From: Candidatus Micrarchaeota archaeon
GTDB taxonomy: Archaea; Micrarchaeota; Micrarchaeia; Anstonellales; Anstonellaceae
Assembly: GCA_964581105.1 (NCBI GenBank)
Contig: CAZOMB010000001.1
Location: forward strand, 79,730-143,729
DNA length: 64,000 nucleotides
Direction of reading: 5' to 3'
In this document: positions 1 through 64,000 of the stretch, one piece after another
Position numbering within the stretch: the first letter of the stretch is position 1
Layout: each line of letters starts with the position of its first letter
The notes under the pieces: model-generated
Database searches by the model: none
What the model was told of the DNA's origin: nothing
The model's input: the letters and a program-made list of their open reading frames with translations, nothing else
Position numbers and translations under genes: made by a program

Positions 1-743
1 GTGTATTCCTCAATAAGAGACTTTACCAGCCTGCCTGCAGGGTAAAATCTGAAGTTGCCTGGGTCTGATCCTTCTTCATAGTCAACAAGCTCAAGCCTGC
101 GCATAAGGGCAATGTGTGGGGGCTGTTTGTCAACTGCCCTGCTTTTTGCCATCTCATATTTTACCAATTGCTCAAGCTTGTCAATTTTGGACGCATCAAA
201 GCCAGATATTTTGTTGTTTTCAAGCGAGATTGGGTGCAGCTTTTTGTCATTTGGCTTGATTATGTACCATTTGGACGTGAGCTTTTTCTCTTTTTTCAGT
301 GCTTCTGGCTCTTCTTCTTTTGCTTGCGAGCTGATTTGCGCTGAAAGCTCTGACAAAGGGTGCCCCTTGCAGCTTATTTCAAATGACTTGTACCAGCCAA
401 ATGGAGAACGGATTGTTGGTATTGATTTTGCCTTTAAAGAAGCTTCTAGCCCGCGAAGGATTTTTACTGCTGATTCTGGCCCGGCAAGGTCTGAGGAAAG
501 GTGGGCATAGGGGTAAAGAACAACAAGCTTTGCTTTTACTGCCTTGAAGTTTTTTTCTATCTTTTCTGCTGCGTTTTTTATTGTCCCTTGCTGGTCTTTT
601 TCATCAGGCTTTTCAACTGATGTAAATACTACCAGGGCTTGCTCTGCCCTTTGTTTGCCTTTTTTTGCTTCTTCTGCTGACCTTATTGCCTTGCTTTTAG
701 GCTCCCACTCCATGTGGTCAGAGTGTATCATCAGTATTTTCAT
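1..743 (-). CDS. thrS: threonyl-tRNA synthetase, partial (N-terminal archaeal editing domain plus start of class II catalytic core); continues beyond the window start
   Basis: Minus-strand translation from the ATG at 741-743 reads MKILMIHSDHMEWEPKSKAIRSAEEA..., matching the archaeal ThrRS editing-domain start. It continues into ...PPHIALMRRLELVDYEEGSDPGNFRFYPAGR, the motif at the start of the ThrRS catalytic domain. There is no stop before position 1. The plus-strand ORFs 112-510 and 544-783 are low-complexity antisense artefacts. Confidence 0.7.
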   Translation of the reverse strand, partial: MKILMIHSDHMEWEPKSKAIRSAEEAKKGKQRAEQALVVFTSVEKPDEKDQQGTIKNAAEKIEKNFKAVKAKLVVLYPYAHLSSDLAGPESAVKILRGLEASLKAKSIPTIRSPFGWYKSFEISCKGHPLSELSAQISSQAKEEEPEALKKEKKLTSKWYIIKPNDKKLHPISLENNKISGFDASKIDKLEQLVKYEMAKSRAVDKQPPHIALMRRLELVDYEEGSDPGNFRFYPAGRLVKSLIEEY

Positions 744-779
744 GGGCTCATCCCTGTGTATGTGTAAAAGGATGAAAAG

Positions 780-1034
780 TTAAAAAGAGCTTTGCCTTAA
801 CTGCCGGCTATCCTTTTTTATCAGGGCAAAATATGAGAGATTTGGGATTCCTAGTTTGTCAAGTAGATTGCCCTTGTCATTGTAAAGCCTCCGGTAAAGG
901 CTTGGGAAAATCCTTTCAAGCTCTAGCAGGGATTTTATGTTCCCTTGTTTTATGATATTTTTTGCGTATGATATTTTTTGTCCAGGTGTCATTAAGCTCC
1001 ATGGTTTATCTAGCTTGAAGCGTGCAGACCTCAT
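780..1034 (-). CDS. hypothetical small protein (84 aa)
   Basis: ORF only; no recognisable motif. Sits between thrS and the pilus platform gene. Confidence 0.25.
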   Translation of the reverse strand: MRSARFKLDKPWSLMTPGQKISYAKNIIKQGNIKSLLELERIFPSLYRRLYNDKGNLLDKLGIPNLSYFALIKKDSRQLRQSSF

Positions 1035-1091
1035 TTGAAGACCTTATTGAAAAGTAGGAGAGAGACACTTAAAAATGCGGCACTTGCTTGG

Positions 1092-2135
1092 CTAAATGAG
1101 CGTGCCGACAAAACCGCTTATCATTGTCTTGAAAAGCCAGAAGAAAAGCCAGGATGCTATTGCAAGAGGCGGGAAATACTTTAAGCCATACAAAAGCCTG
1201 CCTTCTGCTATTACTCCGACAAGTATTGCTGTGAGTATTGATGTGCCGATTATTATTATGACTGTCATCTGGTCTATGAAATTGACATCAACTTTTATTT
1301 TAGGGGCAGAAAGGCCGGCTATTCCGCTTGCTGATGCCTCTCCAAGGCTGCTCTGAATTGAGGCAAATACTGCCAAGAACTGGGTTGAGATTGCCAAAAG
1401 AAGCGGCAAGCCAAACAATAGTATGAATACCACGAATATTGCGTATGTTTTTGTGTTTATGACCATCTGCCTTTTCATTTCCTCGTTTCCCCTTATCTCT
1501 TCTGCAGAGGTTTCAAGCAAGTACGCAAGCCTGCCGCCTGACTTTAGCCCGTTTTCAAAAAAGACAACCATGCGCCGCAGCATTGAGCTGTCAATTGTTT
1601 TTGTAAGGGCCTTTAGCGCCCCTGAGAATGACTCGCTTCCAAGCGAGAGTGAGGAAACATAGGTTATTTCAGACTGGAGTGGGCCGAATTCTGGCCTTGC
1701 TGACGCCTGGAATGCTGCAAATGGGGTCATTCCTGAGCGGAGGTTTGCCGCAACCATGAGCAAAAAGTCTGGCAATACCTTTTCAACCCTCTGGGTGCGC
1801 TCTGCAACAAGGTAATACAAGTGCATGTAAATCAAGGCAGCAGCAACAAAGGAAAAAGCAGCGCCAAATGCAATGCTGACTGCCAGCTTTACAAAAAAGC
1901 TTTCGCTTTCAAGCAAAGGATATTGCGCCAGGTCAAGAAACTGGAAAAGTGAAAGAGGGATAAGAAAGCCTATTATTCCGACTAAGAGGACCAAAAGGAT
2001 CCTTGAGCCCATCCATATTTCCGGGTTTGTGTCTATTCCTGCAAAAGTCAAAAGCTTTGCAACCTTGTCCTTGCCGCGAGGCTTGAAAAAGGAAGAAAAG
2101 CGCTTGCCAATAATGTATTTTGCCATAAATACCAC
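1092..2135 (-). CDS. type II secretion system F-domain membrane protein (TadC/FlaJ-like pilus platform, C-terminal-type half)
   Basis: Multi-TM protein with a cytoplasmic T2SSF-like helical domain (..LRRMVVFFENGLKSGGRLAYLLETSAEEIRGNEEMKRQ..). Adjacent to a second T2SSF-like gene and a FlaI/TadA ATPase. Confidence 0.6.
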   Translation of the reverse strand: MVFMAKYIIGKRFSSFFKPRGKDKVAKLLTFAGIDTNPEIWMGSRILLVLLVGIIGFLIPLSLFQFLDLAQYPLLESESFFVKLAVSIAFGAAFSFVAAALIYMHLYYLVAERTQRVEKVLPDFLLMVAANLRSGMTPFAAFQASARPEFGPLQSEITYVSSLSLGSESFSGALKALTKTIDSSMLRRMVVFFENGLKSGGRLAYLLETSAEEIRGNEEMKRQMVINTKTYAIFVVFILLFGLPLLLAISTQFLAVFASIQSSLGEASASGIAGLSAPKIKVDVNFIDQMTVIIIIGTSILTAILVGVIAEGRLLYGLKYFPPLAIASWLFFWLFKTMISGFVGTLI

Positions 2136-3032
2136 TTACATGAACATGCTTGGCCTCTTGAGCTTTACATAGCCGATTATTGCCAGCTGCCCCAAAAAGC
2201 TCAGGGCGATTATTCCTGCAAATACTTCTGGGCTTATGCCAAGCAAGCCAAATACTGAGAATATTACCAATACTGTTGTGCCTATTGTTGGCAAAACTGC
2301 TGCTGCCATCAAGTATATGAGTATAATGAAATTCAGCTCTGCATTGAAGGACTTGCTCAGGGAAAACTGGTAGTCAACAAGAAGCTTTACTATGCTGCGC
2401 AGTGTTGTTGTAAGGTTTGCGCCTGACCTGATTGCAGTGACAAGCTGCCAGGTTATTTTCTTCAAATATTCTGACTGGGTCCTGATTGCCATGTTCTCAA
2501 GCTCCTGAAGAAGGGGCGAGCCGCCTTTTACCTTGCGCGAGACAATCCTGAACTCCTCGCTTATGTTCTCATAGCTTGAGTTGCCTATATTTTCTATGAC
2601 AGTAAAAAGGGGTATTCCTGAGCTTATCTGTATAAGCATGTCACGCATTGCAAATATGAGCTCCTTGTCGATTTTTGCTGCCATGCCCTTGCCAATCATC
2701 CGCGGATAGGCAAGGTGGAGCACAAGGAAAAATAAAAGCACAACAAAGAATGCAAGGATAGGGAAAAGAAGCTTCAGTGCAGCTGGGGTTGATGCACTTA
2801 CTGAAAGCAGCAGGCCAACAAAAAGCGAGATAAGCAAGGCCCATACTGCTGCTGAAAAGAATGCGATTGCCCCATAGTATTCTGCCTTTATTCTTATGCC
2901 TATGTTCACAAGGTCATAGCGCACGCTTGGGTAAAAGGAAACCAGTTTTACTCCCACTCCCCTGAAGCGCGGGCCAAGTGTTTGCGCGCTTGAAAGCGGG
3001 AAAAGCATGAGGGGAATTCTTTTTATGTCCAT
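2136..3032 (-). CDS. type II secretion system F-domain membrane protein (TadB/FlaJ-like pilus platform)
   Basis: Multi-TM protein with a T2SSF-like cytoplasmic domain (..FAMRDMLIQISSGIPLFTVIENI..SPLLQELENMAIRTQSEYLKKITWQ..). Abuts the previous gene stop-to-start, consistent with a split FlaJ/PilC arrangement. Confidence 0.6.
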   Translation of the reverse strand: MDIKRIPLMLFPLSSAQTLGPRFRGVGVKLVSFYPSVRYDLVNIGIRIKAEYYGAIAFFSAAVWALLISLFVGLLLSVSASTPAALKLLFPILAFFVVLLFFLVLHLAYPRMIGKGMAAKIDKELIFAMRDMLIQISSGIPLFTVIENIGNSSYENISEEFRIVSRKVKGGSPLLQELENMAIRTQSEYLKKITWQLVTAIRSGANLTTTLRSIVKLLVDYQFSLSKSFNAELNFIILIYLMAAAVLPTIGTTVLVIFSVFGLLGISPEVFAGIIALSFLGQLAIIGYVKLKRPSMFM

Positions 3033-3051
3033 TAATGCACCCTAAAAGGGA

Positions 3052-4779
3052 TTACTTTTTTGCGTGGGCCTTTTTCGCAATCTCAAGTATTTCAGCTGGC
3101 TTGCTGTAATAAAGTGCCATTATCCTGCCAACGCTTTCAATGTCAGTGAGCTTGTTTGCAATCATCCATTTGATTATCGTTGCCCTGTTCTTGATGTCAT
3201 GGTTTATTTCCTCTTTTGTCATCCCGGTATGAAGGTTAAGCTCCTTCAGGTACTTGTTTGGCTCGCCAACCTTGTCAAAGCTGTCTGTTCTTGGCCTCCA
3301 GCGGTATACTACGTTTGTTGAAAGGTACTCGTCTTTTGCTCCTGGCACTATTTCTGATATTTCCAATGTTCTCCTGATGTTTTTCCTCCTGTCCCTGTAC
3401 TGGACGACGAGTAGGTTTATTGACTCAAGGTCAGACGGGGGCAGATTAATTGGAGGGGTTGTAAGCCTCCGCAAAGCCTGTGTCCCTGTGTCTGCGTGAA
3501 GGGTTGAGCACACCGCATGCCCAGTGTGCATTGCCTCAAACAAAACTTCTGCTTCCCTCTGCCTTCTCATTTCACCCAATATTATCCTGTCAGGCCTCAT
3601 CCTAAGCGAGGTTACCAGCAAGTCAAGCATTGCAACTTCGCCAAGCCCCTCTGTGTTTTTGTTCCTTGTAAGCAAAGGGATCCAGTTCCACTGGTAAGGG
3701 GCAAGCATAAGTTCCCTTGTGTCCTCAATCGTCACTATCCTCTGGTTTGGCGGTATGAATGCTGCCAATGCATTGAGTGAAGTTGTTTTTCCTGATGCTG
3801 TGCCGCCTGCTATTATCACATTCATTTCATAGTGGATTGCCTGCCAGAGCATGCCTGCCATTTCAGGGGTCATTGAGTTTCCTGGCTCTCCAACAAGGTT
3901 TGCAATTGTCCATGGGCTTCTTGCAAACCTCCTTATTGTTATGGTATTGCCATGTGATGAGACTGGGGACAAAGTTGCGCATACCCTGTCGCCTGTTTCA
4001 AGCCTTGCGTCAAGTATTGGTGTTAACGTTGCAATCTGCCTGCCGACCCTTCTCCCTATTTGCGCTGCATAGTTGAATATTGACTCCTCATCTGGCATGA
4101 AAAGATTTGTTTTCAGCCAGCCAAGCTTCCTGTGGTAAACTCCTATTGGGCTTTTGCCATTGTTTATTATTATTTCCTCGAGCCAGTCATCATGGTTAAG
4201 TATTTCTATTTCCCCAAGGCCAAATAACTTGTGAAGCAATACCCCGGCTATGACGCTTTCAACTTCCTTTTCAAAGCCAAATTGCGCAAGGTACTTTTTT
4301 ATGAGCCTCTTGAATTCTTGTCTTGCCTTTGCAGCCTTTTCAATATCAGAAACATCGCTTTGTAAATTTGCAGGCATTGCACGGAGAAGCTCATCTTTTA
4401 TCAAATCAAGGAATATTTTTGTTGCAGTGCCAAATTCAATAAGGTTGATTGTATATTGCTTTTCCTTTTCAGTGTCTGTAATAACTACTTTTGTTGGCAC
4501 CCCGTCTGCAATAAAAGTATAGCTTGAAATTGTCTTTCCCTTGCCTGTATCTGCACTTTCCTTTGGAGGCTCAGAGGGCAGTGTCCTAAATGAAATTGAG
4601 GGCTTTTCAGTTATGTTTATTGGGTAGTTTATGTCAAGTATTCCCCCTTTTTCCAAAATTGCGCAAATGACCTCAACTGTCTGGTCCTTCATGTGAAGCT
4701 GCTTTGAAAGCTGGCCCAAGCCTATTGACTTTTTCTTTTTCACTGTTGAAACCAGATGGTCTATCTTTGTCTCAAGCAT
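3052..4779 (-). CDS. type II/IV secretion family ATPase (FlaI/TadA/VirB11-like pilus assembly ATPase)
   Basis: Walker A GGTASGKTTSLNALAAF; Walker B/Asp box RIILGEMRRQREAEV; His box HTGHAVCSTLHAD. Length 575 aa with an N-terminal domain typical of archaeal FlaI-like ATPases. Confidence 0.85.
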   Translation of the reverse strand: MLETKIDHLVSTVKKKKSIGLGQLSKQLHMKDQTVEVICAILEKGGILDINYPINITEKPSISFRTLPSEPPKESADTGKGKTISSYTFIADGVPTKVVITDTEKEKQYTINLIEFGTATKIFLDLIKDELLRAMPANLQSDVSDIEKAAKARQEFKRLIKKYLAQFGFEKEVESVIAGVLLHKLFGLGEIEILNHDDWLEEIIINNGKSPIGVYHRKLGWLKTNLFMPDEESIFNYAAQIGRRVGRQIATLTPILDARLETGDRVCATLSPVSSHGNTITIRRFARSPWTIANLVGEPGNSMTPEMAGMLWQAIHYEMNVIIAGGTASGKTTSLNALAAFIPPNQRIVTIEDTRELMLAPYQWNWIPLLTRNKNTEGLGEVAMLDLLVTSLRMRPDRIILGEMRRQREAEVLFEAMHTGHAVCSTLHADTGTQALRRLTTPPINLPPSDLESINLLVVQYRDRRKNIRRTLEISEIVPGAKDEYLSTNVVYRWRPRTDSFDKVGEPNKYLKELNLHTGMTKEEINHDIKNRATIIKWMIANKLTDIESVGRIMALYYSKPAEILEIAKKAHAKK

Positions 4780-4815
4780 GATAATGCCTCTCTTTGTTGT
4801 TTATTAATACTTTTG

Positions 4816-7800
4816 CTAGTCATGCGACGCCACAATACTGCCTTGCTTAACCAGGGCAGAATCTGCATAAAGCCCTGTTATTTCCTGTGCTGAGAAAGAG
4901 CGGTTGAACAGCCTTACCTCGTCTATTGTGCCCTCCCATTCACCTGTGTCTGTGCTTAAGGCTGAAAAGTCGCCTATAATCAGCTCTTCCTGGTTTGGGT
5001 TTGAAAATGTTGATGAATTGTTTACAGTGCCTTGTGCCTGGCCGTTAACATAAAGCTCTTTTGATGTGCCATTGAATGTGAAGGCTATGTGGTACCAGAC
5101 ATCTATTGTAAGGTTGGGGCTGAATGAGAGCGGGTTTTGCAGGTCTGTGTAAGCGTTTCCTGTTCCAAATACATAGCCTATCGCGCCATTGTCGCGGACA
5201 AATAATGTGAAGGGATTGTCAGATGAGTATGCGCCATAGTCAATTGACACAATCCTGTTGTATTTGTTTGAAAATGCAAATGATGCTGCGTTTACCCATG
5301 CGCTGACAGTAAATGTTGTGTTTGGGATTGGCTGGCTTGCAAGCTCTATGAAATCATCTCTGCCATCAAATGTATATGCCCCGCCAATTTTGCCGTTTTG
5401 TGTCCATGTTGGTGAGCTTGATGCCCCTAAAGTTCCATGGCATGCCTTTGAAGAATAGTCTGTTACCATTCCCTTGTTTGAAGAGGAGACATTTGAGTCA
5501 AACGGGAAAAGAGAAACAGCATAAGGTGAGCGGGACCTTACCCTAAGCTCTGCATTGTAGTTTGCTAAAAGTTCCATTGCCTGAAGAGAGGAATTGCTGT
5601 AAGAGGCTGTCAGGTTTATTGTGCATGTGTCCTGGTACTTGCCCTTATAGTGGTCATAAACCTGCGAGTGGCTCAAAAGCCTCTTGTATAGCCTTATCTC
5701 ATCTATCATTCCATTGAAAGTGGCGCCGCCAAGCTCGTTTGAGCCTATTAAAAACTGGGAAGAGGTGTTTATTGTGCCTAAGTTTTGCGCGCCTGCCTGC
5801 AGCACAAGCGAGCCGTCAAGGTATGCTGAATAATTGCCTGTCCTGTTTACAGCAAGGCAGAGCATGTGCCATCTGCCATCAGCAACCTTTATGCTTGGCG
5901 TGATGTTAACCCCGCTGCTGTAAATCCCAAGTGAAAGGTTTTCACTGCTTGCCATTGCAAAGTCAATCCCCTGTGCATTGCCAAATTCATCTGTTCCATA
6001 CTGGTAAATCAAGGATGAGCCTGAGGGCAGCTCCTGGGACTTTACCCATGCAAGCACTGTAAAGTCATATACTTGGGTTATTGAGGCATCGTCAACATAA
6101 GCAACATCTGTCAAAGGAACAGGCACATAAAAGCGTATTTGTATTATTCCTGTGCCTGTGTTGTTTGTCATGAAATTCTGCGTGACTTTTGTGTAATCAG
6201 CTTCAACTAGTGTGCTCAATACTACTGTCCCTCCGTCAGAGGGCTGCCACTGGCCTGATGAGTTAAGGTAATTGTCGTTTGAAACGTCATATATTGCATA
6301 CCTTATGTTCCCTCCTTCGCCTGCGCCTATTATTTTTGCCCAGAATTGCAAGGAGTATTTTGTGCTGTTTTTCAGGGCAAGCTGTGAATTTGCTATGTAT
6401 GAGCCTGAGTTGTTGGCATCATTTTCCATTTTCAGGCCTGCAGTGCCTGAGTGGTTGTGCGTTGTTTCAACTGAAAATGCGCTTCCTGCCCCCACTGCCC
6501 AGTTGTTAAAGTCTGGGCCAGAGTAATACTCAAAGCCCCCGTTGAAGTTTGTGGAATTGTAAAAAGTTACATTGTCAACATAGAAAATATACTCATCTCC
6601 CCCGCTTGTTGCAGGCACAAATTCTATGTCAATTGTTGATGAGCCTGTTGGCACTACAAATTCTTTTTCAATTTGCTGCCATGTTGAACCAGATACTCCT
6701 GTGTCAAGTGGAGTGGCTTCACCGCTCCAGCTGCCATCATCCTGAAGGTAGTTGCCAGTGTCCTCGTCATAAACCCTGTATTTTCCTGTTGTGGAGCCAT
6801 CCCCCCTTGTCCAGAATGAGACCATATACCTGGCATTTTGAACAAGTGAAACCTGCTGGTAAATCCTGTCAGTGTCAGGGCTGTCTGTGCTGTATATTTT
6901 TACTGCGTTTGAGCCGCTTTGCGCTGTTGCTGTTGAATCAAAGTAAATGTTTGGGGCTGTCGGGTTTTCCATTCCCCAGTTCTCAAATGTGTCTGTTTCC
7001 CCATCATCCTGCGTGCCTTCATATGTTTCAAAGTCATTGTTTGAGAGCAGGTTTGCTGTTGGGGGAAATGAAACTTCTGCTTGCGTGAAATCAATATTTG
7101 ACCTGTTTATATAATCGTCCGAGCCGTCAAACCTGTAGCAGCCATATCCTCTTATGCAGCCAGGCTCCCATAACGGGGCATTTGCCTGCGTGCCTCCCCC
7201 TAGCGTCATATTATTTGCAAATTGCGAATAATCAAGAATAGCACCTGTGTCTGTTGAGCTTACATTTGAGTCAAATGTAAGAACCAGATGGGCACTTGGG
7301 CTTTTTGTATATGAAACTGTTGTAAGGTTGCCATCTGCGCTCAAATTTGATATGAAAGACAGGTTTGTGCCATCAGAAAAGTTGACTGAGTAACTGGTTA
7401 TGCTCACTGGGTCTGCAAGTATTGAGGTAGTTTCCTTGCTCCCAAGATCAGAGTAAGCCACTGTGTAGTTTATTGCAGGGCTGCCCCCTCCAGATGCTGC
7501 AAGTGGCACTATTGACTCGTAGTTTTTTTCACAGTAAATTGAAAGGTCAATATAAGCAGGGCTCCAGCCTTGCGGATGAGTATAAGATATGTTGTCTGTA
7601 TTGTTTTGCCCATTGTTGCTGTGGGAATAGGCACCAGAGTCAGGCAAGTTTACAACTGTTGCCTGCTGGCCCATAAATCCGTTTGAAACCAGGACCAGTT
7701 CATATGGGTGCTCTTTTACAAGCATTGGGATTTGCCTTGAATATTTTGACAGGTTTGCCAAAGCAAGGCCCTCTTTGCTGAAGGGGAAAGTTGTTTGCAG

Positions 7801-8040
7801 GCTAACAGAAGCATGGGTGCCATTCTTGCTTATTTGCGTGCTTTGGCCTATTAGTGAAGAAAAGTCATAGCCAATTATCCCTGAAAGCCGCAAGGCTTGT
7901 GTTGCATGGGCAAGGTTTGCCTGTGCCTGGCCCTGGCTTTTTCGCCACTCAAGGGCAAATGCTGCAAGAGTTATTATTGCAGCTGAGATTAGGATTATGG
8001 AAATCGTGAATGTGTAGCCCTTTTTTCCAATTGCCCTCAT
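4816..8040 (-). CDS. giant secreted pilin-like protein with class III signal peptide and multiple LamG (concanavalin-A-like lectin) domains, heavily N-glycosylation-sequon-rich
   Basis: Probable start MRAIGKKG|YTFTISIILISAAIITLAAF, a prepilin-type motif (K-G then a hydrophobic stretch). Laminin_G_3-type signatures IDEIRLYKRLLSHSQVYDHY and IDEVRLFNRSFSAQEITGLY. Dozens of NxS/T sequons. The ORF-track start at 8061 is an alternative codon; the ATG lies at 8038-8040. Confidence 0.6.
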   Translation of the reverse strand: MRAIGKKGYTFTISIILISAAIITLAAFALEWRKSQGQAQANLAHATQALRLSGIIGYDFSSLIGQSTQISKNGTHASVSLQTTFPFSKEGLALANLSKYSRQIPMLVKEHPYELVLVSNGFMGQQATVVNLPDSGAYSHSNNGQNNTDNISYTHPQGWSPAYIDLSIYCEKNYESIVPLAASGGGSPAINYTVAYSDLGSKETTSILADPVSITSYSVNFSDGTNLSFISNLSADGNLTTVSYTKSPSAHLVLTFDSNVSSTDTGAILDYSQFANNMTLGGGTQANAPLWEPGCIRGYGCYRFDGSDDYINRSNIDFTQAEVSFPPTANLLSNNDFETYEGTQDDGETDTFENWGMENPTAPNIYFDSTATAQSGSNAVKIYSTDSPDTDRIYQQVSLVQNARYMVSFWTRGDGSTTGKYRVYDEDTGNYLQDDGSWSGEATPLDTGVSGSTWQQIEKEFVVPTGSSTIDIEFVPATSGGDEYIFYVDNVTFYNSTNFNGGFEYYSGPDFNNWAVGAGSAFSVETTHNHSGTAGLKMENDANNSGSYIANSQLALKNSTKYSLQFWAKIIGAGEGGNIRYAIYDVSNDNYLNSSGQWQPSDGGTVVLSTLVEADYTKVTQNFMTNNTGTGIIQIRFYVPVPLTDVAYVDDASITQVYDFTVLAWVKSQELPSGSSLIYQYGTDEFGNAQGIDFAMASSENLSLGIYSSGVNITPSIKVADGRWHMLCLAVNRTGNYSAYLDGSLVLQAGAQNLGTINTSSQFLIGSNELGGATFNGMIDEIRLYKRLLSHSQVYDHYKGKYQDTCTINLTASYSNSSLQAMELLANYNAELRVRSRSPYAVSLFPFDSNVSSSNKGMVTDYSSKACHGTLGASSSPTWTQNGKIGGAYTFDGRDDFIELASQPIPNTTFTVSAWVNAASFAFSNKYNRIVSIDYGAYSSDNPFTLFVRDNGAIGYVFGTGNAYTDLQNPLSFSPNLTIDVWYHIAFTFNGTSKELYVNGQAQGTVNNSSTFSNPNQEELIIGDFSALSTDTGEWEGTIDEVRLFNRSFSAQEITGLYADSALVKQGSIVASHD

Positions 8041-9149
8041 CAGCTTACACCCCTGTACCATGCCTTGATGATAGCATAATAGTAAATGTCCTCATCCTGG
8101 TTTGCGTTGTGTGCAAATGGGAATTTCAAAACCTGCTGCTCTCCTTTTGAATAAGTGCAGTTGTGCTTGTTCACTGTATAAGCAAGGTTTTTGCTGTTTG
8201 AGTAAAGCTCATTTATTTCTGATTGAGAAAGCGGCTTGCTGTAAAGCCTGATTTCATCAATTGCGCCTATTAATCCATTTGAAAATGTGCCATTGAAATA
8301 GTCTGCCCCAATCCATGCATTGTTTGTGTTGTTTATTGGCAATGCTGAGCCAAAGCCTGTTGAAATTGAGCTCTGGTTTTGAGAATCAATGTACATTGTG
8401 AGGTTTCCTGTTGACTTGTCAAATACTGCGACAATGTGCTTCCACCCTGCCCCTGATATGCTTGAGTCTGCAGAAACAACAGTGCCATCATCATTGCAGT
8501 CATTTGATGATGAGTAAAAGCATGCACATGGCTTTCCTGATGAGTTGTCATAATATATCCTGTAGCCAGGGTAAAAGCCAGATTGGGGATATTTTCCGAA
8601 TATTGTTGGAGTTGAAGGGTTTTGGCTTGAAGTTACATTCAGCCAAAGGCTTATTGAAAAGCTGTCATTTTCTGGGTTTAAGTCAGGGGAATCTGTTATG
8701 TTTATTACTTGGGAGCCATTGAAATTAATTGCCCCTCCTGCTTTTCCCTTGAGCAAAGAGTAAGGCGAGCCAAATATTCGCCCAATATTCCTGTTGCCTG
8801 ATGAGTCTTCTGCGTTTTTTCCTGTTTCATCAAGCTTCCAGTATGCAACAAGCCCGTCTTTTACAGCTATCCCATACACAGAAACCTGCATGCACACTGA
8901 TTGCGGTGTTTTTCTCAATACCTGCCTTATCCCAGATGTGTTTGAGTTGTTAACAGAGTCAAAAGGGTCTGACAAATAGCCTTTTTCAGACATTATTGTT
9001 GCAGCATCTTGCATGTATTGGGAAAGAAGAGTGCCTGAAAGCGTGCTTTTTTGCGGCGCAGAAAAATAATAGGCAGCCAGGGCTATTACTGCAAATAAAA
9101 GCAGGAGAGCAAGCACAATGTCAAATGTCAGGAAAAAGCCTTTTTTCAT
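8040..9149 (-). CDS. pilin-like protein with class III signal peptide and C-terminal LamG domain
   Basis: True ATG at 9147-9149 gives MKKG|FFLTFDIVLALLLLFAVIALAAYY. LamG signature IDEIRLYSKPLSQSEINELY. The stop/start ATGA overlap with the upstream pilin gene suggests translational coupling. Confidence 0.55.
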   Translation of the reverse strand: MKKGFFLTFDIVLALLLLFAVIALAAYYFSAPQKSTLSGTLLSQYMQDAATIMSEKGYLSDPFDSVNNSNTSGIRQVLRKTPQSVCMQVSVYGIAVKDGLVAYWKLDETGKNAEDSSGNRNIGRIFGSPYSLLKGKAGGAINFNGSQVINITDSPDLNPENDSFSISLWLNVTSSQNPSTPTIFGKYPQSGFYPGYRIYYDNSSGKPCACFYSSSNDCNDDGTVVSADSSISGAGWKHIVAVFDKSTGNLTMYIDSQNQSSISTGFGSALPINNTNNAWIGADYFNGTFSNGLIGAIDEIRLYSKPLSQSEINELYSNSKNLAYTVNKHNCTYSKGEQQVLKFPFAHNANQDEDIYYYAIIKAWYRGVS

Positions 9150-9664
9150 AAAATCCTTCCTTTTTTGCCCCAAACCTGCACTTTTAGGGTTGCAATCGAA
9201 TCGTTCATCAGCACAAGCCTTTCTGTGCTTATTGCCAGTGTTGTGCTGTTGTTAAGGTCTGCTGAAATTCCAAATGAATAAAGCAGGGCTGTTGAGTTGT
9301 TCAAAGCAATGTAAATGTCAAACCTTCCTGCCCCCATGCTTTCCTTAATGTCCTGGTAATTGGTTGCATTCAATGACTCAAGCTTTGAGAATTTTGTTGG
9401 GGAAAGCCTGTTGCTTCTTGTTGCAAGGCCTATTGCGCTTGCATTTTCCATTTCACTTTGTTCCCAGCCAGAAGGCTCTCCAGGCGAAAGCACAAGCATG
9501 TCTGATATTCCGAAAAGCACTGTCTGCATTTCCCTTTCCATTTTCTCTTCTGAGTAAGCAGAGTGCATTGCAGCCCATATTGCAACAAAAAGCATTAAGG
9601 CGCCTATGAAAAGGGCAGATGCAATTACCAGCTCTGCTGAAAATATTTGCGCCTTTTTTTCCAT
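9146..9664 (-). CDS. pilin-like protein (class III signal peptide)
   Basis: N-terminus MEKKA|QIFSAELVIASALFIGALMLFVAIW has the shape of an archaeal type IV pilin signal peptide. Lies in an operon with the other pilins. Confidence 0.5.
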   Translation of the reverse strand: MEKKAQIFSAELVIASALFIGALMLFVAIWAAMHSAYSEEKMEREMQTVLFGISDMLVLSPGEPSGWEQSEMENASAIGLATRSNRLSPTKFSKLESLNATNYQDIKESMGAGRFDIYIALNNSTALLYSFGISADLNNSTTLAISTERLVLMNDSIATLKVQVWGKKGRIL

Positions 9665-9666
9665 AA

Positions 9667-10077
9667 TCATAACTCTCCAATATAAATTGTGCCTTCAGTG
9701 TTGTTTACATATATGTTAGAATTCAGGGGGATTGTGCTGCCTGAAAGAATTGTGTTGTTTGTGGAAAGCGGAACAGATACATAGCATCCTGCCTTGCATG
9801 CTGCTTTTACTGCCCTGCCCCCGTAAATCGTGATGTTGCTCACTCCTTTTGCAGCTGAATTGAAAAATACAATCTTGCTCCCGTTTCCTGCTGCTGCAAC
9901 CTTGTTTATTGCAATTGCAACCTGGCTTGCTGCTGCTGATGCCTGGAGGCTTTGCCCAAGTATGGCATTTTGCTGCTTTAGATGCCCGCTTGCAATGTAA
10001 ACTGAAAGCAGGAAAAACAGCATCACGCCTGCAACAAGCACTGCCTCAGGGGCAATCTGCGCTTTTTTGCCCTTCAT
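9667..10077 (-). CDS. pilin-like protein (class III signal peptide)
   Basis: N-terminus MKGKKA|QIAPEAVLVAGVMLFFLLSVYIA; 136 aa; 4-nt overlap with the downstream pilin gene. Confidence 0.5.
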   Translation of the reverse strand: MKGKKAQIAPEAVLVAGVMLFFLLSVYIASGHLKQQNAILGQSLQASAAASQVAIAINKVAAAGNGSKIVFFNSAAKGVSNITIYGGRAVKAACKAGCYVSVPLSTNNTILSGSTIPLNSNIYVNNTEGTIYIGEL

Positions 10078-10080
10078 CTC

Positions 10081-10959
10081 CTACCCCGCATTAACATCTG
10101 CTGTTATTGGAATTGTGAATGTCTCCTCAATGCCAGTTGCCTGCGATACTCCTGTTATGACCAGCTCAGAGTTGTATAGGCCTGCTGCGCTGGTGTTTGA
10201 TGCAAATGACAAGTTAATTGCTGTGTCAGAATCAATTGAAACATTAAATGAGGATGAAGAAAGGGTGAGGCCAACATTTTCATATGCCCATGAGCAATCT
10301 ATTGAAACTGCTACAGACTCGTTTGAAGCAGCGCTGAATGTGATAGTTTCATTTCTTGTCTCATTCCTTGCCATGCTCTTGTAAACAGAGCCTTTGTCAA
10401 CATCAAAAAAGTGCGTGCCTATTGCAACATAGCTTCCTTTTGAAACAACGAGCATTGTGTATACCCCGTCAGAGGCAGGGAAAGAGCCTGAAACCGGGGC
10501 TTTTGTTCCTGCAAATACGTCAGTATCCTGCACTTTTATGTTTATTAGAGTGGAAGCTGTTGAGGAAGAGGCGCTTGGCGGCCTTCCTATATATGTTGCA
10601 TTAGGGCTCAGGTTTGCATTTGTAGGAAGGGTTATCTTGACTTTTGCGCTTGCTCCTTCCCCTTGGGCATAGACTGAGTCTGCTGCATTTGCCAGTTTTT
10701 GCACTGAGTCTTTTGCGTCATCATAGTTCCTTTGTACCCCAATATCTGAGAGAAGGTCTGCTGAAAGCACTGCAAAAATCAGGATTACCACAAGGGAGAT
10801 TCCAAGTATTGAGATAAGCTCTATGCTTGCCTGCCCAGGCACTCTGCCTGCTCTTATGTGCCTTGGGCTGGCACCTGCCTGCCCGCTGTGTGCCATTTGC
10901 ATGGGAGTGTAAACCATGCTGTGCTTTAAATATTTTCTATCAGAGGCATTAGCATGCAA
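10081..10959 (-). CDS. pilin-like secreted protein (class III signal peptide); true start probably an internal Met
   Basis: ..RAGRVPG|QASIELISILGISLVVILIFAVL is a prepilin-like hydrophobic N-domain followed by a Ser/Thr/Asn-rich body. The ORF start overlaps the divergent ligase start, so an internal start is likely. Confidence 0.4.
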   Translation of the reverse strand: MHANASDRKYLKHSMVYTPMQMAHSGQAGASPRHIRAGRVPGQASIELISILGISLVVILIFAVLSADLLSDIGVQRNYDDAKDSVQKLANAADSVYAQGEGASAKVKITLPTNANLSPNATYIGRPPSASSSTASTLINIKVQDTDVFAGTKAPVSGSFPASDGVYTMLVVSKGSYVAIGTHFFDVDKGSVYKSMARNETRNETITFSAASNESVAVSIDCSWAYENVGLTLSSSSFNVSIDSDTAINLSFASNTSAAGLYNSELVITGVSQATGIEETFTIPITADVNAG

Positions 10960-12681
10960 TTCTCAGAGGCTGCACAGTATTTTGAGGAAATTGAGAATAC
11001 TGCCTCAAGGCTTTCAATGTCAGGCATTGTGTCAGAGCTTCTCTCAAAGTGCTCAAAAGAAGAGGTCAAGCCCCTAATATATATAATAGAGGGAAATGTT
11101 GCGCCTTCCCATGAAGGGCTTGACATTGGCATAGGCGAAAAGTTTGCAATAAGGGCAATTTCAAAAGTATCTGGCTTTAATGAAGGGAAAGTTGCGGAAG
11201 ATTACAAGAAATCCGGTGACTTGGGAACAACTGCTGGCAACTTTATGTCAAAAAAGGCGCAGCAGTCTCTTGCCTCGTCACCAAATTCTGTGCTCAAGGT
11301 TTACTCCTCTTTTGTGAAAATAGCCAAGCTTTCAGGCTCTGGAAGCCAGGAAAGCAAGATTTCGCTGCTTTCTGAGCTTTTGAATGGAGCAACACCTGTT
11401 GAGGCAACCTATTTGGTGCGCTTTTGCTTAGGAAAGCTGAGATTAGGGGTTGGCGACCCTTCAATAATAGATGCTCTTTCAATGCTCAAAAAAGGGGACA
11501 AGAGCGACAAGGAGAAACTTGAACGCGCATTTAACCTGTGCTCTGACTTGGGAACTGTTGCAAAGGCATATATTGATGGTAGGGGATTGTCCTCTTTTTC
11601 TGCAGCTCCATTCAAGCCAATAAGGCCTGCCCTTGGTGAAAGGCTGCCAACTGCAGAGGAGATAATAAAGAAAATAGGAAAATGCGCTGTTGAGGCAAAG
11701 TATGACGGCTTGAGAATGCAGGTGCATGTGCAAGGGGAAAAAGTGGAGATATATTCCCGAAAGCTTGAGAAAATGACGCACATGTTCCCTGAGATAGTAA
11801 AAGCAGCAAAAAGCCTGAAAATAAAGTCAGCAATATTTGAAGGGGAAGCTCTTGCCTATAACTCAAAGGAAAACAAATATTATTCATTCCAGCAGACCAT
11901 ACAAAGGAAAAGAAAGTATGGCATAAGCGCAATGGCAAAGGATTTTCCTTTGCGGCTTTTCATATTTGACTTGCTTTTTTTGGATGGCAAGGATTTGACG
12001 CTTGCAAAATATTCGCAAAGGAGGAAAAAGATTGAAAGGCTGTTTGGCAAATCAAAAGTTCTAATTCCATCTGAGCAGATAATTACAGACAAGCCAAAAA
12101 AACTTGAGTCATTTTTCAAAAAATGCATAAAACAGGGGCTTGAGGGAATAATTGCAAAAGACCTTGACCAGCCTTATGTTGCAGGAGCAAGGAAATTTGC
12201 CTGGATAAAGCTGAAAAAGTCATACGGGGCAATGGCAGATACAGTTGATGCTGTTATAGTTGGCTACTACTTAGGAAAAGGAGCAAGGCAGGAATTTGAG
12301 TTTGGGGGCTTACTTACAGCTGTGCTCAATGAAAAGACAGGGGAGCTTGAGACAATAGCAAAAGTGGGCAGCGGCTTTTCAGAGGAAGAAATGCAATCAT
12401 TTGAAAAAATGCTTGGGAAAATAACCGTAAAGAAAAAGCCTGTAAAAGTAAAGTCAAAACTTGTGCCAGACTTCTGGGTAATTCCAAAGTATGTCATAAC
12501 AGTTGCAGCTGATGAGATTACGCTTTCGCCAATGCATACATGCGGCATGAAGGGGGATAAGGGATATGCATTGCGCTTTCCCAGGATGATGCATCTGCGC
12601 GAAGACAAGGGAATAGCTGAGGCAACCACAACAAAGGAAATAATTTCACTGTTTGAAATGCAGAAAAAAAGGTTAGGCTAG
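10954..12681 (+). CDS. lig: ATP-dependent DNA ligase
   Basis: Motif I KYDGLRMQVHV (KxDG adenylation lysine); motif EGIIAKDLDQPYVAGARKFAWIKLK; N-terminus MQFSEAAQYFEEIENTASRL typical of archaeal LigI-family ligases; 575 aa. Confidence 0.9.
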   Translation: MQFSEAAQYFEEIENTASRLSMSGIVSELLSKCSKEEVKPLIYIIEGNVAPSHEGLDIGIGEKFAIRAISKVSGFNEGKVAEDYKKSGDLGTTAGNFMSKKAQQSLASSPNSVLKVYSSFVKIAKLSGSGSQESKISLLSELLNGATPVEATYLVRFCLGKLRLGVGDPSIIDALSMLKKGDKSDKEKLERAFNLCSDLGTVAKAYIDGRGLSSFSAAPFKPIRPALGERLPTAEEIIKKIGKCAVEAKYDGLRMQVHVQGEKVEIYSRKLEKMTHMFPEIVKAAKSLKIKSAIFEGEALAYNSKENKYYSFQQTIQRKRKYGISAMAKDFPLRLFIFDLLFLDGKDLTLAKYSQRRKKIERLFGKSKVLIPSEQIITDKPKKLESFFKKCIKQGLEGIIAKDLDQPYVAGARKFAWIKLKKSYGAMADTVDAVIVGYYLGKGARQEFEFGGLLTAVLNEKTGELETIAKVGSGFSEEEMQSFEKMLGKITVKKKPVKVKSKLVPDFWVIPKYVITVAADEITLSPMHTCGMKGDKGYALRFPRMMHLREDKGIAEATTTKEIISLFEMQKKRLG

Positions 12682-13647
12682 ACCCTGGACTTCTGAAAAC
12701 TGGAGGAAGAAAATTGTTGCAAGGTAAATCACATACAGTGCAAGCATTACAAAGCCGCCTCTTGCTTTTACCCTCTTGTTTACTGCTGCCAGGTAGAAGA
12801 ATACTATGTTTGCAACAACTGCGAAAAGCAAGGCTGCCATAAATACTTTTAGCTGGACAAACATTGGGCTGATTGCAGCGCCAGCCCCAAGAACCAGTGT
12901 CAGGTTTGCCATATTTGAGCCAATTGCATCTCCAATTGCAAGCCCATATTCCTTTCTCCTTAAAGCCTGAAGGTCTATTGATATCTCAGGAAGGGATGTG
13001 CCAATCGCTATTATTGTTGCGCCTATGAAGCTTTTTGCAAGCCCGAAAATGTTAGCAAGCTGTACTGCTGAGCCCACAACAAAGCTTGAGCTTATTATAA
13101 CAATCAGGACTCCTGCCCCAAAAAATAGGAATGCCTTAAAGCCCTCATGCATTGAAAGCTTTCCTTCTTTTGGCATTTGCTCTATTGTCTTTTTTCCAAG
13201 TATCCTAAATGCATACCATGCGCCTATTATGAGAAGCAAAAGCCCTTCGTAAAAGCCAAGAGCATCCCCAAAAACTTGCGAGTGGAGTATTATATATGCA
13301 GAAATTATAGTAGTGAGAAGCAGGGCAAGCCCAATGTCTGGCAATATCTTTTTTGAGACCTTAAGCCCATAAATAATTGCCCCTAACCCAAGAACAAGAA
13401 GCACATTTGCTATATTTGAGCCAAATACGTTTCCTGCTGCAATTGCGCCTTCTCCTGCTGCTGATGAAATCACTGAAACAGAAAGCTCTGGGAGGGAAGT
13501 TGTTACAGAGATGAGAAGAAGCCCTATTGCAAGCTGGCTTACTCTGAAAAATCTTGCCAATTTAGAGGCATTTGTAACAACCAATGAAGCTGACTTTGCA
13601 AGAATAACTGTGGAAATGATTAGTATCAGAAGCTCCTGGAGTGCCAT
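12673..13647 (-). CDS. Ca2+/cation antiporter (CaCA family, YrbG/NCX-like)
   Basis: Two alpha-repeat signatures, GNVFGSNIANVLLVLGL and GDAIGSNMANLTLVLGAG, in a ~10-TM protein. Confidence 0.75.
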   Translation of the reverse strand: MALQELLILIISTVILAKSASLVVTNASKLARFFRVSQLAIGLLLISVTTSLPELSVSVISSAAGEGAIAAGNVFGSNIANVLLVLGLGAIIYGLKVSKKILPDIGLALLLTTIISAYIILHSQVFGDALGFYEGLLLLIIGAWYAFRILGKKTIEQMPKEGKLSMHEGFKAFLFFGAGVLIVIISSSFVVGSAVQLANIFGLAKSFIGATIIAIGTSLPEISIDLQALRRKEYGLAIGDAIGSNMANLTLVLGAGAAISPMFVQLKVFMAALLFAVVANIVFFYLAAVNKRVKARGGFVMLALYVIYLATIFFLQFSEVQGLA

Positions 13648-13699
13648 AAGAGTAAAGCTCGGGTTGTGAATTTAATTGTTATGGGAGTTTAGGTCATAT

Positions 13700-13951
13700 T
13701 CACCCCTTCTTTTTCTTCCACTGCTTCTCGTGCCATCTAGCAATGTCCTTGTTTATTTTCCTTGAGATCTCCATGACATCTTTCTCAGTAGCCTTGCTGT
13801 TGGCAGTGAGCCGGTTGAGAAGCTCCAGCTGCTCTGCTTTCTGCCTCCAAGCCTGTCTTGCAACCTCTGACCAGTTCATCTCTGGGTACTTGTCCAGGAG
13901 TTTCTTCAGTTCCACATCCATTGAGATTGTCATGTTCACCATTTTTATCAC
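13700..13951 (-). CDS. small ribbon-helix-helix-like DNA-binding protein (putative transcriptional regulator)
   Basis: N-terminus ..MTISMDVELKKLLDKYPEMNWSEVARQAWRQKAEQLE resembles an RHH beta-strand plus two helices, followed by a basic C-terminus. A palindrome GTGTATACAC sits between its TATA box and start codon. Confidence 0.35.
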   Translation of the reverse strand: MIKMVNMTISMDVELKKLLDKYPEMNWSEVARQAWRQKAEQLELLNRLTANSKATEKDVMEISRKINKDIARWHEKQWKKKKG

Positions 13952-13964
13952 CTAGTGTATACAC

Positions 13965-13987
13965 ATACTTACACATATATAAATGTG
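13965..13987 (-). promoter_or_regulatory. TATA box (ATTTATATAT on the minus strand) plus perfect palindrome GTGTATACAC, a candidate operator, upstream of the RHH gene
   Basis: The AT-rich TATA-like element lies ~27-36 nt upstream of the ATG at 13951. The 10-bp palindrome occupies 13965-13974, between the TATA box and the start codon. Confidence 0.35.
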
Positions 13988-14068
13988 TATGCACGAGATG
14001 CAAACATATGACTAAAAATCGGCTTTTACCCTTTATAAATGCGAGCAGACGGTAGGATGCCGGTGGAG

Positions 14069-15655
14069 CTATCTTTTTGCAAGCGAGTAGATGTCCCATT
14101 TTATTGTTTTTTTCTTTTCAAGCTCTTGCCCAAGCTGGTCAAGGACTGATTGTTTTGCCTTTTTGTAATCATCCTTTGGAATTTCAGCATTTCCTATAGC
14201 ATTTCTCTTGTTTTTTGTGTTAAAGCAGAACATAGAGTCATGCACATTTTCACAGTTGTGGGAAAAATACAAATCAGTGCATTCCTCGCAGTTGTCAACC
14301 TCAAAGCACCGGACAAGCCGCTTTGAGCGGAATGCCTTCATGCAAAAGGATGACTGCCATACTGATGAAGAGCCGAAAATGTTCTCTGATTCCCTTGGCC
14401 AGAATGAGTAGGCGCACTTTTTTGAGTGGACAGTTGCCTCGCAGCGATAGCAGTTTTCAGAGTATCCCATTGCAAAGCAGTCAATCATGTTATGGACTTT
14501 TCCTATCCTGTCATCAAGAGAGCAGTATGCAACAGGGTGGAATATTTCTGCCAATTCTTTTGGGTCAGGAATGATTTTCCCAGTATCAAGTTTACTCAAT
14601 GGTACTTTGCCGATTTCATTGATTTCATCCTCTGAAACAAATCTGCCATTCAGCTTGAACTTTTTACCAATGTACGCAAGGTAGCCTCCAAGAAGCACTT
14701 TTCTCCCTGTGAATGGGGAGGTAAATTGCATTCCCTGCAAAACATCCCTTTGCAGGAATTTTTCATATTGTTTTATTCCTGCTAGTGGCTTTGCAACAAG
14801 GATGGATGAGGTTTTTGTGAAGCTTTCTTCAATTGGCTTCAAATTCCCTTTTTCAGGCTCTGGTGGTATTGCTATTTTTATCTCTGGCTTTTTTTCCCTT
14901 GCAAAGTCAAGTATTTCAAAAATGGAGAAAACCTTTTTTTCTTTTTTCAGGGAACCAACAATTTCTTCAAGAAGCTTTGATTTTACTGCTAGGTATTTTT
15001 CCTTTCCAACTTCAAGATTGCCAATAAGATATGACTTGTTCCTTGGACCAAAAGAAAACATGCATTCGCGGCAGTTTTTGCACTGGACTGAGTAATAGCA
15101 GTCGCTGCTTGCCATTAGTGTGCAGCACTCAAAGCATCTTTTTCCCTTGTGGTTGTCAACTGAATTTATTGTGAATGAGGACTGGGCATCTGCAGTTGAG
15201 CCAAACATGTATTCGCAAAAGCGAATCATTGTGCAAAAAGCAATGTATTTTGAGTCAGAAACTATTGTTGAGCCAAGGACATAGTGGCTGTCAACAACAT
15301 TGCTTGATTCTTCCACGAATTTTGAATTTCCAAGCACTATGTTCCCAGTATAATGGATTCTTTCCTGCATTGCCGATATTATGCTGTCTATGTCCTTGAT
15401 TTCATTTATTGAAAGTGGAGTGAAGCTTTTGCTGAAATCAACCTCATCAGAGCCCAAAAAGTTAGCGCCATGCTTGAATGATTCTGATGGCATTATAACT
15501 TTTTTCCCAGAAACTGTTGAGCTTTCAACAAACCTTTTTCCTGCATATGCTGAAAGGTATTCTGAAAACTCGTCAAGCTCTCCTATTTCCTGGCTGAAAA
15601 TGGCCTTGCAGGTTGCTTTCCAAGCCCTATTCAGGTAGTCATGTGTGCTTAACAT
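14069..15655 (-). CDS. Cys-rich two-module protein, paralog A of an unrecognised family (~528 aa from the internal Met)
   Basis: Collinear homology over the full length with ORFs 18172-19773 and 23926-25478. Shared blocks include NRAWKATCK, IKDIDSII, YTGNIVLGNS, CKNCRECMFSF, IGNLEVGKEKY and the C-terminal CEECTDLYFSHNCENVHDSMFCFNTKNKRNAIGN..IYS. No signal peptide. The likely start is MLSTHDYLNRAW (15653-15655), by alignment with the paralogs. Confidence 0.6.
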   Translation of the reverse strand: MLSTHDYLNRAWKATCKAIFSQEIGELDEFSEYLSAYAGKRFVESSTVSGKKVIMPSESFKHGANFLGSDEVDFSKSFTPLSINEIKDIDSIISAMQERIHYTGNIVLGNSKFVEESSNVVDSHYVLGSTIVSDSKYIAFCTMIRFCEYMFGSTADAQSSFTINSVDNHKGKRCFECCTLMASSDCYYSVQCKNCRECMFSFGPRNKSYLIGNLEVGKEKYLAVKSKLLEEIVGSLKKEKKVFSIFEILDFAREKKPEIKIAIPPEPEKGNLKPIEESFTKTSSILVAKPLAGIKQYEKFLQRDVLQGMQFTSPFTGRKVLLGGYLAYIGKKFKLNGRFVSEDEINEIGKVPLSKLDTGKIIPDPKELAEIFHPVAYCSLDDRIGKVHNMIDCFAMGYSENCYRCEATVHSKKCAYSFWPRESENIFGSSSVWQSSFCMKAFRSKRLVRCFEVDNCEECTDLYFSHNCENVHDSMFCFNTKNKRNAIGNAEIPKDDYKKAKQSVLDQLGQELEKKKTIKWDIYSLAKR

Positions 15656-15780
15656 AAAACTCCGGGAAAAACTTGAAGATGGGAAAATAAAAAGCTGCGT
15701 GCCTTTTTCTGCAAAATGATACGAAAAACCCATTTAACGTCGTAAAAGCAAAAATTCTCAGAACGCGCGGGTTCGGGAAC

Positions 15781-15793
15781 GTATATAAATTTA
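15781..15793 (+). promoter_or_regulatory. TATA box and leader of ftsZ1 (GTATATAAATTTA), preceded by the GC-rich box GAACGCGCGGG
   Basis: TATA-like element ~30 nt upstream of the ftsZ1 ATG. The whole ~55-nt promoter/leader is ~75% identical to the region upstream of ftsZ2. Confidence 0.45.
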
Positions 15794-15820
15794 ATTGCAG
15801 TATTAGGTTCGGCGATCAGC

Positions 15821-16885
15821 ATGGACAGTTTAGTAAAATCAGTCCTAGGAGAGCAAGAGTCAGCTCAACAGCCGGAATCTTTTGGCTCAGACCAGATTAA
15901 GATTGTGACACTCGGTGTAGGAGGAGGCGGAAACAACACAATAAACAGGCTTATTCGCTCAGGAGTAAAGGGATGCGAGCTTGTGGCAGTTAACACTGAC
16001 AGGCAGCACCTGAATATGATCCACGAAAAAGCCAAAAAGGTCCTCATCGGAAAAACCATTACCAAGGGGCTTGGGGCCGGCGGATACCCGGAAACAGGCA
16101 CCAAGGCAGCAGAAATTGACAGGCCACTTCTTGAGAAAGAGCTTGAAGGGGCTCACCTGTGCTTTATCTGCGCAGGAATGGGCGGAGGCACTGGAACCGG
16201 AGCAGCACCTGTAATTGCAGAGGTTGCAAAGGAGCAGGGAGCCATCGTCGTTGCAATGGTAACATATCCCTTTAACCTTGAAAGGGCACGAAGGGTAAAA
16301 GCCGATGAAGGAATCGCAAAACTTCGCAAGAATGTTGATTCAGTCATTGTTCTTGACAACAACAGGCTGGTAAAGCTTGTGCCAAACCTTCCAATGAACG
16401 AGGCGTTTGCAGTTGCAGACGAAATTCTCGCAAAGGCAGTTGGAGGACTTGTTTGGACAATTACCCAGCCAAGCCTGATAAACATCGACTTTGCTGATGT
16501 GCGAGCAATCGTACAGGGCGGAGGCGTTGGCTTTATTGCTGTCGGCGAAGGAAAGGGAACCGACAAAGTCAGGGGAGCTTCTGAAGGAGTTCTCAAGAAC
16601 AGGCTTCTTGATGTTGACTATGAGGGTGCAAATGGCGCGCTCATACACATATCAGGCGGTGCTGACCTGACACTTGGGGATGCCATCAAAGCAGGTGAAA
16701 TAATCACTGAAAGGATGGACCCGCAGGCAAATGTCAAGTGGGGAGCAAGGCTCATACCAGGATACGATGGAAAACTGGAAATAGTTGCCATTGTAACCGG
16801 GGTAAAAGGAGCAAACATCTTTGGCGCAGGAGCAGACGAGCCAAAGAAAGAGGCATCCTACCAGGACATAGAAATTATCGGCTAA
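15821..16885 (+). CDS. ftsZ: cell division GTPase FtsZ (paralog 1)
   Basis: Tubulin/FtsZ signature [11 protein letters not shown] and [20 protein letters not shown]; 354 aa. Confidence 0.9.
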
Positions 16886-16910
16886 GCAACAATTTGTTTC
16901 AATCTGCAAT

Positions 16911-17012
16911 CCAGCGCTTGGATCCGCATACTTCGGCAGAAGTTGCGGAGACAGTGGAATCGCAATTCCACTGGAATTCCTAACCCTCCTGGCGCTGGTT
17001 GTTTGTTTTTTA
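16911..17012 (+). other. compound multi-hairpin structured element plus U-tract downstream of ftsZ1 (terminator and/or small ncRNA)
   Basis: A perfect 7-bp closing stem CCAGCGC...GCGCUGG (16911-16917 / 16992-16998) encloses two perfect hairpins, CCGCAUACUUC-GGCA-GAAGUUGCGG and CAGUGGAAU-CGCA-AUUCCACUG. A U-run follows (UUGUUUGUUUUUU). Confidence 0.35.
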
Positions 17013-17047
17013 TTAAGGATTAGCGGGAGCTAGATTTTTGAAATCGA

Positions 17048-18040
17048 TTACTTGTTTAGCTCAGGAAACTCAACAGGAATGTCCCTAAACTGGTCTATTT
17101 TGTAAATGTAAGTCGGCTCAACCCTTTGTATTATGTCTGAGAACTTGTATTTCATCTCATGCATTATTTTCCTGAAAGGCTCCCCCCTTTCAACTTCAAC
17201 ATCAATTACCAAATCCCAGTAGCCAAGCACGCGAAGGTGGTGGACTATGTTTGGGTGCATCTGGCAATATGTAAACAGCATTTTTTCCTTTTGCGAAGTC
17301 ATATTAGCAAGCTTGAAAAGGACCCTGTGGCGCGGCTTTCCTATAAGCACATGGTCTGGCAAAATGGTATAGCTTTGTATTATGCCTGTGCTCTCAAGCT
17401 TTTTGATTATGTTTTTTGCAGACATTATTGATATACCCGTATTTGCCGCTATTTTTACAAGAGATACCCTGGCATTGTGGTTTACCATTGACAGGACTTT
17501 TCTTTCGGTTTCCTTAAGCTGTATTTGCTTTACGTCTGCGCCTGTGAACGCTGTGTATTCCTTTTTTGGCTGGGCTTTTTCCTTGATAAGGTATGAGCGG
17601 TGGAACTGCGTAAAGCCTATTGGTATTGTTGTGTCATATTCCCTGAAGTTTTTGCTGAACTTGTTGTTAAGCTCAGTGATTATCTGCTGCAAATGGAATA
17701 TTCCTTTTGCACATATTGCTATGATAAGGTCAGCATATCCCTCCCCCCTCATTATTATCGGGATAAACCTGTGCCTGTTAAGATAAGTATAAAGCTCTTT
17801 TTCAGATTTTTCATCCATGTTCTGCAGCTTGAAAAAATACTGGCCGAAAAAATAGCCTGCTTTCCTGTACTCCACCATTGGCCAGCAGTACTGCAATACT
17901 CCTGACTCGTACAGGTTTTCAACCCTGTACTTTACTACTTGCGGGCTGGTGCGAAGTGATTTTGCTATAAAGCTATAGGACTTTCGCGAGCCCTGGTCAA
18001 GCAGATACAGAATTTTCCTGTCCAAAGTATCAATGCCCAT
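17048..18040 (-). CDS. tandem (duplicated) Lrp/AsnC-family transcriptional regulator
   Basis: Two HTH_AsnC-like segments (LDRKILYLLDQGSRKSYSFIAKSLRTSPQVVKYRVENLYESGVL and ERKVLSMVNHNARVSLVKIAANTGISIMSAKNIIKKLESTGII), each followed by a RAM-like domain; 330 aa. Confidence 0.65.
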   Translation of the reverse strand: MGIDTLDRKILYLLDQGSRKSYSFIAKSLRTSPQVVKYRVENLYESGVLQYCWPMVEYRKAGYFFGQYFFKLQNMDEKSEKELYTYLNRHRFIPIIMRGEGYADLIIAICAKGIFHLQQIITELNNKFSKNFREYDTTIPIGFTQFHRSYLIKEKAQPKKEYTAFTGADVKQIQLKETERKVLSMVNHNARVSLVKIAANTGISIMSAKNIIKKLESTGIIQSYTILPDHVLIGKPRHRVLFKLANMTSQKEKMLFTYCQMHPNIVHHLRVLGYWDLVIDVEVERGEPFRKIMHEMKYKFSDIIQRVEPTYIYKIDQFRDIPVEFPELNK

Positions 18041-18171
18041 ACTTTTAAATAATCAATTAAAACTTATAAATTTAACTAATTTTTAAAAAAAATGAGCCAG
18101 AAATTATAAATATAGGATTATACCCAATAGGACACACGAGAAGACACTGATAATAACATAAGAGGGAGCTT

Positions 18172-19773
18172 ATGGGCATAAACAGCGCATGGAAATCAAC
18201 CTGCAAGGTTCTCCTGAAAGAGGAGATTGGCGACCTCAAGGGCTATGAGTATTACCTGAAAAAATTTATGGGCCCTGTGAGCGCAAAAAGAAAGTCAGTG
18301 CTGTCAGGAAAACAAGTGACAACTGCTGATGATGATTTTGGGCTGCCAACCAGGTTTATCTCAAATTCAGAGAGGGAGCAATATGCTAAGCTGTACTCAA
18401 AGCCTTTTGACATCAACAGGATAAAAGACATTGACTCTGCCATCCAGGAGCTTGAAGAGCGCTTCATTTACTCAGGAGACATTGTGCTTGGAAAGTCAGT
18501 GGCTGTTGAAAACTGCCAAAGGTGCACAGATGTTTCAGATACTTATTGGTCACAGGATGTTTCTGACAGCAGGAATATTGCCTATTGCTCAATGCTGCGC
18601 TATTCAACTTTTGTTTTCGGGTCAGACTGCACAGGGGAAATAGATTTTGTTATCAAGAATTTCCAGGGCTGGAAGAGCAGAAGGCTTATGGAAACAACAA
18701 ATACCCAGTACTGCTCAGATGTTTACTTTAGCGCAAACATGAGGTACTCTGCAGAGTGCATGTTCTGCTTTAATCAGGAAGGAAAAAGAAATATGATAGG
18801 GAATTTGCAGCTTGGCAAAGATGAATATTCTAAGCTCAAGCAAAAGCTGGTTGAAGATATTAGAGGAGAGCTTGGGTCAAAAAAAGATATTGTGTCAATA
18901 AATGAGCTTCTTGGCGCGCCTCCAAGGGCAGGCAAATGCGAAAAAAGGCCTGCAACCTGGGATGTTGGTGGAAAAAAACATTTTGCAAGTGATTGCCCGC
19001 AAGAGCTGGACAAGGCATTTGCTTCTGCCTGCTCAGTGCTTTTTGGAAGAAAGCTATCAGGAAAAATGACTGATTATGAGAAATGGCTCATGAAAAATGT
19101 GCGTGCGCCGCCTAAGTCAAAAAGTAAGTTATCAGGAAAAAGCCTTTACATTTTGCCAATCCTGTTCAATGAGCCTGTGAGAGACACGCACATAAGCCTT
19201 GAGGAGGCAAGGCAGGCGTCACGACTTCATATTTCTGAAGAGGATGCACAAAAGCTGTGCATCTCAAATGCAAAGCAAATACTAAAGCCAGTTGCACTTT
19301 TCACGTCAGATGTAAAGCTGGGGGAAAATGTCCAGGTAAAAGACACTGTGAGCTTTGCTGATTCAATAAATATTTTTGGCAGCTCAACAATGTATGGCTC
19401 AAAAAACTGCGCATATGGCTGCTGGGTGTCGCACAATGCTGAAAATATGTTTGGCTGCGACCACACCTTTTACTCAAAATTCTGCATTCATGCATACAGG
19501 TCCCTAAAGCTTGTAAGATGCTTTGAAATCAGCGACTCAAAGGACTGCTCTGACTGCTTTTTTTGCCACAACTGCGAAAACTGCCATGAATGCATGTTCT
19601 GCTTCAACGTGAAATCAAAGCGCTATGCAATAGGCAATGTTGAGGTGGGAAGGGAAAAATATTCCAAAATCAAGAAGATGCTGCAGCAGGAGATTGCAAA
19701 AAGGCTTGAAGAAAAAAAGGAAATTGGCATTGGAATTTACAATATAGGGTGTCAAATCAAGGGAAAAAAGTGA
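18172..19773 (+). CDS. Cys-rich two-module protein, paralog B of the same unrecognised family (533 aa)
   Basis: Homologous to 14069-15655 and 23926-25478. Motifs SAWKSTCKVLLKEEIGDL, IKDIDSAIQ, YSGDIVLGKS, ECMFCFNQEGKRNMIGNLQLGKDEY. The C-terminal module contains a regular C-x2-C array, DCSDCFFCHNCENCHECMFCFNVKSKRYAIGN, ending IYNIGC. Confidence 0.6.
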   Translation: MGINSAWKSTCKVLLKEEIGDLKGYEYYLKKFMGPVSAKRKSVLSGKQVTTADDDFGLPTRFISNSEREQYAKLYSKPFDINRIKDIDSAIQELEERFIYSGDIVLGKSVAVENCQRCTDVSDTYWSQDVSDSRNIAYCSMLRYSTFVFGSDCTGEIDFVIKNFQGWKSRRLMETTNTQYCSDVYFSANMRYSAECMFCFNQEGKRNMIGNLQLGKDEYSKLKQKLVEDIRGELGSKKDIVSINELLGAPPRAGKCEKRPATWDVGGKKHFASDCPQELDKAFASACSVLFGRKLSGKMTDYEKWLMKNVRAPPKSKSKLSGKSLYILPILFNEPVRDTHISLEEARQASRLHISEEDAQKLCISNAKQILKPVALFTSDVKLGENVQVKDTVSFADSINIFGSSTMYGSKNCAYGCWVSHNAENMFGCDHTFYSKFCIHAYRSLKLVRCFEISDSKDCSDCFFCHNCENCHECMFCFNVKSKRYAIGNVEVGREKYSKIKKMLQQEIAKRLEEKKEIGIGIYNIGCQIKGKK

Positions 19774-19810
19774 ATTCCTACGAACGCGCGCGCGTGCGCA
19801 TTTAGGAAAT

Positions 19811-19850
19811 CTATTTAAATGTGCTTGCAGTAGTAAATGCGGCGACCAAG
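19811..19850 (+). promoter_or_regulatory. ftsZ2 promoter/leader paralogous to the ftsZ1 promoter (TATA CTATTTAAAT, conserved TTGCAGTA..CGGCGA.CA..ATGGA); the ATG homologous to the ftsZ1 start opens an 8-codon uORF at 19851
   Basis: Base-by-base alignment with 15761-15825 gives ~75% identity including spacing. The ATG at 19851 is followed by an in-frame TAA at 19875. The real ftsZ2 ORF begins 81 nt downstream, in the same frame. Confidence 0.4.
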
Positions 19851-19931
19851 ATGGAATGCTTTGTAACGTCTGAGTAATAATGCAAGGCGTTAGCGGAAGC
19901 ATCATCCAGGTTACAAAACAAAAGATGGGGG

Positions 19932-20987
19932 TTGGGCTATATGTTTGAAAGCGTATCTTCGGAAAAAAAGGAAACAGAAACACTCATGAGCAATGAGGAG
20001 GTAAGAATAGCTGTAATTGGAGTCGGCGGAGCGGGCTGTAACACTGTTGGAAGGATGATGAGAAGCGGGATAAAAAGTGCCCAGACAATCGCTGTTAATA
20101 CTGACCAGCTTCATTTGAAAGTCACAAATGCGCACAAAAGGGTTTTGATTGGCTCAAATATCACAAAAGGGCTTGGGGCAGGAGGATTTCCTGAGGTTGC
20201 CACAAAATGCGCTGAAATGAGCAAAGGAAAACTTACAGAAGTAATTGGCCCCCGTGAACTTGTTTTCATTGCAGCAGGAATGGGAGGAGGCACTGGAACC
20301 GGAGCAGCACCTGTAATTGCAGAGGTTGCAAAAAACCAGGGAGCAACAGTTGTTTCTGTTGTTACAATCCCATTCAGGCTTGAAAGGGCAAGAGTGCAAA
20401 AGGCAAAATGGGGCCTTGAAAGGCTTGCAGCAGTTTCAGACACTGTTATAGTGATTGAAAATGACAGGCTTGTGAATTATGTGCCTAACCTTCCTATCAA
20501 TGATGCATTTAACCTGGCAGACGCAATCACTGGCAAGGCAATTACAGGGATTGCTGACACCATAATGTTCCCGTCACTTATGAACATTGACTTTGCAGAT
20601 GTTAAATCTGTGATGGACAATGGGGGCTTTGCCTTGATTTCAATGGGTGAGGGCAGAGGGCCTGACAGGATTGAGCAGGTTGCAAGAAGCACTCTTGAAA
20701 ACCCTCTGCTTGATGTTTCTGCTGAAGGCGCAAAAGGGGCATTGCTTCACATTGGAGGAGGCCCGCAGCTTACCCTTGGAGAGGGAATTGACATTGGAGA
20801 GAAGATTTCAGAGAGCTTTGACCTGAATGCTGACGTAAAAATAGGCGCAAGGCTTGACCCAACCCTTGGAGACGGGCTTTCAGTAACTGCAATAGTAACT
20901 GGCATACACAACCCATATGCACAAGGGACAGCAAAAGCAGACAAGCAAGCCGAAAAAGTCGTGGAAATGGATGTAATCAACTTCTGA
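19932..20987 (+). CDS. ftsZ: cell division GTPase FtsZ (paralog 2); first ATG at 19941 (the ORF-track start at 19932 is TTG)
   Basis: GVGGAGCNTVGRM and [23 protein letters not shown]; 351 aa. A 48-nt tract within the GGGTGTG region is identical to ftsZ1. Confidence 0.9.
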   Translation: MGYMFESVSSEKKETETLMSNEEVRIAVIGVGGAGCNTVGRMMRSGIKSAQTIAVNTDQLHLKVTNAHKRVLIGSNITKGLGAGGFPEVATKCAEMSKGKLTEVIGPRELVFIAAGMGGGTGTGAAPVIAEVAKNQGATVVSVVTIPFRLERARVQKAKWGLERLAAVSDTVIVIENDRLVNYVPNLPINDAFNLADAITGKAITGIADTIMFPSLMNIDFADVKSVMDNGGFALISMGEGRGPDRIEQVARSTLENPLLDVSAEGAKGALLHIGGGPQLTLGEGIDIGEKISESFDLNADVKIGARLDPTLGDGLSVTAIVTGIHNPYAQGTAKADKQAEKVVEMDVINF

Positions 20988-21028
20988 TTCCACTTTCTTT
21001 TTCTTTATTTTTTCCATCAAAAAGGATA

Positions 21029-21161
21029 GTGGACTGAGGGGGATTTTCAGTCCTTTTTCCAGTTTTTGGTGAAGCTTTTTGCGCCAAAGGCGGAAAAAGG
21101 TTCTTTGAACCCCCGGCCTCGTCGTTGCGAACGACGCGCTCTACCGCTGAGCTATCAGCCC
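21029..21161 (-). tRNA. tRNA-Ala (anticodon CGC) with a ~60-nt intron in the T-loop
   Basis: Minus strand: GGGCUGA-UA-GCUC-AGCGGUA-GAGC-G-CGUCG-UUCGCAA-CGACG-AGGCC-GGGGG-UUCA[intron]AAU-CCCCC-UCAGUCC-A. The G3:U70 pair is the Ala identity element. The intron GAACCUUUUUCCGCCUUUGGCGCAAAAAGCUUCACCAAAAACUGGAAAAAGGACUGAA shares its core with four other tRNA introns in the window. Confidence 0.7.
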
Positions 21162-21224
21162 GTGAATTTGAAATTTGCTTGAAGAGTTTAAAAAGCACTT
21201 CCTCTCTAATAATATCGTGTTCAC

Positions 21225-21869
21225 ATGAAAGTCGCTGTTTTGTTTTCAGGGGGCAAGGACTCTGTTTTTGCTGCGTTTTGCTGCCTTTTTTCTGGCTGGG
21301 AGCCAATTCTTCTTACTATTGAGCCTGAAAAGCACTCAACTATGTTCCATCATCCTAATGTAAAATGGTGCAAAAACCAGGCAAAAGCCATGAAACTTCC
21401 AATAGTCAGCATAAAGGCTGATGGAAAAGGGGAAGAAAAAGAGCTTCTTGCAATGAAAAATGCCCTCAAGAAACTGAAAGTACAGGGAGTTGTGTCAGGG
21501 GCAATTGAAAGTGAGTACCAAAAGCAGAGGATTGGCAAAGTGGCGCATGAGCTTGGCATAACAAGCTTTTGCCCTGTCTGGAGGACTGGCAAAGCTTTGC
21601 TTGAAGAGCAGTGCAAATACTTTGAAACTTATTTGGTTTCTGTTGCTGCACAAGGGCTTGGCAAAGGGATGCTTACTAAGAGGTTTGATGCTGACTTTGT
21701 TGAGAAGCTTGGGAAACTAAAGCCTCAGGTCGCAAAAAACCTTGAAGGGGGGGAAGGCGAGACATTTGTTGCAAATGCCCCATTCTTCAAAAAAAGGCTG
21801 AAAATAAAAAAATGGAAAACCTCGTTTGACGGCTCTCAGGGGGCTGCAGAAATTTCCAAATTAACCTGA
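21225..21869 (+). CDS. PP-loop ATP pyrophosphatase (MJ0570/diphthine-ammonia-ligase-like, COG2102 family)
   Basis: N-terminal PP-loop VAVLFSGGKDS; C-terminal EGGEGETFVANAPFFKKRLKI resembles the MJ0570-family motif; 214 aa. Confidence 0.55.
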   Translation: MKVAVLFSGGKDSVFAAFCCLFSGWEPILLTIEPEKHSTMFHHPNVKWCKNQAKAMKLPIVSIKADGKGEEKELLAMKNALKKLKVQGVVSGAIESEYQKQRIGKVAHELGITSFCPVWRTGKALLEEQCKYFETYLVSVAAQGLGKGMLTKRFDADFVEKLGKLKPQVAKNLEGGEGETFVANAPFFKKRLKIKKWKTSFDGSQGAAEISKLT

Positions 21870-22517
21870 TTTTCCTGCTATTGACTCAAGCTTGTCTATT
21901 ATCCCATTAAGCTCCTGGCCATATGCTGCTCTTACGCTTATTGATGAGGAAAATATTGCCTCTACTGGGAGCTCCTTTTTCAAATGAATTGTATTGTCGC
22001 CAAATGCTGTTTCGCTTGATATTGGTATTGTTGCCTTTATCGGCACGTTTTCATCAAGGAAAAAGGAAACAGGCTGGCCAGTGCTGCTTATGCCGACAAC
22101 CTGTGCGTCAACTGGTATTACAAAGTCTAAAGGCAAATCAAATGTTTTTGGGAAAAGGTCCTTTATTGGGTATTGCCTGTCAAGAACAATTGTTGTTTGC
22201 ACTGGGGCAGACATTGTTATATCCCTGTCCTGCAGGGCCTTGAGGTCTTCTGCTATGCCAAGAAGCTTTTCTTTTTGCGACTCTGAAAGCTGCTTGTCTG
22301 CAAAAAATGCCCCATAAAAGCTGGCAAGTGCAATGACAAGCGCAATTGCTGCCAAAAGAAGCGGAAGGTTGCTTTCTGCAGGAAACTGCATCCTTTGTTG
22401 TGGTTGTGGGCTTTTCTGCCCGCCTGCAGGCGGAGAATAAGAATAAGGCTTGCTCTCTGCTTTCCCTGTGTTGCTTGAAAATCTGCTTGGAAGGGTTGAA
22501 ACCATGAATACCACCAA
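21861..22517 (-). CDS. hypothetical membrane-anchored protein
   Basis: Pro/Gln/Ser-rich N-terminus, a single TM helix (LPLLLAAIALVIALASFYGAFF), then a coiled-coil-like segment. No known motif. Confidence 0.4.
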   Translation of the reverse strand: MVVFMVSTLPSRFSSNTGKAESKPYSYSPPAGGQKSPQPQQRMQFPAESNLPLLLAAIALVIALASFYGAFFADKQLSESQKEKLLGIAEDLKALQDRDITMSAPVQTTIVLDRQYPIKDLFPKTFDLPLDFVIPVDAQVVGISSTGQPVSFFLDENVPIKATIPISSETAFGDNTIHLKKELPVEAIFSSSISVRAAYGQELNGIIDKLESIAGKSG

Positions 22518-22576
22518 GCAGATTCCTCAGGGGAGGATTATAAATGTTAAGTGAGGATTTTTTGCGAGGGGTTTGT

Positions 22577-22855
22577 ATGCCAAAAATAGTTTTCAAAAGC
22601 GACGGAAAGGAAATAGAGGTTGAAAAAGGAACGCCGCTGGTTCAGGCTGCAGAGGATGCCGGCGCAAGCATAACATTTTCATGCAAGGCAGGTGTATGCG
22701 TTTCATGTATCATAAATGTAGTCAAAGGAATGGAAAACTTAGGGGAGAAAACCGAGAATGAAAAGGCCACTTTGGAAGGGTTTGGGGCAAAGCCAAACCA
22801 GAGGCTTGCCTGCCAGTGCACAGTGAACGGCGACGTGGAAATTGAGAATCCGTAA
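22577..22855 (+). CDS. [2Fe-2S] ferredoxin-like protein
   Basis: CKAGVCVSC (C-x4-C-x2-C) plus a distal ..ACQC.. cysteine, with a beta-grasp-like layout; the start MPKIVFKSDGKEIEV is inferred. Confidence 0.55.
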   Translation: MPKIVFKSDGKEIEVEKGTPLVQAAEDAGASITFSCKAGVCVSCIINVVKGMENLGEKTENEKATLEGFGAKPNQRLACQCTVNGDVEIENP

Positions 22856-22966
22856 TTTTTTGCTTTTGCTTTTCTGAACTGTTTTAAACTCTTCTTAGCC
22901 TAACTTCCACCATGCCGAGTTGGCAGTTATAGTGCTGAGGCACTGCCTGCCAACATCGTCAAAATT

Positions 22967-23050
22967 GCCGAGTTGGCAGAATCCGGTATTGCGCTAGACT
23001 TGAGATCTAGTGCCCTTCGGGGCTTAGGAGTTCGAATCTCCTACTCGGCG
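22967..23050 (+). tRNA. tRNA-Ser (anticodon UGA), intron-less, type II
   Basis: GCCGAGU-UG-GCAG..CCGGU..-CUAGA-CUUGAGA-UCUAG, long variable arm UGCCCUUCGGGGCU, T arm AGGAG-UUCGAAU-CUCCU, acceptor 3' ACUCGGC-G. A T-run follows. A 14-nt direct repeat of its 5' end (UGCCGAGUUGGCAG) lies 53 nt upstream, at 22913-22926. Confidence 0.75.
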
Positions 23051-23053
23051 TTT

Positions 23054-23812
23054 TTATTTGAAAGGCTTGCTTTTCTTCCAGAATTCCTCAAAATAGGCCA
23101 TAAAGCTATCTGCAACCTCCTGGCTAACTATCTCTATTGTTATTGGCTTTGAAGAAATTACGCAAATTGCTGCAGTGTCCTTGTAGCACATGTACCAGGT
23201 AGGGCTGTTCAGCTCTATTGGCATGTACCTGGCTTCATTTCCCTTGAAGCTGTTCCTGTTAACAAGCACTTTTCTCAAGGTTTTTGGATGGAAAAGCATC
23301 TTGCTTTTTATGCCTGCCTTTATTCTCCTTAAATGGTCGCGCTGCCAGTATGCATGGTGCGCCTCTGGCTGGCCATAATGAATCCCAAAGTAAACATAGG
23401 TTTCCCCCCTTTTCAGCTTCTGGTATGTGTGCTCATGGGCAGTTATCATGCCTTTCATGCCCTCATAGATTGTTACTTTGCTCCTTTCCCCTAAATTCTG
23501 CAATGCTGCAAATGAAGGCATCTGCTTTTCAAGCTCTTTGTGGCACAACACCATTTCCTGTTGCTTCTTGCCAATATAATCAAGAAGCTGGTTTGGGGCA
23601 GAAGCCTGGTAATATTTTATCTTTCTCTTTATTATGTGAGAAACAAGCCCTTTTTCTGTAAGGCGTGAAAGTATCTGGTATATTATTGAGCGGGAAACGC
23701 CTGCCTTTTGGGCTGCCTTGCCTGCTGATGAAAGGCCTGCCTCAAGCAAAGCAAGATATACTTTTGATTCGCCGCCTGTAAGCCCTGCTTTTTTGAGAAG
23801 ATCTTCCCTCAT
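23054..23812 (-). CDS. TrmB-family transcriptional regulator
   Basis: N-terminal winged HTH LTGGESKVYLALLEAGLSSAGKAAQKAGVSRSIIYQILSRLTEKGLV is typical of TrmB; 252 aa with a C-terminal sensor-like domain. Confidence 0.7.
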   Translation of the reverse strand: MREDLLKKAGLTGGESKVYLALLEAGLSSAGKAAQKAGVSRSIIYQILSRLTEKGLVSHIIKRKIKYYQASAPNQLLDYIGKKQQEMVLCHKELEKQMPSFAALQNLGERSKVTIYEGMKGMITAHEHTYQKLKRGETYVYFGIHYGQPEAHHAYWQRDHLRRIKAGIKSKMLFHPKTLRKVLVNRNSFKGNEARYMPIELNSPTWYMCYKDTAAICVISSKPITIEIVSQEVADSFMAYFEEFWKKSKPFK

Positions 23813-23925
23813 GAAAGTGGTTTGTCTTTAGACCTATTTAATGCTTTGCATAATGTGCACCAGTGGTGGTGTGCTATTATATAAATATAAGGCAGGTGAA
23901 ATTAAGTGTTAGGAGAAGGATTTAT

Positions 23926-24714
23926 ATGGATACAACAGCAGAGAAAACCGCTGTGCTTGCAGCCCTTGAAAGAGCATGGGCAGGCACTTGCAGGGTTGTG
24001 CTCATGGGAGAGGTTGGGCCATTGATGGAATTTGAGCCTTACTTAACTAGGAGGAAGGAGAAGTGCAGGCTTGAAAAGTCATTAATATCTGGAAAGCGGG
24101 TTGCAGTGATTGGCACTTACCCAAAAGGAAGCAGATTCATATCTGACAAAGAGGCTAAACAATACCTGGAAAAAACCAAGGGCATGAAGCTGGACATAAA
24201 TTCAGTAAAAGACATTGACTCTGCTATTGGAGCATTCTCAGAAATTGCAGCATATGCAGGAGATGTAGTGCTTGGAAGGTCATACGGGGTTTTGGAATCA
24301 ACAAAAGTTGTTGAGTCAAGCTATGTGTTTAGCTCATCTGATGCGATTTACAGCAAGTTCATAGCATTCACGCAAATAGCCAAATACTCTGAAAATGTTT
24401 TTGGATGCATAAGCGCTGGAAAAAACTCCCGCTTTGCAATAGCCTGCGCAGAGTCTTATGAGTCTGCACGAACATTTGAGTGCTTTTATGTGTACCATGC
24501 TTCAGACTGCGTTTACAGTGCAAACGTTGAAAACTGCCAGGACTGCATTTTCAGCTTTAACTTAAGGGGAAAGAGGAGGTGCATTGGCAACCTTGAGCTT
24601 GCCCCTGACAAATACAGGCAGTTAAAGGAAAAGCTGCTCTCAGAGGCAAGGCAAATGCTGTCGGAAAAGAAGAGCCTGCCATCAATATATGACATTGTGA
24701 GGGGAAAAACATGA
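23926..24714 (+). CDS. Cys-rich family paralog C, N-terminal module (split gene, part 1)
   Basis: Aligns along its length with the N-terminal halves of paralogs A and B (ERAWAGTCRVVLMGEVGPLMEFEPYL, INSVKDIDSAI, YAGDVVLGRS, CQDCIFSFNLRGKRRCIGNLELAPDKYRQLKEKL). It ends in the inter-module linker with a TGA that overlaps the next ATG (ATGA). Confidence 0.6.
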   Translation: MDTTAEKTAVLAALERAWAGTCRVVLMGEVGPLMEFEPYLTRRKEKCRLEKSLISGKRVAVIGTYPKGSRFISDKEAKQYLEKTKGMKLDINSVKDIDSAIGAFSEIAAYAGDVVLGRSYGVLESTKVVESSYVFSSSDAIYSKFIAFTQIAKYSENVFGCISAGKNSRFAIACAESYESARTFECFYVYHASDCVYSANVENCQDCIFSFNLRGKRRCIGNLELAPDKYRQLKEKLLSEARQMLSEKKSLPSIYDIVRGKT

Positions 24715-25478
24715 GGGAAATAGAAAAGAACTTTGAAACTGTGGCTTCAGTCATACTGGGAAAGCCAGTTGGCCAGCTTCAGGACTATGAAGAGTGGCTG
24801 CTTTCCTGTTCTCCAGAGGCAAGGATAGTTGAAAAAAAGTCAGTTGATAGTGGAAAAAGCGTATACTCATGCTCTGCCCCTTTCTTTTTGGACCTTGGTG
24901 ACAGGGTGGTAAGGGTTGATGAAGCCCTGAAAAGAGGGCAAATGAAGCTTGGCGAAAAGGATGTCAATTCACTTTCCATTTCCAATGCTCCAAAGCTCCT
25001 TTCAGAAATAAGCATAACAACCCCTGAGATAGTTTACGGGGAGAACTTTGGAACTGAAGAATGCTCTGCATATGGCCCGACTCAGCAATGCTTTAGGACA
25101 ACTACATGCTGGTTTTGCAAGCACATAGCATACAGCTACTGGACAAGGACCAGCAACAACTGTTTTGGCTGCTCGCTTGTGACAGACTGTTCATTTTGCA
25201 TAAAGTGCTACAACTCAACAAAGCTTTTGCGCTGCTTAGAGGTAGATACTAGCAACAGCTGTGCAGACTGCCTGTTTTGCCATAACTGCGAAAATCTTTC
25301 TAACTGCATGTTCTGCTTTAATGTGAAAAATTTGAGGTATGCTGTTGGAAATCAGGTGGTTGGGAAAGAGGAATACCTTAGGATAAGGGGCATCTTGTGC
25401 AGCAATATACTTGAAAGCCTTGAGAAAAAGAAAAAGTTTGACCTTAGCATCTACAACATTGGATGCAGGAAGAATTAG
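24711..25478 (+). CDS. Cys-rich family paralog C, C-terminal module (split gene, part 2)
   Basis: Aligns with the C-terminal halves of paralogs A and B (FETVASVILGKPVGQLQDYEEWLL; CADCLFCHNCENLSNCMFCFNVKNLRYAVGNQVVGKEEY; ..LSIYNIGC). Confidence 0.6.
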   Translation: MREIEKNFETVASVILGKPVGQLQDYEEWLLSCSPEARIVEKKSVDSGKSVYSCSAPFFLDLGDRVVRVDEALKRGQMKLGEKDVNSLSISNAPKLLSEISITTPEIVYGENFGTEECSAYGPTQQCFRTTTCWFCKHIAYSYWTRTSNNCFGCSLVTDCSFCIKCYNSTKLLRCLEVDTSNSCADCLFCHNCENLSNCMFCFNVKNLRYAVGNQVVGKEEYLRIRGILCSNILESLEKKKKFDLSIYNIGCRKN

Positions 25479-25479
25479 C

Positions 25480-25785
25480 TTATTCAAGAGAGATTTTCAC
25501 CTGTACATTGTCAGGCACGCGCACTCTCATTATCTGCCTTAGGGTTCTTTCATCCCCAGCAACGTCAATAATGCGCTTGTGGACCCTCATCTGCCAGTGC
25601 TCATAAGTGTCTGAGCCGTCTCCGCACGGGGTCCTTCTGGTTGTGATTTCAAGCTTTTTGGTGGGAAGCGGAACTGGGCCTTTTATTTCAACTCCTGTCA
25701 TTCTTGCAATTTCAACTATTTGCTTGCATACTTCCTCAAGCTCCTCAGGCGACTTGCCAATCAGCTTGATTCTTGCTTTTCCCAT
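25480..25785 (-). CDS. rps10: 30S ribosomal protein S10 (uS10)
   Basis: MGKARIKLIGKSPEELEEVCKQIVEIARMTGVEIKGPVPLPTKKLEITTRRTPCGDGSDTYEHWQMRVHKRIIDV matches the archaeal uS10. Lies immediately downstream of tuf. Confidence 0.9.
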   Translation of the reverse strand: MGKARIKLIGKSPEELEEVCKQIVEIARMTGVEIKGPVPLPTKKLEITTRRTPCGDGSDTYEHWQMRVHKRIIDVAGDERTLRQIMRVRVPDNVQVKISLE

Positions 25786-25899
25786 GAAAATTTCCCCTGG
25801 AAATTTTCAGACATGCCCAAGGGCATGCTGATCAATCCACCAATCGCTGTTCCAATCCTTTTGACCGGACACAACCAAAAAATCCATAAAATAAAAAAT

Positions 25900-27168
25900 T
25901 TACGCCTTTGGAGTTACATCAAGCACAACGCCTGCTGCAACTGTCTGGCCCATGTCCCTGATTGCAAACCTGCCAAGCGGAGGGAATTCTGAGAATTTTT
26001 CCACAACTACTGGCTTGAGTGGCTTGATTTTCACTATTGCCACATCCCCTGACTTGAGAAAGTCTGGGTTTTTTGCAACAGTCTGGCCTGTTTTTGGGTC
26101 TTTTTTCTCCAAAAGCTCCACAAATGTTGCTGCTATCTGAGATGTGTGCAAGTGGAACACAGGAGTATAGCCCTTTCCAATTGCTGTTGGATGCTCAAGA
26201 ACAACTATTTGTGCCTTGAATTCAGCTGCAACTGTTGGCGGCTTGTCAACAGGGCCTACGACCTCTCCCCTTCTGACATCCTTTTTGTCGACGTTCTTTA
26301 CATTAAAGCCAACATTGTCACCAGGCTTTGCCTCTTGCATCTCCTGGTGGTGCATTTCAATTTTCTTTACTTCGCCTTTTGCGCCAGAAGGCATGAAAAC
26401 AACGTTCTGGTTGATTTTTAGAACTCCTGTCTCAACCCTTCCTACTGGCACTGTTCCATGCCCTGTGATTGTAAACACGTCCTGCACCGGGAGCCTGAGG
26501 GGCTTGTCAACAGGCTTTTCAGGCGCAATAAACTTGTCAAATGCCTCAAGCAGACTCGGGCCTGCATACCAGGCCATGTCCTTTGACTTTTCCTTGATGT
26601 TTGCCCCTGTGAAGCCAGAAATAGGTATTATTGGCACGCCATCCATCTTATAGCCAATGTTCTTGAGAAGGGTGGTGATGTTCATTTTCACCTCGTCAAA
26701 CTTCACATGGTCATAGTTGATTGCATCCATTTTGTTGACTGCAACTATTATCTGGTTGATTCCAAGCACTTTTGACAGGAAAGCATGCTCTTTTGTCTGT
26801 GCCTGCACTCCTTCCTTTGCAGAGCAGACAATGACAGCTGCGTCTGCCTGTGATGCGCCTGTAATCATGTTTTTTACAAAGTCCCTGTGGCCAGGGGCAT
26901 CAATGATTGTAAAGTAGTGCTTGTTTGTTTGGAACTCCTTGTGCGTAAGGTCAATTGTCACTCCTCTTTCCCTTTCTTCCTTGAGGGTGTCCATGGTAAA
27001 GGCAAACTCAAAGGTTGCCTTTCCTACCTTTTCTGCCTCTTCTTTGAGCTTTCTTAGCTGCTGCTCAGTAAGAGCCCCTGTCTCATACAGTATTCTTCCA
27101 ACTGTAGTTGACTTGCCATGGTCCACGTGCCCGATAAATATCAGGTTAATGTGCTCTTTTTCTGCCAT
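25900..27168 (-). CDS. tuf: translation elongation factor 1-alpha (aEF-1alpha)
   Basis: [32 protein letters not shown]-motifs; 422 aa. Confidence 0.95.
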
Positions 27169-27358
27169 TTACATGCACCTCCAAATTTGCATAAACATTA
27201 CTTTGACCAAAACTTGACTCAACGTCAGTATTTAAGCCGAAGCAGGCTATATATTAGGGGTTGATTTTATAAACGTTGCGTAGGCGTGACAGAAGAGGGC
27301 TCATTTCTTTTTCTTCAGAGTGGAACTCGCTTCGCTCGCTCCACTTCAGAGAAAATCC

Positions 27359-27814
27359 TTAGGATTTTTTCTTGCCAAAGTTCCCTCTTGGCTTTGGGGC
27401 TTTTATCTCTGGGAATGTTTTGGAGAGGGTTTGCCTGTCCAAATTGGTTTTAAAGCCCAAGGAGTCAAGCATGCTTTTTACAAGGTAGTTTTCTGCTATT
27501 GGCAAATGCGCTGGGGTTGGGCATGCTGCCAAAAGCTCATTTTTCAGTTCAGTTGGCTTAAGTGTTGAGAGAGACTCAGAAAGAGATGTGAATGATTTTC
27601 TTTTTCCTTTAGTGAGCTTTTCTGCCATGGCTTCTATCTTTTGCTGGTTTATCCCAGTGAATTCATATGATTTCCTGCTCATTGTCTCTTCTATTCCTGC
27701 AAGTATTGCTGCTACTTCCTGGGGCGTTGTATTTTCCTCAATAAGTAGCTTTTTTATTACCATCCAGTCCTTGTAGCGGGCAGTGAATATTACTTCTTCA
27801 CTCATTGGCGGCAC
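27359..27814 (-). CDS. hypothetical protein (151 aa)
   Basis: ORF with coding-like composition, between eL40 and tuf on the same strand. No recognisable motif. Confidence 0.35.
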   Translation of the reverse strand: MPPMSEEVIFTARYKDWMVIKKLLIEENTTPQEVAAILAGIEETMSRKSYEFTGINQQKIEAMAEKLTKGKRKSFTSLSESLSTLKPTELKNELLAACPTPAHLPIAENYLVKSMLDSLGFKTNLDRQTLSKTFPEIKAPKPRGNFGKKKS

Positions 27815-27967
27815 CTTACTTTTTGACCCTGATGTCCTTTCTCTTTGGCCTCATCCACTTTGAGCCGCATTTCCTGCACTTTTCTGCTCCTCTCTTGTTC
27901 CTTGACTTGCATTTGCGGCATATGAATATGTTCATTATCTCTGCGTCTGCTTCTGGAAACTTACCCA
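27815..27967 (-). CDS. rpl40e: 50S ribosomal protein L40e (eL40), 50 aa; not in the ORF track (below length cutoff)
   Basis: Hand translation of the minus strand gives MGKFPEADAEIMNIFICRKCKSRNKRGAEKCRKCGSKWMRPKRKDIRVKK. This matches the eL40 pattern FPEA..I....IC.KC.ARN.....KCRKCG...RPK. Confidence 0.65.
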
Positions 27968-28027
27968 TGCTTTCACCTGTGTTTGTGTTTTCTTTTTACC
28001 AAAGTTTAAATGCTTATGCACGAACAA

Positions 28028-28157
28028 AGAAAGGTATGCCCCTGTAGCTCATCGGTAGAGCGGCTGCCTTGTAAGCAGCAGGTAGTGGGTTCAATGGACC
28101 TTTTTCGGGATGCCTAAAAAGCTCCACCAAAAAGGTCTGAAAATCCCATCGGGGGCT
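28028..28157 (+). tRNA. tRNA-Thr (anticodon UGU) with a ~47-nt T-loop intron
   Basis: GCCCCUG-UA-GCUC-AUCGGUA-GAGC-G-GCUGC-CUUGUAA-GCAGC-AGGUA-GUGGG-UUCA[AUGGACCUUUUUCGGGAUGCCUAAAAAGCUCCACCAAAAAGGUCUGAA]AAU-CCCAU-CGGGGGC-U, then a T-run. The intron termini (GGACCUUUUU / AAAAAGGUCU) are complementary. Confidence 0.7.
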
Positions 28158-28179
28158 TTTTTTCCCTAGTGAAGACCTT

Positions 28180-29886
28180 TTATCTTACCCTTCTTTTTCT
28201 TTGGAGCTTAAAGGCATGCCTTATGATGTCCCACAGGAAAATTAGTGCTACCAAAAAGAGAACCTCATCAAGAAAACCGAATGGGAAAGGCAGCCTGAAG
28301 TATGAGACTGTTTCTGGCACAATTTCTGACATCAGGATAAACAGGGCTGCAATTGCCAAATCCCTAAGTATTATGCTCTTGCTGCTTGCGTTTCTCTTGT
28401 GCCTTGCTATTGAGCTTGAAAGCTTGTCAATGACCGGCCTGATTCCTATGAATATTTCAATTGCAAAGTAGGCAATCAGCAAAAGGCCTAAAACAAGGGT
28501 AGATGCCTTTAGCTGGGCTTCAAGTTCTGCTGAAAGGCCGATAGAGCCTGCTAAAATGCGCAATACAACAAGTATTATTGCTATTATTGCAATTCTCCCT
28601 ATTTTTGGCCTGATATTTCTGCAGCATGAGATTGAAACTTTCCAAAAGCTGCCTGACTGGGAAAAGTCCCTAACAATTCCTGTCAAGTATAATGAAAGAG
28701 AGTTAGCAGCAACCTTTAGCCTGGCCGGCACTTTTTTCTGGCCAAATTCATATAGTGATTCTTGCCTTCCAAGCAAAAGGGACGAGACTATTGCAGTTGC
28801 AACAACTCCGAATGAGCCGACTGCTATGAGAAGTGAAGAATACTCACCAACATATATTGAGGCAATGATAAGCGAGAACTCCCCGAGCACAACCATTGAG
28901 CTTGCACCAAATACCGCGTTTTTGCCTGCAGAGCCTGTGAGGTAAAGAAGAATAAGGACTGAGAAAAAGCAGACAAGCAAAAATGCTGCAACAAGAGTTA
29001 GGGACAATGGAAGATTTGCAAGGACTGCTGACGGGTCTACTCTCATGCCCAAGGAAAGGAAGAAGAAAGCTGCAAACATGAGGAGCAATGGCTTTATTGT
29101 CCTTTCAATTGAACGCGAGTTTGGAAGTGATGATACTATGCTTCCTGCAAGAAATGCGCCAATTACAGGGGAAAGGCCAAATAGCGCAGTTATCATGCTC
29201 ATAATAAGGCATAAGGAAAATGAGACAAAGATTGTGATTTCCTGGTTAAGGGTTGAGGTGAGCTTGTATATTGCATCTGCAACCGGCTTTCTTACAAGCA
29301 TGTAAAATGCGCCTATAAGCCCTAAAGATATCAGGATTGACTGGAACTTGTCGCCATATTCTGCCGTCCCTTCAAGGCTGGAAAAGAAGGTAATTGCCCC
29401 AACTGCCACCAAGTCCTCAACTATGAGCATTGAAATCAAAAGAGGCAGAGTCTTGTGCTTGCCAAACCCTTTTCCCCAAACCACTTTGAAAAGGACTGCT
29501 GTGCTTGTGATTGCAATCATTGCGCCAATGAAAAGCGCTACTGTCAAGTCAAACCCAAAGTAAAGGGCAATTTCATAGCCAAAGAAAAAGAGGAGCCCCA
29601 TTTTGAAAAGGGTTATTAGCACTGCCCTGAAGCCTGATTTTATTATCCTGAAAACTGAAAATTCTATTCCAACTGCAAAAAGAAGAAGTATTGCGCCAAG
29701 CTCAGAAAATGTCATTATCAGCTCATGGTCATCCACAAAGCCAAGCATGTTTGGCCCTGCAAGCATGCCAAATATCAGAAGGCCGACAACATAGGGCTGG
29801 CGCAGCTTTATTGAGAGTATTGTGCCAAGCAGGGCAAATATTATGAAAAAGGAAAACTGGAGAACTGTTGGGGATGTGATATCCAT
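28180..29886 (-). CDS. monovalent cation:proton antiporter (CPA2/Kef-type Na+(K+)/H+ exchanger)
   Basis: ~13 TM helices; N-terminal region ..LGFVDDHELIMTFSELGAILLLFAVGIEFS.. is typical of CPA2 transporters; 568 aa. Confidence 0.65.
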   Translation of the reverse strand: MDITSPTVLQFSFFIIFALLGTILSIKLRQPYVVGLLIFGMLAGPNMLGFVDDHELIMTFSELGAILLLFAVGIEFSVFRIIKSGFRAVLITLFKMGLLFFFGYEIALYFGFDLTVALFIGAMIAITSTAVLFKVVWGKGFGKHKTLPLLISMLIVEDLVAVGAITFFSSLEGTAEYGDKFQSILISLGLIGAFYMLVRKPVADAIYKLTSTLNQEITIFVSFSLCLIMSMITALFGLSPVIGAFLAGSIVSSLPNSRSIERTIKPLLLMFAAFFFLSLGMRVDPSAVLANLPLSLTLVAAFLLVCFFSVLILLYLTGSAGKNAVFGASSMVVLGEFSLIIASIYVGEYSSLLIAVGSFGVVATAIVSSLLLGRQESLYEFGQKKVPARLKVAANSLSLYLTGIVRDFSQSGSFWKVSISCCRNIRPKIGRIAIIAIILVVLRILAGSIGLSAELEAQLKASTLVLGLLLIAYFAIEIFIGIRPVIDKLSSSIARHKRNASSKSIILRDLAIAALFILMSEIVPETVSYFRLPFPFGFLDEVLFLVALIFLWDIIRHAFKLQRKRRVR

Positions 29887-29898
29887 TTTGATTACCTG

Positions 29899-31287
29899 TT
29901 ATTTGAAAAGCCCTGATAAAGATGATAAGGAAACCATCTTCAGGAGCCTGCCTATTGACATTTTCAGGAGCCTTGCCTTGCCATCCTTGCAAAATACAAG
30001 CCATTTTTTCAAAAGCTTTATCATTGCCCTGCGCTTGAAAAGGCTCTTTTTCCTCTTGAGGAGCTTTTTGTAAAGCTGTGCCGGAAGCATGCCCTTTACG
30101 ATTTTCTTTACCCTTTCTTCACTTTCCTCATCAAGCTGGGAAAGCCTGTATATTGTTTCATTCAGCTCTTTTTCAATCTCTTCATATTTCTTTATTAGTT
30201 CCTCTCTTCTTGCTATTATTTCCTTTACTACTGGTGGAGGTATGTTAAGCTCCCTTGCCTGTGCCATTATTTTCTGCTCCTCCTCCTGTGAAACTATGAT
30301 TAGCTGCTGTTCTTTTTGTGCCTGCTGTATTGCCTGCTTCTCAACAGGCAGTGCTGCTTTTTCAGCTTGTTTGGCTTCCTGCTTTACCTTTTCCTCTACA
30401 GCCGTTTTTTCAGCAATTGCCTTTTCCTCTACAGCCGTTTTTTCAGCAATTGCCTTTTCTTCTGCTTTCTTTTGCTCAGTTGCCTGCTTTTGCATGATTT
30501 GCTGCTCTTTTTGAGGCTGCTGTGCCTCAAGGTGCGCAAGCTGCTTCTTTTTCTCCTCTGTTGCAATCCTGTATTGCTCGCTTTCCATTTTTTCTGCTGC
30601 CATCTGAACGCAGTAAATGACAGCAGCATTCTGAGCCTTGCTTTCAAGCCCCATTGCAACAGCCTCTTCAGGGCTTGCTGGAAGCTGTGCCTTTGACTGT
30701 GATTCAAGCATTTCCTTGTCAGTCATGATTTCTGTCTTTGTTGCCTGTGCCTGCGTCTGCTTGAGGTCCTCATTGTAAAAGCTCCACACAGCCTGTGTTG
30801 TTTCCCTCTTTTTCTGCGGCTGGTCAGATACCTGGCTCTGCACGCTCTCAACAACTGTCCGGCTCCTTCCCAGCTGGTCTGCTGCGTTCTTTACCTGCTC
30901 AAGCTTCATGGCATTTTGCACATACTTTATTGCCCTTTCATAGCCCCAGATGAAAGAGGCTGCATAGATTGCATTCTGTGCTCCAGGGGTAAGGGTCGAC
31001 ATAAAGCTTGATATTCCCCCCTTTTTGAACATCTTTTCTGTTTCTGAAAGCACTGCCACTATCTCATCATCTGTCCCAGAAGCAAGCTTATCGCTTGGAA
31101 GGTGAGCCTTGAGAAACTGCTTTATTTTGCCTGCCTTTACCTTGAGAATATAGTCTTTTCTTTCCTCTTCATCCTCGTCATCCCTTTTCTTTGCATAGAG
31201 CTGGAAGGCAAACATCTTGCGCACCTTTGTATTTTTCCCGCTTCGCAGGAAAAAATGCGGAGAATTGTCCTTGCAGACAAAAACCAC
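29899..31287 (-). CDS. hypothetical coiled-coil protein, Glu/Lys/Gln-rich, with an internal perfect tandem repeat
   Basis: Long heptad-like E/K/Q/A-rich central region (..QKQATEQKKAEEKAIAEKTAVEEKAIAEKTAVEEKVKQEAKQAEK..). No catalytic motifs. The true start may be the internal MFAFQLY. Confidence 0.4.
   Translation of the reverse strand: MVFVCKDNSPHFFLRSGKNTKVRKMFAFQLYAKKRDDEDEEERKDYILKVKAGKIKQFLKAHLPSDKLASGTDDEIVAVLSETEKMFKKGGISSFMSTLTPGAQNAIYAASFIWGYERAIKYVQNAMKLEQVKNAADQLGRSRTVVESVQSQVSDQPQKKRETTQAVWSFYNEDLKQTQAQATKTEIMTDKEMLESQSKAQLPASPEEAVAMGLESKAQNAAVIYCVQMAAEKMESEQYRIATEEKKKQLAHLEAQQPQKEQQIMQKQATEQKKAEEKAIAEKTAVEEKAIAEKTAVEEKVKQEAKQAEKAALPVEKQAIQQAQKEQQLIIVSQEEEQKIMAQARELNIPPPVVKEIIARREELIKKYEEIEKELNETIYRLSQLDEESEERVKKIVKGMLPAQLYKKLLKRKKSLFKRRAMIKLLKKWLVFCKDGKARLLKMSIGRLLKMVSLSSLSGLFK
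30388..30453. repeat. perfect 33-nt tandem duplication (2 copies) inside the coiled-coil gene
   Basis: cttttcctctacagccgttttttcagcaattgc at 30388-30420 is repeated exactly at 30421-30453; it encodes AIAEKTAVEEK twice. Confidence 0.8.
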
Positions 31288-31304
31288 ATTTTTCTATCGA
31301 AAAA

Positions 31305-31464
31305 TGCGGAGAGGAGGATTTTTAGGCGAGTGTTTTTTTGGTGAAGCTTTTTAGGCATCCCAAAAAAGGTTCTCGGAACCCCCGTAGTCACTAGGACACA
31401 AGGTCCTAAGCCTTGCGCATTTGACCAGATTGCAGCACCACAAGGGCGACTCTGCCATCTCCGC
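31305..31464 (-). tRNA. tRNA-Leu (anticodon UAG) with two introns: ~20 nt in the D-loop and ~52 nt in the T-loop
   Basis: GCGGAGA-UG-GCA-GAG[UCGCCCUUGUGGUGCUGCAA]UCUGGUCAAA-UGC-G-CAAGG-CUUAGGA-CCUUG-UGUCCUAGUGACUAC-GGGGG-UUC(C)[GAGAACCUUUUUUGGGAUGCCUAAAAAGCUUCACCAAAAAAACACUCGCCUA]AAU-CCUCC-UCUCCGC-A. After removing the 20-nt insert, the D-loop has the same length as the D-loop of tRNA-Leu(GAG) in this window. Confidence 0.6.
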
Positions 31465-31526
31465 AGCAATGATTGTGGCGGGTAAGCGTTAAAAATGCTG
31501 CATCCAAATTGTATTCTGGTGTATTT

Positions 31527-32696
31527 ATGTCAAATGCATGGCTTGCAATCATCTGCTCTCTTCTGCTTTTTGCATACGGCTGCCCGCAGAAAACTGGGCC
31601 TGTTGTTGTGCAGGAGCCTGTTGTCACTGAGCAGGAGCCTGAAGAACCAGAAGAAGCACAGTTGTGTGGCACTGGCAATATCCTGCAAAAGGATGAGTGC
31701 TTTTTTGAGCTTGCAAAAAGCAACTCAAACCCTGAAACTTGCAAGAACATATATTCTCTTGGCACCCTTGATTCATGCTATGCCTTTTTTGCAGACTCTG
31801 ACCTTGAGGTTTGCAAGAAAATCACTGACTCTGAAATGAAAGCATCATGTCTTACTGAAAATGCAAAAAATGAGGAATCAGAAGATATTTGCAAGCTCAT
31901 TGAAGACATAGCGGCCAGGGAAAACTGCTTAAAAGAGGTTTTGCCCCCTTGCATGCTGATTGCAGATGTTGAAGAAAGGCAGCTTTGCCTTGCATATGAG
32001 AACAATGATTATTCGCTCTGCAAGACAGACTGGTGCCTTTTCGAGTATGCGCAAAACATGTCTGAAGAAGATGCCTGTGAAATGATAGCAACGCAGTCTG
32101 AAAGGTTTGCCTGTACAGCAGTTTCAAGAAAAGATGTTTCTGCATGCTTTGATGCATCGCTTTCCCCAATACAGGATGCTTGCATTGAAATTGCATCAAA
32201 AGAGCTTGACAAGCCTGAGGGCTGCGACCTTGCAACAAACGGGAGCGACTACAAGAACAGCTGCTATCTTTATTTTGCAGTTGAAAACCTTGACACTAGC
32301 TTTTGCAAAAAGGCAGCCCCAGAAGAAGAGAGGGACCAGTGCTATTCTGACTACTCAATAAGGACTGCGACTGTTGATGCATGTCCAGATATAATTGAGT
32401 CATTGAACAGGATTGGATGCTACTACCAGTCAGCATTGCAAAACAGGATGCCGTCCCTTTGCAACCCGCTTGAAAACTCTGCCCAAAGGACAGACTGCTA
32501 CTCAAAGGGGACATTCTCAAAAGAAGGGCCTGCGCCGATTGACTGTGCATTTGTTGAAAGCGAGGTTTGGAGGGACAAGTGCTATTACCAGGCAGCAGTG
32601 AAAAACCAGGAAAGCAGCCTGTGCGCATTCATAACTCCTGGCCATGACAAGGATGCCTGCGAATCACTTTTTGGAGGACCTGCAACAACGCACTGA
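31527..32696 (+). CDS. secreted/lipoprotein-like Cys-pair repeat protein (~13 tandem ~20-aa units, each with 2 Cys)
   Basis: Signal peptide plus lipobox-like LLFAYGC, then a Pro/Glu/Val-rich linker. Repeats have the form [DE]xC[YF]xx[AL]....x5-9..C..I (e.g. RDQCYSDYSIRTATVDACPDI, RTDCYSKGTFSKEGPAPIDCAFV). 26 Cys in the mature part. The ORF track starts at 31473; the internal Met at 31527 is preferred. Confidence 0.45.
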   Translation: MSNAWLAIICSLLLFAYGCPQKTGPVVVQEPVVTEQEPEEPEEAQLCGTGNILQKDECFFELAKSNSNPETCKNIYSLGTLDSCYAFFADSDLEVCKKITDSEMKASCLTENAKNEESEDICKLIEDIAARENCLKEVLPPCMLIADVEERQLCLAYENNDYSLCKTDWCLFEYAQNMSEEDACEMIATQSERFACTAVSRKDVSACFDASLSPIQDACIEIASKELDKPEGCDLATNGSDYKNSCYLYFAVENLDTSFCKKAAPEEERDQCYSDYSIRTATVDACPDIIESLNRIGCYYQSALQNRMPSLCNPLENSAQRTDCYSKGTFSKEGPAPIDCAFVESEVWRDKCYYQAAVKNQESSLCAFITPGHDKDACESLFGGPATTH

Positions 32697-32710
32697 AGGG
32701 ATGTGAGTAA

Positions 32711-33658
32711 ATGATTGATATATACTATGAGGAAAAAGGCAAGGTCAAGTCAGCCAAGGCAGGCTCTTTGAAAAGCCTGAAGGGCAAAAAGATGTGGCTG
32801 GACATAACAGGCATGACTGAAAAGGAGAACAAACTGATACAGGAAATATTTGAATTGCACGCCCTGACAGCAGAGGACCTTTTTGACACAAACAACAGCA
32901 GGATAAAGCTTGAAGAGTTCCCAGAATACCTGTTTTGCGTTTTTTATGGAATCCAAAAGGAAAAGACAATAAAACTGAATGAGATTGATTTCATAATAGG
33001 CAAGAATTTCCTCATTACAAACCATAAAAAGGCAGTTGATTCGTTTGAAACACTGAAAAAAAAGACTGAAAAGCTCGACATGCTGTTCTCAAAAGGTCTT
33101 GATTTTGTATTCCACAAGCTTCTTGACCTGGAAATAGACAATTATTACCCGATTTTGGAGATGATTGACGACCAGATTGAGGCAATTGAGGATGAAGTGA
33201 CAAAAAAGGTCAGGCCCGGCTCATTGAGCAGGATACTCAGCCTGAAAAGGAAAATCATATCAATAAAGCGGGTTGTCATTCCGCAGAGGGAAAAGATTTC
33301 TATGCTGACAAAGGGAGACAGGAAGTTCATATCAAAAAAATCTGTCCCCTATTTCAGGGACATTTATGACCATTCGATAAGGGTTGCTGATACTGTTGAC
33401 AATTACAGGGAGGCTGTTGGCAGCACATTTGACGCCTATATGTCTGCTGTTTCAAATAACATGAATGAAGTCATGAAAATATTGAGCATAATTGCAACAA
33501 TCGCCCTGCCGCTTGTTGTGGTTTCAGGCATATATGGAACAAACTTTGACGTTCTGCCAGGAAAGGACCACCCATATGGGTTTTGGATTATGATAGGGTC
33601 AATGCTTGCGCTGGCTGGCTACATGGTTCATATTTCCAGGAAAAAAGGCTGGTTCTAA
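32711..33658 (+). CDS. corA: CorA-family Mg2+/Co2+ transporter (GTN variant of the GMN motif)
   Basis: Two C-terminal TM helices flank YGTNFDVLP (the CorA signature YGMNF with M replaced by T), preceded by a long cytoplasmic alpha/beta plus coiled-coil domain; 315 aa. Confidence 0.7.
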   Translation: MIDIYYEEKGKVKSAKAGSLKSLKGKKMWLDITGMTEKENKLIQEIFELHALTAEDLFDTNNSRIKLEEFPEYLFCVFYGIQKEKTIKLNEIDFIIGKNFLITNHKKAVDSFETLKKKTEKLDMLFSKGLDFVFHKLLDLEIDNYYPILEMIDDQIEAIEDEVTKKVRPGSLSRILSLKRKIISIKRVVIPQREKISMLTKGDRKFISKKSVPYFRDIYDHSIRVADTVDNYREAVGSTFDAYMSAVSNNMNEVMKILSIIATIALPLVVVSGIYGTNFDVLPGKDHPYGFWIMIGSMLALAGYMVHISRKKGWF

Positions 33659-34494
33659 CTCTTGCTTTGCTTTTCAGGCTTGCTCTCTTTTCCTGCTTGG
33701 GGAGGTTTTTCTTCCCCTTCATCAGAAAGCTTCACATCTTTCTTTTCTGGCTTTTGCTCCGGCTTTTTAACTTCTGGCTTTGGCTGCCCTTGTGTTTTCT
33801 CAGGAGGCTTTTGCTCTGGTTTTTTTTCAGCTGGCTTTGCTGCCACTGGCTTTTGTTCTGACTTTTTTCCAGCTGGTTTCTCAGTTTCGTCTTCTGGCTC
33901 CTGCTCTTCCTCAAATTGCGGAAGGGTGGCAGTGAACTCGTCATATGAGGAAATCCTGTTCCTTCCCATCATGTATTCCCTTGCCAAAAGATAGAATATG
34001 AGCGCAAGAGAGCGCCTGCCCTTGTTGTTGCAAGGCACAGCAAGGTCTATGAACATTGTTATGTTGTCAGTGTCGCAAAGGCCTATTGTGGATATTCCCA
34101 TTTTTCCTGCTTCAACTACTGCCTGCCTTTCTCCTTTTGGGTCGCATACAAGAAGAAGTTTTGGCTCTTTGAAGTCATCCCTGTGGACATTTGTCAGTAT
34201 TCCAGGGATAAACCTGCCATAATATGCATTTATTCCAGTCAGCTTGGAAAAGGTTGACGCAGCATTGCCTGAATATGTCCTTGATGCCACTACCAGTATT
34301 TCAGATGACTCGTATTTTGCGAGGATTTTTCCTGCAAGCCTTATTCTTTCGTCTATTTTCCTCAGGTCAAGGACATAAAGACCGTCATTTCTCCTCCTGT
34401 AAATAAAGGGGTCCATGTCAATTACCTTGAGCCTTGTGCCGATGTGTATTCCTGCCTCAAGGTATGTTTCCTGCTTTATCAGAAAGTTTTCCAT
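33655..34494 (-). CDS. rps2: 30S ribosomal protein S2 (uS2) with ~100-aa Lys/Pro/Glu-rich C-terminal extension
   Basis: ILVVASRTYSGNAASTF, GRFIPGILTN, LLLVCDPKGERQAVVEAGKMGISTIGLCDTDN. The start MENFLIKQ is inferred at 34494. The tail reads ..KPAEKKPEQKPPEKTQGQPKPEVKKPEQKPEKK.. Confidence 0.85.
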   Translation of the reverse strand: MENFLIKQETYLEAGIHIGTRLKVIDMDPFIYRRRNDGLYVLDLRKIDERIRLAGKILAKYESSEILVVASRTYSGNAASTFSKLTGINAYYGRFIPGILTNVHRDDFKEPKLLLVCDPKGERQAVVEAGKMGISTIGLCDTDNITMFIDLAVPCNNKGRRSLALIFYLLAREYMMGRNRISSYDEFTATLPQFEEEQEPEDETEKPAGKKSEQKPVAAKPAEKKPEQKPPEKTQGQPKPEVKKPEQKPEKKDVKLSDEGEEKPPQAGKESKPEKQSKS

Positions 34495-34580
34495 GTTTTC
34501 ACCTTTTGGATTCCCGCATGCCCTTGTTGATGGCAACTCTCGGAACAATCCTATTACAATAAAATGGGACCATCGAGATT

Positions 34581-34803
34581 TGAATTCTCGGGCTCGCGTT
34601 GCTCGCCCGTTTAGAGCCTTTCGGCTCCAAATCTGCCCAAGCCCTTAAGGCTTGAGCATTTCGCGCCCATTCAGCGCAGAGCCACTCGAATCGCCGACAC
34701 CCCAAGCCGGAAGGATAGCCAGGTTACCCCATGGCCCCATCAGTATGGTGGGGACAGCAGTGGCAACAGCCACTCAATGGCCCCAGTCTTTTTTTCAGCG
34801 TGG
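34581..34803 (+). ncRNA. candidate signal recognition particle RNA (7S/SRP RNA), compact (~225 nt)
   Basis: Contains CCAAGCCGGAAGGAUAGCCAGG, resembling the conserved SRP helix-8 motif (GGUCCGGAAGGAAGCAGCC). The 5' end UGGGACCAU pairs with the 3' end AUGGCCCCA. There are multiple internal hairpins (CGAGAUUUGAAUUCUCG; CCCCAUCAGUAUGGUGGGG) and a U-run after 34803. No protein-coding signal on either strand. Confidence 0.4.
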
Positions 34804-34839
34804 CTATGTTCAGCAATGAAAGCTTTTTAAGAGAAATGC

Positions 34840-35772
34840 CTAAGCTGCCCTTTTGAAAGTGTTTAAGGGAACAGACTTGCGCGAGGCTTTTTTCTGCAAA
34901 TCTGAAACTTTTGTGTGCTCTTTCTGCAGCATCTCAAGCAGCTTCAGCTTTTCCTTGTCTTGCAGCTGCTGCATCCCGATTCCGCGGGAAACACAGTTTG
35001 CGTATTTTTTTATCATTGCCTGCACTCGCGGAATTTCACCTGCCACTACTGCATAGCTTTTGGTCTGGTCAACCACTGTGAAGGAGATTATCCTGCCTGA
35101 TGGGTCAATAATGAGGAGCGGAAGTTTTCTTGTGTACATCTTGTTGCTCCCCTTTGCCCTGACAACTGAACTTTTCGAGTAAGCCAAGAGCCTTTTCATT
35201 AGCTCAGGAGAATAGAACGCATCAAAATCATATTTCAAGGAGTCCATGCTCTGCACCTTGACAGTGCTGCCAGAGATTTGTATTTCATCTAAGCCAGAGC
35301 TTTCCATTATTTTTCTCTCAACATGGCGGGCACTGTCTTTTCCCCCAAGTATCTTGCTCAGCTCAGATATCGCAGGTTCTGAGCCTGAATTGGTCAGTAT
35401 TTGGTAATTGTTCTTGAATATTTTGCCGTCAGGCTGAAGGACAAGTGAAACCTTGACGCTGCTGCCATGCTCTTTATTGAATCTTTTCAGGTCTTCTGAA
35501 ACCTCTTCATAGGGCACCGGGTTCTGCTTCACATAGTAGCTCGGAATGTCACCGCTTTCAACCCTGCCTTTAAGTTCACCTACTTTCTTCTTAAGCTCCT
35601 GCTTATCCTCAGGGGTGGCATAGCTTTCTTCTGTTGACTCTGTTTTCCCTCTTGTTTTGAATTCGCTCTCAACTTCCTTGTTTGTTTGGTCTCTGTTGAA
35701 AAAAATCGAGTAAATACCTCCGAAGAAAACGGACACAGCAACTACTATAAGCGCATATGGCTTCCATTTCAT
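34840..35772 (-). CDS. hypothetical membrane-anchored protein (N-terminal TM, extracytoplasmic body)
   Basis: Single N-terminal TM helix (YALIVVAVSVFFGGIYSIFF) then a 280-aa soluble domain; no known motif. It occupies the position where rpoK/eno lie in many archaea. Confidence 0.4.
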   Translation of the reverse strand: MKWKPYALIVVAVSVFFGGIYSIFFNRDQTNKEVESEFKTRGKTESTEESYATPEDKQELKKKVGELKGRVESGDIPSYYVKQNPVPYEEVSEDLKRFNKEHGSSVKVSLVLQPDGKIFKNNYQILTNSGSEPAISELSKILGGKDSARHVERKIMESSGLDEIQISGSTVKVQSMDSLKYDFDAFYSPELMKRLLAYSKSSVVRAKGSNKMYTRKLPLLIIDPSGRIISFTVVDQTKSYAVVAGEIPRVQAMIKKYANCVSRGIGMQQLQDKEKLKLLEMLQKEHTKVSDLQKKASRKSVPLNTFKRAA

Positions 35773-35905
35773 AGGGCTGTTTTTATCTTTTTCAGGACTG
35801 CGTGATTTGTAATCCTTCCCATAAGGACCATCTTGATACTTGGAGTTGCCAGACGTATAACCACTTCTTATCTATTAGCAGTAAGAGGAAATAAAAAGCA
35901 GTTGG

Positions 35906-36103
35906 CTATTTTTTCCTGTATTTCGAGATTTTGTCCATTACTTCCACGTGTGAGAGAAACATTCTCCTGCAGCAGTAGCGGTCAATTCCCATTTTTTCAA
36001 GTATTTGCGCAGGGTTTTTTCCTGCCTTTACCTGCATTGCATATTCCTCATAAAGATTGCCTATCACTGCGCCGCATGTAAAGCACCTGATTGGAAAATA
36101 CAT
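35906..36103 (-). CDS. rpoN: DNA-directed RNA polymerase subunit N (RpoN/Rpb10)
   Basis: MYFPIRCFTCGAVIGNLYEEY...DRYCCRRMFLSHVE carries the CxxC...CC zinc motif; 65 aa; sits in the conserved rps9-rpoN position. Confidence 0.85.
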   Translation of the reverse strand: MYFPIRCFTCGAVIGNLYEEYAMQVKAGKNPAQILEKMGIDRYCCRRMFLSHVEVMDKISKYRKK

Positions 36104-36157
36104 AAATGCACCTCTTCTCTAGTTTTCCGTTAACGCTTTTAGGCAACCCAAAAAGGG

Positions 36158-36595
36158 TTATCTATAAGATTTCTGGAACCTTGCGCGTGCTTTTGGCCCT
36201 TTGTATTTTTTGGGCTCAACACGCCTTGAGTCTTCTGCAATCATGAACCTGTCATATTCAAGTATCTTTTTCTTTAAATTGTCATCCTTTGAAAAGCCAA
36301 CCAATGCCCTGGCAATTGCAACCCTTGCTGCCTGTGCCTGGCCCATCTGGCCGCCGCCAATTACATTGACTGAAATATTTACCTGTGATGCTATTTGCGG
36401 GGCCAAATGAAGGGGCTCTGATACAATGTCCCTTACATATTTGTTGTCAATTGCCCCTAATCTCACGCTGTTTATCCTTATTATCCCCTTTCCTTTTGAA
36501 ACTGAGGCCCTTGCAATGCTCTGTTTTCTTTTTCCCCTGTAAATATTGGGGGAAATGAGCTTCTTTTTCTTTGCTTTTCCCTTCTTTTTTGCCAT
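36158..36595 (-). CDS. rps9: 30S ribosomal protein S9 (uS9)
   Basis: C-terminus ..GPKARARFQKSYR and GGGQMGQAQAARVAIARALV. The start MAKKKGKAKKKK is inferred at 36595; the longer ORF-track N-terminus overlaps rpl13. Confidence 0.85.
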   Translation of the reverse strand: MAKKKGKAKKKKLISPNIYRGKRKQSIARASVSKGKGIIRINSVRLGAIDNKYVRDIVSEPLHLAPQIASQVNISVNVIGGGQMGQAQAARVAIARALVGFSKDDNLKKKILEYDRFMIAEDSRRVEPKKYKGPKARARFQKSYR

Positions 36596-36603
36596 AAATG
36601 CAC

Positions 36604-37020
36604 CTATTCTGCCTTGTGGCCAAGCTGGTTGCAAAGCTCTTTTATTGTGAACATGCCATGCTTTGCCTCTGAGCTTGCCTCTGGAATTTTCTTTGGCTTT
36701 CCCTCTTTTGCCTGCCCTGCTGATACCCTGAGCCTTTTGTATGCGTCGCGACCCCTCTGGCTTTTGTATGGGAGCATGCCGCGAACCATTTTCCTGAGGA
36801 AAAGGTGCGGGAGCCTTGGCCATTTTGGCGAGTGCTCAGGGTTTTGCTTATCTGTTTGCAGCCTCCTTTTAAGGTACTTTTGCTTTGCAGCAGTGAGCTT
36901 TCCGAGCATAACTGCCTTTTCTGCATTGACTATTTCAACTTTTTGGCCTGCAAGCAGGAGCTTTGCAACCCTTGCGCTAAGCCTTCCTGCAACAGCCCTG
37001 TCTGCGTCAATAAGAACCAT
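36604..37020 (-). CDS. rpl13: 50S ribosomal protein L13 (uL13)
   Basis: MVLIDADRAVAGRLSARVAKLLLAGQKVEIVNAEKAVMLGK.. matches the archaeal uL13 N-terminus; in conserved gene order. Confidence 0.85.
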   Translation of the reverse strand: MVLIDADRAVAGRLSARVAKLLLAGQKVEIVNAEKAVMLGKLTAAKQKYLKRRLQTDKQNPEHSPKWPRLPHLFLRKMVRGMLPYKSQRGRDAYKRLRVSAGQAKEGKPKKIPEASSEAKHGMFTIKELCNQLGHKAE

Positions 37021-37029
37021 AGTTCCACC

Positions 37030-37383
37030 TTATTTTATTATCACGAAATCCTTGCCTGTCGGGCTCTTTTTTGCAGCCTCAACAATTGAAATCGCCTTCC
37101 CGCCTGCAGACTCAACCATCTTTTTTGCTGATTCTGAAAACGAAAGAGCTGCAATTGTAATCTTTTCCTTAAGCAAGCCTGCCCCAAGGACCTTGTCAGG
37201 CACAACAATGGTTGAGCCGGCTTTTGCATATTTGGCAATCCTGCTCAGGTTTACCCCTGGCTTTTTCCTGGCAGATGAACAAACAAGCTCAATTACCCTT
37301 TTCCAGAAGGGCGCTTTTCTTGCCTGGGCTGGCATACTTGCAAGGACTTTGATTGCTTTTGGAGAATATTTTTTCTTTGCCAT
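37030..37383 (-). CDS. rpl18e: 50S ribosomal protein L18e (eL18)
   Basis: ..VVPDKVLGAGLLKEKITIAALSFSESAKKMVESAGGKAISI.. matches eL18; in the conserved position between rpoD and rpl13. Confidence 0.8.
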   Translation of the reverse strand: MAKKKYSPKAIKVLASMPAQARKAPFWKRVIELVCSSARKKPGVNLSRIAKYAKAGSTIVVPDKVLGAGLLKEKITIAALSFSESAKKMVESAGGKAISIVEAAKKSPTGKDFVIIK

Positions 37384-37405
37384 TTTCTACACCTTGTTAG
37401 GAAAA

Positions 37406-37538
37406 TGTGGGGGAAGGGATTTTTAGGCAACGATTTTTGGTGGAGCTTTTTAGGCACCCAAAAAAGGTCCGAACCCTCGAAGCCCTAAGGCACCAACCCC
37501 TCAAGCTGGCGCATTTGACCTAGCTCTGCCACCCCCAC
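37406..37538 (-). tRNA. tRNA-Leu (anticodon GAG) with a ~48-nt T-loop intron
   Basis: GUGGGGG-UG-GCA-GAGCUAGGUCAAA-UGC-G-CCAGC-UUGAGGG-GUUGG-UGCCUUAGGGCUUC-GAGGG-UUCG[GACCUUUUUUGGGUGCCUAAAAAGCUCCACCAAAAAUCGUUGCCUAAA]AAU-CCCUU-CCCCCAC-A. Confidence 0.65.
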
Positions 37539-37570
37539 GCATCCGCATGAATTATTCATCAACCCCATAT

Positions 37571-38155
37571 TTATTTCTTGATTTCTGACAGCTGCTTTTC
37601 AAGCTCATTGCACCTTTCAATCACTATGTCTGCTGCGTGAGAAAGGAACTTTTTTGGCTCAAGCTGCATGAATGACTCGACTTTGAACTTGAATTCGTTT
37701 GGCTTGAGAATTTCATAGGAAATAAGGCCTGGCTGGAATTTTGCATGCTTTCTTCCAATCCCCATTCTTGCCTTTGCCTCAAGCCTGACATTCTGGCCTT
37801 CAAGAAGCTTGAGAAGTGGAATGTCTGCAAGGGCAGACTTTATCTTTGAGTCATTGCTCTTGAGCTGCTTTGAGTATATTGTTCCTGGGCCTTGCGCATC
37901 AAGAGTGAATGCTATCTCATCTGATTGCCTTGCTGAGTCTGAAGCCAAAGGAATCTGGCCAAGCCTGTGTGCCAGGTACTCGTCAAACATTGAGGAGCTG
38001 TTCTCATAAAAGGTCACATTGTCAATTGCAAATACAGGGACCTTGCCTATGCCATACCTTCTTATCAAATTGGCAAACGCAGCAGGGGCCCCTTTGAGCC
38101 TGAACTCGAGCCTGTTTTTCTTTTCAAGAGACATTTCAATATCCATAAAAACCAC
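37571..38155 (-). CDS. rpoD: DNA-directed RNA polymerase subunit D (RpoD/Rpb3)
   Basis: ..RLEFRLKGAPAAFANLIRRYGIGKVPVFAIDNVTFYENSS.. has the RpoD N-terminal signature. In the conserved rps11-rpoD-rpl18e order. The true start may be the internal MSLEKK. Confidence 0.8.
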   Translation of the reverse strand: MVFMDIEMSLEKKNRLEFRLKGAPAAFANLIRRYGIGKVPVFAIDNVTFYENSSSMFDEYLAHRLGQIPLASDSARQSDEIAFTLDAQGPGTIYSKQLKSNDSKIKSALADIPLLKLLEGQNVRLEAKARMGIGRKHAKFQPGLISYEILKPNEFKFKVESFMQLEPKKFLSHAADIVIERCNELEKQLSEIKK

Positions 38156-38167
38156 CTGGCAGGTTCT

Positions 38168-38887
38168 TCAGACCCGCCTGCCTCTCCTTCCGCCTGCCTT
38201 TTTGGTTGTGTCAGTCGGAATTGGCGTAACATCCTCAATTTTTCCTATCCTAAGCCCAAGCCTTGCAAGAGAGCGGACAACTGCCTGTGCTCCTGAGCCA
38301 GGGCTCTTTGCCCCATTGCCCCCAGGTGCGCGTATCCTTATGTGCAATCCGGTTATTCCCCTGTTCTTTGCCTCGTTTGCTACTTTTGCTGCTGCTTGCA
38401 TTGCTGCGTATGGCTTTCCTTCTTCCCTGTCAGCCTTTACAATCATTCCACCTGATGCTTTTGCAATTGTTTCTGCCCCTGACATGTCTGTTACTGTGAT
38501 TATTGTGTCATTTTTTGATGAGAACACATGGCACACTGCCCACTTGTATTCGCGCTTAAATCTCCTGGGTGGAACTGCGGTGGTTGCAGCTGGCTTTGTT
38601 GCTGCTGGTTTTTGTTCCACTTTCTGTGCTGGAGGTTTTTGCCCTGGTTTTGCTGCTGGTTTTTTCTCATCTGGCTTTTGCTCCTTTTTTTGCTCTGGTT
38701 TTGGTTCTGGCTTTGTTGCCACTGGCTTTGGTAATGGTTTTTTCTCTGACTTTTGCTCTGGCTTAGAGTGTTCCTTTTTTTCAGCTGGCTTTTGGTGCTC
38801 CTTTTTTGGCTCTGGCTTTGGCTCATGCTTTGGCTTTTTCTCATCTTTTTTCTTTTCAATTGGTTTTTCTGCCACCATAATCACCAT
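38168..38887 (-). CDS. rps11: 30S ribosomal protein S11 (uS11) with ~100-aa Lys/Pro/Glu-rich N-terminal extension
   Basis: C-terminal core ..[63 protein letters not shown].. The N-terminus reads [29 protein letters not shown]... Confidence 0.85.
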
Positions 38888-39486
38888 TAGCCTGCTGCTT
38901 GTGGAGCCTTTGCATCAGGAACAACAGCCTCTTCCTTTTTCTTCTCTTGCTTTTTTGGCTCCTCTTTGCTTTCTGCTTCTGGAGCAGCAGGCTTTTCTTC
39001 ATGAACTGAAATGTCAATTGGTTTTCTGTGTGAAATTTCCTTCTCCTCATCAACCTTGACCAAATAGCTTGGCACTGTCACTTTCTTGCCTTTTACTGAT
39101 ATGAAACCATGGGTAATGAGCTGCCTTGCCTGCCTTGGGGTCCTTGCAAGCCCTTTTTTCATTACAATTGTCTGCAGCCTTCTTTCAAGGAAGCTTTCAA
39201 CACTCAGTGAAAGAATGTCATCAACCTTTGCATCTGCAGAGATTATGCCCAGCCTTGCAAGCCTTGCCATAAGCGGCTTTGCCATTTCAATTCCCTCTTT
39301 GCCAAGGGAAAGGTATTTCATTGCGCCCCTTCTTGCCTTTTTGAGATCCTGCAAAGTCACCCAAATTTCTTTTGTGTTCTTCAATCCATATGCCACTGCA
39401 AGCTTTCTTTCGGTCTTTATCCTGTCAGCATCCCAGATTTTCCGGGGTGATTCGTACTTGTTCTTGAGTTTTCTCGGGTCTCCCAT
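38887..39486 (-). CDS. rps4: 30S ribosomal protein S4 (uS4) with acidic/basic C-terminal extension
   Basis: [42 protein letters not shown].. matches the archaeal uS4 N-terminus. An S4 domain follows, then the tail ..[24 protein letters not shown].. Confidence 0.85.
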
Positions 39487-39491
39487 TCAAA

Positions 39492-40211
39492 TCACTTTTT
39501 TGGCTCTGGCTTTTTTTCAGCTGGCTTTGGGGCAGGCGCTGCTGCTTTTTTCTCTGGAGCTGGCTTTTCACCTGAAGCTGCTGCAGGCGCTGCTTCTGGG
39601 GCTGCCCTTCCTTTGCCGCCTTTTTCCTCTGCCTTGATTTCCTTTGCCTTTTCAAGCACTGCCTTTCTCAGAACGCCGACAGTCATTCCTGTCCTTCCTG
39701 TGCTCCTTGTCCTCTGGCCGCGAACCTTTTGGCCATACTGGTGCCTGTAGCCCCTCCATGTGTAAGCATCCTTTTCATGGTCAATGTCCTGCCTTACAGA
39801 AAAAACCAGGTCTGCGCCAATAAAGTGCTTGCTCTGGCCGGTCATAATGTCATTCTGCCTGTTGAACATCCATGAAGGAATCCCGTATTTGTCAGGGTTT
39901 TGCAAAATTCCCTCAAGCTTTGCTATCTGCTCCTCAGAAAGCTCTCCAACCATTGTCTTTTCATCTATTCCAAGCTGCTCGCAGGCAATCTTGGAAATCA
40001 CTCCGCCAAGGTTTATCCCTATTCCTTTTACAGAAGTGACTGCCCTTTTCAATGGGAATGAGCCCCTTAAGTCCCTTCCAGCAAGCCTTACAATGCCTTT
40101 TACTTCCTTTCCAGAGGCAGACACTATTGGCTTTGCTGCCTGTGGCTGCCTTTTTCCAGGGCCATGGCCTTTTTTGGTTTTTCCTTTTCCGAATTTTGGT
40201 TTTCCAGGCAT
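39492..40211 (-). CDS. rps13: 30S ribosomal protein S13 (uS13) with Lys/Pro/Ala-rich extensions
   Basis: ..IVRLAGRDLRGSFPLKRAVTSVKGIGINLGGVISKIACEQLGID.. is the uS13 core. The C-terminal tail reads ..EKPAPEKKAAAPAPKPAEKKPEPKK. Confidence 0.8.
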   Translation of the reverse strand: MPGKPKFGKGKTKKGHGPGKRQPQAAKPIVSASGKEVKGIVRLAGRDLRGSFPLKRAVTSVKGIGINLGGVISKIACEQLGIDEKTMVGELSEEQIAKLEGILQNPDKYGIPSWMFNRQNDIMTGQSKHFIGADLVFSVRQDIDHEKDAYTWRGYRHQYGQKVRGQRTRSTGRTGMTVGVLRKAVLEKAKEIKAEEKGGKGRAAPEAAPAAASGEKPAPEKKAAAPAPKPAEKKPEPKK

Positions 40212-40236
40212 GTTGAATCAACTTTTAATTGGGAAG

Positions 40237-40438
40237 CGCCGGGAATGGGATTTTTGGGCAAGAACCTTTTTCAGTTTTTGGTGAAGCTTTTTAGGCACCC
40301 CAAAAAAGGTTCTCCGAACCCATACGGCCTTGCGACCACATGCTTGCCGATATTTCACCTTTTCCGTCCACGCTTTTGCGCCGAAGGCGGAAAAGGGTGG
40401 TTCCAGGCATGCGCACTACCAGGTTATGCGACCCCGGC
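40237..40438 (-). tRNA. tRNA-Ser (anticodon GGA), type II, with two introns: ~57 nt at the canonical 37/38 position and ~52 nt in the T-loop
   Basis: GCCGGGG-UC-GCAU-AACCUGGUA-GUGC-G-CAUGC-CUGGAA[CCACCCUUUUCCGCCUUCGGCGCAAAAGCGUGGACGGAAAAGGUGAAAUAUCGGCA]A-GCAUG-UGGUCGCAAGGCCGU-AUGGG-UUCG[GAGAACCUUUUUUGGGGUGCCUAAAAAGCUUCACCAAAAACUGAAAAAGGUUCUUGCCCAAA]AAU-CCCAU-UCCCGGC-G. Confidence 0.55.
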
Positions 40439-40460
40439 ATTTTTCAAAAGTGCTTCCCAG

Positions 40461-41363
40461 TTACTTCCAGCTTTTTGGATATTTTCCTTGTTCCATAATT
40501 GTTGTTTCGGGCTTTGCAATTGCGCCCTTTTTCCTTTCTTTCATCTCCTCTGAGGGAATTTCGGCGCACCCAACGCCAATGAATTCCCCAATTTCAGTCA
40601 TAAATGCAACTTTGCCATTCTTTTTTATTCCCATGTCAAATGATACAAGGCCAGGCGCATAAAGCGCTGAGCCAGCGCACAAGGCACCAACAGCAGAGCC
40701 TGCAATCACAACCTTTGGGATGCCAAGCGCCTTTTCAGGAGGGATAAGCAATTCCCTTATTCTTGATTCATCCCCTTTCTCCTTTGCAAGCCACATTGCA
40801 TCAGATATCTTCTGAAGCATGTGTGATGATTGCTCAGGCATGCCCCCAACTGAGATTCTTCTCAGCTCAAGCATTTCTGCTTTGCCGCAGAACCTTCCGA
40901 ATTCTGAAACAAGCACGCGGACATAGGTCCCGGCTTCGCAGTGCACCTCGAAAAGTACCCTGTTGGGCTTTATTTGGATGAGCTTAATATAATAAACCTT
41001 TCTCTTCCTTGGCTTTTTTGCAACTGCGCTTTGCTTCGGCGGAGTTTGGGTTATTGTGCCTGTGAATTGCCTGAAAATTGCCTTTATTTTCTTTTCGGTG
41101 ACTTTTTCGCCTGTTTTCATTAAGCACACGTACCTTTTGTCCCTTTTTGTAAGGTATGGGAGAAGCCTTGTTGCTTTCCCTATGCCTACTGGCAGCACCC
41201 CTGATACTTGTGGGTCAAGTGTTCCGCAGTGGCCTGACTTGTTTGCGCCAAGTATTTTTTTCACCCAGGAAGACACTTCATGCGAAGAGGGCCCCCTGGG
41301 CTTGTCAACTATCACAAAAGAGCATGAGAGCAAACTTTGAAGGGCTTTTTTGGATGGAAACAT
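40461..41363 (-). CDS. cbf5: tRNA/rRNA pseudouridine synthase Cbf5 (TruB family, H/ACA RNP catalytic subunit)
   Basis: TruB motifs VDKPRGPSSHEV and GHCGTLDPQVSGVLPV (catalytic Asp); C-terminal PUA-like region; 300 aa. Confidence 0.85.
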   Translation of the reverse strand: MFPSKKALQSLLSCSFVIVDKPRGPSSHEVSSWVKKILGANKSGHCGTLDPQVSGVLPVGIGKATRLLPYLTKRDKRYVCLMKTGEKVTEKKIKAIFRQFTGTITQTPPKQSAVAKKPRKRKVYYIKLIQIKPNRVLFEVHCEAGTYVRVLVSEFGRFCGKAEMLELRRISVGGMPEQSSHMLQKISDAMWLAKEKGDESRIRELLIPPEKALGIPKVVIAGSAVGALCAGSALYAPGLVSFDMGIKKNGKVAFMTEIGEFIGVGCAEIPSEEMKERKKGAIAKPETTIMEQGKYPKSWK

Positions 41364-41386
41364 GCAAAAGCACCAGGAATTAATGC

Positions 41387-42028
41387 TCAGTAGAGCTTTT
41401 TAGCATATTCTAGCTGGAGACGCAACAAATTATTTTTTATTTGAGTTGTTTCAGCAAGCCTCCCACCTGCTTTTAGCCATTCAAGACAGTTTTTGTTTAG
41501 GTAAAGGTCTGCAAACGAGCTTTCTACTCCGTTTGTGGCAACATGGAGAAAAAAGAGCGCTGTTGCAATGTCTTTTGAGGTTGCTGTCTTTGGCAGTTTA
41601 CCAGAGCCAAGAAGGTTAAGAAAAACAGTCTTAGTTTTCTCTGTCAATTTGATTCTGAAAAAATGTGAAAAGAATGCTGCCCCTAAAGCCCCTTTCTTGG
41701 AAAGGAAAAGGGTGCGGGAGTCTGGCTCAAAAGACGGCCTTGAAGAAGTCGATACATTCAACCCAAGGATCTGAGATACATTAGACAAATCTCTTACAGG
41801 CTTAAGTTCAGAAAGAGTTTTGCTGACAACCCTTTTTGATTCTGTTACTGGTTTTTCATATGTTATATATTCTCCAAGAAAGACCATTTTCCCTTTTTTA
41901 TATGTCTGTTTTTCCCTTAGCTCAATTGGAGAACTGGGGATTTTCTCAAGAAGCTTGTTTATGTTTGAAAACCTTGGATTTGATCTCACAAACTCGTGCA
42001 TTATCTGCTGTGTGATTACGTTTTTCAT
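41387..42028 (-). CDS. hypothetical protein (213 aa)
   Basis: ORF with coding-like composition; 4-nt overlap with the giant gene upstream; no motif recognised. Confidence 0.35.
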   Translation of the reverse strand: MKNVITQQIMHEFVRSNPRFSNINKLLEKIPSSPIELREKQTYKKGKMVFLGEYITYEKPVTESKRVVSKTLSELKPVRDLSNVSQILGLNVSTSSRPSFEPDSRTLFLSKKGALGAAFFSHFFRIKLTEKTKTVFLNLLGSGKLPKTATSKDIATALFFLHVATNGVESSFADLYLNKNCLEWLKAGGRLAETTQIKNNLLRLQLEYAKKLY

Positions 42029-45000
42029 TCAGATCCCCCCATCTGGCTTTTGACTCCTCTTGAAAAATCTTCCCATGCCTTTTCAGGGCTATTGCCTAAA
42101 CTCTCCCTAATCCTGCCCAAATGTTCCTCGCCCAGCAAATCCAACAATTCTTTCTCCTTAGAACTGAAATTCTTTCTCATTTGTCCCCATGATTGTTTGA
42201 AACTTGCTTCTATTAATTTCCACTCATCTGGGTTAATTCCTTTTGGTCCTTCTTTAAGCAGAAACAATTCCTCAAAATCTCTCAGATCATCATGGAAAAG
42301 CCCTGCCCCCTCATAATCAATTCTTGTAAGACTTCCGTCTTCCCTTATTAAATAATTATTTTGATGAGTATCATCAAGGCCAAATGCATCCTGATATGCC
42401 ATGCATTTGCTAATACTTTCAAGGTAAGCCTTTCTTTTTGGCCCTCCTTGCATTATGTCTTTGAGTTTTACTTTGCCATAACTTTCTGCTGTGTAAAATT
42501 TGCCAAGAGACATTCCATCTGCAACAGTTATTATGCTGTAATTTTCAAAAGGATAAATTGAATAATCCGAATCAAGTCCCATAAGCTTCATTGACTCCAA
42601 TGCATTTGCCTCTTTGGACAGTTCATCAAAGTCTCCAAATTTTACTATTGTTGTCTTTTCTCCTGTTAATGGTATTTCAAAAACAACAGAACCTCCATCC
42701 AGACGTTTTGCTGTCCTGCTAAAATCATATTGTGGTACCAAGCCTTTTGATTCCGGGAAAACAACATTAAGTTTTGAATTGATATCCGCAATTTGATTTG
42801 CCAATTGGTGGGGAAGATTGTTTGAAATCAGGTAATCCATGAAGTCATTTATTCCTTTGCCAGAATTCTCCAATGCCCAAGAATCAAAAGAAGTTTGAAG
42901 ACCATCCAATGACCATATTAGACCATCACCAGATATATTCTCATATTTTTCAAGGTAACTAATGGCATGTTCCTTAAAAGCTTCCAGTTCACTTTCTGGC
43001 AGCTCGAGGATTTTCCACCTCTTTTTCTTGCTATTGAGCCCTATATATAACGAACAATTTCCTTTTCCATCAGGAACAAATTCCATTAATGACATGGAGC
43101 CCCGGTCAAAGTTGAGCTCATTTAAGTCGTTCCCTTTCAGTGATTCTTTAATCCACCCGTCTTTTGGCTTGAACTCTATCCCAGTACTAACATTATAATG
43201 ATAAGTCTCATGCAAATCTCCGCTTGGCTCAAATTTGACCAGCTTTTTGCCCCTGTACTCTTTGAGCCTTTTTTCTATAGTTGCCCCTCTGTTGGTAATC
43301 CCCCCAACATTGCTGAATTTCTTTGGGAAGTAAAGCGAAAGATTGTTTTCAGATGCATAGTTATAGACTTCTTCCATAAGCCAGTCTGTTAGCTCAACCT
43401 GCTTCTGAGAAGAAAGCAAAGTTGAGCCATTGCCAAGGACTTTCTCTGAAGGGTCAACAGAGAGGATGATAAGCGATGGCTTGCCTTCCACCTCACGCAT
43501 CAGGAAAAGAACCCCCCCAGCAATCTCGTTGTTTTGGAACAAGGTTGCAGTGCATATGTCCGGCCTTGCAAGAGAATAGCCGGGGTTATCGCCCAAGCAG
43601 GTACCAGAGTAGCTTCCGAAGAAAGTGTTGAGAAGGGAGTTGTTTTTTCCGAAAACCAGTCGAAGTTCTCGCGTGACTGATTGCTGTTTTTGCGAAGACT
43701 CGATGATGCTTGCCCTGGCTTTGATAATCTGCTGGTAAGCCGGACTTTTTCTTACAGATGGGAGAAGGGCTGAAAGGCCGTTTTCATCAAGCACCTCTGA
43801 AAGAAAATTGTCAAACTCATTCAGAGTAACAAGAAGCTGAGTGTTTTCTGCCTTTGTGAGCTTGCCTCCCTGCACATAGGTTAAGAAAATATCCCTATTG
43901 CCAGAGCGCATGCAGGCATCCCAAACCATGCCTGACATGTCGCCAAGCTCACTGTTCTTCAAAGCCTGCCGCAAAGCCCCCTCTTCTGATTTGTCGACAA
44001 GGCTATCATCAAGTTTGAGGTTGCGCATCAGGCCCTTTTTGTCTTCCAAGCTTCCTTCCAAGAATATATTCAAGACTTTGTCATGCCCTTGCTTTATCAT
44101 TTGCATATAATTCTCTGCTGCAGCAGACTCCTTTGCCTCCAAGAGAGCTGTTCGAAGGCTGACATCTATGCTTTCAGAAAGAGACACATTGACTCCCTCT
44201 ACCTGAAATTTGAGCTGCACGACTTTTTTGGGGATATCAAAAACCAATCCATTTTCAAGCGCATCTGCGTACATTTCAAGAGCATCCTTGTACGCCCCTG
44301 CAATATCATGAGAGTTTACTTTCGGGCTGAAATGGGAACCAAACTTGTTCATTACTGCATAGATGTTTTTCTCAAAATCGCTTCCTTGAATTTTTCTGAG
44401 AAGGGGATCCATATATCTTCTCAAGTTTTCAGGTATTTCCTCCCCATTCATAAGCAGAAGCTTAAATTCATTGTTCTCTCGAGCTACTTTCATGCTGATG
44501 TTTGAAAAAGCCTTTTGAAGCTGCTTGTCTTTCAGACTGTGCAATATCTTTTCAGAACCCATAAGCTCTTCCATGAATATGCTATAGCCACTTCCATGCA
44601 GATTTTTGAGAAGCTGGGGCTGGGAAGAGAGCTTTTCTGTTATGAACTGGAGGAATTCACGTTTCTCAGGCATACCGACAAAATATTCATAGAAAGAGGA
44701 TAGGAACTCTGGCTGGGGGTTTTCCTTCATAAGGAAACTCTCCGACATCTCCAGCGCATCAATGAGCTTTGTGACATCAGGCCATACTGCATTTGAATGC
44801 ACTATTGAATTAAGGATTGTAGATGCTGAGAGTTCCTTGTGCGACCTGATGAATTTTTCCAATTGGCTTGCATCCATGCTGTGGAAATTTGATAGATATC
44901 CATCTGGATTAGAATCCATTTCATCAGAAACTCCCTTGTATTCGAGTATAAATTCATCGAAATTTTCAAGGATTCCTGTAGCTTCTGAATTGGGAGAGTT

Positions 45001-48000
45001 TTCCAGGATGCTGTTGAGCAGGGAGACGAACTTATAGTCTTCTGTTTCCCCAAGATAGGAGAAGTCATCTGCAAGATCGTGGAGCAGTTTTGCATAGTTC
45101 TGCAGCTCTTCATCACTCGCAGACTCGGCTATGAAAGAAAGATTAATGTCATTTATAAGCTTCATCTCTTTGTTAAGAATAGCCCCATCGACCTCAGATT
45201 TGGAAAGTCCTGATTTTTTTACAACATAATCTTTCACTTTTTGCACTGCTGGAGATTCAGACTCCCTGTACAGCTCGAACGTCCCACCGTGGGTCTTCGT
45301 GAACTTCTTGTCTATGAAGCCGTCCAGCTGCTCTTTGGCATTGTAAAGGCCTGGGATTTTTGCGTCAAGCCGGATGCCAAAGCCATTGAAGACTGTCGTT
45401 GTAAGGCTCTTTACCATTTCAGGATTCTGATTGCAAAGCTCGTAGAATTTCTGGTAGTCGCTTGCAGTAAGGCTGGACGCATTTTTTTCGGCATTTCTCA
45501 TTATGATTGAGTTGCTTCCGCATTTGATATATATCTTTACAAGCTTGTCGTTTTGCGCCAGCTTAAAGAGTCCCCTTGCATCGTTGTTTATCAGATAGGG
45601 GGCGATTTTGTGCAATATATAGTCTACTTCCGGTGCCCCTAATTTTTTGGCCTGGAACAGAAATAAAGCGCTTTGCCATGCATTTTCCATGGACAGAGTT
45701 CGGGGCTTGCCAGGAGTATAGCCTTTGTACAATTCAAGGAAGTTTTTCACGTGGCGCATGCCAAAGAGCTCTTTGTTGTCTTGGCCTATTAGCCCTTGTA
45801 TATATCGCTCGTTTTTAACCACGCCAGCAACCAGAATGTTCATCCCAATTTCTTTGTTGGCTTCAACAAATGACTGCAGTCTTGTTACTCCAGACAAAAT
45901 CTGTGGCGAGGTAAACTGTCGAATATATGGCTCTATATTCTCATAAGTTTTCTTGTACTCGTTTGGCTTGTTAACTGAAGCGATTACTTCCTGAATTGTT
46001 TTTTCCCTGATTGTCTGGCTCTTGTTCAGAAAATTATGAACATCTGCAAAGGTCATTGGTTCTGTATTGCGCAGTTCGAGTGCAATTCCAGCGTCAACGT
46101 TCCTGCTTACAGCGATTATGAAAGTCTGCATCTGCTTGTTGAGTTTTGCCTGTTTGAAAAGCTCTGTGGAAACATTGCCTTGGTCAGGCTTTACCGAGTA
46201 AAGCTCTTGCTTGAATGACTCAGTAAAGCTATTTTTCATTGGTTTTTGAGTTCTGAGAACAGAGGAGGTGAAATCCCTTGGTGGGTTTTTAATTTTCAGC
46301 AATGGCTTCAGCTTTATCCTTGGCCCTATGTTTTCAATATACCACTTCTCCAGGAATTTTTGGACTTTTGGTGAGCCGTTTTTTGTCAATATATCTTTTG
46401 TTTTAATCAGCCCGTCAGTTGATTTTAGCTTCATGAATTGCTCTTCTGTTAATTTCATGAAGTTTGAATATCTTTCATACCCGACTATTGGACTGAATTC
46501 TTTTTGTGACATTATTTTTCCAAAATCCTTTACTGCCTTCTCAAGTGCTACTACTCTTGCCTTTGGGATTGTGATTCCTGGGTTTTCTAAAAGGGCAAGC
46601 TCATACTCAATGTTCAGAAGTTCATTAAACAGCCTCCTCATAAAAGTAGTCTTTGTAACTAAGCCCATGTTTTTGGCTATTTTTACATATGCTGACTCTG
46701 GAACCAAAATAAGAGAGAACATTGTATAGCCAAGAGTATTGAGGCCTTTGTTTTCAGCCTCATTTATCGCATGGACAATCTCATCCAGTTTACCTGTTTT
46801 CAATGATTCATCTATTGCTATGTCTGTGTCATAAAGGGGCACAAGAACATTAAGTCCTGGAACTATTGGAAGAACATATCTCATGGCAAAATCAGATATG
46901 TCTTCCTTTAATGTACTTTCAGTCTTTGGTAAGTTTGAGTCAGCTAATGAAGAAGGAGAAATAAGCTTCCAATAGCTGCCAATATCATAAACAAGTCCAT
47001 CATAACTTGTAAATTGCCTGTCCATAAGCTTTTTTGTCTTTAGAGGGTCTGCTGCTTCAATCAGGGATTCATAGACAGCTCTATTCTCTTTAAAGTATTT
47101 GCTAAGAACCGGGGAAAGGTTGTTGTCAGTAACAAAACTTGAGAGAATAAAATCCGCTTTTTCAAGTACAATGGAATTCATAACCTTTTGGCTGTCAATG
47201 TCTCTTTGCTCATATGGCTTAAGTTCATTGTTTGAGAAATACTTGATGTGCTCTGGATTGTTTTCATAGTGAAGCTCCATTGCTTCCTGTGACTCATAAA
47301 GGCATTTGCCAATAAGCTCAAGCACCTGCTGATTGGTTATTCCTGCTGGGAGCTTTCCCTCTTTGAGGATTTTCGAATATAAGTTGTCGATTTTTTTATT
47401 CTGCGTGTCTTGTTGCTCTTTTTCTTGCACAGGAGCTAGGACTTGCTCTCCAGAGGGAAGAGTAACTACCTGCCTTGGCGCTTGACCAGGATATTGGTTT
47501 TTCATATAATTTTTATAAGAATGGCTTTTCTTGAGTTTTTTTAGCTCTTTTTTCTGTTTTTGAATTCTTTTTCTTCTTTTTTTCTTGTATTTTGGCTCAT
47601 CATCATCAGCTCCTGCGCTTGTGCCTCCTTTTTCTTCTTTAGCATCAGTGAAAAAGCCGTCTGTTTTGGTTTTTTGCAGATTGCTTGCTGCTGTTGCTCC
47701 CTCCACAAATTCTACAAGGACCCCAATAGTTTTGCTGAAGTCTGGAATATTACTTTTGATAGGGATTTTGCTCGCTTTAAGGGCAGTTGCTATGTTTTGA
47801 TAATCTGGCTCAAATAACTGGTTTTCTGATAGGTGGATGAAATCCCTTTCAATTGCCTTTAGGGCTGTTTCTATTGTTTTAAGAGATGAACTAAAAGAAG
47901 GAAGATCTCCTTTAACAAGCTGTTTTTTTGCTTCAATTGCTTTTTGCCCAATCAAATTGAATTTTTCAATGGTTGGAAGGTTGCTTTGACCAACAAAGCC

Positions 48001-48120
48001 ATCATATTGGTTGCGCAGAGCATCTATTGCCCTTTCTATTGGAGCCAAAATTCTGTTAAGTTCGCTAAGCAGGGTTCGCTTTGCAGATCCGCGAAACTCA
48101 ACCAGCTTGAATAGGAACAT
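42025..48120 (-). CDS. giant protein (2031 aa) with C-terminal protein-kinase-like domain; inserted in the ribosomal gene cluster
   Basis: Single uninterrupted 6.1-kb ORF. The N-terminal ~150 aa is coiled-coil, followed by a Lys-rich stretch (KYKKKRRKRIQKQKKELKKLKK). The C-terminal ~300 aa has a catalytic-loop-like LDDTHQNNYLIRE (D-x-H-x-x-N) followed by LTRIDYEGAG (DFG/IDxE-like), as in choline/aminoglycoside/PI-kinase-like folds. Confidence 0.5.
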   Translation of the reverse strand: MFLFKLVEFRGSAKRTLLSELNRILAPIERAIDALRNQYDGFVGQSNLPTIEKFNLIGQKAIEAKKQLVKGDLPSFSSSLKTIETALKAIERDFIHLSENQLFEPDYQNIATALKASKIPIKSNIPDFSKTIGVLVEFVEGATAASNLQKTKTDGFFTDAKEEKGGTSAGADDDEPKYKKKRRKRIQKQKKELKKLKKSHSYKNYMKNQYPGQAPRQVVTLPSGEQVLAPVQEKEQQDTQNKKIDNLYSKILKEGKLPAGITNQQVLELIGKCLYESQEAMELHYENNPEHIKYFSNNELKPYEQRDIDSQKVMNSIVLEKADFILSSFVTDNNLSPVLSKYFKENRAVYESLIEAADPLKTKKLMDRQFTSYDGLVYDIGSYWKLISPSSLADSNLPKTESTLKEDISDFAMRYVLPIVPGLNVLVPLYDTDIAIDESLKTGKLDEIVHAINEAENKGLNTLGYTMFSLILVPESAYVKIAKNMGLVTKTTFMRRLFNELLNIEYELALLENPGITIPKARVVALEKAVKDFGKIMSQKEFSPIVGYERYSNFMKLTEEQFMKLKSTDGLIKTKDILTKNGSPKVQKFLEKWYIENIGPRIKLKPLLKIKNPPRDFTSSVLRTQKPMKNSFTESFKQELYSVKPDQGNVSTELFKQAKLNKQMQTFIIAVSRNVDAGIALELRNTEPMTFADVHNFLNKSQTIREKTIQEVIASVNKPNEYKKTYENIEPYIRQFTSPQILSGVTRLQSFVEANKEIGMNILVAGVVKNERYIQGLIGQDNKELFGMRHVKNFLELYKGYTPGKPRTLSMENAWQSALFLFQAKKLGAPEVDYILHKIAPYLINNDARGLFKLAQNDKLVKIYIKCGSNSIIMRNAEKNASSLTASDYQKFYELCNQNPEMVKSLTTTVFNGFGIRLDAKIPGLYNAKEQLDGFIDKKFTKTHGGTFELYRESESPAVQKVKDYVVKKSGLSKSEVDGAILNKEMKLINDINLSFIAESASDEELQNYAKLLHDLADDFSYLGETEDYKFVSLLNSILENSPNSEATGILENFDEFILEYKGVSDEMDSNPDGYLSNFHSMDASQLEKFIRSHKELSASTILNSIVHSNAVWPDVTKLIDALEMSESFLMKENPQPEFLSSFYEYFVGMPEKREFLQFITEKLSSQPQLLKNLHGSGYSIFMEELMGSEKILHSLKDKQLQKAFSNISMKVARENNEFKLLLMNGEEIPENLRRYMDPLLRKIQGSDFEKNIYAVMNKFGSHFSPKVNSHDIAGAYKDALEMYADALENGLVFDIPKKVVQLKFQVEGVNVSLSESIDVSLRTALLEAKESAAAENYMQMIKQGHDKVLNIFLEGSLEDKKGLMRNLKLDDSLVDKSEEGALRQALKNSELGDMSGMVWDACMRSGNRDIFLTYVQGGKLTKAENTQLLVTLNEFDNFLSEVLDENGLSALLPSVRKSPAYQQIIKARASIIESSQKQQSVTRELRLVFGKNNSLLNTFFGSYSGTCLGDNPGYSLARPDICTATLFQNNEIAGGVLFLMREVEGKPSLIILSVDPSEKVLGNGSTLLSSQKQVELTDWLMEEVYNYASENNLSLYFPKKFSNVGGITNRGATIEKRLKEYRGKKLVKFEPSGDLHETYHYNVSTGIEFKPKDGWIKESLKGNDLNELNFDRGSMSLMEFVPDGKGNCSLYIGLNSKKKRWKILELPESELEAFKEHAISYLEKYENISGDGLIWSLDGLQTSFDSWALENSGKGINDFMDYLISNNLPHQLANQIADINSKLNVVFPESKGLVPQYDFSRTAKRLDGGSVVFEIPLTGEKTTIVKFGDFDELSKEANALESMKLMGLDSDYSIYPFENYSIITVADGMSLGKFYTAESYGKVKLKDIMQGGPKRKAYLESISKCMAYQDAFGLDDTHQNNYLIREDGSLTRIDYEGAGLFHDDLRDFEELFLLKEGPKGINPDEWKLIEASFKQSWGQMRKNFSSKEKELLDLLGEEHLGRIRESLGNSPEKAWEDFSRGVKSQMGGSE

Positions 48121-48183
48121 GTGTGTATTTTGGGTTTTGGGATTTAAATTAGTGTGTTGTTTTGGGGGTTAAATGAGAAGAGG

Positions 48184-48411
48184 CTACTTGGCTTTGTCTT
48201 GCTTTTTTGCTGGTTTTGATTGCTTTTCGCCTTTTCTTGCTGTTGGCTCAAGGTGAAGCACTGAGCATTTTCTCTCCTTGCCCCTGAGAGGAGAGCTTAT
48301 CATTACAAAATTCTCGTCAATTACTTTTGTTATCACTACTTCTTCTCCTGAGTCTCGGCCTTTGGTTTTTATGCAGATGCGACCTGGTTCAATTGCTGGC
48401 ATTTTAATCAC
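48184..48411 (-). CDS. rpl14e: 50S ribosomal protein L14e (eL14)
   Basis: MPAIEPGRICIKTKGRDSGEEVVITKVIDENFVMISSP..KCSVLHLEPT matches the eL14 KOW-domain protein. Confidence 0.8.
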   Translation of the reverse strand: MIKMPAIEPGRICIKTKGRDSGEEVVITKVIDENFVMISSPLRGKERKCSVLHLEPTARKGEKQSKPAKKQDKAK

Positions 48412-49001
48412 TTCCTCTTTTTTCTCTTTTTCTTGCTCTTTGTTTTCTTTTTTCTTGATTTCTTTCTTGGCTTTTTCTTTTGCTTTGCCATTTTTTCAGT
48501 TGCAGCCTGTGCTATTATTGCTGCTGACTGGCTTGGCATGAAATTCCTGCTGTTTATTACAATGTCAAAGCCAGAATGGTCATAAATGTCAATTTTGTAA
48601 ATGTCAAGGTAGCGCAGCCTGTTGCTCTCATCCCTTTCATTTATGTGCCTGAGCGCCTCTTCTGGCCCCATCTTGTCGCGAAGAGCTACGCGGGCTGCCC
48701 TTGCTGCTCGAGGTGCATAGAGCCATACTTTTATGTCTGCATTTTTTACCATCCACGGGCCAAGCCATGTTGTTACAACGCAGTTGCCTTTTGTTGCAGC
48801 TGCCATGAGCCTTTTGTCAAAGTCCTTGTCTATCCTGTGTTCTGCTTCTGCCTTTTTGTGAAAGTCAAGTAAATCCATTTTCTTTTTTGCTGCCAATGTC
48901 TTAAAGGTTGGGTTTACAAGCCTTAAGCCAAGCTTTTTTGCTACAAGCGAGCCAACTGAGTTTTTTCCGCTTCCTGAAAGCCCAGATATGCAGATAATCA
49001 T
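48408..49001 (-). CDS. cmk: cytidylate kinase (archaeal type) with poly-Lys C-terminal tail
   Basis: P-loop IICISGLSGSGKNSVGSLVAKKLG; conserved position between rpl34e and rpl14e. The tail reads KQKKKPRKKSRKKKTKSKKKRKKRK. Confidence 0.8.
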   Translation of the reverse strand: MIICISGLSGSGKNSVGSLVAKKLGLRLVNPTFKTLAAKKKMDLLDFHKKAEAEHRIDKDFDKRLMAAATKGNCVVTTWLGPWMVKNADIKVWLYAPRAARAARVALRDKMGPEEALRHINERDESNRLRYLDIYKIDIYDHSGFDIVINSRNFMPSQSAAIIAQAATEKMAKQKKKPRKKSRKKKTKSKKKRKKRK

Positions 49002-49011
49002 TTTAGCACCG

Positions 49012-49338
49012 TTATTTCTTGTTTAGGAGCCTTTTTACATATGGCAGCATTCTTATGTCAACTTCATCAATAGAAAGCTCGCCTTCTTTTACCCTCGAGG
49101 CTATTATGAGCACGCGGGAGCTTGCAACTGTTGAGAGATTGCCGCCAAATTTCCTGTTTGGCCTTTTTGGCTTTCCCTGTGTTGAGATTACTGCCTGAAG
49201 CCTTTTGCCTGTTATTGAGCACGAATGCCTTTTGCCCTTTTTCCTCCTCTTGTAATGGACAGTTATGCCTTTAGGGGTGCGCTTTTTTATCTTGCGCACA
49301 GACCTTGACCTGTTTTTTGGCAGAGGCATTTCAAACAC
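49012..49338 (-). CDS. rpl34e: 50S ribosomal protein L34e (eL34)
   Basis: MPLPKNRSRSVRKIKKRTPKGITVHYKRRKKGKRHSCSITGKRLQAV.. matches the eL34 N-terminus. Confidence 0.75.
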   Translation of the reverse strand: MFEMPLPKNRSRSVRKIKKRTPKGITVHYKRRKKGKRHSCSITGKRLQAVISTQGKPKRPNRKFGGNLSTVASSRVLIIASRVKEGELSIDEVDIRMLPYVKRLLNKK

Positions 49339-50200
49339 CCTTTTTTGTGATTTTGCTGTAGACTGCCCTTAAGATGCTGAAGGACATACTCAGGGCAAAT
49401 GCACATAATATGAAAAATCCGTAGGAGCCGATTATGCGGCTGATGTTTAATAAAGGTATTGCGAAGGGCAGGTCAACGAAAAAGAAGGTGCCTGCGTTGA
49501 GCACTGCCTCAAGCCTTGTGCCTTGCTCAAGGGGGGGCTTTGTGCTTGCCTGTATTGTAACTGTTTGGCCTGCTGACACATTTTGGCTGCTTGAAGAGGC
49601 ATTTATTTTGTATGCTGTCTTTCCAAAGAGAATGTCAATAAGCCCGCCTTGCGATAAATTCTGGAGCCACAAATCCTTTGGCAAGCCATTTTCATAGTAA
49701 AATGGCATTCCTGATTTTGCCAAAGACTCGTTTTGCTCATTATAAATGTGCACTTCTGCAGCCCATGCTCCCTTTATGCCGTCATTTCCAAATTCATAGC
49801 AAGTTGAGTAAATGCCGTCAGATGAAACAAGGTCGCAATGCTCTGAAAGGCCGTCATCAAAAAGAGGCAGATGTATGTCATCAACTGCTCCTGGCTCAAT
49901 AAGCGGGAACACAAACATCAGGCCAACAAAAATTACAATAATTACTGCAAACATCCTCATTTGCACTGACATTATCTGCGAGGTGATTTGCCAGTTTTTT
50001 GAGATTATTTCATTAAGCTCTTTTTCATCATTCCTTTTTGCAGCCTCATTCATTTTCTTGTGAAGCTCTTTCATTTCTGCCTGAAGCCCTTTGAGCTTGT
50101 CTTTTCCGCCTATGTTTGCCTGCAGGAACATGCTTAATGCAACATAAGCCAGAGAAAGCAGCACAATGAATATCCAGTAGTCTGCAAGTTCGAAAAACAT
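49331..50200 (-). CDS. DUF106/EMC3-like membrane protein (archaeal Oxa1/YidC-superfamily insertase candidate) with a large extracytoplasmic insertion
   Basis: TM1, then a coiled coil (KDKLKGLQAEMKELHKKMNEAAKRNDEKELNEI), then TM2 and a C-terminal TM, in the usual adk-proximal position. A ~150-aa insert lies between TM2 and the last TM. Confidence 0.45.
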   Translation of the reverse strand: MFFELADYWIFIVLLSLAYVALSMFLQANIGGKDKLKGLQAEMKELHKKMNEAAKRNDEKELNEIISKNWQITSQIMSVQMRMFAVIIVIFVGLMFVFPLIEPGAVDDIHLPLFDDGLSEHCDLVSSDGIYSTCYEFGNDGIKGAWAAEVHIYNEQNESLAKSGMPFYYENGLPKDLWLQNLSQGGLIDILFGKTAYKINASSSSQNVSAGQTVTIQASTKPPLEQGTRLEAVLNAGTFFFVDLPFAIPLLNISRIIGSYGFFILCAFALSMSFSILRAVYSKITKKGV

Positions 50201-50211
50201 GTAATTTCACC

Positions 50212-50754
50212 TTATTTTAGCAAAGCCAGAAGCTTTTTCTGGGCCTCTTCCAATTTTCCTGTCCTGTTGTGTATTATCAGGGCAGGAGCTCCTGTCAAGC
50301 AGGAGTATGCTGCCAAATACGAGCGGTTTATTGACTCATGCTCTGAGAGTGATTCTGATGACTCTGGGTCGCGTATCCTGGTCTTGTCAGAGCTTCTCCT
50401 TTCTGAGATTTCCTTTGCAGGCGCTGTTACCAGAACAAGGAATTGCACTTTGAGCTGCGAAAGAAGGGAAAAGGGAAGGCCTGGCAAATAGCCTTTGGGT
50501 GTTGAAATCGAGCAATGGGTGTCAAGTATCAGCTTTGCATCCATTTTTGAAAGCGCTTTTCCCACTTCTGACTGCACTTTTTTCTGTGTCTTTGTATCCA
50601 TCTTGCGGATTTCATCGCGTGTTTTTATCCCGACAGACTTTGATGCTATTTCAAACATCAGGTCCCCATAATTCACAATTTTGCAATCAGTTTCCTTTGC
50701 TGCAGAAAGGACTGTTGACTTTCCTGCGCCAGGCAGGCCCATTACAATAATCAT
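50212..50754 (-). CDS. adkA: adenylate kinase (archaeal type)
   Basis: P-loop MIIVMGLPGAGKSTV; 180 aa; immediately downstream of secY, as in archaeal spc operons. Confidence 0.8.
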   Translation of the reverse strand: MIIVMGLPGAGKSTVLSAAKETDCKIVNYGDLMFEIASKSVGIKTRDEIRKMDTKTQKKVQSEVGKALSKMDAKLILDTHCSISTPKGYLPGLPFSLLSQLKVQFLVLVTAPAKEISERRSSDKTRIRDPESSESLSEHESINRSYLAAYSCLTGAPALIIHNRTGKLEEAQKKLLALLK

Positions 50755-50764
50755 TCAAATCCCC

Positions 50765-52258
50765 CTATCTCCCTAGAATGCTGCCAAGCCCTGAGTAGGA
50801 CTCAAACAGCCTCTGGTTTTCAAGGTCCTGGTACATCCTGTATAGGATGCCAACTGTCAAAAGTATTCCTGTTCCTGTGCCAAGCGCTCCTGTCAAGTCT
50901 GCCAAAGCTGCCAAAAGCCCGACAAATGCGCTTCCAAGAACTGTAATATATGGTATATAGCGGCCAAGAAGGCTTTCAACTATCCTTGGGTCGCGCCTGT
51001 GGCCAGGAATTTGCAACCCTGATTTATTGAGATTCTCTGCAACCTGCTTTGCCCCTAATCCTGTTGTATCAACCCAAAATTGGCCGAAAATTATACATAA
51101 TACCACCATGAATATTATGTAGGAGATTACATGCACCCACTCAGGAATTCCAAATAGCGGGGTTGTTCCATTCAAGAGCTGGCCAAAGTATGCCCCATAA
51201 TTTCCTTGTAAAGGCCGGTAAATAGGCGAAATTAAGTAAAAGAATCCATCGCGGAGCTGGTTTCCTGAGTCAACAAATGCCAAAGATTGCACCAGGTCTA
51301 TTCCGCCATTGCACTTGTCAATGCCTGGTGCCTCAGGGTTAAACTCCCCTGTTACGCACAAATGCTGGCCTTGAAGGCCTATTGCAAAAAACTGGATGTT
51401 CAAAAGAAGCGCTGAGGCAAGTATGACTGGTATGTTTGATACATATAAGAATTTTATTGGAAATCGGCTTCCTAATCCCCTTGCCCTGTCAAATGCAAGC
51501 GGGATTTCTACTTTTATGCCTTCTGCATATGACACTACCAGGAATACTATTGCAGTGAAAAAGAGTGGAAGCAGGGCTATTATTGCAATTGGCAATGCTT
51601 CTGCGCTTCCTGATGAAAGCGCCTCAATTACCCCTCCTGAGCCTGTGAAAAGGCTGAATGTGCCTGCAACTATTGCAAATGAAACCCCTGCTGCTATGAA
51701 AAGGGAAATTCCGCTCCCTATCCCGTGCTTTGACACCACTTCATCAAGGTAAAGCAATACCAAAGAGCCCATTGAAATTTGCAGGATTATGAAAAACTGG
51801 GTGAACAGCATGCTTCCAAAAAGAGGGGCGTCAACTACCGCCAGGCGTGCAAAAAGGACAAATACTGCTGCCTCGAAAAAGCAAAGCAATATTGCCAGTA
51901 TTTTCTGTGCTCCTTGGAATGTCCTTTTTTGCTCTGGGTCTGACATGTCAACCTTGATTATCTTTGCGCCTGAGAAAAGTTGCAAAAAGATGCTTGCAAG
52001 CACAATGGGGCCGATTCCAACTGTAATAAGCGAGCCAATGTTTGATGCAGTTACAACCTGGAGGAAGTCGGCACCGCCTGTGGACGGTTTTACCCCCACT
52101 GCAATAACATTGTACATAATAAAGAATACTGCCAGGGCTATTATGGTCCACATGATTTTCTCAGAAAGAGGCGGCGGCCTGTCAGGCGCCTTTACCTCTG
52201 GCAAAAGGTGGAGGTATGGCTTTAGAAAATCAAGTGAGCTCCCCATTAATTTCACCAA
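50765..52258 (-). CDS. secY: preprotein translocase subunit SecY (Sec61alpha)
   Basis: 10-TM, 497-aa protein with SecY-like loops, in the conserved position after rpl15. Confidence 0.9.
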   Translation of the reverse strand: MVKLMGSSLDFLKPYLHLLPEVKAPDRPPPLSEKIMWTIIALAVFFIMYNVIAVGVKPSTGGADFLQVVTASNIGSLITVGIGPIVLASIFLQLFSGAKIIKVDMSDPEQKRTFQGAQKILAILLCFFEAAVFVLFARLAVVDAPLFGSMLFTQFFIILQISMGSLVLLYLDEVVSKHGIGSGISLFIAAGVSFAIVAGTFSLFTGSGGVIEALSSGSAEALPIAIIALLPLFFTAIVFLVVSYAEGIKVEIPLAFDRARGLGSRFPIKFLYVSNIPVILASALLLNIQFFAIGLQGQHLCVTGEFNPEAPGIDKCNGGIDLVQSLAFVDSGNQLRDGFFYLISPIYRPLQGNYGAYFGQLLNGTTPLFGIPEWVHVISYIIFMVVLCIIFGQFWVDTTGLGAKQVAENLNKSGLQIPGHRRDPRIVESLLGRYIPYITVLGSAFVGLLAALADLTGALGTGTGILLTVGILYRMYQDLENQRLFESYSGLGSILGR

Positions 52259-52305
52259 TTAAATTCTCAGGCATTCTACACAGCATGCTGTCTTAGAATT
52301 TATAT

Positions 52306-52797
52306 TCATTTGTCACCAGGTTTTGGAGCTGGTTTGTTTTCAGCTGGTTTTTCTTGTTTGGGTTTTTCAGGCTGCTTTTCTGGCTTTTTTGCGAATGTTT
52401 CTGCAGCTCCGCCTGCTTTTTTTATTTTTTCTGCTGCGCCTTTTGAGAATGATTGCGCTTTTACTGTTACTGGGGCGGTTATCTGGCCTGTGCCAAGCAC
52501 TTTGCCGTCAAATTCAAAGTAATCCTTTCCTTCACGCTCTTTTAGCTTTCCTTTTTGTGCTAGCTGGTCTATCTGAAAAAGGTTGATTGTCCTTATTTTT
52601 GCTTTTGGCAATGGGGAAAAACCTTGTACACCGAAATAATTTGGCTCATAGCGCGTAATATATGTGAAGCGGTGCTTTTGCATTCCTGCCCTTCCCCAGC
52701 CGCCTTTGCTGCCCTTGCCCCTCTTGTTCTTTGTGTTACCTGTGCCATGGCTGCGGGTCCCGTGGAACTTTCTGCTTCTTTTTCTTTTCCTTTTCAT
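52306..52797 (-). CDS. rpl15: 50S ribosomal protein L15 (uL15) with Lys/Pro/Glu-rich C-terminal tail
   Basis: MKRKRKRSRKFHGTRSHGTGNTKNKRGKGSKGGWGRAG is the uL15 N-terminus. The tail reads ..KKPEKQPEKPKQEKPAENKPAPKPGDK. Confidence 0.85.
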   Translation of the reverse strand: MKRKRKRSRKFHGTRSHGTGNTKNKRGKGSKGGWGRAGMQKHRFTYITRYEPNYFGVQGFSPLPKAKIRTINLFQIDQLAQKGKLKEREGKDYFEFDGKVLGTGQITAPVTVKAQSFSKGAAEKIKKAGGAAETFAKKPEKQPEKPKQEKPAENKPAPKPGDK

Positions 52798-52806
52798 GAA
52801 ACACAC

Positions 52807-53247
52807 CTATGCCATTCTCAATATAAGCTCTGCTATTTTGCTGTTCTTCCCTATTGGGCCAAATGGAACCTGGGCTTTTCTTTTGCCAAATCCGCCTTTG
52901 GGAGGGGAAAGGAAAAATACTGGCATTATTCCTAATTCTGAGAGCTTTTTGCCTGACAAAACTTCTTGCGCAATTTTCTTTATGGCATCTGGCTTTTTTT
53001 CTTTTGAGAGCCTTTTTCCTTCTTTTGTCCTGCCCCTTTTTTGAAGCAAAAGCTCAACTGTTGCCTCATCAACCCCGCCAAATGAAACACAATCCTTGCA
53101 AACTTTCAGCATCCCTTTAGTAGTTGGGGAATCTGGTATCAGGGTGCATGAGTAAAGCCTGTTGAGCTTTAGGCTGTCAAGTGTACTGTCTACTTCCTGG
53201 GGGACTGAAAATCTCCCTTTTAGCCTTATTACTGCTATTTTGCTCAT
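52807..53247 (-). CDS. rpl30: 50S ribosomal protein L30 (uL30)
   Basis: MSKIAVIRLKGRFSVPQEVDSTLDSLKLNRLYSCTLIPDSPTTKGML matches uL30. Confidence 0.85.
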   Translation of the reverse strand: MSKIAVIRLKGRFSVPQEVDSTLDSLKLNRLYSCTLIPDSPTTKGMLKVCKDCVSFGGVDEATVELLLQKRGRTKEGKRLSKEKKPDAIKKIAQEVLSGKKLSELGIMPVFFLSPPKGGFGKRKAQVPFGPIGKNSKIAELILRMA

Positions 53248-53942
53248 GATGGCACCTTTTCCTCTTTATTTTCCTTTGGCTTGTTGCCCCAGCCGCTTAC
53301 CCTCATGGTATTGAGCTTTTCAATTGCCCTGAAGGTTGCCATTGCTGTATTGTATATGTTCCTTGTGTGGCCGCGTGAAAAGCTCCATATGTCCTTTACC
53401 CCTGCATATGAGAGAACCTTTTTCACTACTTCGTTTGCTGCCAGGCCCACGCCTCGCGGAGCTGGCTTGAGGGTAACTGTCACGCTTCCTGACTTTCCAT
53501 TAACTGTTATTGGGATTGAGTTTTTGAAGCCTGGCCCTGATTCCCATGAGCCGCAGCCAAATGGAACTGAAATGAAATTCCTTTTTGCGTTCTTGATTGC
53601 AGTCTCTATTGCTGGCCTTACTTCCTCGCTTTTTCCTGCTCCTATTCCAAAGTGGCCGTTCTTGTCCCCAACAAGGACAATTGCCCTGAATTGCATTTTC
53701 CTTCCGTTTTTTGTCATCCTCTGCGTGCTTGACACTGAAAGGGTTTCCTCTTCAATGTTCGGGTAAAGGTGGTCTATCATCTCATGCTCAAGCACCTGCT
53801 TTCCCATTCCAAATATCTCTTCAAGTGAAGTTATCTGGCCTGTTTTCACCATTTTGCCTACTTCTGTTTTTGGAACCCACTCTGGCTTGGGCTCGTCGTC
53901 CCGTCTTTTCCTTCTTCCCCTTCCTCTGCCAAATCTTGCCAT
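53244..53942 (-). CDS. rps5: 30S ribosomal protein S5 (uS5)
   Basis: ..RMTKNGRKMQFRAIVLVGDKNGHFGIGAGKSEEVRPAIETAIKNAKRNFISVP.. is the uS5 core. Confidence 0.9.
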   Translation of the reverse strand: MARFGRGRGRRKRRDDEPKPEWVPKTEVGKMVKTGQITSLEEIFGMGKQVLEHEMIDHLYPNIEEETLSVSSTQRMTKNGRKMQFRAIVLVGDKNGHFGIGAGKSEEVRPAIETAIKNAKRNFISVPFGCGSWESGPGFKNSIPITVNGKSGSVTVTLKPAPRGVGLAANEVVKKVLSYAGVKDIWSFSRGHTRNIYNTAMATFRAIEKLNTMRVSGWGNKPKENKEEKVPS

Positions 53943-53952
53943 TTTTTCACCA

Positions 53953-54534
53953 TCAGCCTATTATTTTTTCCTTCACAGAGTTGAATTTTTCAACCATTTT
54001 CCCGGGGTCAAACCCCTCTTTTATATATGAGGAAAATATCTTGCTGTACTTGTTTTCATCAGACTGTTTTAGGGCTTTTGCATATTTTTCAATCGCTGCC
54101 CCGGTTATCCTTTCATCTGCAATCATGCCTTCCGAGTAATTTGTCTTTAATCCTGAGTCAATTGCCCCCCTGAGCGCTGCAAATGCAATTGAGCCTTTTG
54201 AAGGCTTTTGCATTCCCATGTCAAGGTTGAAGTTTTTCACTCCCTTTTTTGCTGCAGACTTTCCTGCCAAAAGCCCGCACAAGTATGCTGTTGGCGAATT
54301 GCAGCGCGGCTGCCAGCCATGCTGCTTAAGTGACTTTGAGCCTGCTGCTGCTATTACTTTGTCCCCTTGTTTTGAAAACTCAACAAACTGCACAAGGATT
54401 CCCTTTGATGAGCTTCTGACAACCATGCGCGGAGCCATCCCTTTTACCAGTGCCAAGCGCTTGGCGTAGTTTGTCAGGCCTTTTCTCCTTCGCCTGAAAG
54501 CCACTTTGTATGCAGGCCCTGTTGCCTTTGCCAT
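53953..54534 (-). CDS. rpl18: 50S ribosomal protein L18 (uL18)
   Basis: MAKATGPAYKVAFRRRRKGLTNYAKRLALVKG.. is the archaeal uL18 N-terminus. Confidence 0.9.
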   Translation of the reverse strand: MAKATGPAYKVAFRRRRKGLTNYAKRLALVKGMAPRMVVRSSSKGILVQFVEFSKQGDKVIAAAGSKSLKQHGWQPRCNSPTAYLCGLLAGKSAAKKGVKNFNLDMGMQKPSKGSIAFAALRGAIDSGLKTNYSEGMIADERITGAAIEKYAKALKQSDENKYSKIFSSYIKEGFDPGKMVEKFNSVKEKIIG

Positions 54535-54539
54535 TCAAA

Positions 54540-54989
54540 TCACTTTTTGAGCATTTTGCTTTCCTTGAGGTGTGCCTCAAGCATCCTTATCCCCTTGAAT
54601 GCATTGCCTTTTACCATCATGTAAGCCTTGCGGAAGTGCTTGCGGTCCAGCCTCTTTTTTTCCAAAAGTTGCCTCAGGTATTTCCTTTGTGCGCGTACTT
54701 TTGCAACCCATGCGTCCTTTGTCCTTAATCTTGAGTTTGGAGTGCCTTTCCTGCTTCCTTTTCCTTTTCTCCTGCCTTTTCTTTTTTGCTCCTGCTTTTT
54801 CCTTCCGCGGACCCTGCAGACACCGCGTTTTGCCAGGGCATATATTGCCCCGTCTTTTATGAGCGCGCGAACGTCCTCTCTGGTAAGTGCCTCTGATATT
54901 TTTTTGTGGGACTCTGGCTTGAACTTGATTTTTGACCTTCCTGCCTTTAGCATGCGTGCCGAAATCCTTCTTACTGTTGACATTGCCAT
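54540..54989 (-). CDS. rpl19e: 50S ribosomal protein L19e (eL19)
   Basis: MAMSTVRRISARMLKAGRSKIKFKPESHKKISEALTREDVRALIKDGAIYALAKRGV.. matches eL19. Confidence 0.85.
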   Translation of the reverse strand: MAMSTVRRISARMLKAGRSKIKFKPESHKKISEALTREDVRALIKDGAIYALAKRGVCRVRGRKKQEQKRKGRRKGKGSRKGTPNSRLRTKDAWVAKVRAQRKYLRQLLEKKRLDRKHFRKAYMMVKGNAFKGIRMLEAHLKESKMLKK

Positions 54990-54994
54990 TCAAA

Positions 54995-55594
54995 TCACTT
55001 TTTTTGAGGGACATCATACTTTATTTCCTGCTTTTTCTCAGCAGGCTCTGGCTTTTTTTCAGCTGGCTTTTCCTGCTTTGGCTTTTCTGCTTTTTCTTCA
55101 CCTTTTTTTGGAGCGTGTTCTTTTTTCGCTTCTGGTTTTGGCTTTTCTTCCTTTTTCTTTTCAGGTTTTGGAGCTCCTTGCTTCTTTTTCTCTTTTTTTT
55201 CTGGCTTTTTTACTCTCTTTTTCTTTTGCTTTTGTTTTTTCTCCCTGTTAAGCACACGAAGCTTTGCTAAATCTGCAAGCTTGATTATCTCCTGCCTTTT
55301 CCTTTTGCCAACACCTGAAGCTATCCTTATCAGGACATTCTTGAGGCTAGAAAGCTCTTTTGCTGACTGCACAAGCACCTCAGGCATGCCACGCGGGTGC
55401 AAATTCCTTATTTTTGACGGCTGGCTGTAGCCTATTGATGGGGATGCGCCCATGTATGCGAATTTCCTCCTTTTCTTGTTGTCAGTGCCCCTCTGGCTTC
55501 TCCAGTTCTTTTTTATCCTGCTCCTGCAGCTCCTTCCGTAATTGGGCCTCCTGAATTTTGGGTGCTTTCTTTTCTTTATTTCCATTTTTATCAC
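54995..55594 (-). CDS. rpl32e: 50S ribosomal protein L32e (eL32) with ~90-aa Lys/Glu/Pro-rich C-terminal tail
   Basis: ..KKRKHPKFRRPNYGRSCRSRIKKNWRSQRGTDNKKR.. is the eL32 N-terminus. The tail reads ..KKPEKKEKKKQGAPKPEKKKEEKPKPEAKKEHAPKKGEEKAEKPKQEKPAEKKPEP.. Confidence 0.85.
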   Translation of the reverse strand: MIKMEIKKRKHPKFRRPNYGRSCRSRIKKNWRSQRGTDNKKRRKFAYMGASPSIGYSQPSKIRNLHPRGMPEVLVQSAKELSSLKNVLIRIASGVGKRKRQEIIKLADLAKLRVLNREKKQKQKKKRVKKPEKKEKKKQGAPKPEKKKEEKPKPEAKKEHAPKKGEEKAEKPKQEKPAEKKPEPAEKKQEIKYDVPQKK

Positions 55595-56073
55595 TCAACT
55601 ATGTAAAACCCATCCTGGAACACACGCGAGTCGCGGTTCCTTATCTTTGTTGCAGACTTTATGTTTGCCACTGTCTGACAGACATCTTCTTTTGAAATTC
55701 CTGTTATTGTGACCTGCTGGCCTTTTGCCTCAACTTTTGCCTGGCCTGCGATTTTTGCCTTTCTTGGCTGCTTTTCGCCAAGGAAGTTCTTTATCAGGAT
55801 TTGCTTCCCCTTTACCTCTACTGCAATAGGGAAGTGGGAATAAATTATCTTGAGCTTTTTCTCATAGCCGGATATTACCCCGTTTGCCATGTTTGAAATG
55901 TGGGATATGACTGTGTTTGCCATTGCCTTTTGGCCTGTCACTTGAACTTCATCTTCTTTCACAGAGATTTTCACTTCTGGGTGGCTAAAGTCGCGCACAA
56001 TGCTGCCTTTTGCTCCGCTTACTGTGACCTTAAAGCCGTCAACAGTTATTTTTGATCCTTTGGGCATTTTCAT
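55591..56073 (-). CDS. rpl6: 50S ribosomal protein L6 (uL6)
   Basis: MKMPKGSKITVDGFKVTVSGAKGSIVRDFSHPEVKISVKEDEVQV.. matches uL6. Confidence 0.9.
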   Translation of the reverse strand: MKMPKGSKITVDGFKVTVSGAKGSIVRDFSHPEVKISVKEDEVQVTGQKAMANTVISHISNMANGVISGYEKKLKIIYSHFPIAVEVKGKQILIKNFLGEKQPRKAKIAGQAKVEAKGQQVTITGISKEDVCQTVANIKSATKIRNRDSRVFQDGFYIVE

Positions 56074-56082
56074 AATAACTAC

Positions 56083-56469
56083 CTAGTAAATGAATGCTAT
56101 CAGCCTTCCTCCTATTCCTTCTTGCTTTGCCTCCTCATTTGTCATGAGCCCTAATGGGGTTGAGACAACAAACATTCCAAAGCCTGCGCCTGGCAGGTAT
56201 TTCTTCTCCCAGTCATTCCACTCTGCCTTTTTGACTGCAAAGCGCGGCTTGACTGCGCCGCATTGGTTTACCCTTCCAAGCAGCCTTATCCTGAAAAATC
56301 CTGTTTTCCCGTCGTCAACGAATTCAAAGTCCCCTATGAATCCCTTGCGCTGGAGTATTTTCAGGGTTTCCCTTACCAGCTTGCTTGGCTGGACTTCGCA
56401 TGCAGGCTTGCCAAACATTTCATGCGTCTTTATTGTGTTCAGCGCATCAGCCAGTGGGTCGTTTGCCAT
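56083..56469 (-). CDS. rps8: 30S ribosomal protein S8 (uS8)
   Basis: MANDPLADALNTIKTHEMFGKPACEVQPSKLVRETLKILQRKGFIGDFEFV.. matches uS8. Confidence 0.9.
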   Translation of the reverse strand: MANDPLADALNTIKTHEMFGKPACEVQPSKLVRETLKILQRKGFIGDFEFVDDGKTGFFRIRLLGRVNQCGAVKPRFAVKKAEWNDWEKKYLPGAGFGMFVVSTPLGLMTNEEAKQEGIGGRLIAFIY

Positions 56470-56481
56470 AATATCTCCTCA

Positions 56482-56670
56482 TTAATATTTCCTGAATCCT
56501 ATTTCCTCTCCTACTTCGCGAAAGCATCTTCTGCAGATGCGAAGGCCGTATGAGCGTATCAATGCCCTTGCAGAGCCGCAAAACCTGCACTTGCGAAGGC
56601 CCTTGCCCTGGAACCTGTGCTCCAGCGGAACTTTTCTCTTCTTTCGTTTTTTGTCTTTTTCTGCCATCAA
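56482..56670 (-). CDS. rps14: 30S ribosomal protein S14 (uS14, zinc-binding type)
   Basis: ..[28 protein letters not shown].. carries the CxxC...CxxC motif; 62 aa. Confidence 0.9.
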
Positions 56671-56677
56671 ATCCTCC

Positions 56678-57220
56678 TTATTCCACTTTTATCTCAAGAA
56701 CTGACTTTGCAAATTCAATTCCATCCTGCTTTGTGAGCCTGTGCTTTGCGCCAAGCTTTGCCTTTGCCCTTCTTCTTTTTGCAACGCGAAACCCCCTGCG
56801 CCTTAGGGTAACTGAAACATCAAAGCCAAGCATTCCAATGTTTGGGTCGTACTTTGCGCCTGGAAACTCAATGTACTCAGGAACTCCAAATGAGAAATTG
56901 CCTTCCCTGTCAAATGAGCGAGAAGAGAGGGTGAAGTTTTTTACCTTGAGTGCCTTTTTCAAAAAGTCAAGGGCATTTTTCTTTCTCAAAGTTGTTTTTG
57001 TGCCTATTATGTCTCCCTTTCTTATGTGGAAAACAGGGTTTCTCACTTTTGCGTGAGTAGGCACAGCCTTTGCTCCTGAAAGCTTTTGCAGCAAGCCTTT
57101 TGCGTTTTCCAGCTCCTGGCCTGCCCTGCCCACGCCTATGTTCAGCGTCACTTTGTCAACCACTACTTCTTTCATCCTGTTCATCTCCATCCACCTATTC
57201 ATAGTCCTTGTCAACTGCAA
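56678..57220 (-). CDS. rpl5: 50S ribosomal protein L5 (uL5)
   Basis: ..[55 protein letters not shown].. matches uL5. Confidence 0.9.
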
Positions 57221-57896
57221 ACAAATATTTCACAAGAGTGACGAACTCCCCGGAGGCTCCTGAAAGATGCGCCTCTGCCCCGTGAGAGCCTGTCCTTTCA
57301 ATTATTTTGTCAAGCTTTGCAAGCTCGCCTGTGTGCTTTCCTTTTATTACCAGGCATTGCACGCCTGGCTCAAGCTTGATGTGGGACTCTAATTTGAACT
57401 GCGGAACTGAAAGAACGCAGGTGTCACCAACCTTTATGTGCTTGTCACCTGCATGAGCCCTGCCGTCGTGGAATGTTATTGCTGTTTTGCCGCCTTTTGC
57501 AGTGTGCTTTTTTGTAACTCGCAAATACTTTTTTGAAGCGGCTTTTTGGCTTAGCTCTTTTGGCACCATGTTTGGTCCTGAAAGAGACATTCTGTATGAT
57601 ATTTTTTGCGCTGGAAGGGTGACTATGTCCATAAGCCCAATGGGGAATCTTTTGTCTTTTATTTTCCTGCCGTCAACCAAAAGGTTGCCTGAGTTCAGGA
57701 TTTTCTGGACTTCGTGGAGGTTTCTTGCCTTTTCAAGTATGTCACGCAAAAGGACCCCTGCTGAAATGCTTTCTTCCCTTTTGTGGGCCCCTGGGCAGGG
57801 GGCAAGAAGCCACTTTATCCCTTTCCTGTGCTTTATGCCTATCCTCTTTTGAGCGCCTATGCGCAGAGCATGTCTTGAACCGCCTTTTTTTGACAT
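57195..57896 (-). CDS. rps4e: 30S ribosomal protein S4e (eS4)
   Basis: MSKKGGSRHALRIGAQKRIGIKHRKGIKWLLAPCPGAHKREESISAGVLLRDIL.. matches eS4. Confidence 0.9.
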   Translation of the reverse strand: MSKKGGSRHALRIGAQKRIGIKHRKGIKWLLAPCPGAHKREESISAGVLLRDILEKARNLHEVQKILNSGNLLVDGRKIKDKRFPIGLMDIVTLPAQKISYRMSLSGPNMVPKELSQKAASKKYLRVTKKHTAKGGKTAITFHDGRAHAGDKHIKVGDTCVLSVPQFKLESHIKLEPGVQCLVIKGKHTGELAKLDKIIERTGSHGAEAHLSGASGEFVTLVKYLFAVDKDYE

Positions 57897-57905
57897 AATA
57901 CCAAC

Positions 57906-58283
57906 CTATTTGTTTTTTTCTGACCTTTCAACTGCCTTTAGCCTGTCTTTTACAAATTCCCCTTCAATTATCATGAGGTTTGAAGGGTCAATTGGCTGCA
58001 GCTTTTCAACCCCTTTTGCAGTCCTCCTTGTTGTCCCTTCAACATATGCCTTCAGGTCTGACAGGTCAACTTCAACCACTTTTCCTGTGCTGCCTTTCTT
58101 TTCACCGCGAAGCACCTTTACCTTGTCCCCTTTTCTCAATGCTATGCTGCGCCTTTTTGTGCCAAGCTTTTGCCTTAGCTCCTTGCTGATGTGGGAAGCG
58201 ACCATCCTTCTCCTTAAATGCAACGGCGCCTTGTACCTGAATTTCCTCTGTTTTCTTGGTTTTCCTGATTTCATAAATATCAC
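57906..58283 (-). CDS. rpl24: 50S ribosomal protein L24 (uL24)
   Basis: ..RKGDKVKVLRGEKKGSTGKVVEVDLSDLKAYVEG.. is the uL24 KOW domain. Confidence 0.9.
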   Translation of the reverse strand: MIFMKSGKPRKQRKFRYKAPLHLRRRMVASHISKELRQKLGTKRRSIALRKGDKVKVLRGEKKGSTGKVVEVDLSDLKAYVEGTTRRTAKGVEKLQPIDPSNLMIIEGEFVKDRLKAVERSEKNK

Positions 58284-58678
58284 ACAACTGCTGCTGCAAT
58301 TGCAGCAACTTTTGGGAACCTTGTCGCAACCTCTCTTGCTATTACCCCTTTGATTTCTGTTCCAACAGGAAGCCCTTGGTCATCTATTATCACGCATGCG
58401 TTGTCCTCAAATGAAATCCGCATTCCGCTCGGCCTTCTGAAGCCCTGCTTTTGCCTGACTATCAAGCCCTTGAGCACTTTCTTTTTCATTGATGCATTTC
58501 CCTTTTTGACTGCAACTGTGACAACGTCTGAAACCCCGACTTTTGGGTACATCCCCCTTTTTGCCCTGTATCCTTTGACCCCTATTATCTCCACTATCTT
58601 TGCCCCTGAGTTGTCATTGCAGACAAGCCTTGAGCCAACCTGCAGGCCTTTTGTGATTCTGCTTCCAAGCCCTTTCAT
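58280..58678 (-). CDS. rpl14: 50S ribosomal protein L14 (uL14)
   Basis: MKGLGSRITKGLQVGSRLVCNDNSGAKIVEIIGVKGY.. matches uL14; the internal start is inferred (the ORF-track start would overlap rps17). Confidence 0.9.
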   Translation of the reverse strand: MKGLGSRITKGLQVGSRLVCNDNSGAKIVEIIGVKGYRAKRGMYPKVGVSDVVTVAVKKGNASMKKKVLKGLIVRQKQGFRRPSGMRISFEDNACVIIDDQGLPVGTEIKGVIAREVATRFPKVAAIAAAVV

Positions 58679-58682
58679 TTTT

Positions 58683-59132
58683 TCACTCCTTTTTCTCCTT
58701 TGCTGGGCCCCTCTTTTCCAGGACCTCTGTTTCCTCTTCAGGTTTGTCGGAGGCAAGCTTGTCCCTTTTTACCTCTGATTTTTTGAGCCTGTCTTCCTCT
58801 TCATCAAGGGCGCGGCCGCCTTTCTGGTCAATCACAACAATGCCCTTGACTTTTTTGAGTATTTTTGTGACAACCCATGCCTTTGTTTTTGAGATTTTCC
58901 TGCATTCTGCTATTTCAACTGTGTCTCCAAGCTTTGCGCCTATTGAATCTGGGTTGTGGACATGGATTCTTGACTTGCTTCTTGCTGAGCGCTTGTATTT
59001 TGGGAAATACTCCAAAGATTCTATCTCAACTATAATTGTTTTTTTGGAGCGGTCGCTGACCACTAGACCTGCGCTTGTGTGGCCCCTTGCCACAATCGGC
59101 CCCTTTCTGTTTGAATCCATTCCCATAATCAT
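58683..59132 (-). CDS. rps17: 30S ribosomal protein S17 (uS17) with acidic/basic C-terminal tail
   Basis: ..GLVVSDRSKKTIIVEIESLEYFPKYKRSARSKSRIHVHNP.. is the uS17 OB-fold. Confidence 0.85.
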   Translation of the reverse strand: MIMGMDSNRKGPIVARGHTSAGLVVSDRSKKTIIVEIESLEYFPKYKRSARSKSRIHVHNPDSIGAKLGDTVEIAECRKISKTKAWVVTKILKKVKGIVVIDQKGGRALDEEEDRLKKSEVKRDKLASDKPEEETEVLEKRGPAKEKKE

Positions 59133-59455
59133 TACCTCACTTTTTTCGGCCTGTCATAAGGGCGATACGCGATTTTTGCCCCTTTAAGCAGGACTTTTTT
59201 CCTGCCTGGCAGAGTGAACTGGAAAGTGCAGCCCTTTTTTGGGACTCTTTTTTCCATTCCCTTGCACATGAGCACAATTGTGTTCTTTGTCTCATCAACA
59301 ACTGTTCCGCAAAGCCCAATATATGGAAGCGAAAGGCTTGATGCAACCCTTGCCTTCAGACCTATAAGCTCATGAATTGGCAGGTTCTGCTCTGTTATCA
59401 TTTTTTCCACCTTTTGCTTTGTTGCAAACAGCAAGGAATTACTGCAGGCCTTCAA
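59132..59455 (-). CDS. rnp1: RNase P protein component Rpp29 (Pop4/Rnp1)
   Basis: ..LIGLKARVASSLSLPYIGLCGTVVDETKNTIVLMCKGMEKRVPKKGCTFQFTLPG.. matches archaeal Rpp29; lies in the conserved rpl29-SUI1-rpp29-rps17 order. Confidence 0.75.
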   Translation of the reverse strand: MKACSNSLLFATKQKVEKMITEQNLPIHELIGLKARVASSLSLPYIGLCGTVVDETKNTIVLMCKGMEKRVPKKGCTFQFTLPGRKKVLLKGAKIAYRPYDRPKKVR

Positions 59456-59756
59456 GGATTGTTATGCTGTTTTCAGGGTAGCCGCTTTTCACAAGCAGGC
59501 CCTTTATGTTCCTCCTGTGGTCCCCCTGAAGGACAATCAATCCTTCTTTTGCCGTGCCTCCGCATGCAAGCCTTTGCTTGAGTTCCCTCCCTGTGTCAAC
59601 AAGCTTGCTCTTGTCAATGCCTTCAACAACAGTGACAAGCTTGCGGAACTTCTTTTTTGTTGCATATACGCGGATTCTCTGCGTATCCTCTTTTTCAAGG
59701 ATGTCGCAGGAGCATATTTCCTTTATCAGTCCGCATTTTGGGCATATGTCAGCCAA
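59439..59756 (-). CDS. sui1: translation initiation factor SUI1 (aSUI1/eIF1)
   Basis: ..IRVYATKKKFRKLVTVVEGIDKSKLVDTGRELKQRLACGGTAKEGLIVLQGDHRRNIKGLLVKSGY.. is the SUI1 fold, with an N-terminal CPKCG..CSC zinc knuckle. Confidence 0.8.
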   Translation of the reverse strand: MADICPKCGLIKEICSCDILEKEDTQRIRVYATKKKFRKLVTVVEGIDKSKLVDTGRELKQRLACGGTAKEGLIVLQGDHRRNIKGLLVKSGYPENSITILEGLQ

Positions 59757-59762
59757 CTACTT

Positions 59763-60143
59763 TCACCTTCCGGCTGCTTTTGCAGCCTGATTTTCGCCAT
59801 CTTTTTTTCCAGCCCCTTTTTCATCAGTTTTTTGGGCTGGCTTTTTCTCCTCCTTTTTCTCATTTTCGCCAGTTTTGCTGGCGATTTGTGAAGCTTTCGG
59901 CTTCACATCTTGCTTTTTGATGCCTGGCATTTTCTTTGCAATGCCGAGCTTTCTTGCGTGGAGCATGGTCTTTATCCTTGCAACCGCCTTTTTGAGCTCG
60001 TTTATTTTCCCGGGGTTTGATGTCCTTCCGCCTGTTGCAAGCATTCCCCTTTCTGAGTTGAGCTCCTTTTGGAACTCAAAAAGCCTCGTCTGAAGCTTGT
60101 CGTCATCAAGCTCCTTTATCTCGCTTTTTTTGATGATTGCCAT
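59763..60143 (-). CDS. rpl29: 50S ribosomal protein L29 (uL29) with Lys/Glu-rich tail
   Basis: ..IKELDDDKLQTRLFEFQKELNSERGMLATGG.. is the uL29 helix. Confidence 0.85.
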   Translation of the reverse strand: MAIIKKSEIKELDDDKLQTRLFEFQKELNSERGMLATGGRTSNPGKINELKKAVARIKTMLHARKLGIAKKMPGIKKQDVKPKASQIASKTGENEKKEEKKPAQKTDEKGAGKKDGENQAAKAAGR

Positions 60144-60148
60144 TCATA

Positions 60149-60910
60149 TCACTTTCTTCTCCTTGGTCCCCTGCCAGTCGGCCTTCCCCGCCTTCTTGGG
60201 GGCTGCCTTTTTTTCAGGGGCTGCACTCTCTTCTTCTCTGCAACCTCCATCGGGGTTGATGAAGTCACGTCATCAGCAGATGCAATCACTTTTGGAATTT
60301 CTATTTTTGCGTCCTTTTCCTTGTCAGGGAATACTGTGCCGGGAAGAACGATTCTCACAAGCACTCCTATTGCGCCTGACTTTGGGTATGCTGTAACATG
60401 GTCCATTGCCACCATTCTTGCAGGCTCACCTGCCTTTGGTATGTAGCCTGACATTACCCTGAAGGATTTGCAGCGGCCGCCTTTTGCAGCAATTTTGCCT
60501 GATGCAACTATTTCTGCCCCTAAAGCCCCTGCCCTCATTATGTCGCGCAATGAAGCATGGAGTATTGCCCTGACTTTCTTCCCCATTTCAATGAACCGGC
60601 AGATTTTCTTTGCAACAAGCCTTGGCTCAAGGTTCTGGTTTGCTGATTCAACAACAGATATTTGCGGGTTGTCGATTTTGAACTCCCTTTTTATTGAGTC
60701 AGTAAGCTCTTGTATGCTTCTTCCCCTTTTGCCTATTACCCTGCCCGGGTTTGTCACTTCAACCGCTATCCTTGTTACCATTGGCGTGCGCTGTATTGCA
60801 ACCCTTGAAAACCCAGCCCTGTCAAGCTCGCTTTCCAGGAATTTTGACACCCTGTAGCGGGTGATTGCGTCTTCAATGAATTTTTCCTCAACTTTGTTCT
60901 TGTTTCCCAT
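60149..60910 (-). CDS. rps3: 30S ribosomal protein S3 (uS3) with Arg-rich C-terminal tail
   Basis: KH domain, then the uS3 C-terminal domain (..VLVRIVLPGTVFPDKEKDAKIEIPKV..). The tail reads ..KKRQPPRRRGRPTGRGPRRRK. Confidence 0.9.
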   Translation of the reverse strand: MGNKNKVEEKFIEDAITRYRVSKFLESELDRAGFSRVAIQRTPMVTRIAVEVTNPGRVIGKRGRSIQELTDSIKREFKIDNPQISVVESANQNLEPRLVAKKICRFIEMGKKVRAILHASLRDIMRAGALGAEIVASGKIAAKGGRCKSFRVMSGYIPKAGEPARMVAMDHVTAYPKSGAIGVLVRIVLPGTVFPDKEKDAKIEIPKVIASADDVTSSTPMEVAEKKRVQPLKKRQPPRRRGRPTGRGPRRRK

Positions 60911-60919
60911 TAACCCATC

Positions 60920-61558
60920 TCATGCCTTTGCAGGCTCTAATTTTTCAGCAGCAGGCGCCCCTTTTTTCTCTTCTGGCTGTTTTTCATTCTTTTTCTCCTG
61001 CGGCTTTTCTGGCTTTTCTTGTTTTGGAGCTTCTTCTTTCTTTTCTTCAGGTTGCTTTTGCTCTTTTTTCTTTTCATTCTTTTTCTCTTCTTTCTTTTTT
61101 TCAACTGGTTTTTCCTGTACCTCTTCAAGAACCACTTCAACAAATGCTGTCTCATAATCATGCCTCATTCTTCTTCCCTTTGGAGCAAGCCGCGGAAAAG
61201 AGGCTTGCTTGTTTGCCATTATGTGAACAACTTTTGTGCTGCCAAGCTGCAGCCTTGCTGCATTTGCTGCGGCGCTTTTTACAATCTCAAGAACTATTTT
61301 CACTGACTTTACAGGCCAGCCCCCTTTCCTTCCACCAAGCTGCTTCCTGTGGCCCATCCTCTTGTTGTGCCTTGCAAAGTAAATTGGGACTTTTTTCTCT
61401 GCTGCCAATGCAAGGAAATTGATTGCATCCTCTGTTGCCATGCCCCTGACATTGTTGCAGACCTCGCACAAGTCCTTGAACGAGGCATTGACCCCAGTAA
61501 TCCTTGCGCAGGCAATGCGCTTTGATTTTCCCTTGTATGCATATTCCATTTGAACCAC
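60920..61558 (-). CDS. rpl22: 50S ribosomal protein L22 (uL22) with ~70-aa Glu/Lys/Pro-rich C-terminal tail
   Basis: ..ARITGVNASFKDLCEVCNNVRGMATEDAINFLALAAEKKVPIYFARHN.. is the uL22 core. The tail reads ..EKKKEEKKNEKKKEQKQPEEKKEEAPKQEKPEKPQEKKNEK.. Confidence 0.9.
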   Translation of the reverse strand: MVQMEYAYKGKSKRIACARITGVNASFKDLCEVCNNVRGMATEDAINFLALAAEKKVPIYFARHNKRMGHRKQLGGRKGGWPVKSVKIVLEIVKSAAANAARLQLGSTKVVHIMANKQASFPRLAPKGRRMRHDYETAFVEVVLEEVQEKPVEKKKEEKKNEKKKEQKQPEEKKEEAPKQEKPEKPQEKKNEKQPEEKKGAPAAEKLEPAKA

Positions 61559-61960
61559 TTATTTGAGCGGGATGAACTTTGAGCTTCTTGTTGCCCCCAC
61601 TCCTGGCCCTGAGTGAAGGACCCTTTTTGTTGTGTGGGCAAAGTCACCAAGCCTGTAGCCTATTTTGTCAACAGTAATTTCTACACTCTTGAATTCTTTT
61701 CCGTCATAAACAGCAAATGTCAGGCCAAGCCAGTCAGGAAGTATTACTGCAGCCCTAACATGCGTCTTTATTGGCTTTTTGCTGTCTTTTTGCCTTAATT
61801 TTGCGATTTTTTTCACGAGCTTTTTGAATTCAATTGACTTTGACATTGCCCTTTTTAGCGCCCTTCTTGCCCTTGATGTCAAAAGAGGGATTGTTTGCTC
61901 CTGGCTTAGCTTTGAAAGCTCTTCTTCTGACTTTCCGCGGTACTTGTTTATCCTTGGCAT
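61559..61960 (-). CDS. rps19: 30S ribosomal protein S19 (uS19)
   Basis: ..KKPIKTHVRAAVILPDWLGLTFAVYDGKEFKSVEI..HSGPGVGATRSSKFIPLK matches uS19. Confidence 0.9.
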   Translation of the reverse strand: MPRINKYRGKSEEELSKLSQEQTIPLLTSRARRALKRAMSKSIEFKKLVKKIAKLRQKDSKKPIKTHVRAAVILPDWLGLTFAVYDGKEFKSVEITVDKIGYRLGDFAHTTKRVLHSGPGVGATRSSKFIPLK

Positions 61961-61964
61961 TAAT

Positions 61965-62741
61965 TCACCTTAATCGTTTTTTCTCGTCTTTCTCAGTTGC
62001 TTTTTTCTCCTCGACATGGGCTTTTTTCCTTCCAACGCTCCTTGCTGCAATGTGGCCAACTTTCCTTCCTGGCGGGGCATTCCTTGATGTCATGCTGCTT
62101 CTTCCATGGTGATGCTGCTTTCCGCCAAACGGATGTGAATATGGGGACATGTGAACTCCGCGCACAACCGGCCATTTCCTGTTCTGTGCATGCTTTTTGT
62201 GGAAATTTACGCCGGCCTTAAGAAGGGGCTTTTCCAGCCTTCCTCCTCCGCAGACAATCCCAAGCTGTGCCCTGCATGAGCTGTCAAGCGCAAGTGTCCT
62301 TTTGCTTGGGAGCTTGACATAAACTCTCCCTTTTTCCTTTGAAACCACTGATGCATATGAGCCGGCGGCGCGGACAACCTTTCCTCCGTCGCCAGGGGAA
62401 AGCTCAATATTGTAAATTGGAGCACCGTCAGGGAACTTTGAAAGCGGGATGCAGCTTCCAAGCTCAAGATTTGCTTTTGCGCCTGTGAATATTTGCTGGC
62501 CTATGAAAGAGCCTTCTGGCGCAAGCATTTTGCTTTCGCTTCCATCCTCAAACTTCACATGCATTAAAAGGGCGCCTCTTGCAGGGTCGTCAATAAAATC
62601 AATTATTTGGCCCCTGAGAACTCCTGTTTTTTCAGTTCCCTCAAACCTTTTGTACTTAAGCTCTGCTTTGTAGCGGTGTGATGGGGCCTTGTATGAAACT
62701 GAGCCTTTTCCCCTCCTTTGCTGCCTTAGCAATTTTCCCAT
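61965..62741 (-). CDS. rpl2: 50S ribosomal protein L2 (uL2)
   Basis: MGKLLRQQRRGKGSVSYKAPSHRYKAELKYKRFE.. and ..VGHIAARSVGRKKAHV.. match uL2. Confidence 0.9.
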   Translation of the reverse strand: MGKLLRQQRRGKGSVSYKAPSHRYKAELKYKRFEGTEKTGVLRGQIIDFIDDPARGALLMHVKFEDGSESKMLAPEGSFIGQQIFTGAKANLELGSCIPLSKFPDGAPIYNIELSPGDGGKVVRAAGSYASVVSKEKGRVYVKLPSKRTLALDSSCRAQLGIVCGGGRLEKPLLKAGVNFHKKHAQNRKWPVVRGVHMSPYSHPFGGKQHHHGRSSMTSRNAPPGRKVGHIAARSVGRKKAHVEEKKATEKDEKKRLR

Positions 62742-62749
62742 TTTTACAC

Positions 62750-63001
62750 CTAAACTATCTTGAGCTTTGCAGCAACGTCGTCTGCCTTAAAGCCCTTTCC
62801 AAGCTTTACATATGCCCTCTTTTTCCCTGTTGGCGTTATCAGGGTATTGACTGAAGCCACCTTTACCTCAAAAAGCTCCTCAATGTCCTTTTTCACCTGC
62901 TGTTTTGTGGAAGCTTTTTCAACAACAAATGTCAGGGTGTTCTGGAACTCAATAAGCCCGATTGCCTTTTCATTTGTTATTGGGTATAAAATGCTGCCCA
63001 T
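62750..63001 (-). CDS. rpl23: 50S ribosomal protein L23 (uL23)
   Basis: MGSILYPITNEKAIGLIEFQNTLTFVVEKASTKQQVKKDIEELFEVKVASVNTL.. matches uL23; the internal start is inferred from the adjacent rpl4 stop. Confidence 0.85.
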   Translation of the reverse strand: MGSILYPITNEKAIGLIEFQNTLTFVVEKASTKQQVKKDIEELFEVKVASVNTLITPTGKKRAYVKLGKGFKADDVAAKLKIV

Positions 63002-63005
63002 AATA

Positions 63006-63785
63006 TCACAGTTTTGCAATTTCATCAAGCGCTGACACAGTATAGATTGCCAGCCTTCCAGGCTTTGCCCCTGGAGCAAGCTTTTCAACGGACAGGTCAG
63101 ATACTTTTACTGCCTCTATTCCTGGGATGTTTTTTGCTGCCTTTATTATCGGCGAGTCCTTTGAAACTGCAATTATCGCTGACTTTGCCCTCTTTTTGCT
63201 TGCTTTCCTTTTCCTTACCCCTGTCCTTTTCTTTGCTTTTTTAGCCCTTGTTAAATCTTCCTTTATCAATGCCATAAGCGTCTTGCAAGCCTGCGCTGTT
63301 TTTGAAACAGATTCAAATGAGTCCTCTATTACTATTGGGAGGTTTCCTGAGTGCTTGTGGCCCCTTTTTGCAACTGTTCCTTTGTCTGCTGTTGCTGCAA
63401 TTGCTGAAACCAGGGCAGCCTTGTACTCTTTTTTGTTGATTTTTTCAATTATGTTTTTGTTCGCTTTTGGAGGGTGCGCCCTTCTCCCCTTTACTGCTGA
63501 AGGGATTCTTTTTACCTTTCCAAGCCTTCCTTTTGGGAGAATTTCGTGGGGAAGCATTGCTTGCCCCCTGTTTTTCCCAGAGCCAAAGTCGCCTTTTCTT
63601 CCCCTGTAGCGGGCAGAGGTTTCCATTCCTGCCCTTGGGTAGTTTCCTTTTGGCTGGTAATGCTTTGTCTGGTCAGATATTGCTGCCCTTGCTATCAATT
63701 CTGGCATTATTTGTGATGAGAACTGTGCTGGGAGCTGGACTTCCTTGACAGGCTTTCCATCAGTTGAGTAAACTTGCGCTTTCAT
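63006..63785 (-). CDS. rpl4: 50S ribosomal protein L4 (uL4)
   Basis: MKAQVYSTDGKPVKEVQLPAQFSSQIMPELIARAAISDQTKHYQPKGN.. matches uL4. Confidence 0.9.
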   Translation of the reverse strand: MKAQVYSTDGKPVKEVQLPAQFSSQIMPELIARAAISDQTKHYQPKGNYPRAGMETSARYRGRKGDFGSGKNRGQAMLPHEILPKGRLGKVKRIPSAVKGRRAHPPKANKNIIEKINKKEYKAALVSAIAATADKGTVAKRGHKHSGNLPIVIEDSFESVSKTAQACKTLMALIKEDLTRAKKAKKRTGVRKRKASKKRAKSAIIAVSKDSPIIKAAKNIPGIEAVKVSDLSVEKLAPGAKPGRLAIYTVSALDEIAKL

Positions 63786-63789
63786 AATA

Positions 63790-64000
63790 TCACTTTAACG
63801 AGACAAACCTTATTTCAGGTGTTTTTGGGGGGGAAGAAATCCTTGCTGCCTTTCTTAGCCTTATGAGCCTTTTTTGCGGGCCTGCCAAAGAGCCTTTTAT
63901 CAGTAAATAGTCGCTTTTCACAATTCCATAATGGGCAAAGCCGCCGTTTGGGCTTATTTCCTTTCCTTGGCCCATTTTCATTATCCTCTTGTTTATCTCA
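63790..64000 (-). CDS. rpl3: 50S ribosomal protein L3 (uL3), C-terminal part; gene start lies beyond the window end
   Basis: ..[32 protein letters not shown].. is the uL3 C-terminus. The reading frame is open to position 64000, and the gene sits in the conserved position upstream of rpl4. Confidence 0.75.

Follow-up and report, generated by a model that had tools for sequence, protein, structure and literature searches.

Lys/Pro/Glu-rich low-complexity terminal extensions on ribosomal proteins of a Micrarchaeota archaeon

The window, the whole 64-kb stretch of DNA analysed here, carries ribosomal protein genes in the conserved archaeal order (uL2-uS19-uL22-uS3-uL29 ... uL15-SecY-Adk ... uS13-uS4-uS11-RpoD ... 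uS2, from the window ORF map, with relatives alike), and no rRNA genes lie within it. Ten of the encoded proteins (uS2, uS11, uS4, uS13, uL15, eL32, uS17, uL29, uS3 and uL22) match their Pfam families above the gathering score, with E values of 1e-10 to 1e-37, and Cmk matches Pfam Cytidylate_kin2. An earlier note on this DNA had ascribed Lys/Pro/Glu-rich (KPE) tails to all eleven. We find terminal K/P/E-rich extensions, reaching 28-105 residues past the Pfam core and past the point where any solved archaeal orthologue stops, on eight of them (uS2, uS11, uS4, uS13, uL15, eL32, uL29 and uL22); in uS17 the description holds for the last 22 residues only, and it does not hold for uS3 or Cmk. All tailed genes are on the minus strand. 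At least eight or nine ribosomal proteins are affected, with about 580 extra low-complexity, charged residues in all. In what follows, a KPE segment is one detected with a sliding 20-residue window in which K+P+E make up at least 60%.

In uS2 (gene 33655..34494; 279 aa, numbered from an internal Met), the Pfam S2 core stops near residue 190 and is followed by a K/P/E/Q-rich tail of 89 residues (33658..33924; residues 191-279, all of it KPE segment). The K/P/E-rich extension of uS11, about 105 residues long (38573..38887; net charge +13), precedes a Pfam S11 domain beginning at residue 118, and its KPE segment covers residues 1-94; reading it as a C-terminal tail was rejected, as it sits at the N-terminus. 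AlphaFold2, run with a 50-sequence MSA, models uS11 residues 1-110 as coil with a pLDDT of 45-57, against 70-94 in the core, and this region is thus predicted to be disordered. The C-terminal tail of uS4 has 41 residues (38890..39012; S4 domain ending at residue 148, KPE segment 159-196), and that of uS13 has 55 (39495..39659; Pfam S13 ending at residue 174, KPE segment 213-239; net charge +5), with an Ala-rich first half followed by 27 KPE-type residues. Further along, the C-terminal tails comprise 28 residues in uL15 (52309..52392; Pfam domain ending at residue 136, KPE segment 133-166; +4), 83 in eL32 (54998..55246; Pfam L32e ending at residue 116, KPE segment 114-199; +19), 58 K/E/A/G-rich residues in uL29 (59766..59939; Pfam L29 ending at residue 64, KPE segment 89-115; +8) and 67 E/K/P/Q-rich residues in uL22 (60923..61123; KPE segment 139-212; +3). 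Overall, the tails contain 34% K, 19% E, 12% P and 10% A. Several are net neutral or negative: the uS2 tail carries -1, that of uS4 -2, and the tails of uS2, uS4 and uS17 span -1 to -2. Both example strings quoted in the earlier note were recovered, in uS11 and eL32.

The remaining three extensions are of other kinds, wholly or in part. The 54-residue C-terminal extension of uS17 (58686..58847; Pfam S17 ending at residue 90, KPE segment 128-149) comprises the clade-conserved segment GGRALDEEEDRLKKSEVKR and, after it, a K/E/P stretch of 22 residues. Its first 30 or so residues (GGRALDxEAERLKKxEVKR) are not low-complexity; the conserved segment was present in 17/17 close relatives and was not found in distant Micrarchaeia or outgroups, and residues 109-126 are predicted, with low confidence, to form a helix. 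The 53-residue C-terminal tail of uS3 (60152..60310) combines a clade-conserved segment, whose sequence is kept among close relatives, with an Arg-rich end, and is not KPE-type. Extended uS3 tails are widespread among archaea, others running to 40-214 residues with different compositions, and that of the window is ordinary. Cmk ends in the 29-residue polybasic tail KKKPRKKSRKKKTKSKKKRKKRK (48411..48497; Pfam Cytidylate_kin2 ending at residue 152), of K/R/S/T rather than KPE composition; the Cmk of relatives ends in 4-43 K/R-rich residues, and such a tail is missing from DHVE2.

Comparison with solved archaeal chains places the extra residues outside known cores. The window proteins measure 212 aa for uL22 against 150-156 aa (matches stopping at query residue 148), 199 aa for eL32 against 123-161 aa (these chains ending at query residues 116-118), 126 aa for uL29 against 65-72 aa, 149 aa for uS17 against 109-114 aa, and 279 aa for uS2 against 195-208 aa in most chains (matches stopping at query residue 195), a few solved archaeal uS2 chains reaching 225-247 aa through N-terminal extensions. 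Given an overall K+P+E fraction of 0.206, the per-position probability of at least 12 such residues in 20 is 1.3e-4, and terminal KPE segments occur in 9/27 ribosomal proteins of the window compared with 1/38 of its other proteins (Fisher p = 0.001). Together these figures exclude a chance origin of the KPE segments.

The expansion is not peculiar to the window genome: four related genomes (L005, L008, L010 and L019) have a similar total tail length. The trait is one of the phylum Micrarchaeota (DPANN), and it seems so far to be undescribed in the literature. uL22 tails of 18-115 residues were present in 22/22 Micrarchaeota loci containing uL22, compared with 2-7 residues in outgroups, and tails of at least 30 residues were present in 74/100 of the nearest 50%-identity cluster representatives, the named ones being Micrarchaeota, Norongarragalinales and DPANN (pooled composition K 25%, E 18%, A 12%, P 8%). 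Likewise, 117/120 uS11 homologues have 40 or more extra residues ahead of the core (median 74, range -1 to 147). Tails of eL32 measure 9-88 residues in 17 close relatives, 0-37 in distant Micrarchaeia and 4-9 in outgroups; those of uL29 measure 12-37 in the 17 close relatives, and relatives also have tails of 23-60 residues on uS4, 58-69 on uS13 (A/G/K/P) and 3-21 on uL15. The claim of lineage specificity is borne out by this distribution and by the uL22, eL32 and uS17 orthologues of Methanoperedens, Thermoplasmata and DHVE2, in which tails are absent or only 0-9 residues long. Across 26 Micrarchaeota loci, terminal tails occur on 59/373 ribosomal protein ORFs (about 16%) versus 1/253 others (p = 3e-13), and outgroup tails are likewise enriched on ribosomal proteins (14/232 vs 1/189 ORFs).

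The content of the tails is far more variable than their occurrence. Tail length differs 5-10-fold among the 17 close relatives, whose cores share 54-88% identity with the window proteins, and KPE-type tails show no positional sequence conservation. The uS2 tail, K/P/E-rich here, is acidic and A/E/P-rich in relatives (48-94 residues), and the uS11 extensions of relatives (45 inspected) are rich in H/E/K plus A/P, with net charges of -8 to +1 versus +13 here. Large-subunit tails, for their part, are net positive in 22/23 genomes (0.02-0.17 per residue), L051 standing at 0.0. Composition follows the genome: tail Ala increases with genomic G+C (rho 0.46, p 0.03), tail Glu and Gln decrease with it (rho -0.54 and -0.50), and the window, with a G+C of 0.446 that is undercut only by L021 (0.441), ranks first for tail Lys and Glu and close to last for tail Ala among the genomes compared. 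Within one genome, tails on different proteins also resemble each other more than expected (permutation p < 0.0005), and this, along with DNA modules that the window species shares between tails, agrees with the coordinated expansion proposed earlier. Across the lineage, the position and presence of a tail are conserved, with its sequence, length and net charge barely constrained.

At the DNA level, four of the extensions (uS11, Cmk, eL32 and uL22) contain arrays detected by Tandem Repeats Finder, with periods that range over 6-51 (12, 27 and 51 in uS11) and matches of 59-100%. The tail repeats are degenerate and therefore old or fast-diverging. Additionally, tails of different genes share a 14-nt module, AAGCCAGCTGAAAA, encoding KPAEK. 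It occurs four times exactly, only in tails (uS2, 33824..33837, minus strand; uS11, 38778-38791; uS13, 39514-39527; eL32, 55056-55069), with one mismatch in the uL15 tail (52337-52350); six matches were found at up to one mismatch versus 0.28 expected. Between uS13 and eL32 the module stretches to 24-27 nt with identical codons, KPAEKKPE being encoded by the same codons in both and with one synonymous difference in uS2, and the 10-mer EKPKQEKPAE is common to the uL15 and eL32 tails. The longest substring common to two tails is 27 nt, versus a mean of 14.6 in codon shuffles; tails share seven 8-mers, where shuffles predict 0.06 and a first-order Markov model 0.29, and 21 words of 18 nt, where the expectations are 0.08 and 2.2. 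The module was not found in 84 other loci, 26 Micrarchaeota relatives among them, and between-tail sharing was seen in none of 24 relatives. The module's 24-nt string also occurs, by coincidence, in a gut-bacterial ParB linker.

We consider it reasonably probable that the tails are weakly constrained, disordered low-complexity extensions at free termini, which evolve by slippage and short ectopic exchange and have at most a generic physical role. According to this model, ordinary archaeal ribosomal proteins would gain disordered extensions at termini that are presumably free and solvent-exposed; in support of such extension-tolerant termini, eukaryotic uS2, uL22 and uL29 are longer than their archaeal counterparts at the same C-terminal ends. 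The tails would then grow, shrink and change through replication slippage in purine-rich AAR/GAR/CCA codon repeats and, in the window species only, short tracts would be swapped between the tails of different genes. Such exchange could homogenise the window tails to their K/P/E flavour, which also fits the low G+C. We infer a mutational mechanism, with weak or no selection on tail sequence. If the tails have a function, it is most likely of a generic, physical kind, and a sequence-specific role is unlikely: they might give the ribosome surface, or unassembled proteins, a hydrated fringe of polyampholyte or polycationic character, and such a fringe may affect solubility or weak, non-specific RNA contacts. 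The tails may also be near neutral in cells holding very few ribosomes. A count for ARMAN-type cells gave about 92 ribosomes per cell, as tabulated in PMC6888934 from Comolli et al.; the protein cost of the tails would therefore be small and counter-selection weak.

Several of these observations sit less comfortably with weak constraint and would accord with functional tails. One such reading builds on the earlier note, which had suggested compensation for rRNA reduction or contacts with membranes or nucleic acids: the tails, being basic and disordered, would bind rRNA or mRNA and offset the shortening of rRNA segments or the loss of ribosomal components in a DPANN archaeon with a reduced genome. 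The tails are confined almost entirely to ribosomal proteins, a restriction to which a purely mutational process would not obviously keep, and a tail is found phylum-wide, with the near-invariant presence on uS11 (117/120) and Micrarchaeota uL22 (22/22) hinting at selection for having one. The net-positive charge of large-subunit tails, together with the +13 of uS11 and +19 of eL32 in the window, is compatible with RNA binding, and the clade-conserved segments in the uS17 and uS3 extensions resemble structured additions. The restriction, the near-invariant presence and the large-subunit charge count against the explanation we favour. However, the uS2 and uS11 extensions of close relatives are neutral to acidic and those of uS2, uS4 and uS17 in the window are slightly negative, and the length variation and the lack of positional conservation described above are hard to reconcile with a defined binding role. 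Orthologous tails that range from acidic to strongly basic also make a specific electrostatic role in binding membrane or nucleic acid a poor fit, and we regard functional tails of this kind as unlikely.

It could also be that KPAEKKPE was selected as a short linear motif and is not a footprint of recombination, which would again weigh against weak constraint. KPAEKKPE and EKPKQEKPAE would then be repeated over the ribosome surface as docking sites for one shared partner, for instance a chaperone of assembly, a factor for hibernation or clustering, or a component involved in membrane or host contact. The recurrence of 8-10-residue peptides in the uS2, uS11, uS13, uL15 and eL32 tails far above expectation, and the restriction of the 14-nt word to tails, are what such a motif would look like. 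Yet the identical synonymous codons in the module argue that its copies descend from one DNA sequence and did not arise by convergent selection for the peptide, and the 24-nt string turns up by coincidence in a gut-bacterial ParB linker. Moreover, the motif is in none of the 26 related Micrarchaeota loci and relatives lack comparable sharing, so that any partner would be species-specific; we find this reading quite improbable.

That the tails are artefacts, whether assembly chimeras, miscalled frames or, for uS11, an untranslated spacer, is scarcely credible and is effectively refuted: low-complexity repeats are easily mis-assembled and the reverse strand of the tails is open too (plus-strand ORFs of 87-346 aa cover every tail, for example 38019..39059, 54628..55251 and 60922..61422, as the earlier note had said of long spurious antisense ORFs), but the tail DNA is identical at 99.9-100% in four independent assemblies from two archives, which rules out the chimera that note had raised, with no stop codon ahead of the C-terminal tails these must be translated, hundreds of homologues of varied length keep an open frame through their tails, and uS11 starts at a codon that overlaps the stop of uS4, with no in-frame ATG nearer the core. 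Weakly constrained extensions remain our preferred reading; the earlier observation is partly confirmed, and the interpretation attached to it partly supported.

Among known systems, the histone H1-like extensions of insect ribosomal proteins offer one parallel. Like the window tails, they are long, lineage-restricted, repetitive, Lys-rich additions at the termini of conserved ribosomal protein cores that arose independently in different proteins of one organism, and their function has not been demonstrated. The insect tails, however, are Ala/Lys/Pro-rich with few acidic residues and occur on two or three proteins, whereas the archaeal tails of the window are polyampholytes (Glu 19%, Ala 10%) on at least eight. 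The window tails therefore lack an H1-type composition, and only the uS13 tails of relatives (A/G/K/P) look truly H1-like. Within archaea, Thermoplasmata uS5 (about 60-78 residues) and uS3 (about 95-214) and DHVE2 uL24 (33-48, acidic) have tails that are likewise terminal, low-complexity and lineage-specific, but they involve different proteins, are mostly acidic or Ala/Pro/Glu-rich, and number one to three per genome. Haloarcula marismortui eL32 (240-241 aa) similarly has an extension of about 100 residues outside its core (chain residues 125-232); the haloarchaeal extension is N-terminal and acidic, in contrast to the C-terminal, Lys-rich one of the window.

Eukaryotic ribosomal proteins offer another comparison. 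Chain lengths and alignment ends indicate that the same proteins are lengthened at the same C-termini for uS2 (SA, 252-308 aa), uL22 (L17, about 184 aa) and uL29 (L35, 122-127 aa), relative to the solved archaeal lengths given above. The matches that phmmer gives with eukaryotic uL22 and uS2 continue 15-50 residues into the tails, through regions that are low-complexity in both partners and without conservation in relatives; overruns of 15-28 residues appear to be driven by composition. Eukaryotic extensions are in many cases conserved and take on order against rRNA expansion segments; the Micrarchaeota tails, by contrast, are hypervariable. The origin of the tails within Micrarchaeota is probably independent of the eukaryotic extensions.

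We found that nine ribosomal proteins encoded in the window carry low-complexity, probably disordered terminal extensions rich in Lys, Pro and Glu, here called tails. Their genes belong to classical archaeal ribosomal protein superclusters, all on the minus strand at 33.6-64 kb, in the order uS2, RpoN, uS9, uL13, eL18, RpoD, uS11, uS4, uS13 and Cbf5, followed by Cmk, eL34, an EMC3-like membrane protein, Adk and SecY, and finally by uL15 through uL2, uL23 and uL4. An Rfam scan of the window returned tRNAs only and no rRNA. Ten ribosomal proteins and Cmk have long terminal stretches outside their Pfam domains, and a sliding 20-residue window with K+P+E of at least 60% (a chance of 1.3e-4, given an overall K+P+E fraction of 0.206) marked terminal segments in uS2, uS11, uS4, uS13, uL15, eL32, uS17, uL29 and uL22. 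Such segments occur in 9 of 27 ribosomal proteins, as against 1 of 38 other proteins in the window (Fisher p = 0.001). Counted as residues past the conserved core, the tails measure 89 aa in uS2 (net charge -1), 105 in uS11, where the extension is N-terminal (+13), 41 in uS4 (-2), 55 in uS13 (+5), 28 in uL15 (+4), 83 in eL32 (+19), 54 in uS17 (-1), 58 in uL29 (+8) and 67 in uL22 (+3), together about 580 residues. They start where solved archaeal orthologues end, with chain lengths of 150-156 aa for uL22, 123-161 for eL32, 65-72 for uL29, mostly 195-208 for uS2 and 109-114 for uS17.

An earlier note on this DNA had listed uS3 and Cmk among the tailed proteins. The description stands for eight ribosomal proteins, and for uS17 only past the initial ~30 residues of its extension, which are conserved and non-repetitive. 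It does not extend to Cmk, whose tail is purely polybasic, or to uS3, which we set aside because its tail is not of the KPE type and is conserved within the clade, and because Methanoperedens, Thermoplasmata and other archaea commonly carry long uS3 tails (40-214 residues). The long N-terminus of uS9 is likewise no extension: the longest ORF for this protein (36158..36823, minus strand; 221 aa) continues into the upstream uL13 gene, and the gene calls of other assemblies, at 145 aa, identify this as a frame-overlap artefact. The same note had anticipated long spurious antisense ORFs, and plus-strand ORFs of 87-346 aa do overlie each tail; AAR, GAR, CCA, GCW and CAR codons have no stop codon in their reverse complements.

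The tails are not products of a chimeric assembly, one of two outcomes that the earlier note had named as fatal to its claim. An identical uS4 protein is found on contigs of four independent assemblies (two ENA, two JGI), and the DNA of these contigs is 99.9-100% identical to the window over the uS13, uS4, uS11 and uS2 tails. Moreover, uS11 starts at a codon that overlaps the stop of uS4, and its core has no closer in-frame ATG, so the extension belongs to the uS11 protein. In an AlphaFold2 model built from a 50-sequence alignment, uS11 residues 1-110 are predicted as coil with a pLDDT of 45-57, compared with 70-94 for the core. A single-sequence model of uS17 was poor (mean pLDDT 48), with a possible helix at residues 109-126. 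The extended ends of uS2, uL22 and uL29 are also those lengthened in eukaryotic orthologues, which suggests that they are free, solvent-facing termini.

Several surveys of orthologues together indicate that the trait is phylum-wide. The closest GTDB genomes are Micrarchaeota, including Anstonellaceae and Micrarchaeia (DPANN), with uL14 79-85% identical to that of the window. We compared 80 GTDB loci centred on uL14, using stop-to-stop ORFs and counting residues past the core end of the window protein. The uL22 tail spans 18-115 residues in 17 close Micrarchaeota and 40-68 in distant Micrarchaeia, versus 2-7 in Methanoperedens, Thermoplasmata and DHVE2, in agreement with the proposal that the tails are lineage-specific. 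The corresponding figures, in the same order, are 9-88, 0-37 and 4-9 for eL32; 12-37, mostly none and about 0 (some Thermoplasmata to 45) for uL29; 29-44, about 0 and about 0 for uS17; and 14-24, 8-11 and 0 for Cmk. For uL15, which was recovered in the close Micrarchaeota only, the tail has 5-21 residues. The window organism lies at the long end of the range, with a similar total tail length in four other loci (L005, L008, L010 and L019). Across 26 Micrarchaeota loci, a terminal K/E/P/A/Q-rich segment of at least 25 residues is present in 59 of 373 ribosomal protein ORFs versus 1 of 253 others (p = 3e-13), and this lone case is probably spurious; the outgroup loci gave 14 of 232 versus 1 of 189. 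Outgroup tails sit on different proteins, namely uS3, uS5 in Thermoplasmata and uL24 in DHVE2. Examples are acidic or A/P/E-rich uS5 tails of about 60-78 residues (Thermoplasmata loci L052, L059, L061 and others), poly-Glu-rich uL24 tails of 33-48 residues (DHVE2 loci L057 and L060) and a uS3 tail of 214 residues with E/K repeats in one uncultured archaeon (L058).

The remaining surveys concern single proteins. The uS11 N-terminal extension has a median of 74 residues and reaches at least 40 in 117 of 120 homologues, the cores being 87-95% identical among the 45 listed of these 120. In four relatives, uS13 has 250-259 aa, uS4 181-218 aa and uS2 260-285 aa. When the uL22 core alone was searched against 1.84 billion cluster representatives, 74 of the 100 matches assessed, all with an aligned core end, carried tails of 30 residues or more; the median was 69 and the maximum 169, and pooling gave a composition of K 25%, E 18%, A 12% and P 8%. 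The named representatives were Micrarchaeota, Norongarragalinales or 'DPANN group'.

Orthologous tails are radically different between relatives. The uS11 extensions of relatives consist of HEKK-like repeats and then Ala/Pro-rich stretches, with a net charge of -8 to +1, compared with the K/P/E-rich, +13 extension of the window; relatives' uS2 tails are acidic and A/E/P-rich, and their uS13 tails are A/G/K/P-rich and H1-like. Within one genome, the tails of different proteins resemble one another in composition beyond expectation (permutation p < 0.0005). With higher genomic G+C, tail Ala rises and Glu and Gln fall; the window, whose G+C of 0.446 is nearly the lowest among the compared genomes, has the tails richest in K and E and almost the poorest in A. 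In addition, degenerate tandem DNA repeats lie within the uS11, Cmk, eL32 and uL22 tails.

In this species only, exact modules are common to the tails of different genes. KPAEKK occurs in the uS2, uS11, uS13 and eL32 tails, KPAEKKPE in three of these four, and EKPKQEKPAE in both uL15 and eL32, with identical or nearly identical codons. Seven 8-mers are shared between tails, against 0.06 in shuffles and 0.29 under a first-order Markov model. The 14-nt word AAGCCAGCTGAAAA has four exact copies, in tails only, and six matches including one-mismatch copies, against 0.28 expected; tails have DNA substrings of up to 27 nt in common, where codon shuffles give a mean of 14.6. This word was not found in relatives' loci, and none of 24 relatives shows module sharing, which is therefore not a general property of the clade. 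Enrichment of a palindrome or restriction site was rejected: CCAGCTG, which lies inside the module, has 16 matches in the window against 15.9 expected. A search of a metagenome collection with the 24-nt module AAGCCAGCTGAAAAAAARCCAGAG returned coincidental matches only, and no further tail-bearing genes of the species. The module recurs in the disordered linker KSVKPAEKKPEQKPVAT of a gut-bacterial ParB-like protein (L089, L103 and about 20 other human-gut metagenome loci) and in an unrelated K/E/P-rich ORF on contig Ga0315291_10009434 (L113); both are low-complexity coding sequences that match by coincidence or convergence, which calls for caution, as short identical modules can arise independently. 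We read the sharing as the probable result of ectopic exchange of short tracts, or of template switching, between tails, in addition to slippage.

Several other features of the window were recorded. A conserved gene-junction motif, AAAAAGTGATTTGAATGGC, occurs on the minus strand at 39479-39501, 54527-54549, 54982-55004 and 60136-60158; the Lys-Lys-stop of the upstream gene (AAA AAG TGA) seems also to serve the next gene as a GGTGAT-like Shine-Dalgarno sequence, so that translational coupling may constrain the 'KK' at the end of several tails. Edges of ribosomal protein operons (36123-36154, 37434-37465 and 40275-40306) carry a recurrent 32-nt intergenic motif, TTTTTGGTGNAGCTTTTTAGGCACCC(C)AAAAA, which is a candidate promoter or terminator element. 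Within the ribosomal supercluster, between cmk and cbf5 (41387..48120, minus strand), are ORFs of 2031 aa (42025..48120) and 213 aa (41387..42028), neither with a Pfam match; this interval holds small ORFs only, one of about 62 aa, in four related Micrarchaeota, and the site appears to hold a gene for a giant protein that was inserted in this lineage. Three paralogous Cys-rich proteins (14069..15733, minus; 18172..19773 and 23863..25478, plus), with a common C-terminal CxxC-rich block 'CxNCxxCxxCFNxKxKRxAIGN', alternate with two ftsZ paralogues (15821..16885 and 19932..20987). At 29899..31287 (minus) lies a 462-aa E/K/A/Q-rich, coiled-coil-like protein with an internal tandem 'EEKAIAEKTAV' unit; its length in two other assemblies' gene calls (427 and 438 aa), together with a break at 30420-30430 within the gene in one assembly, suggests repeat copy-number variation or assembly slippage.

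The tails are real, reproducible and phylum-wide. The best-supported reading is that they are weakly constrained disordered extensions, maintained in presence but not in sequence, length or charge. Mutational processes would shape them, and any role would be at most generic and physical. The value of about 92 ribosomes per cell for cells of this kind, attributed to Comolli et al. in a table in PMC6888934, implies that the cost of the extra residues would be small. We keep in view a functional role in RNA binding or as a surface fringe, given that particular proteins almost always bear a tail, that tails are strictly confined to ribosomal proteins and that large-subunit tails are near-consistently positive. 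Compensation for reduced rRNA, which the earlier note had raised, would be a further hypothetical role. A specific electrostatic contact is hard to reconcile with the acidic orthologous tails of relatives. In its strongest form, a selected polyelectrolyte fringe of ~600 residues on the Micrarchaeota ribosome would do real work, for example by keeping the small number of ribosomes in these ultra-small cells within a condensate or at the membrane, or by chaperoning ribosomal proteins where dedicated factors are absent, with KPAEKKPE as a multivalent docking motif in this species. We consider this proposal improbable; if true, the fringe would parallel, in archaea and by independent evolution, the shell of ribosomal protein extensions in eukaryotes. 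A halophile-style acidic adaptation is rejected because the window tails are Lys-rich and net neutral to basic.

Lineage-specific ribosomal protein extensions are usually treated as a eukaryotic novelty linked to rRNA expansion segments. In this archaeal phylum, whose genomes are reduced, long and probably disordered tails have arisen independently on many of the same protein ends, and these tails evolve extremely fast. They offer natural experiments on which constraint (presence, charge or sequence) acts on the disordered tails of an essential machine, and on how low-complexity coding repeats spread between genes. In practical terms, by inflating protein lengths and seeding long spurious antisense ORFs, they can lead gene callers astray and misguide the trimming of alignments in DPANN phylogenomics, a field that depends on exactly these markers.

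In the searchable literature, we found no description of extensions or low-complexity tails on the ribosomal proteins of Micrarchaeota or DPANN. The nearest precedents are the Lys-rich, histone H1-like extensions of mosquito RpS6 and RpL23a (PMC11764897), eukaryote-specific ribosomal protein extensions and the long N-terminal extension of haloarchaeal eL32. The present case differs from these in that at least eight proteins are affected at once in an archaeal host, in that the tails are hypervariable, and polyampholytic rather than Ala/Lys/Pro-rich, and, in the window species, in that DNA modules are common to the tails of different genes.
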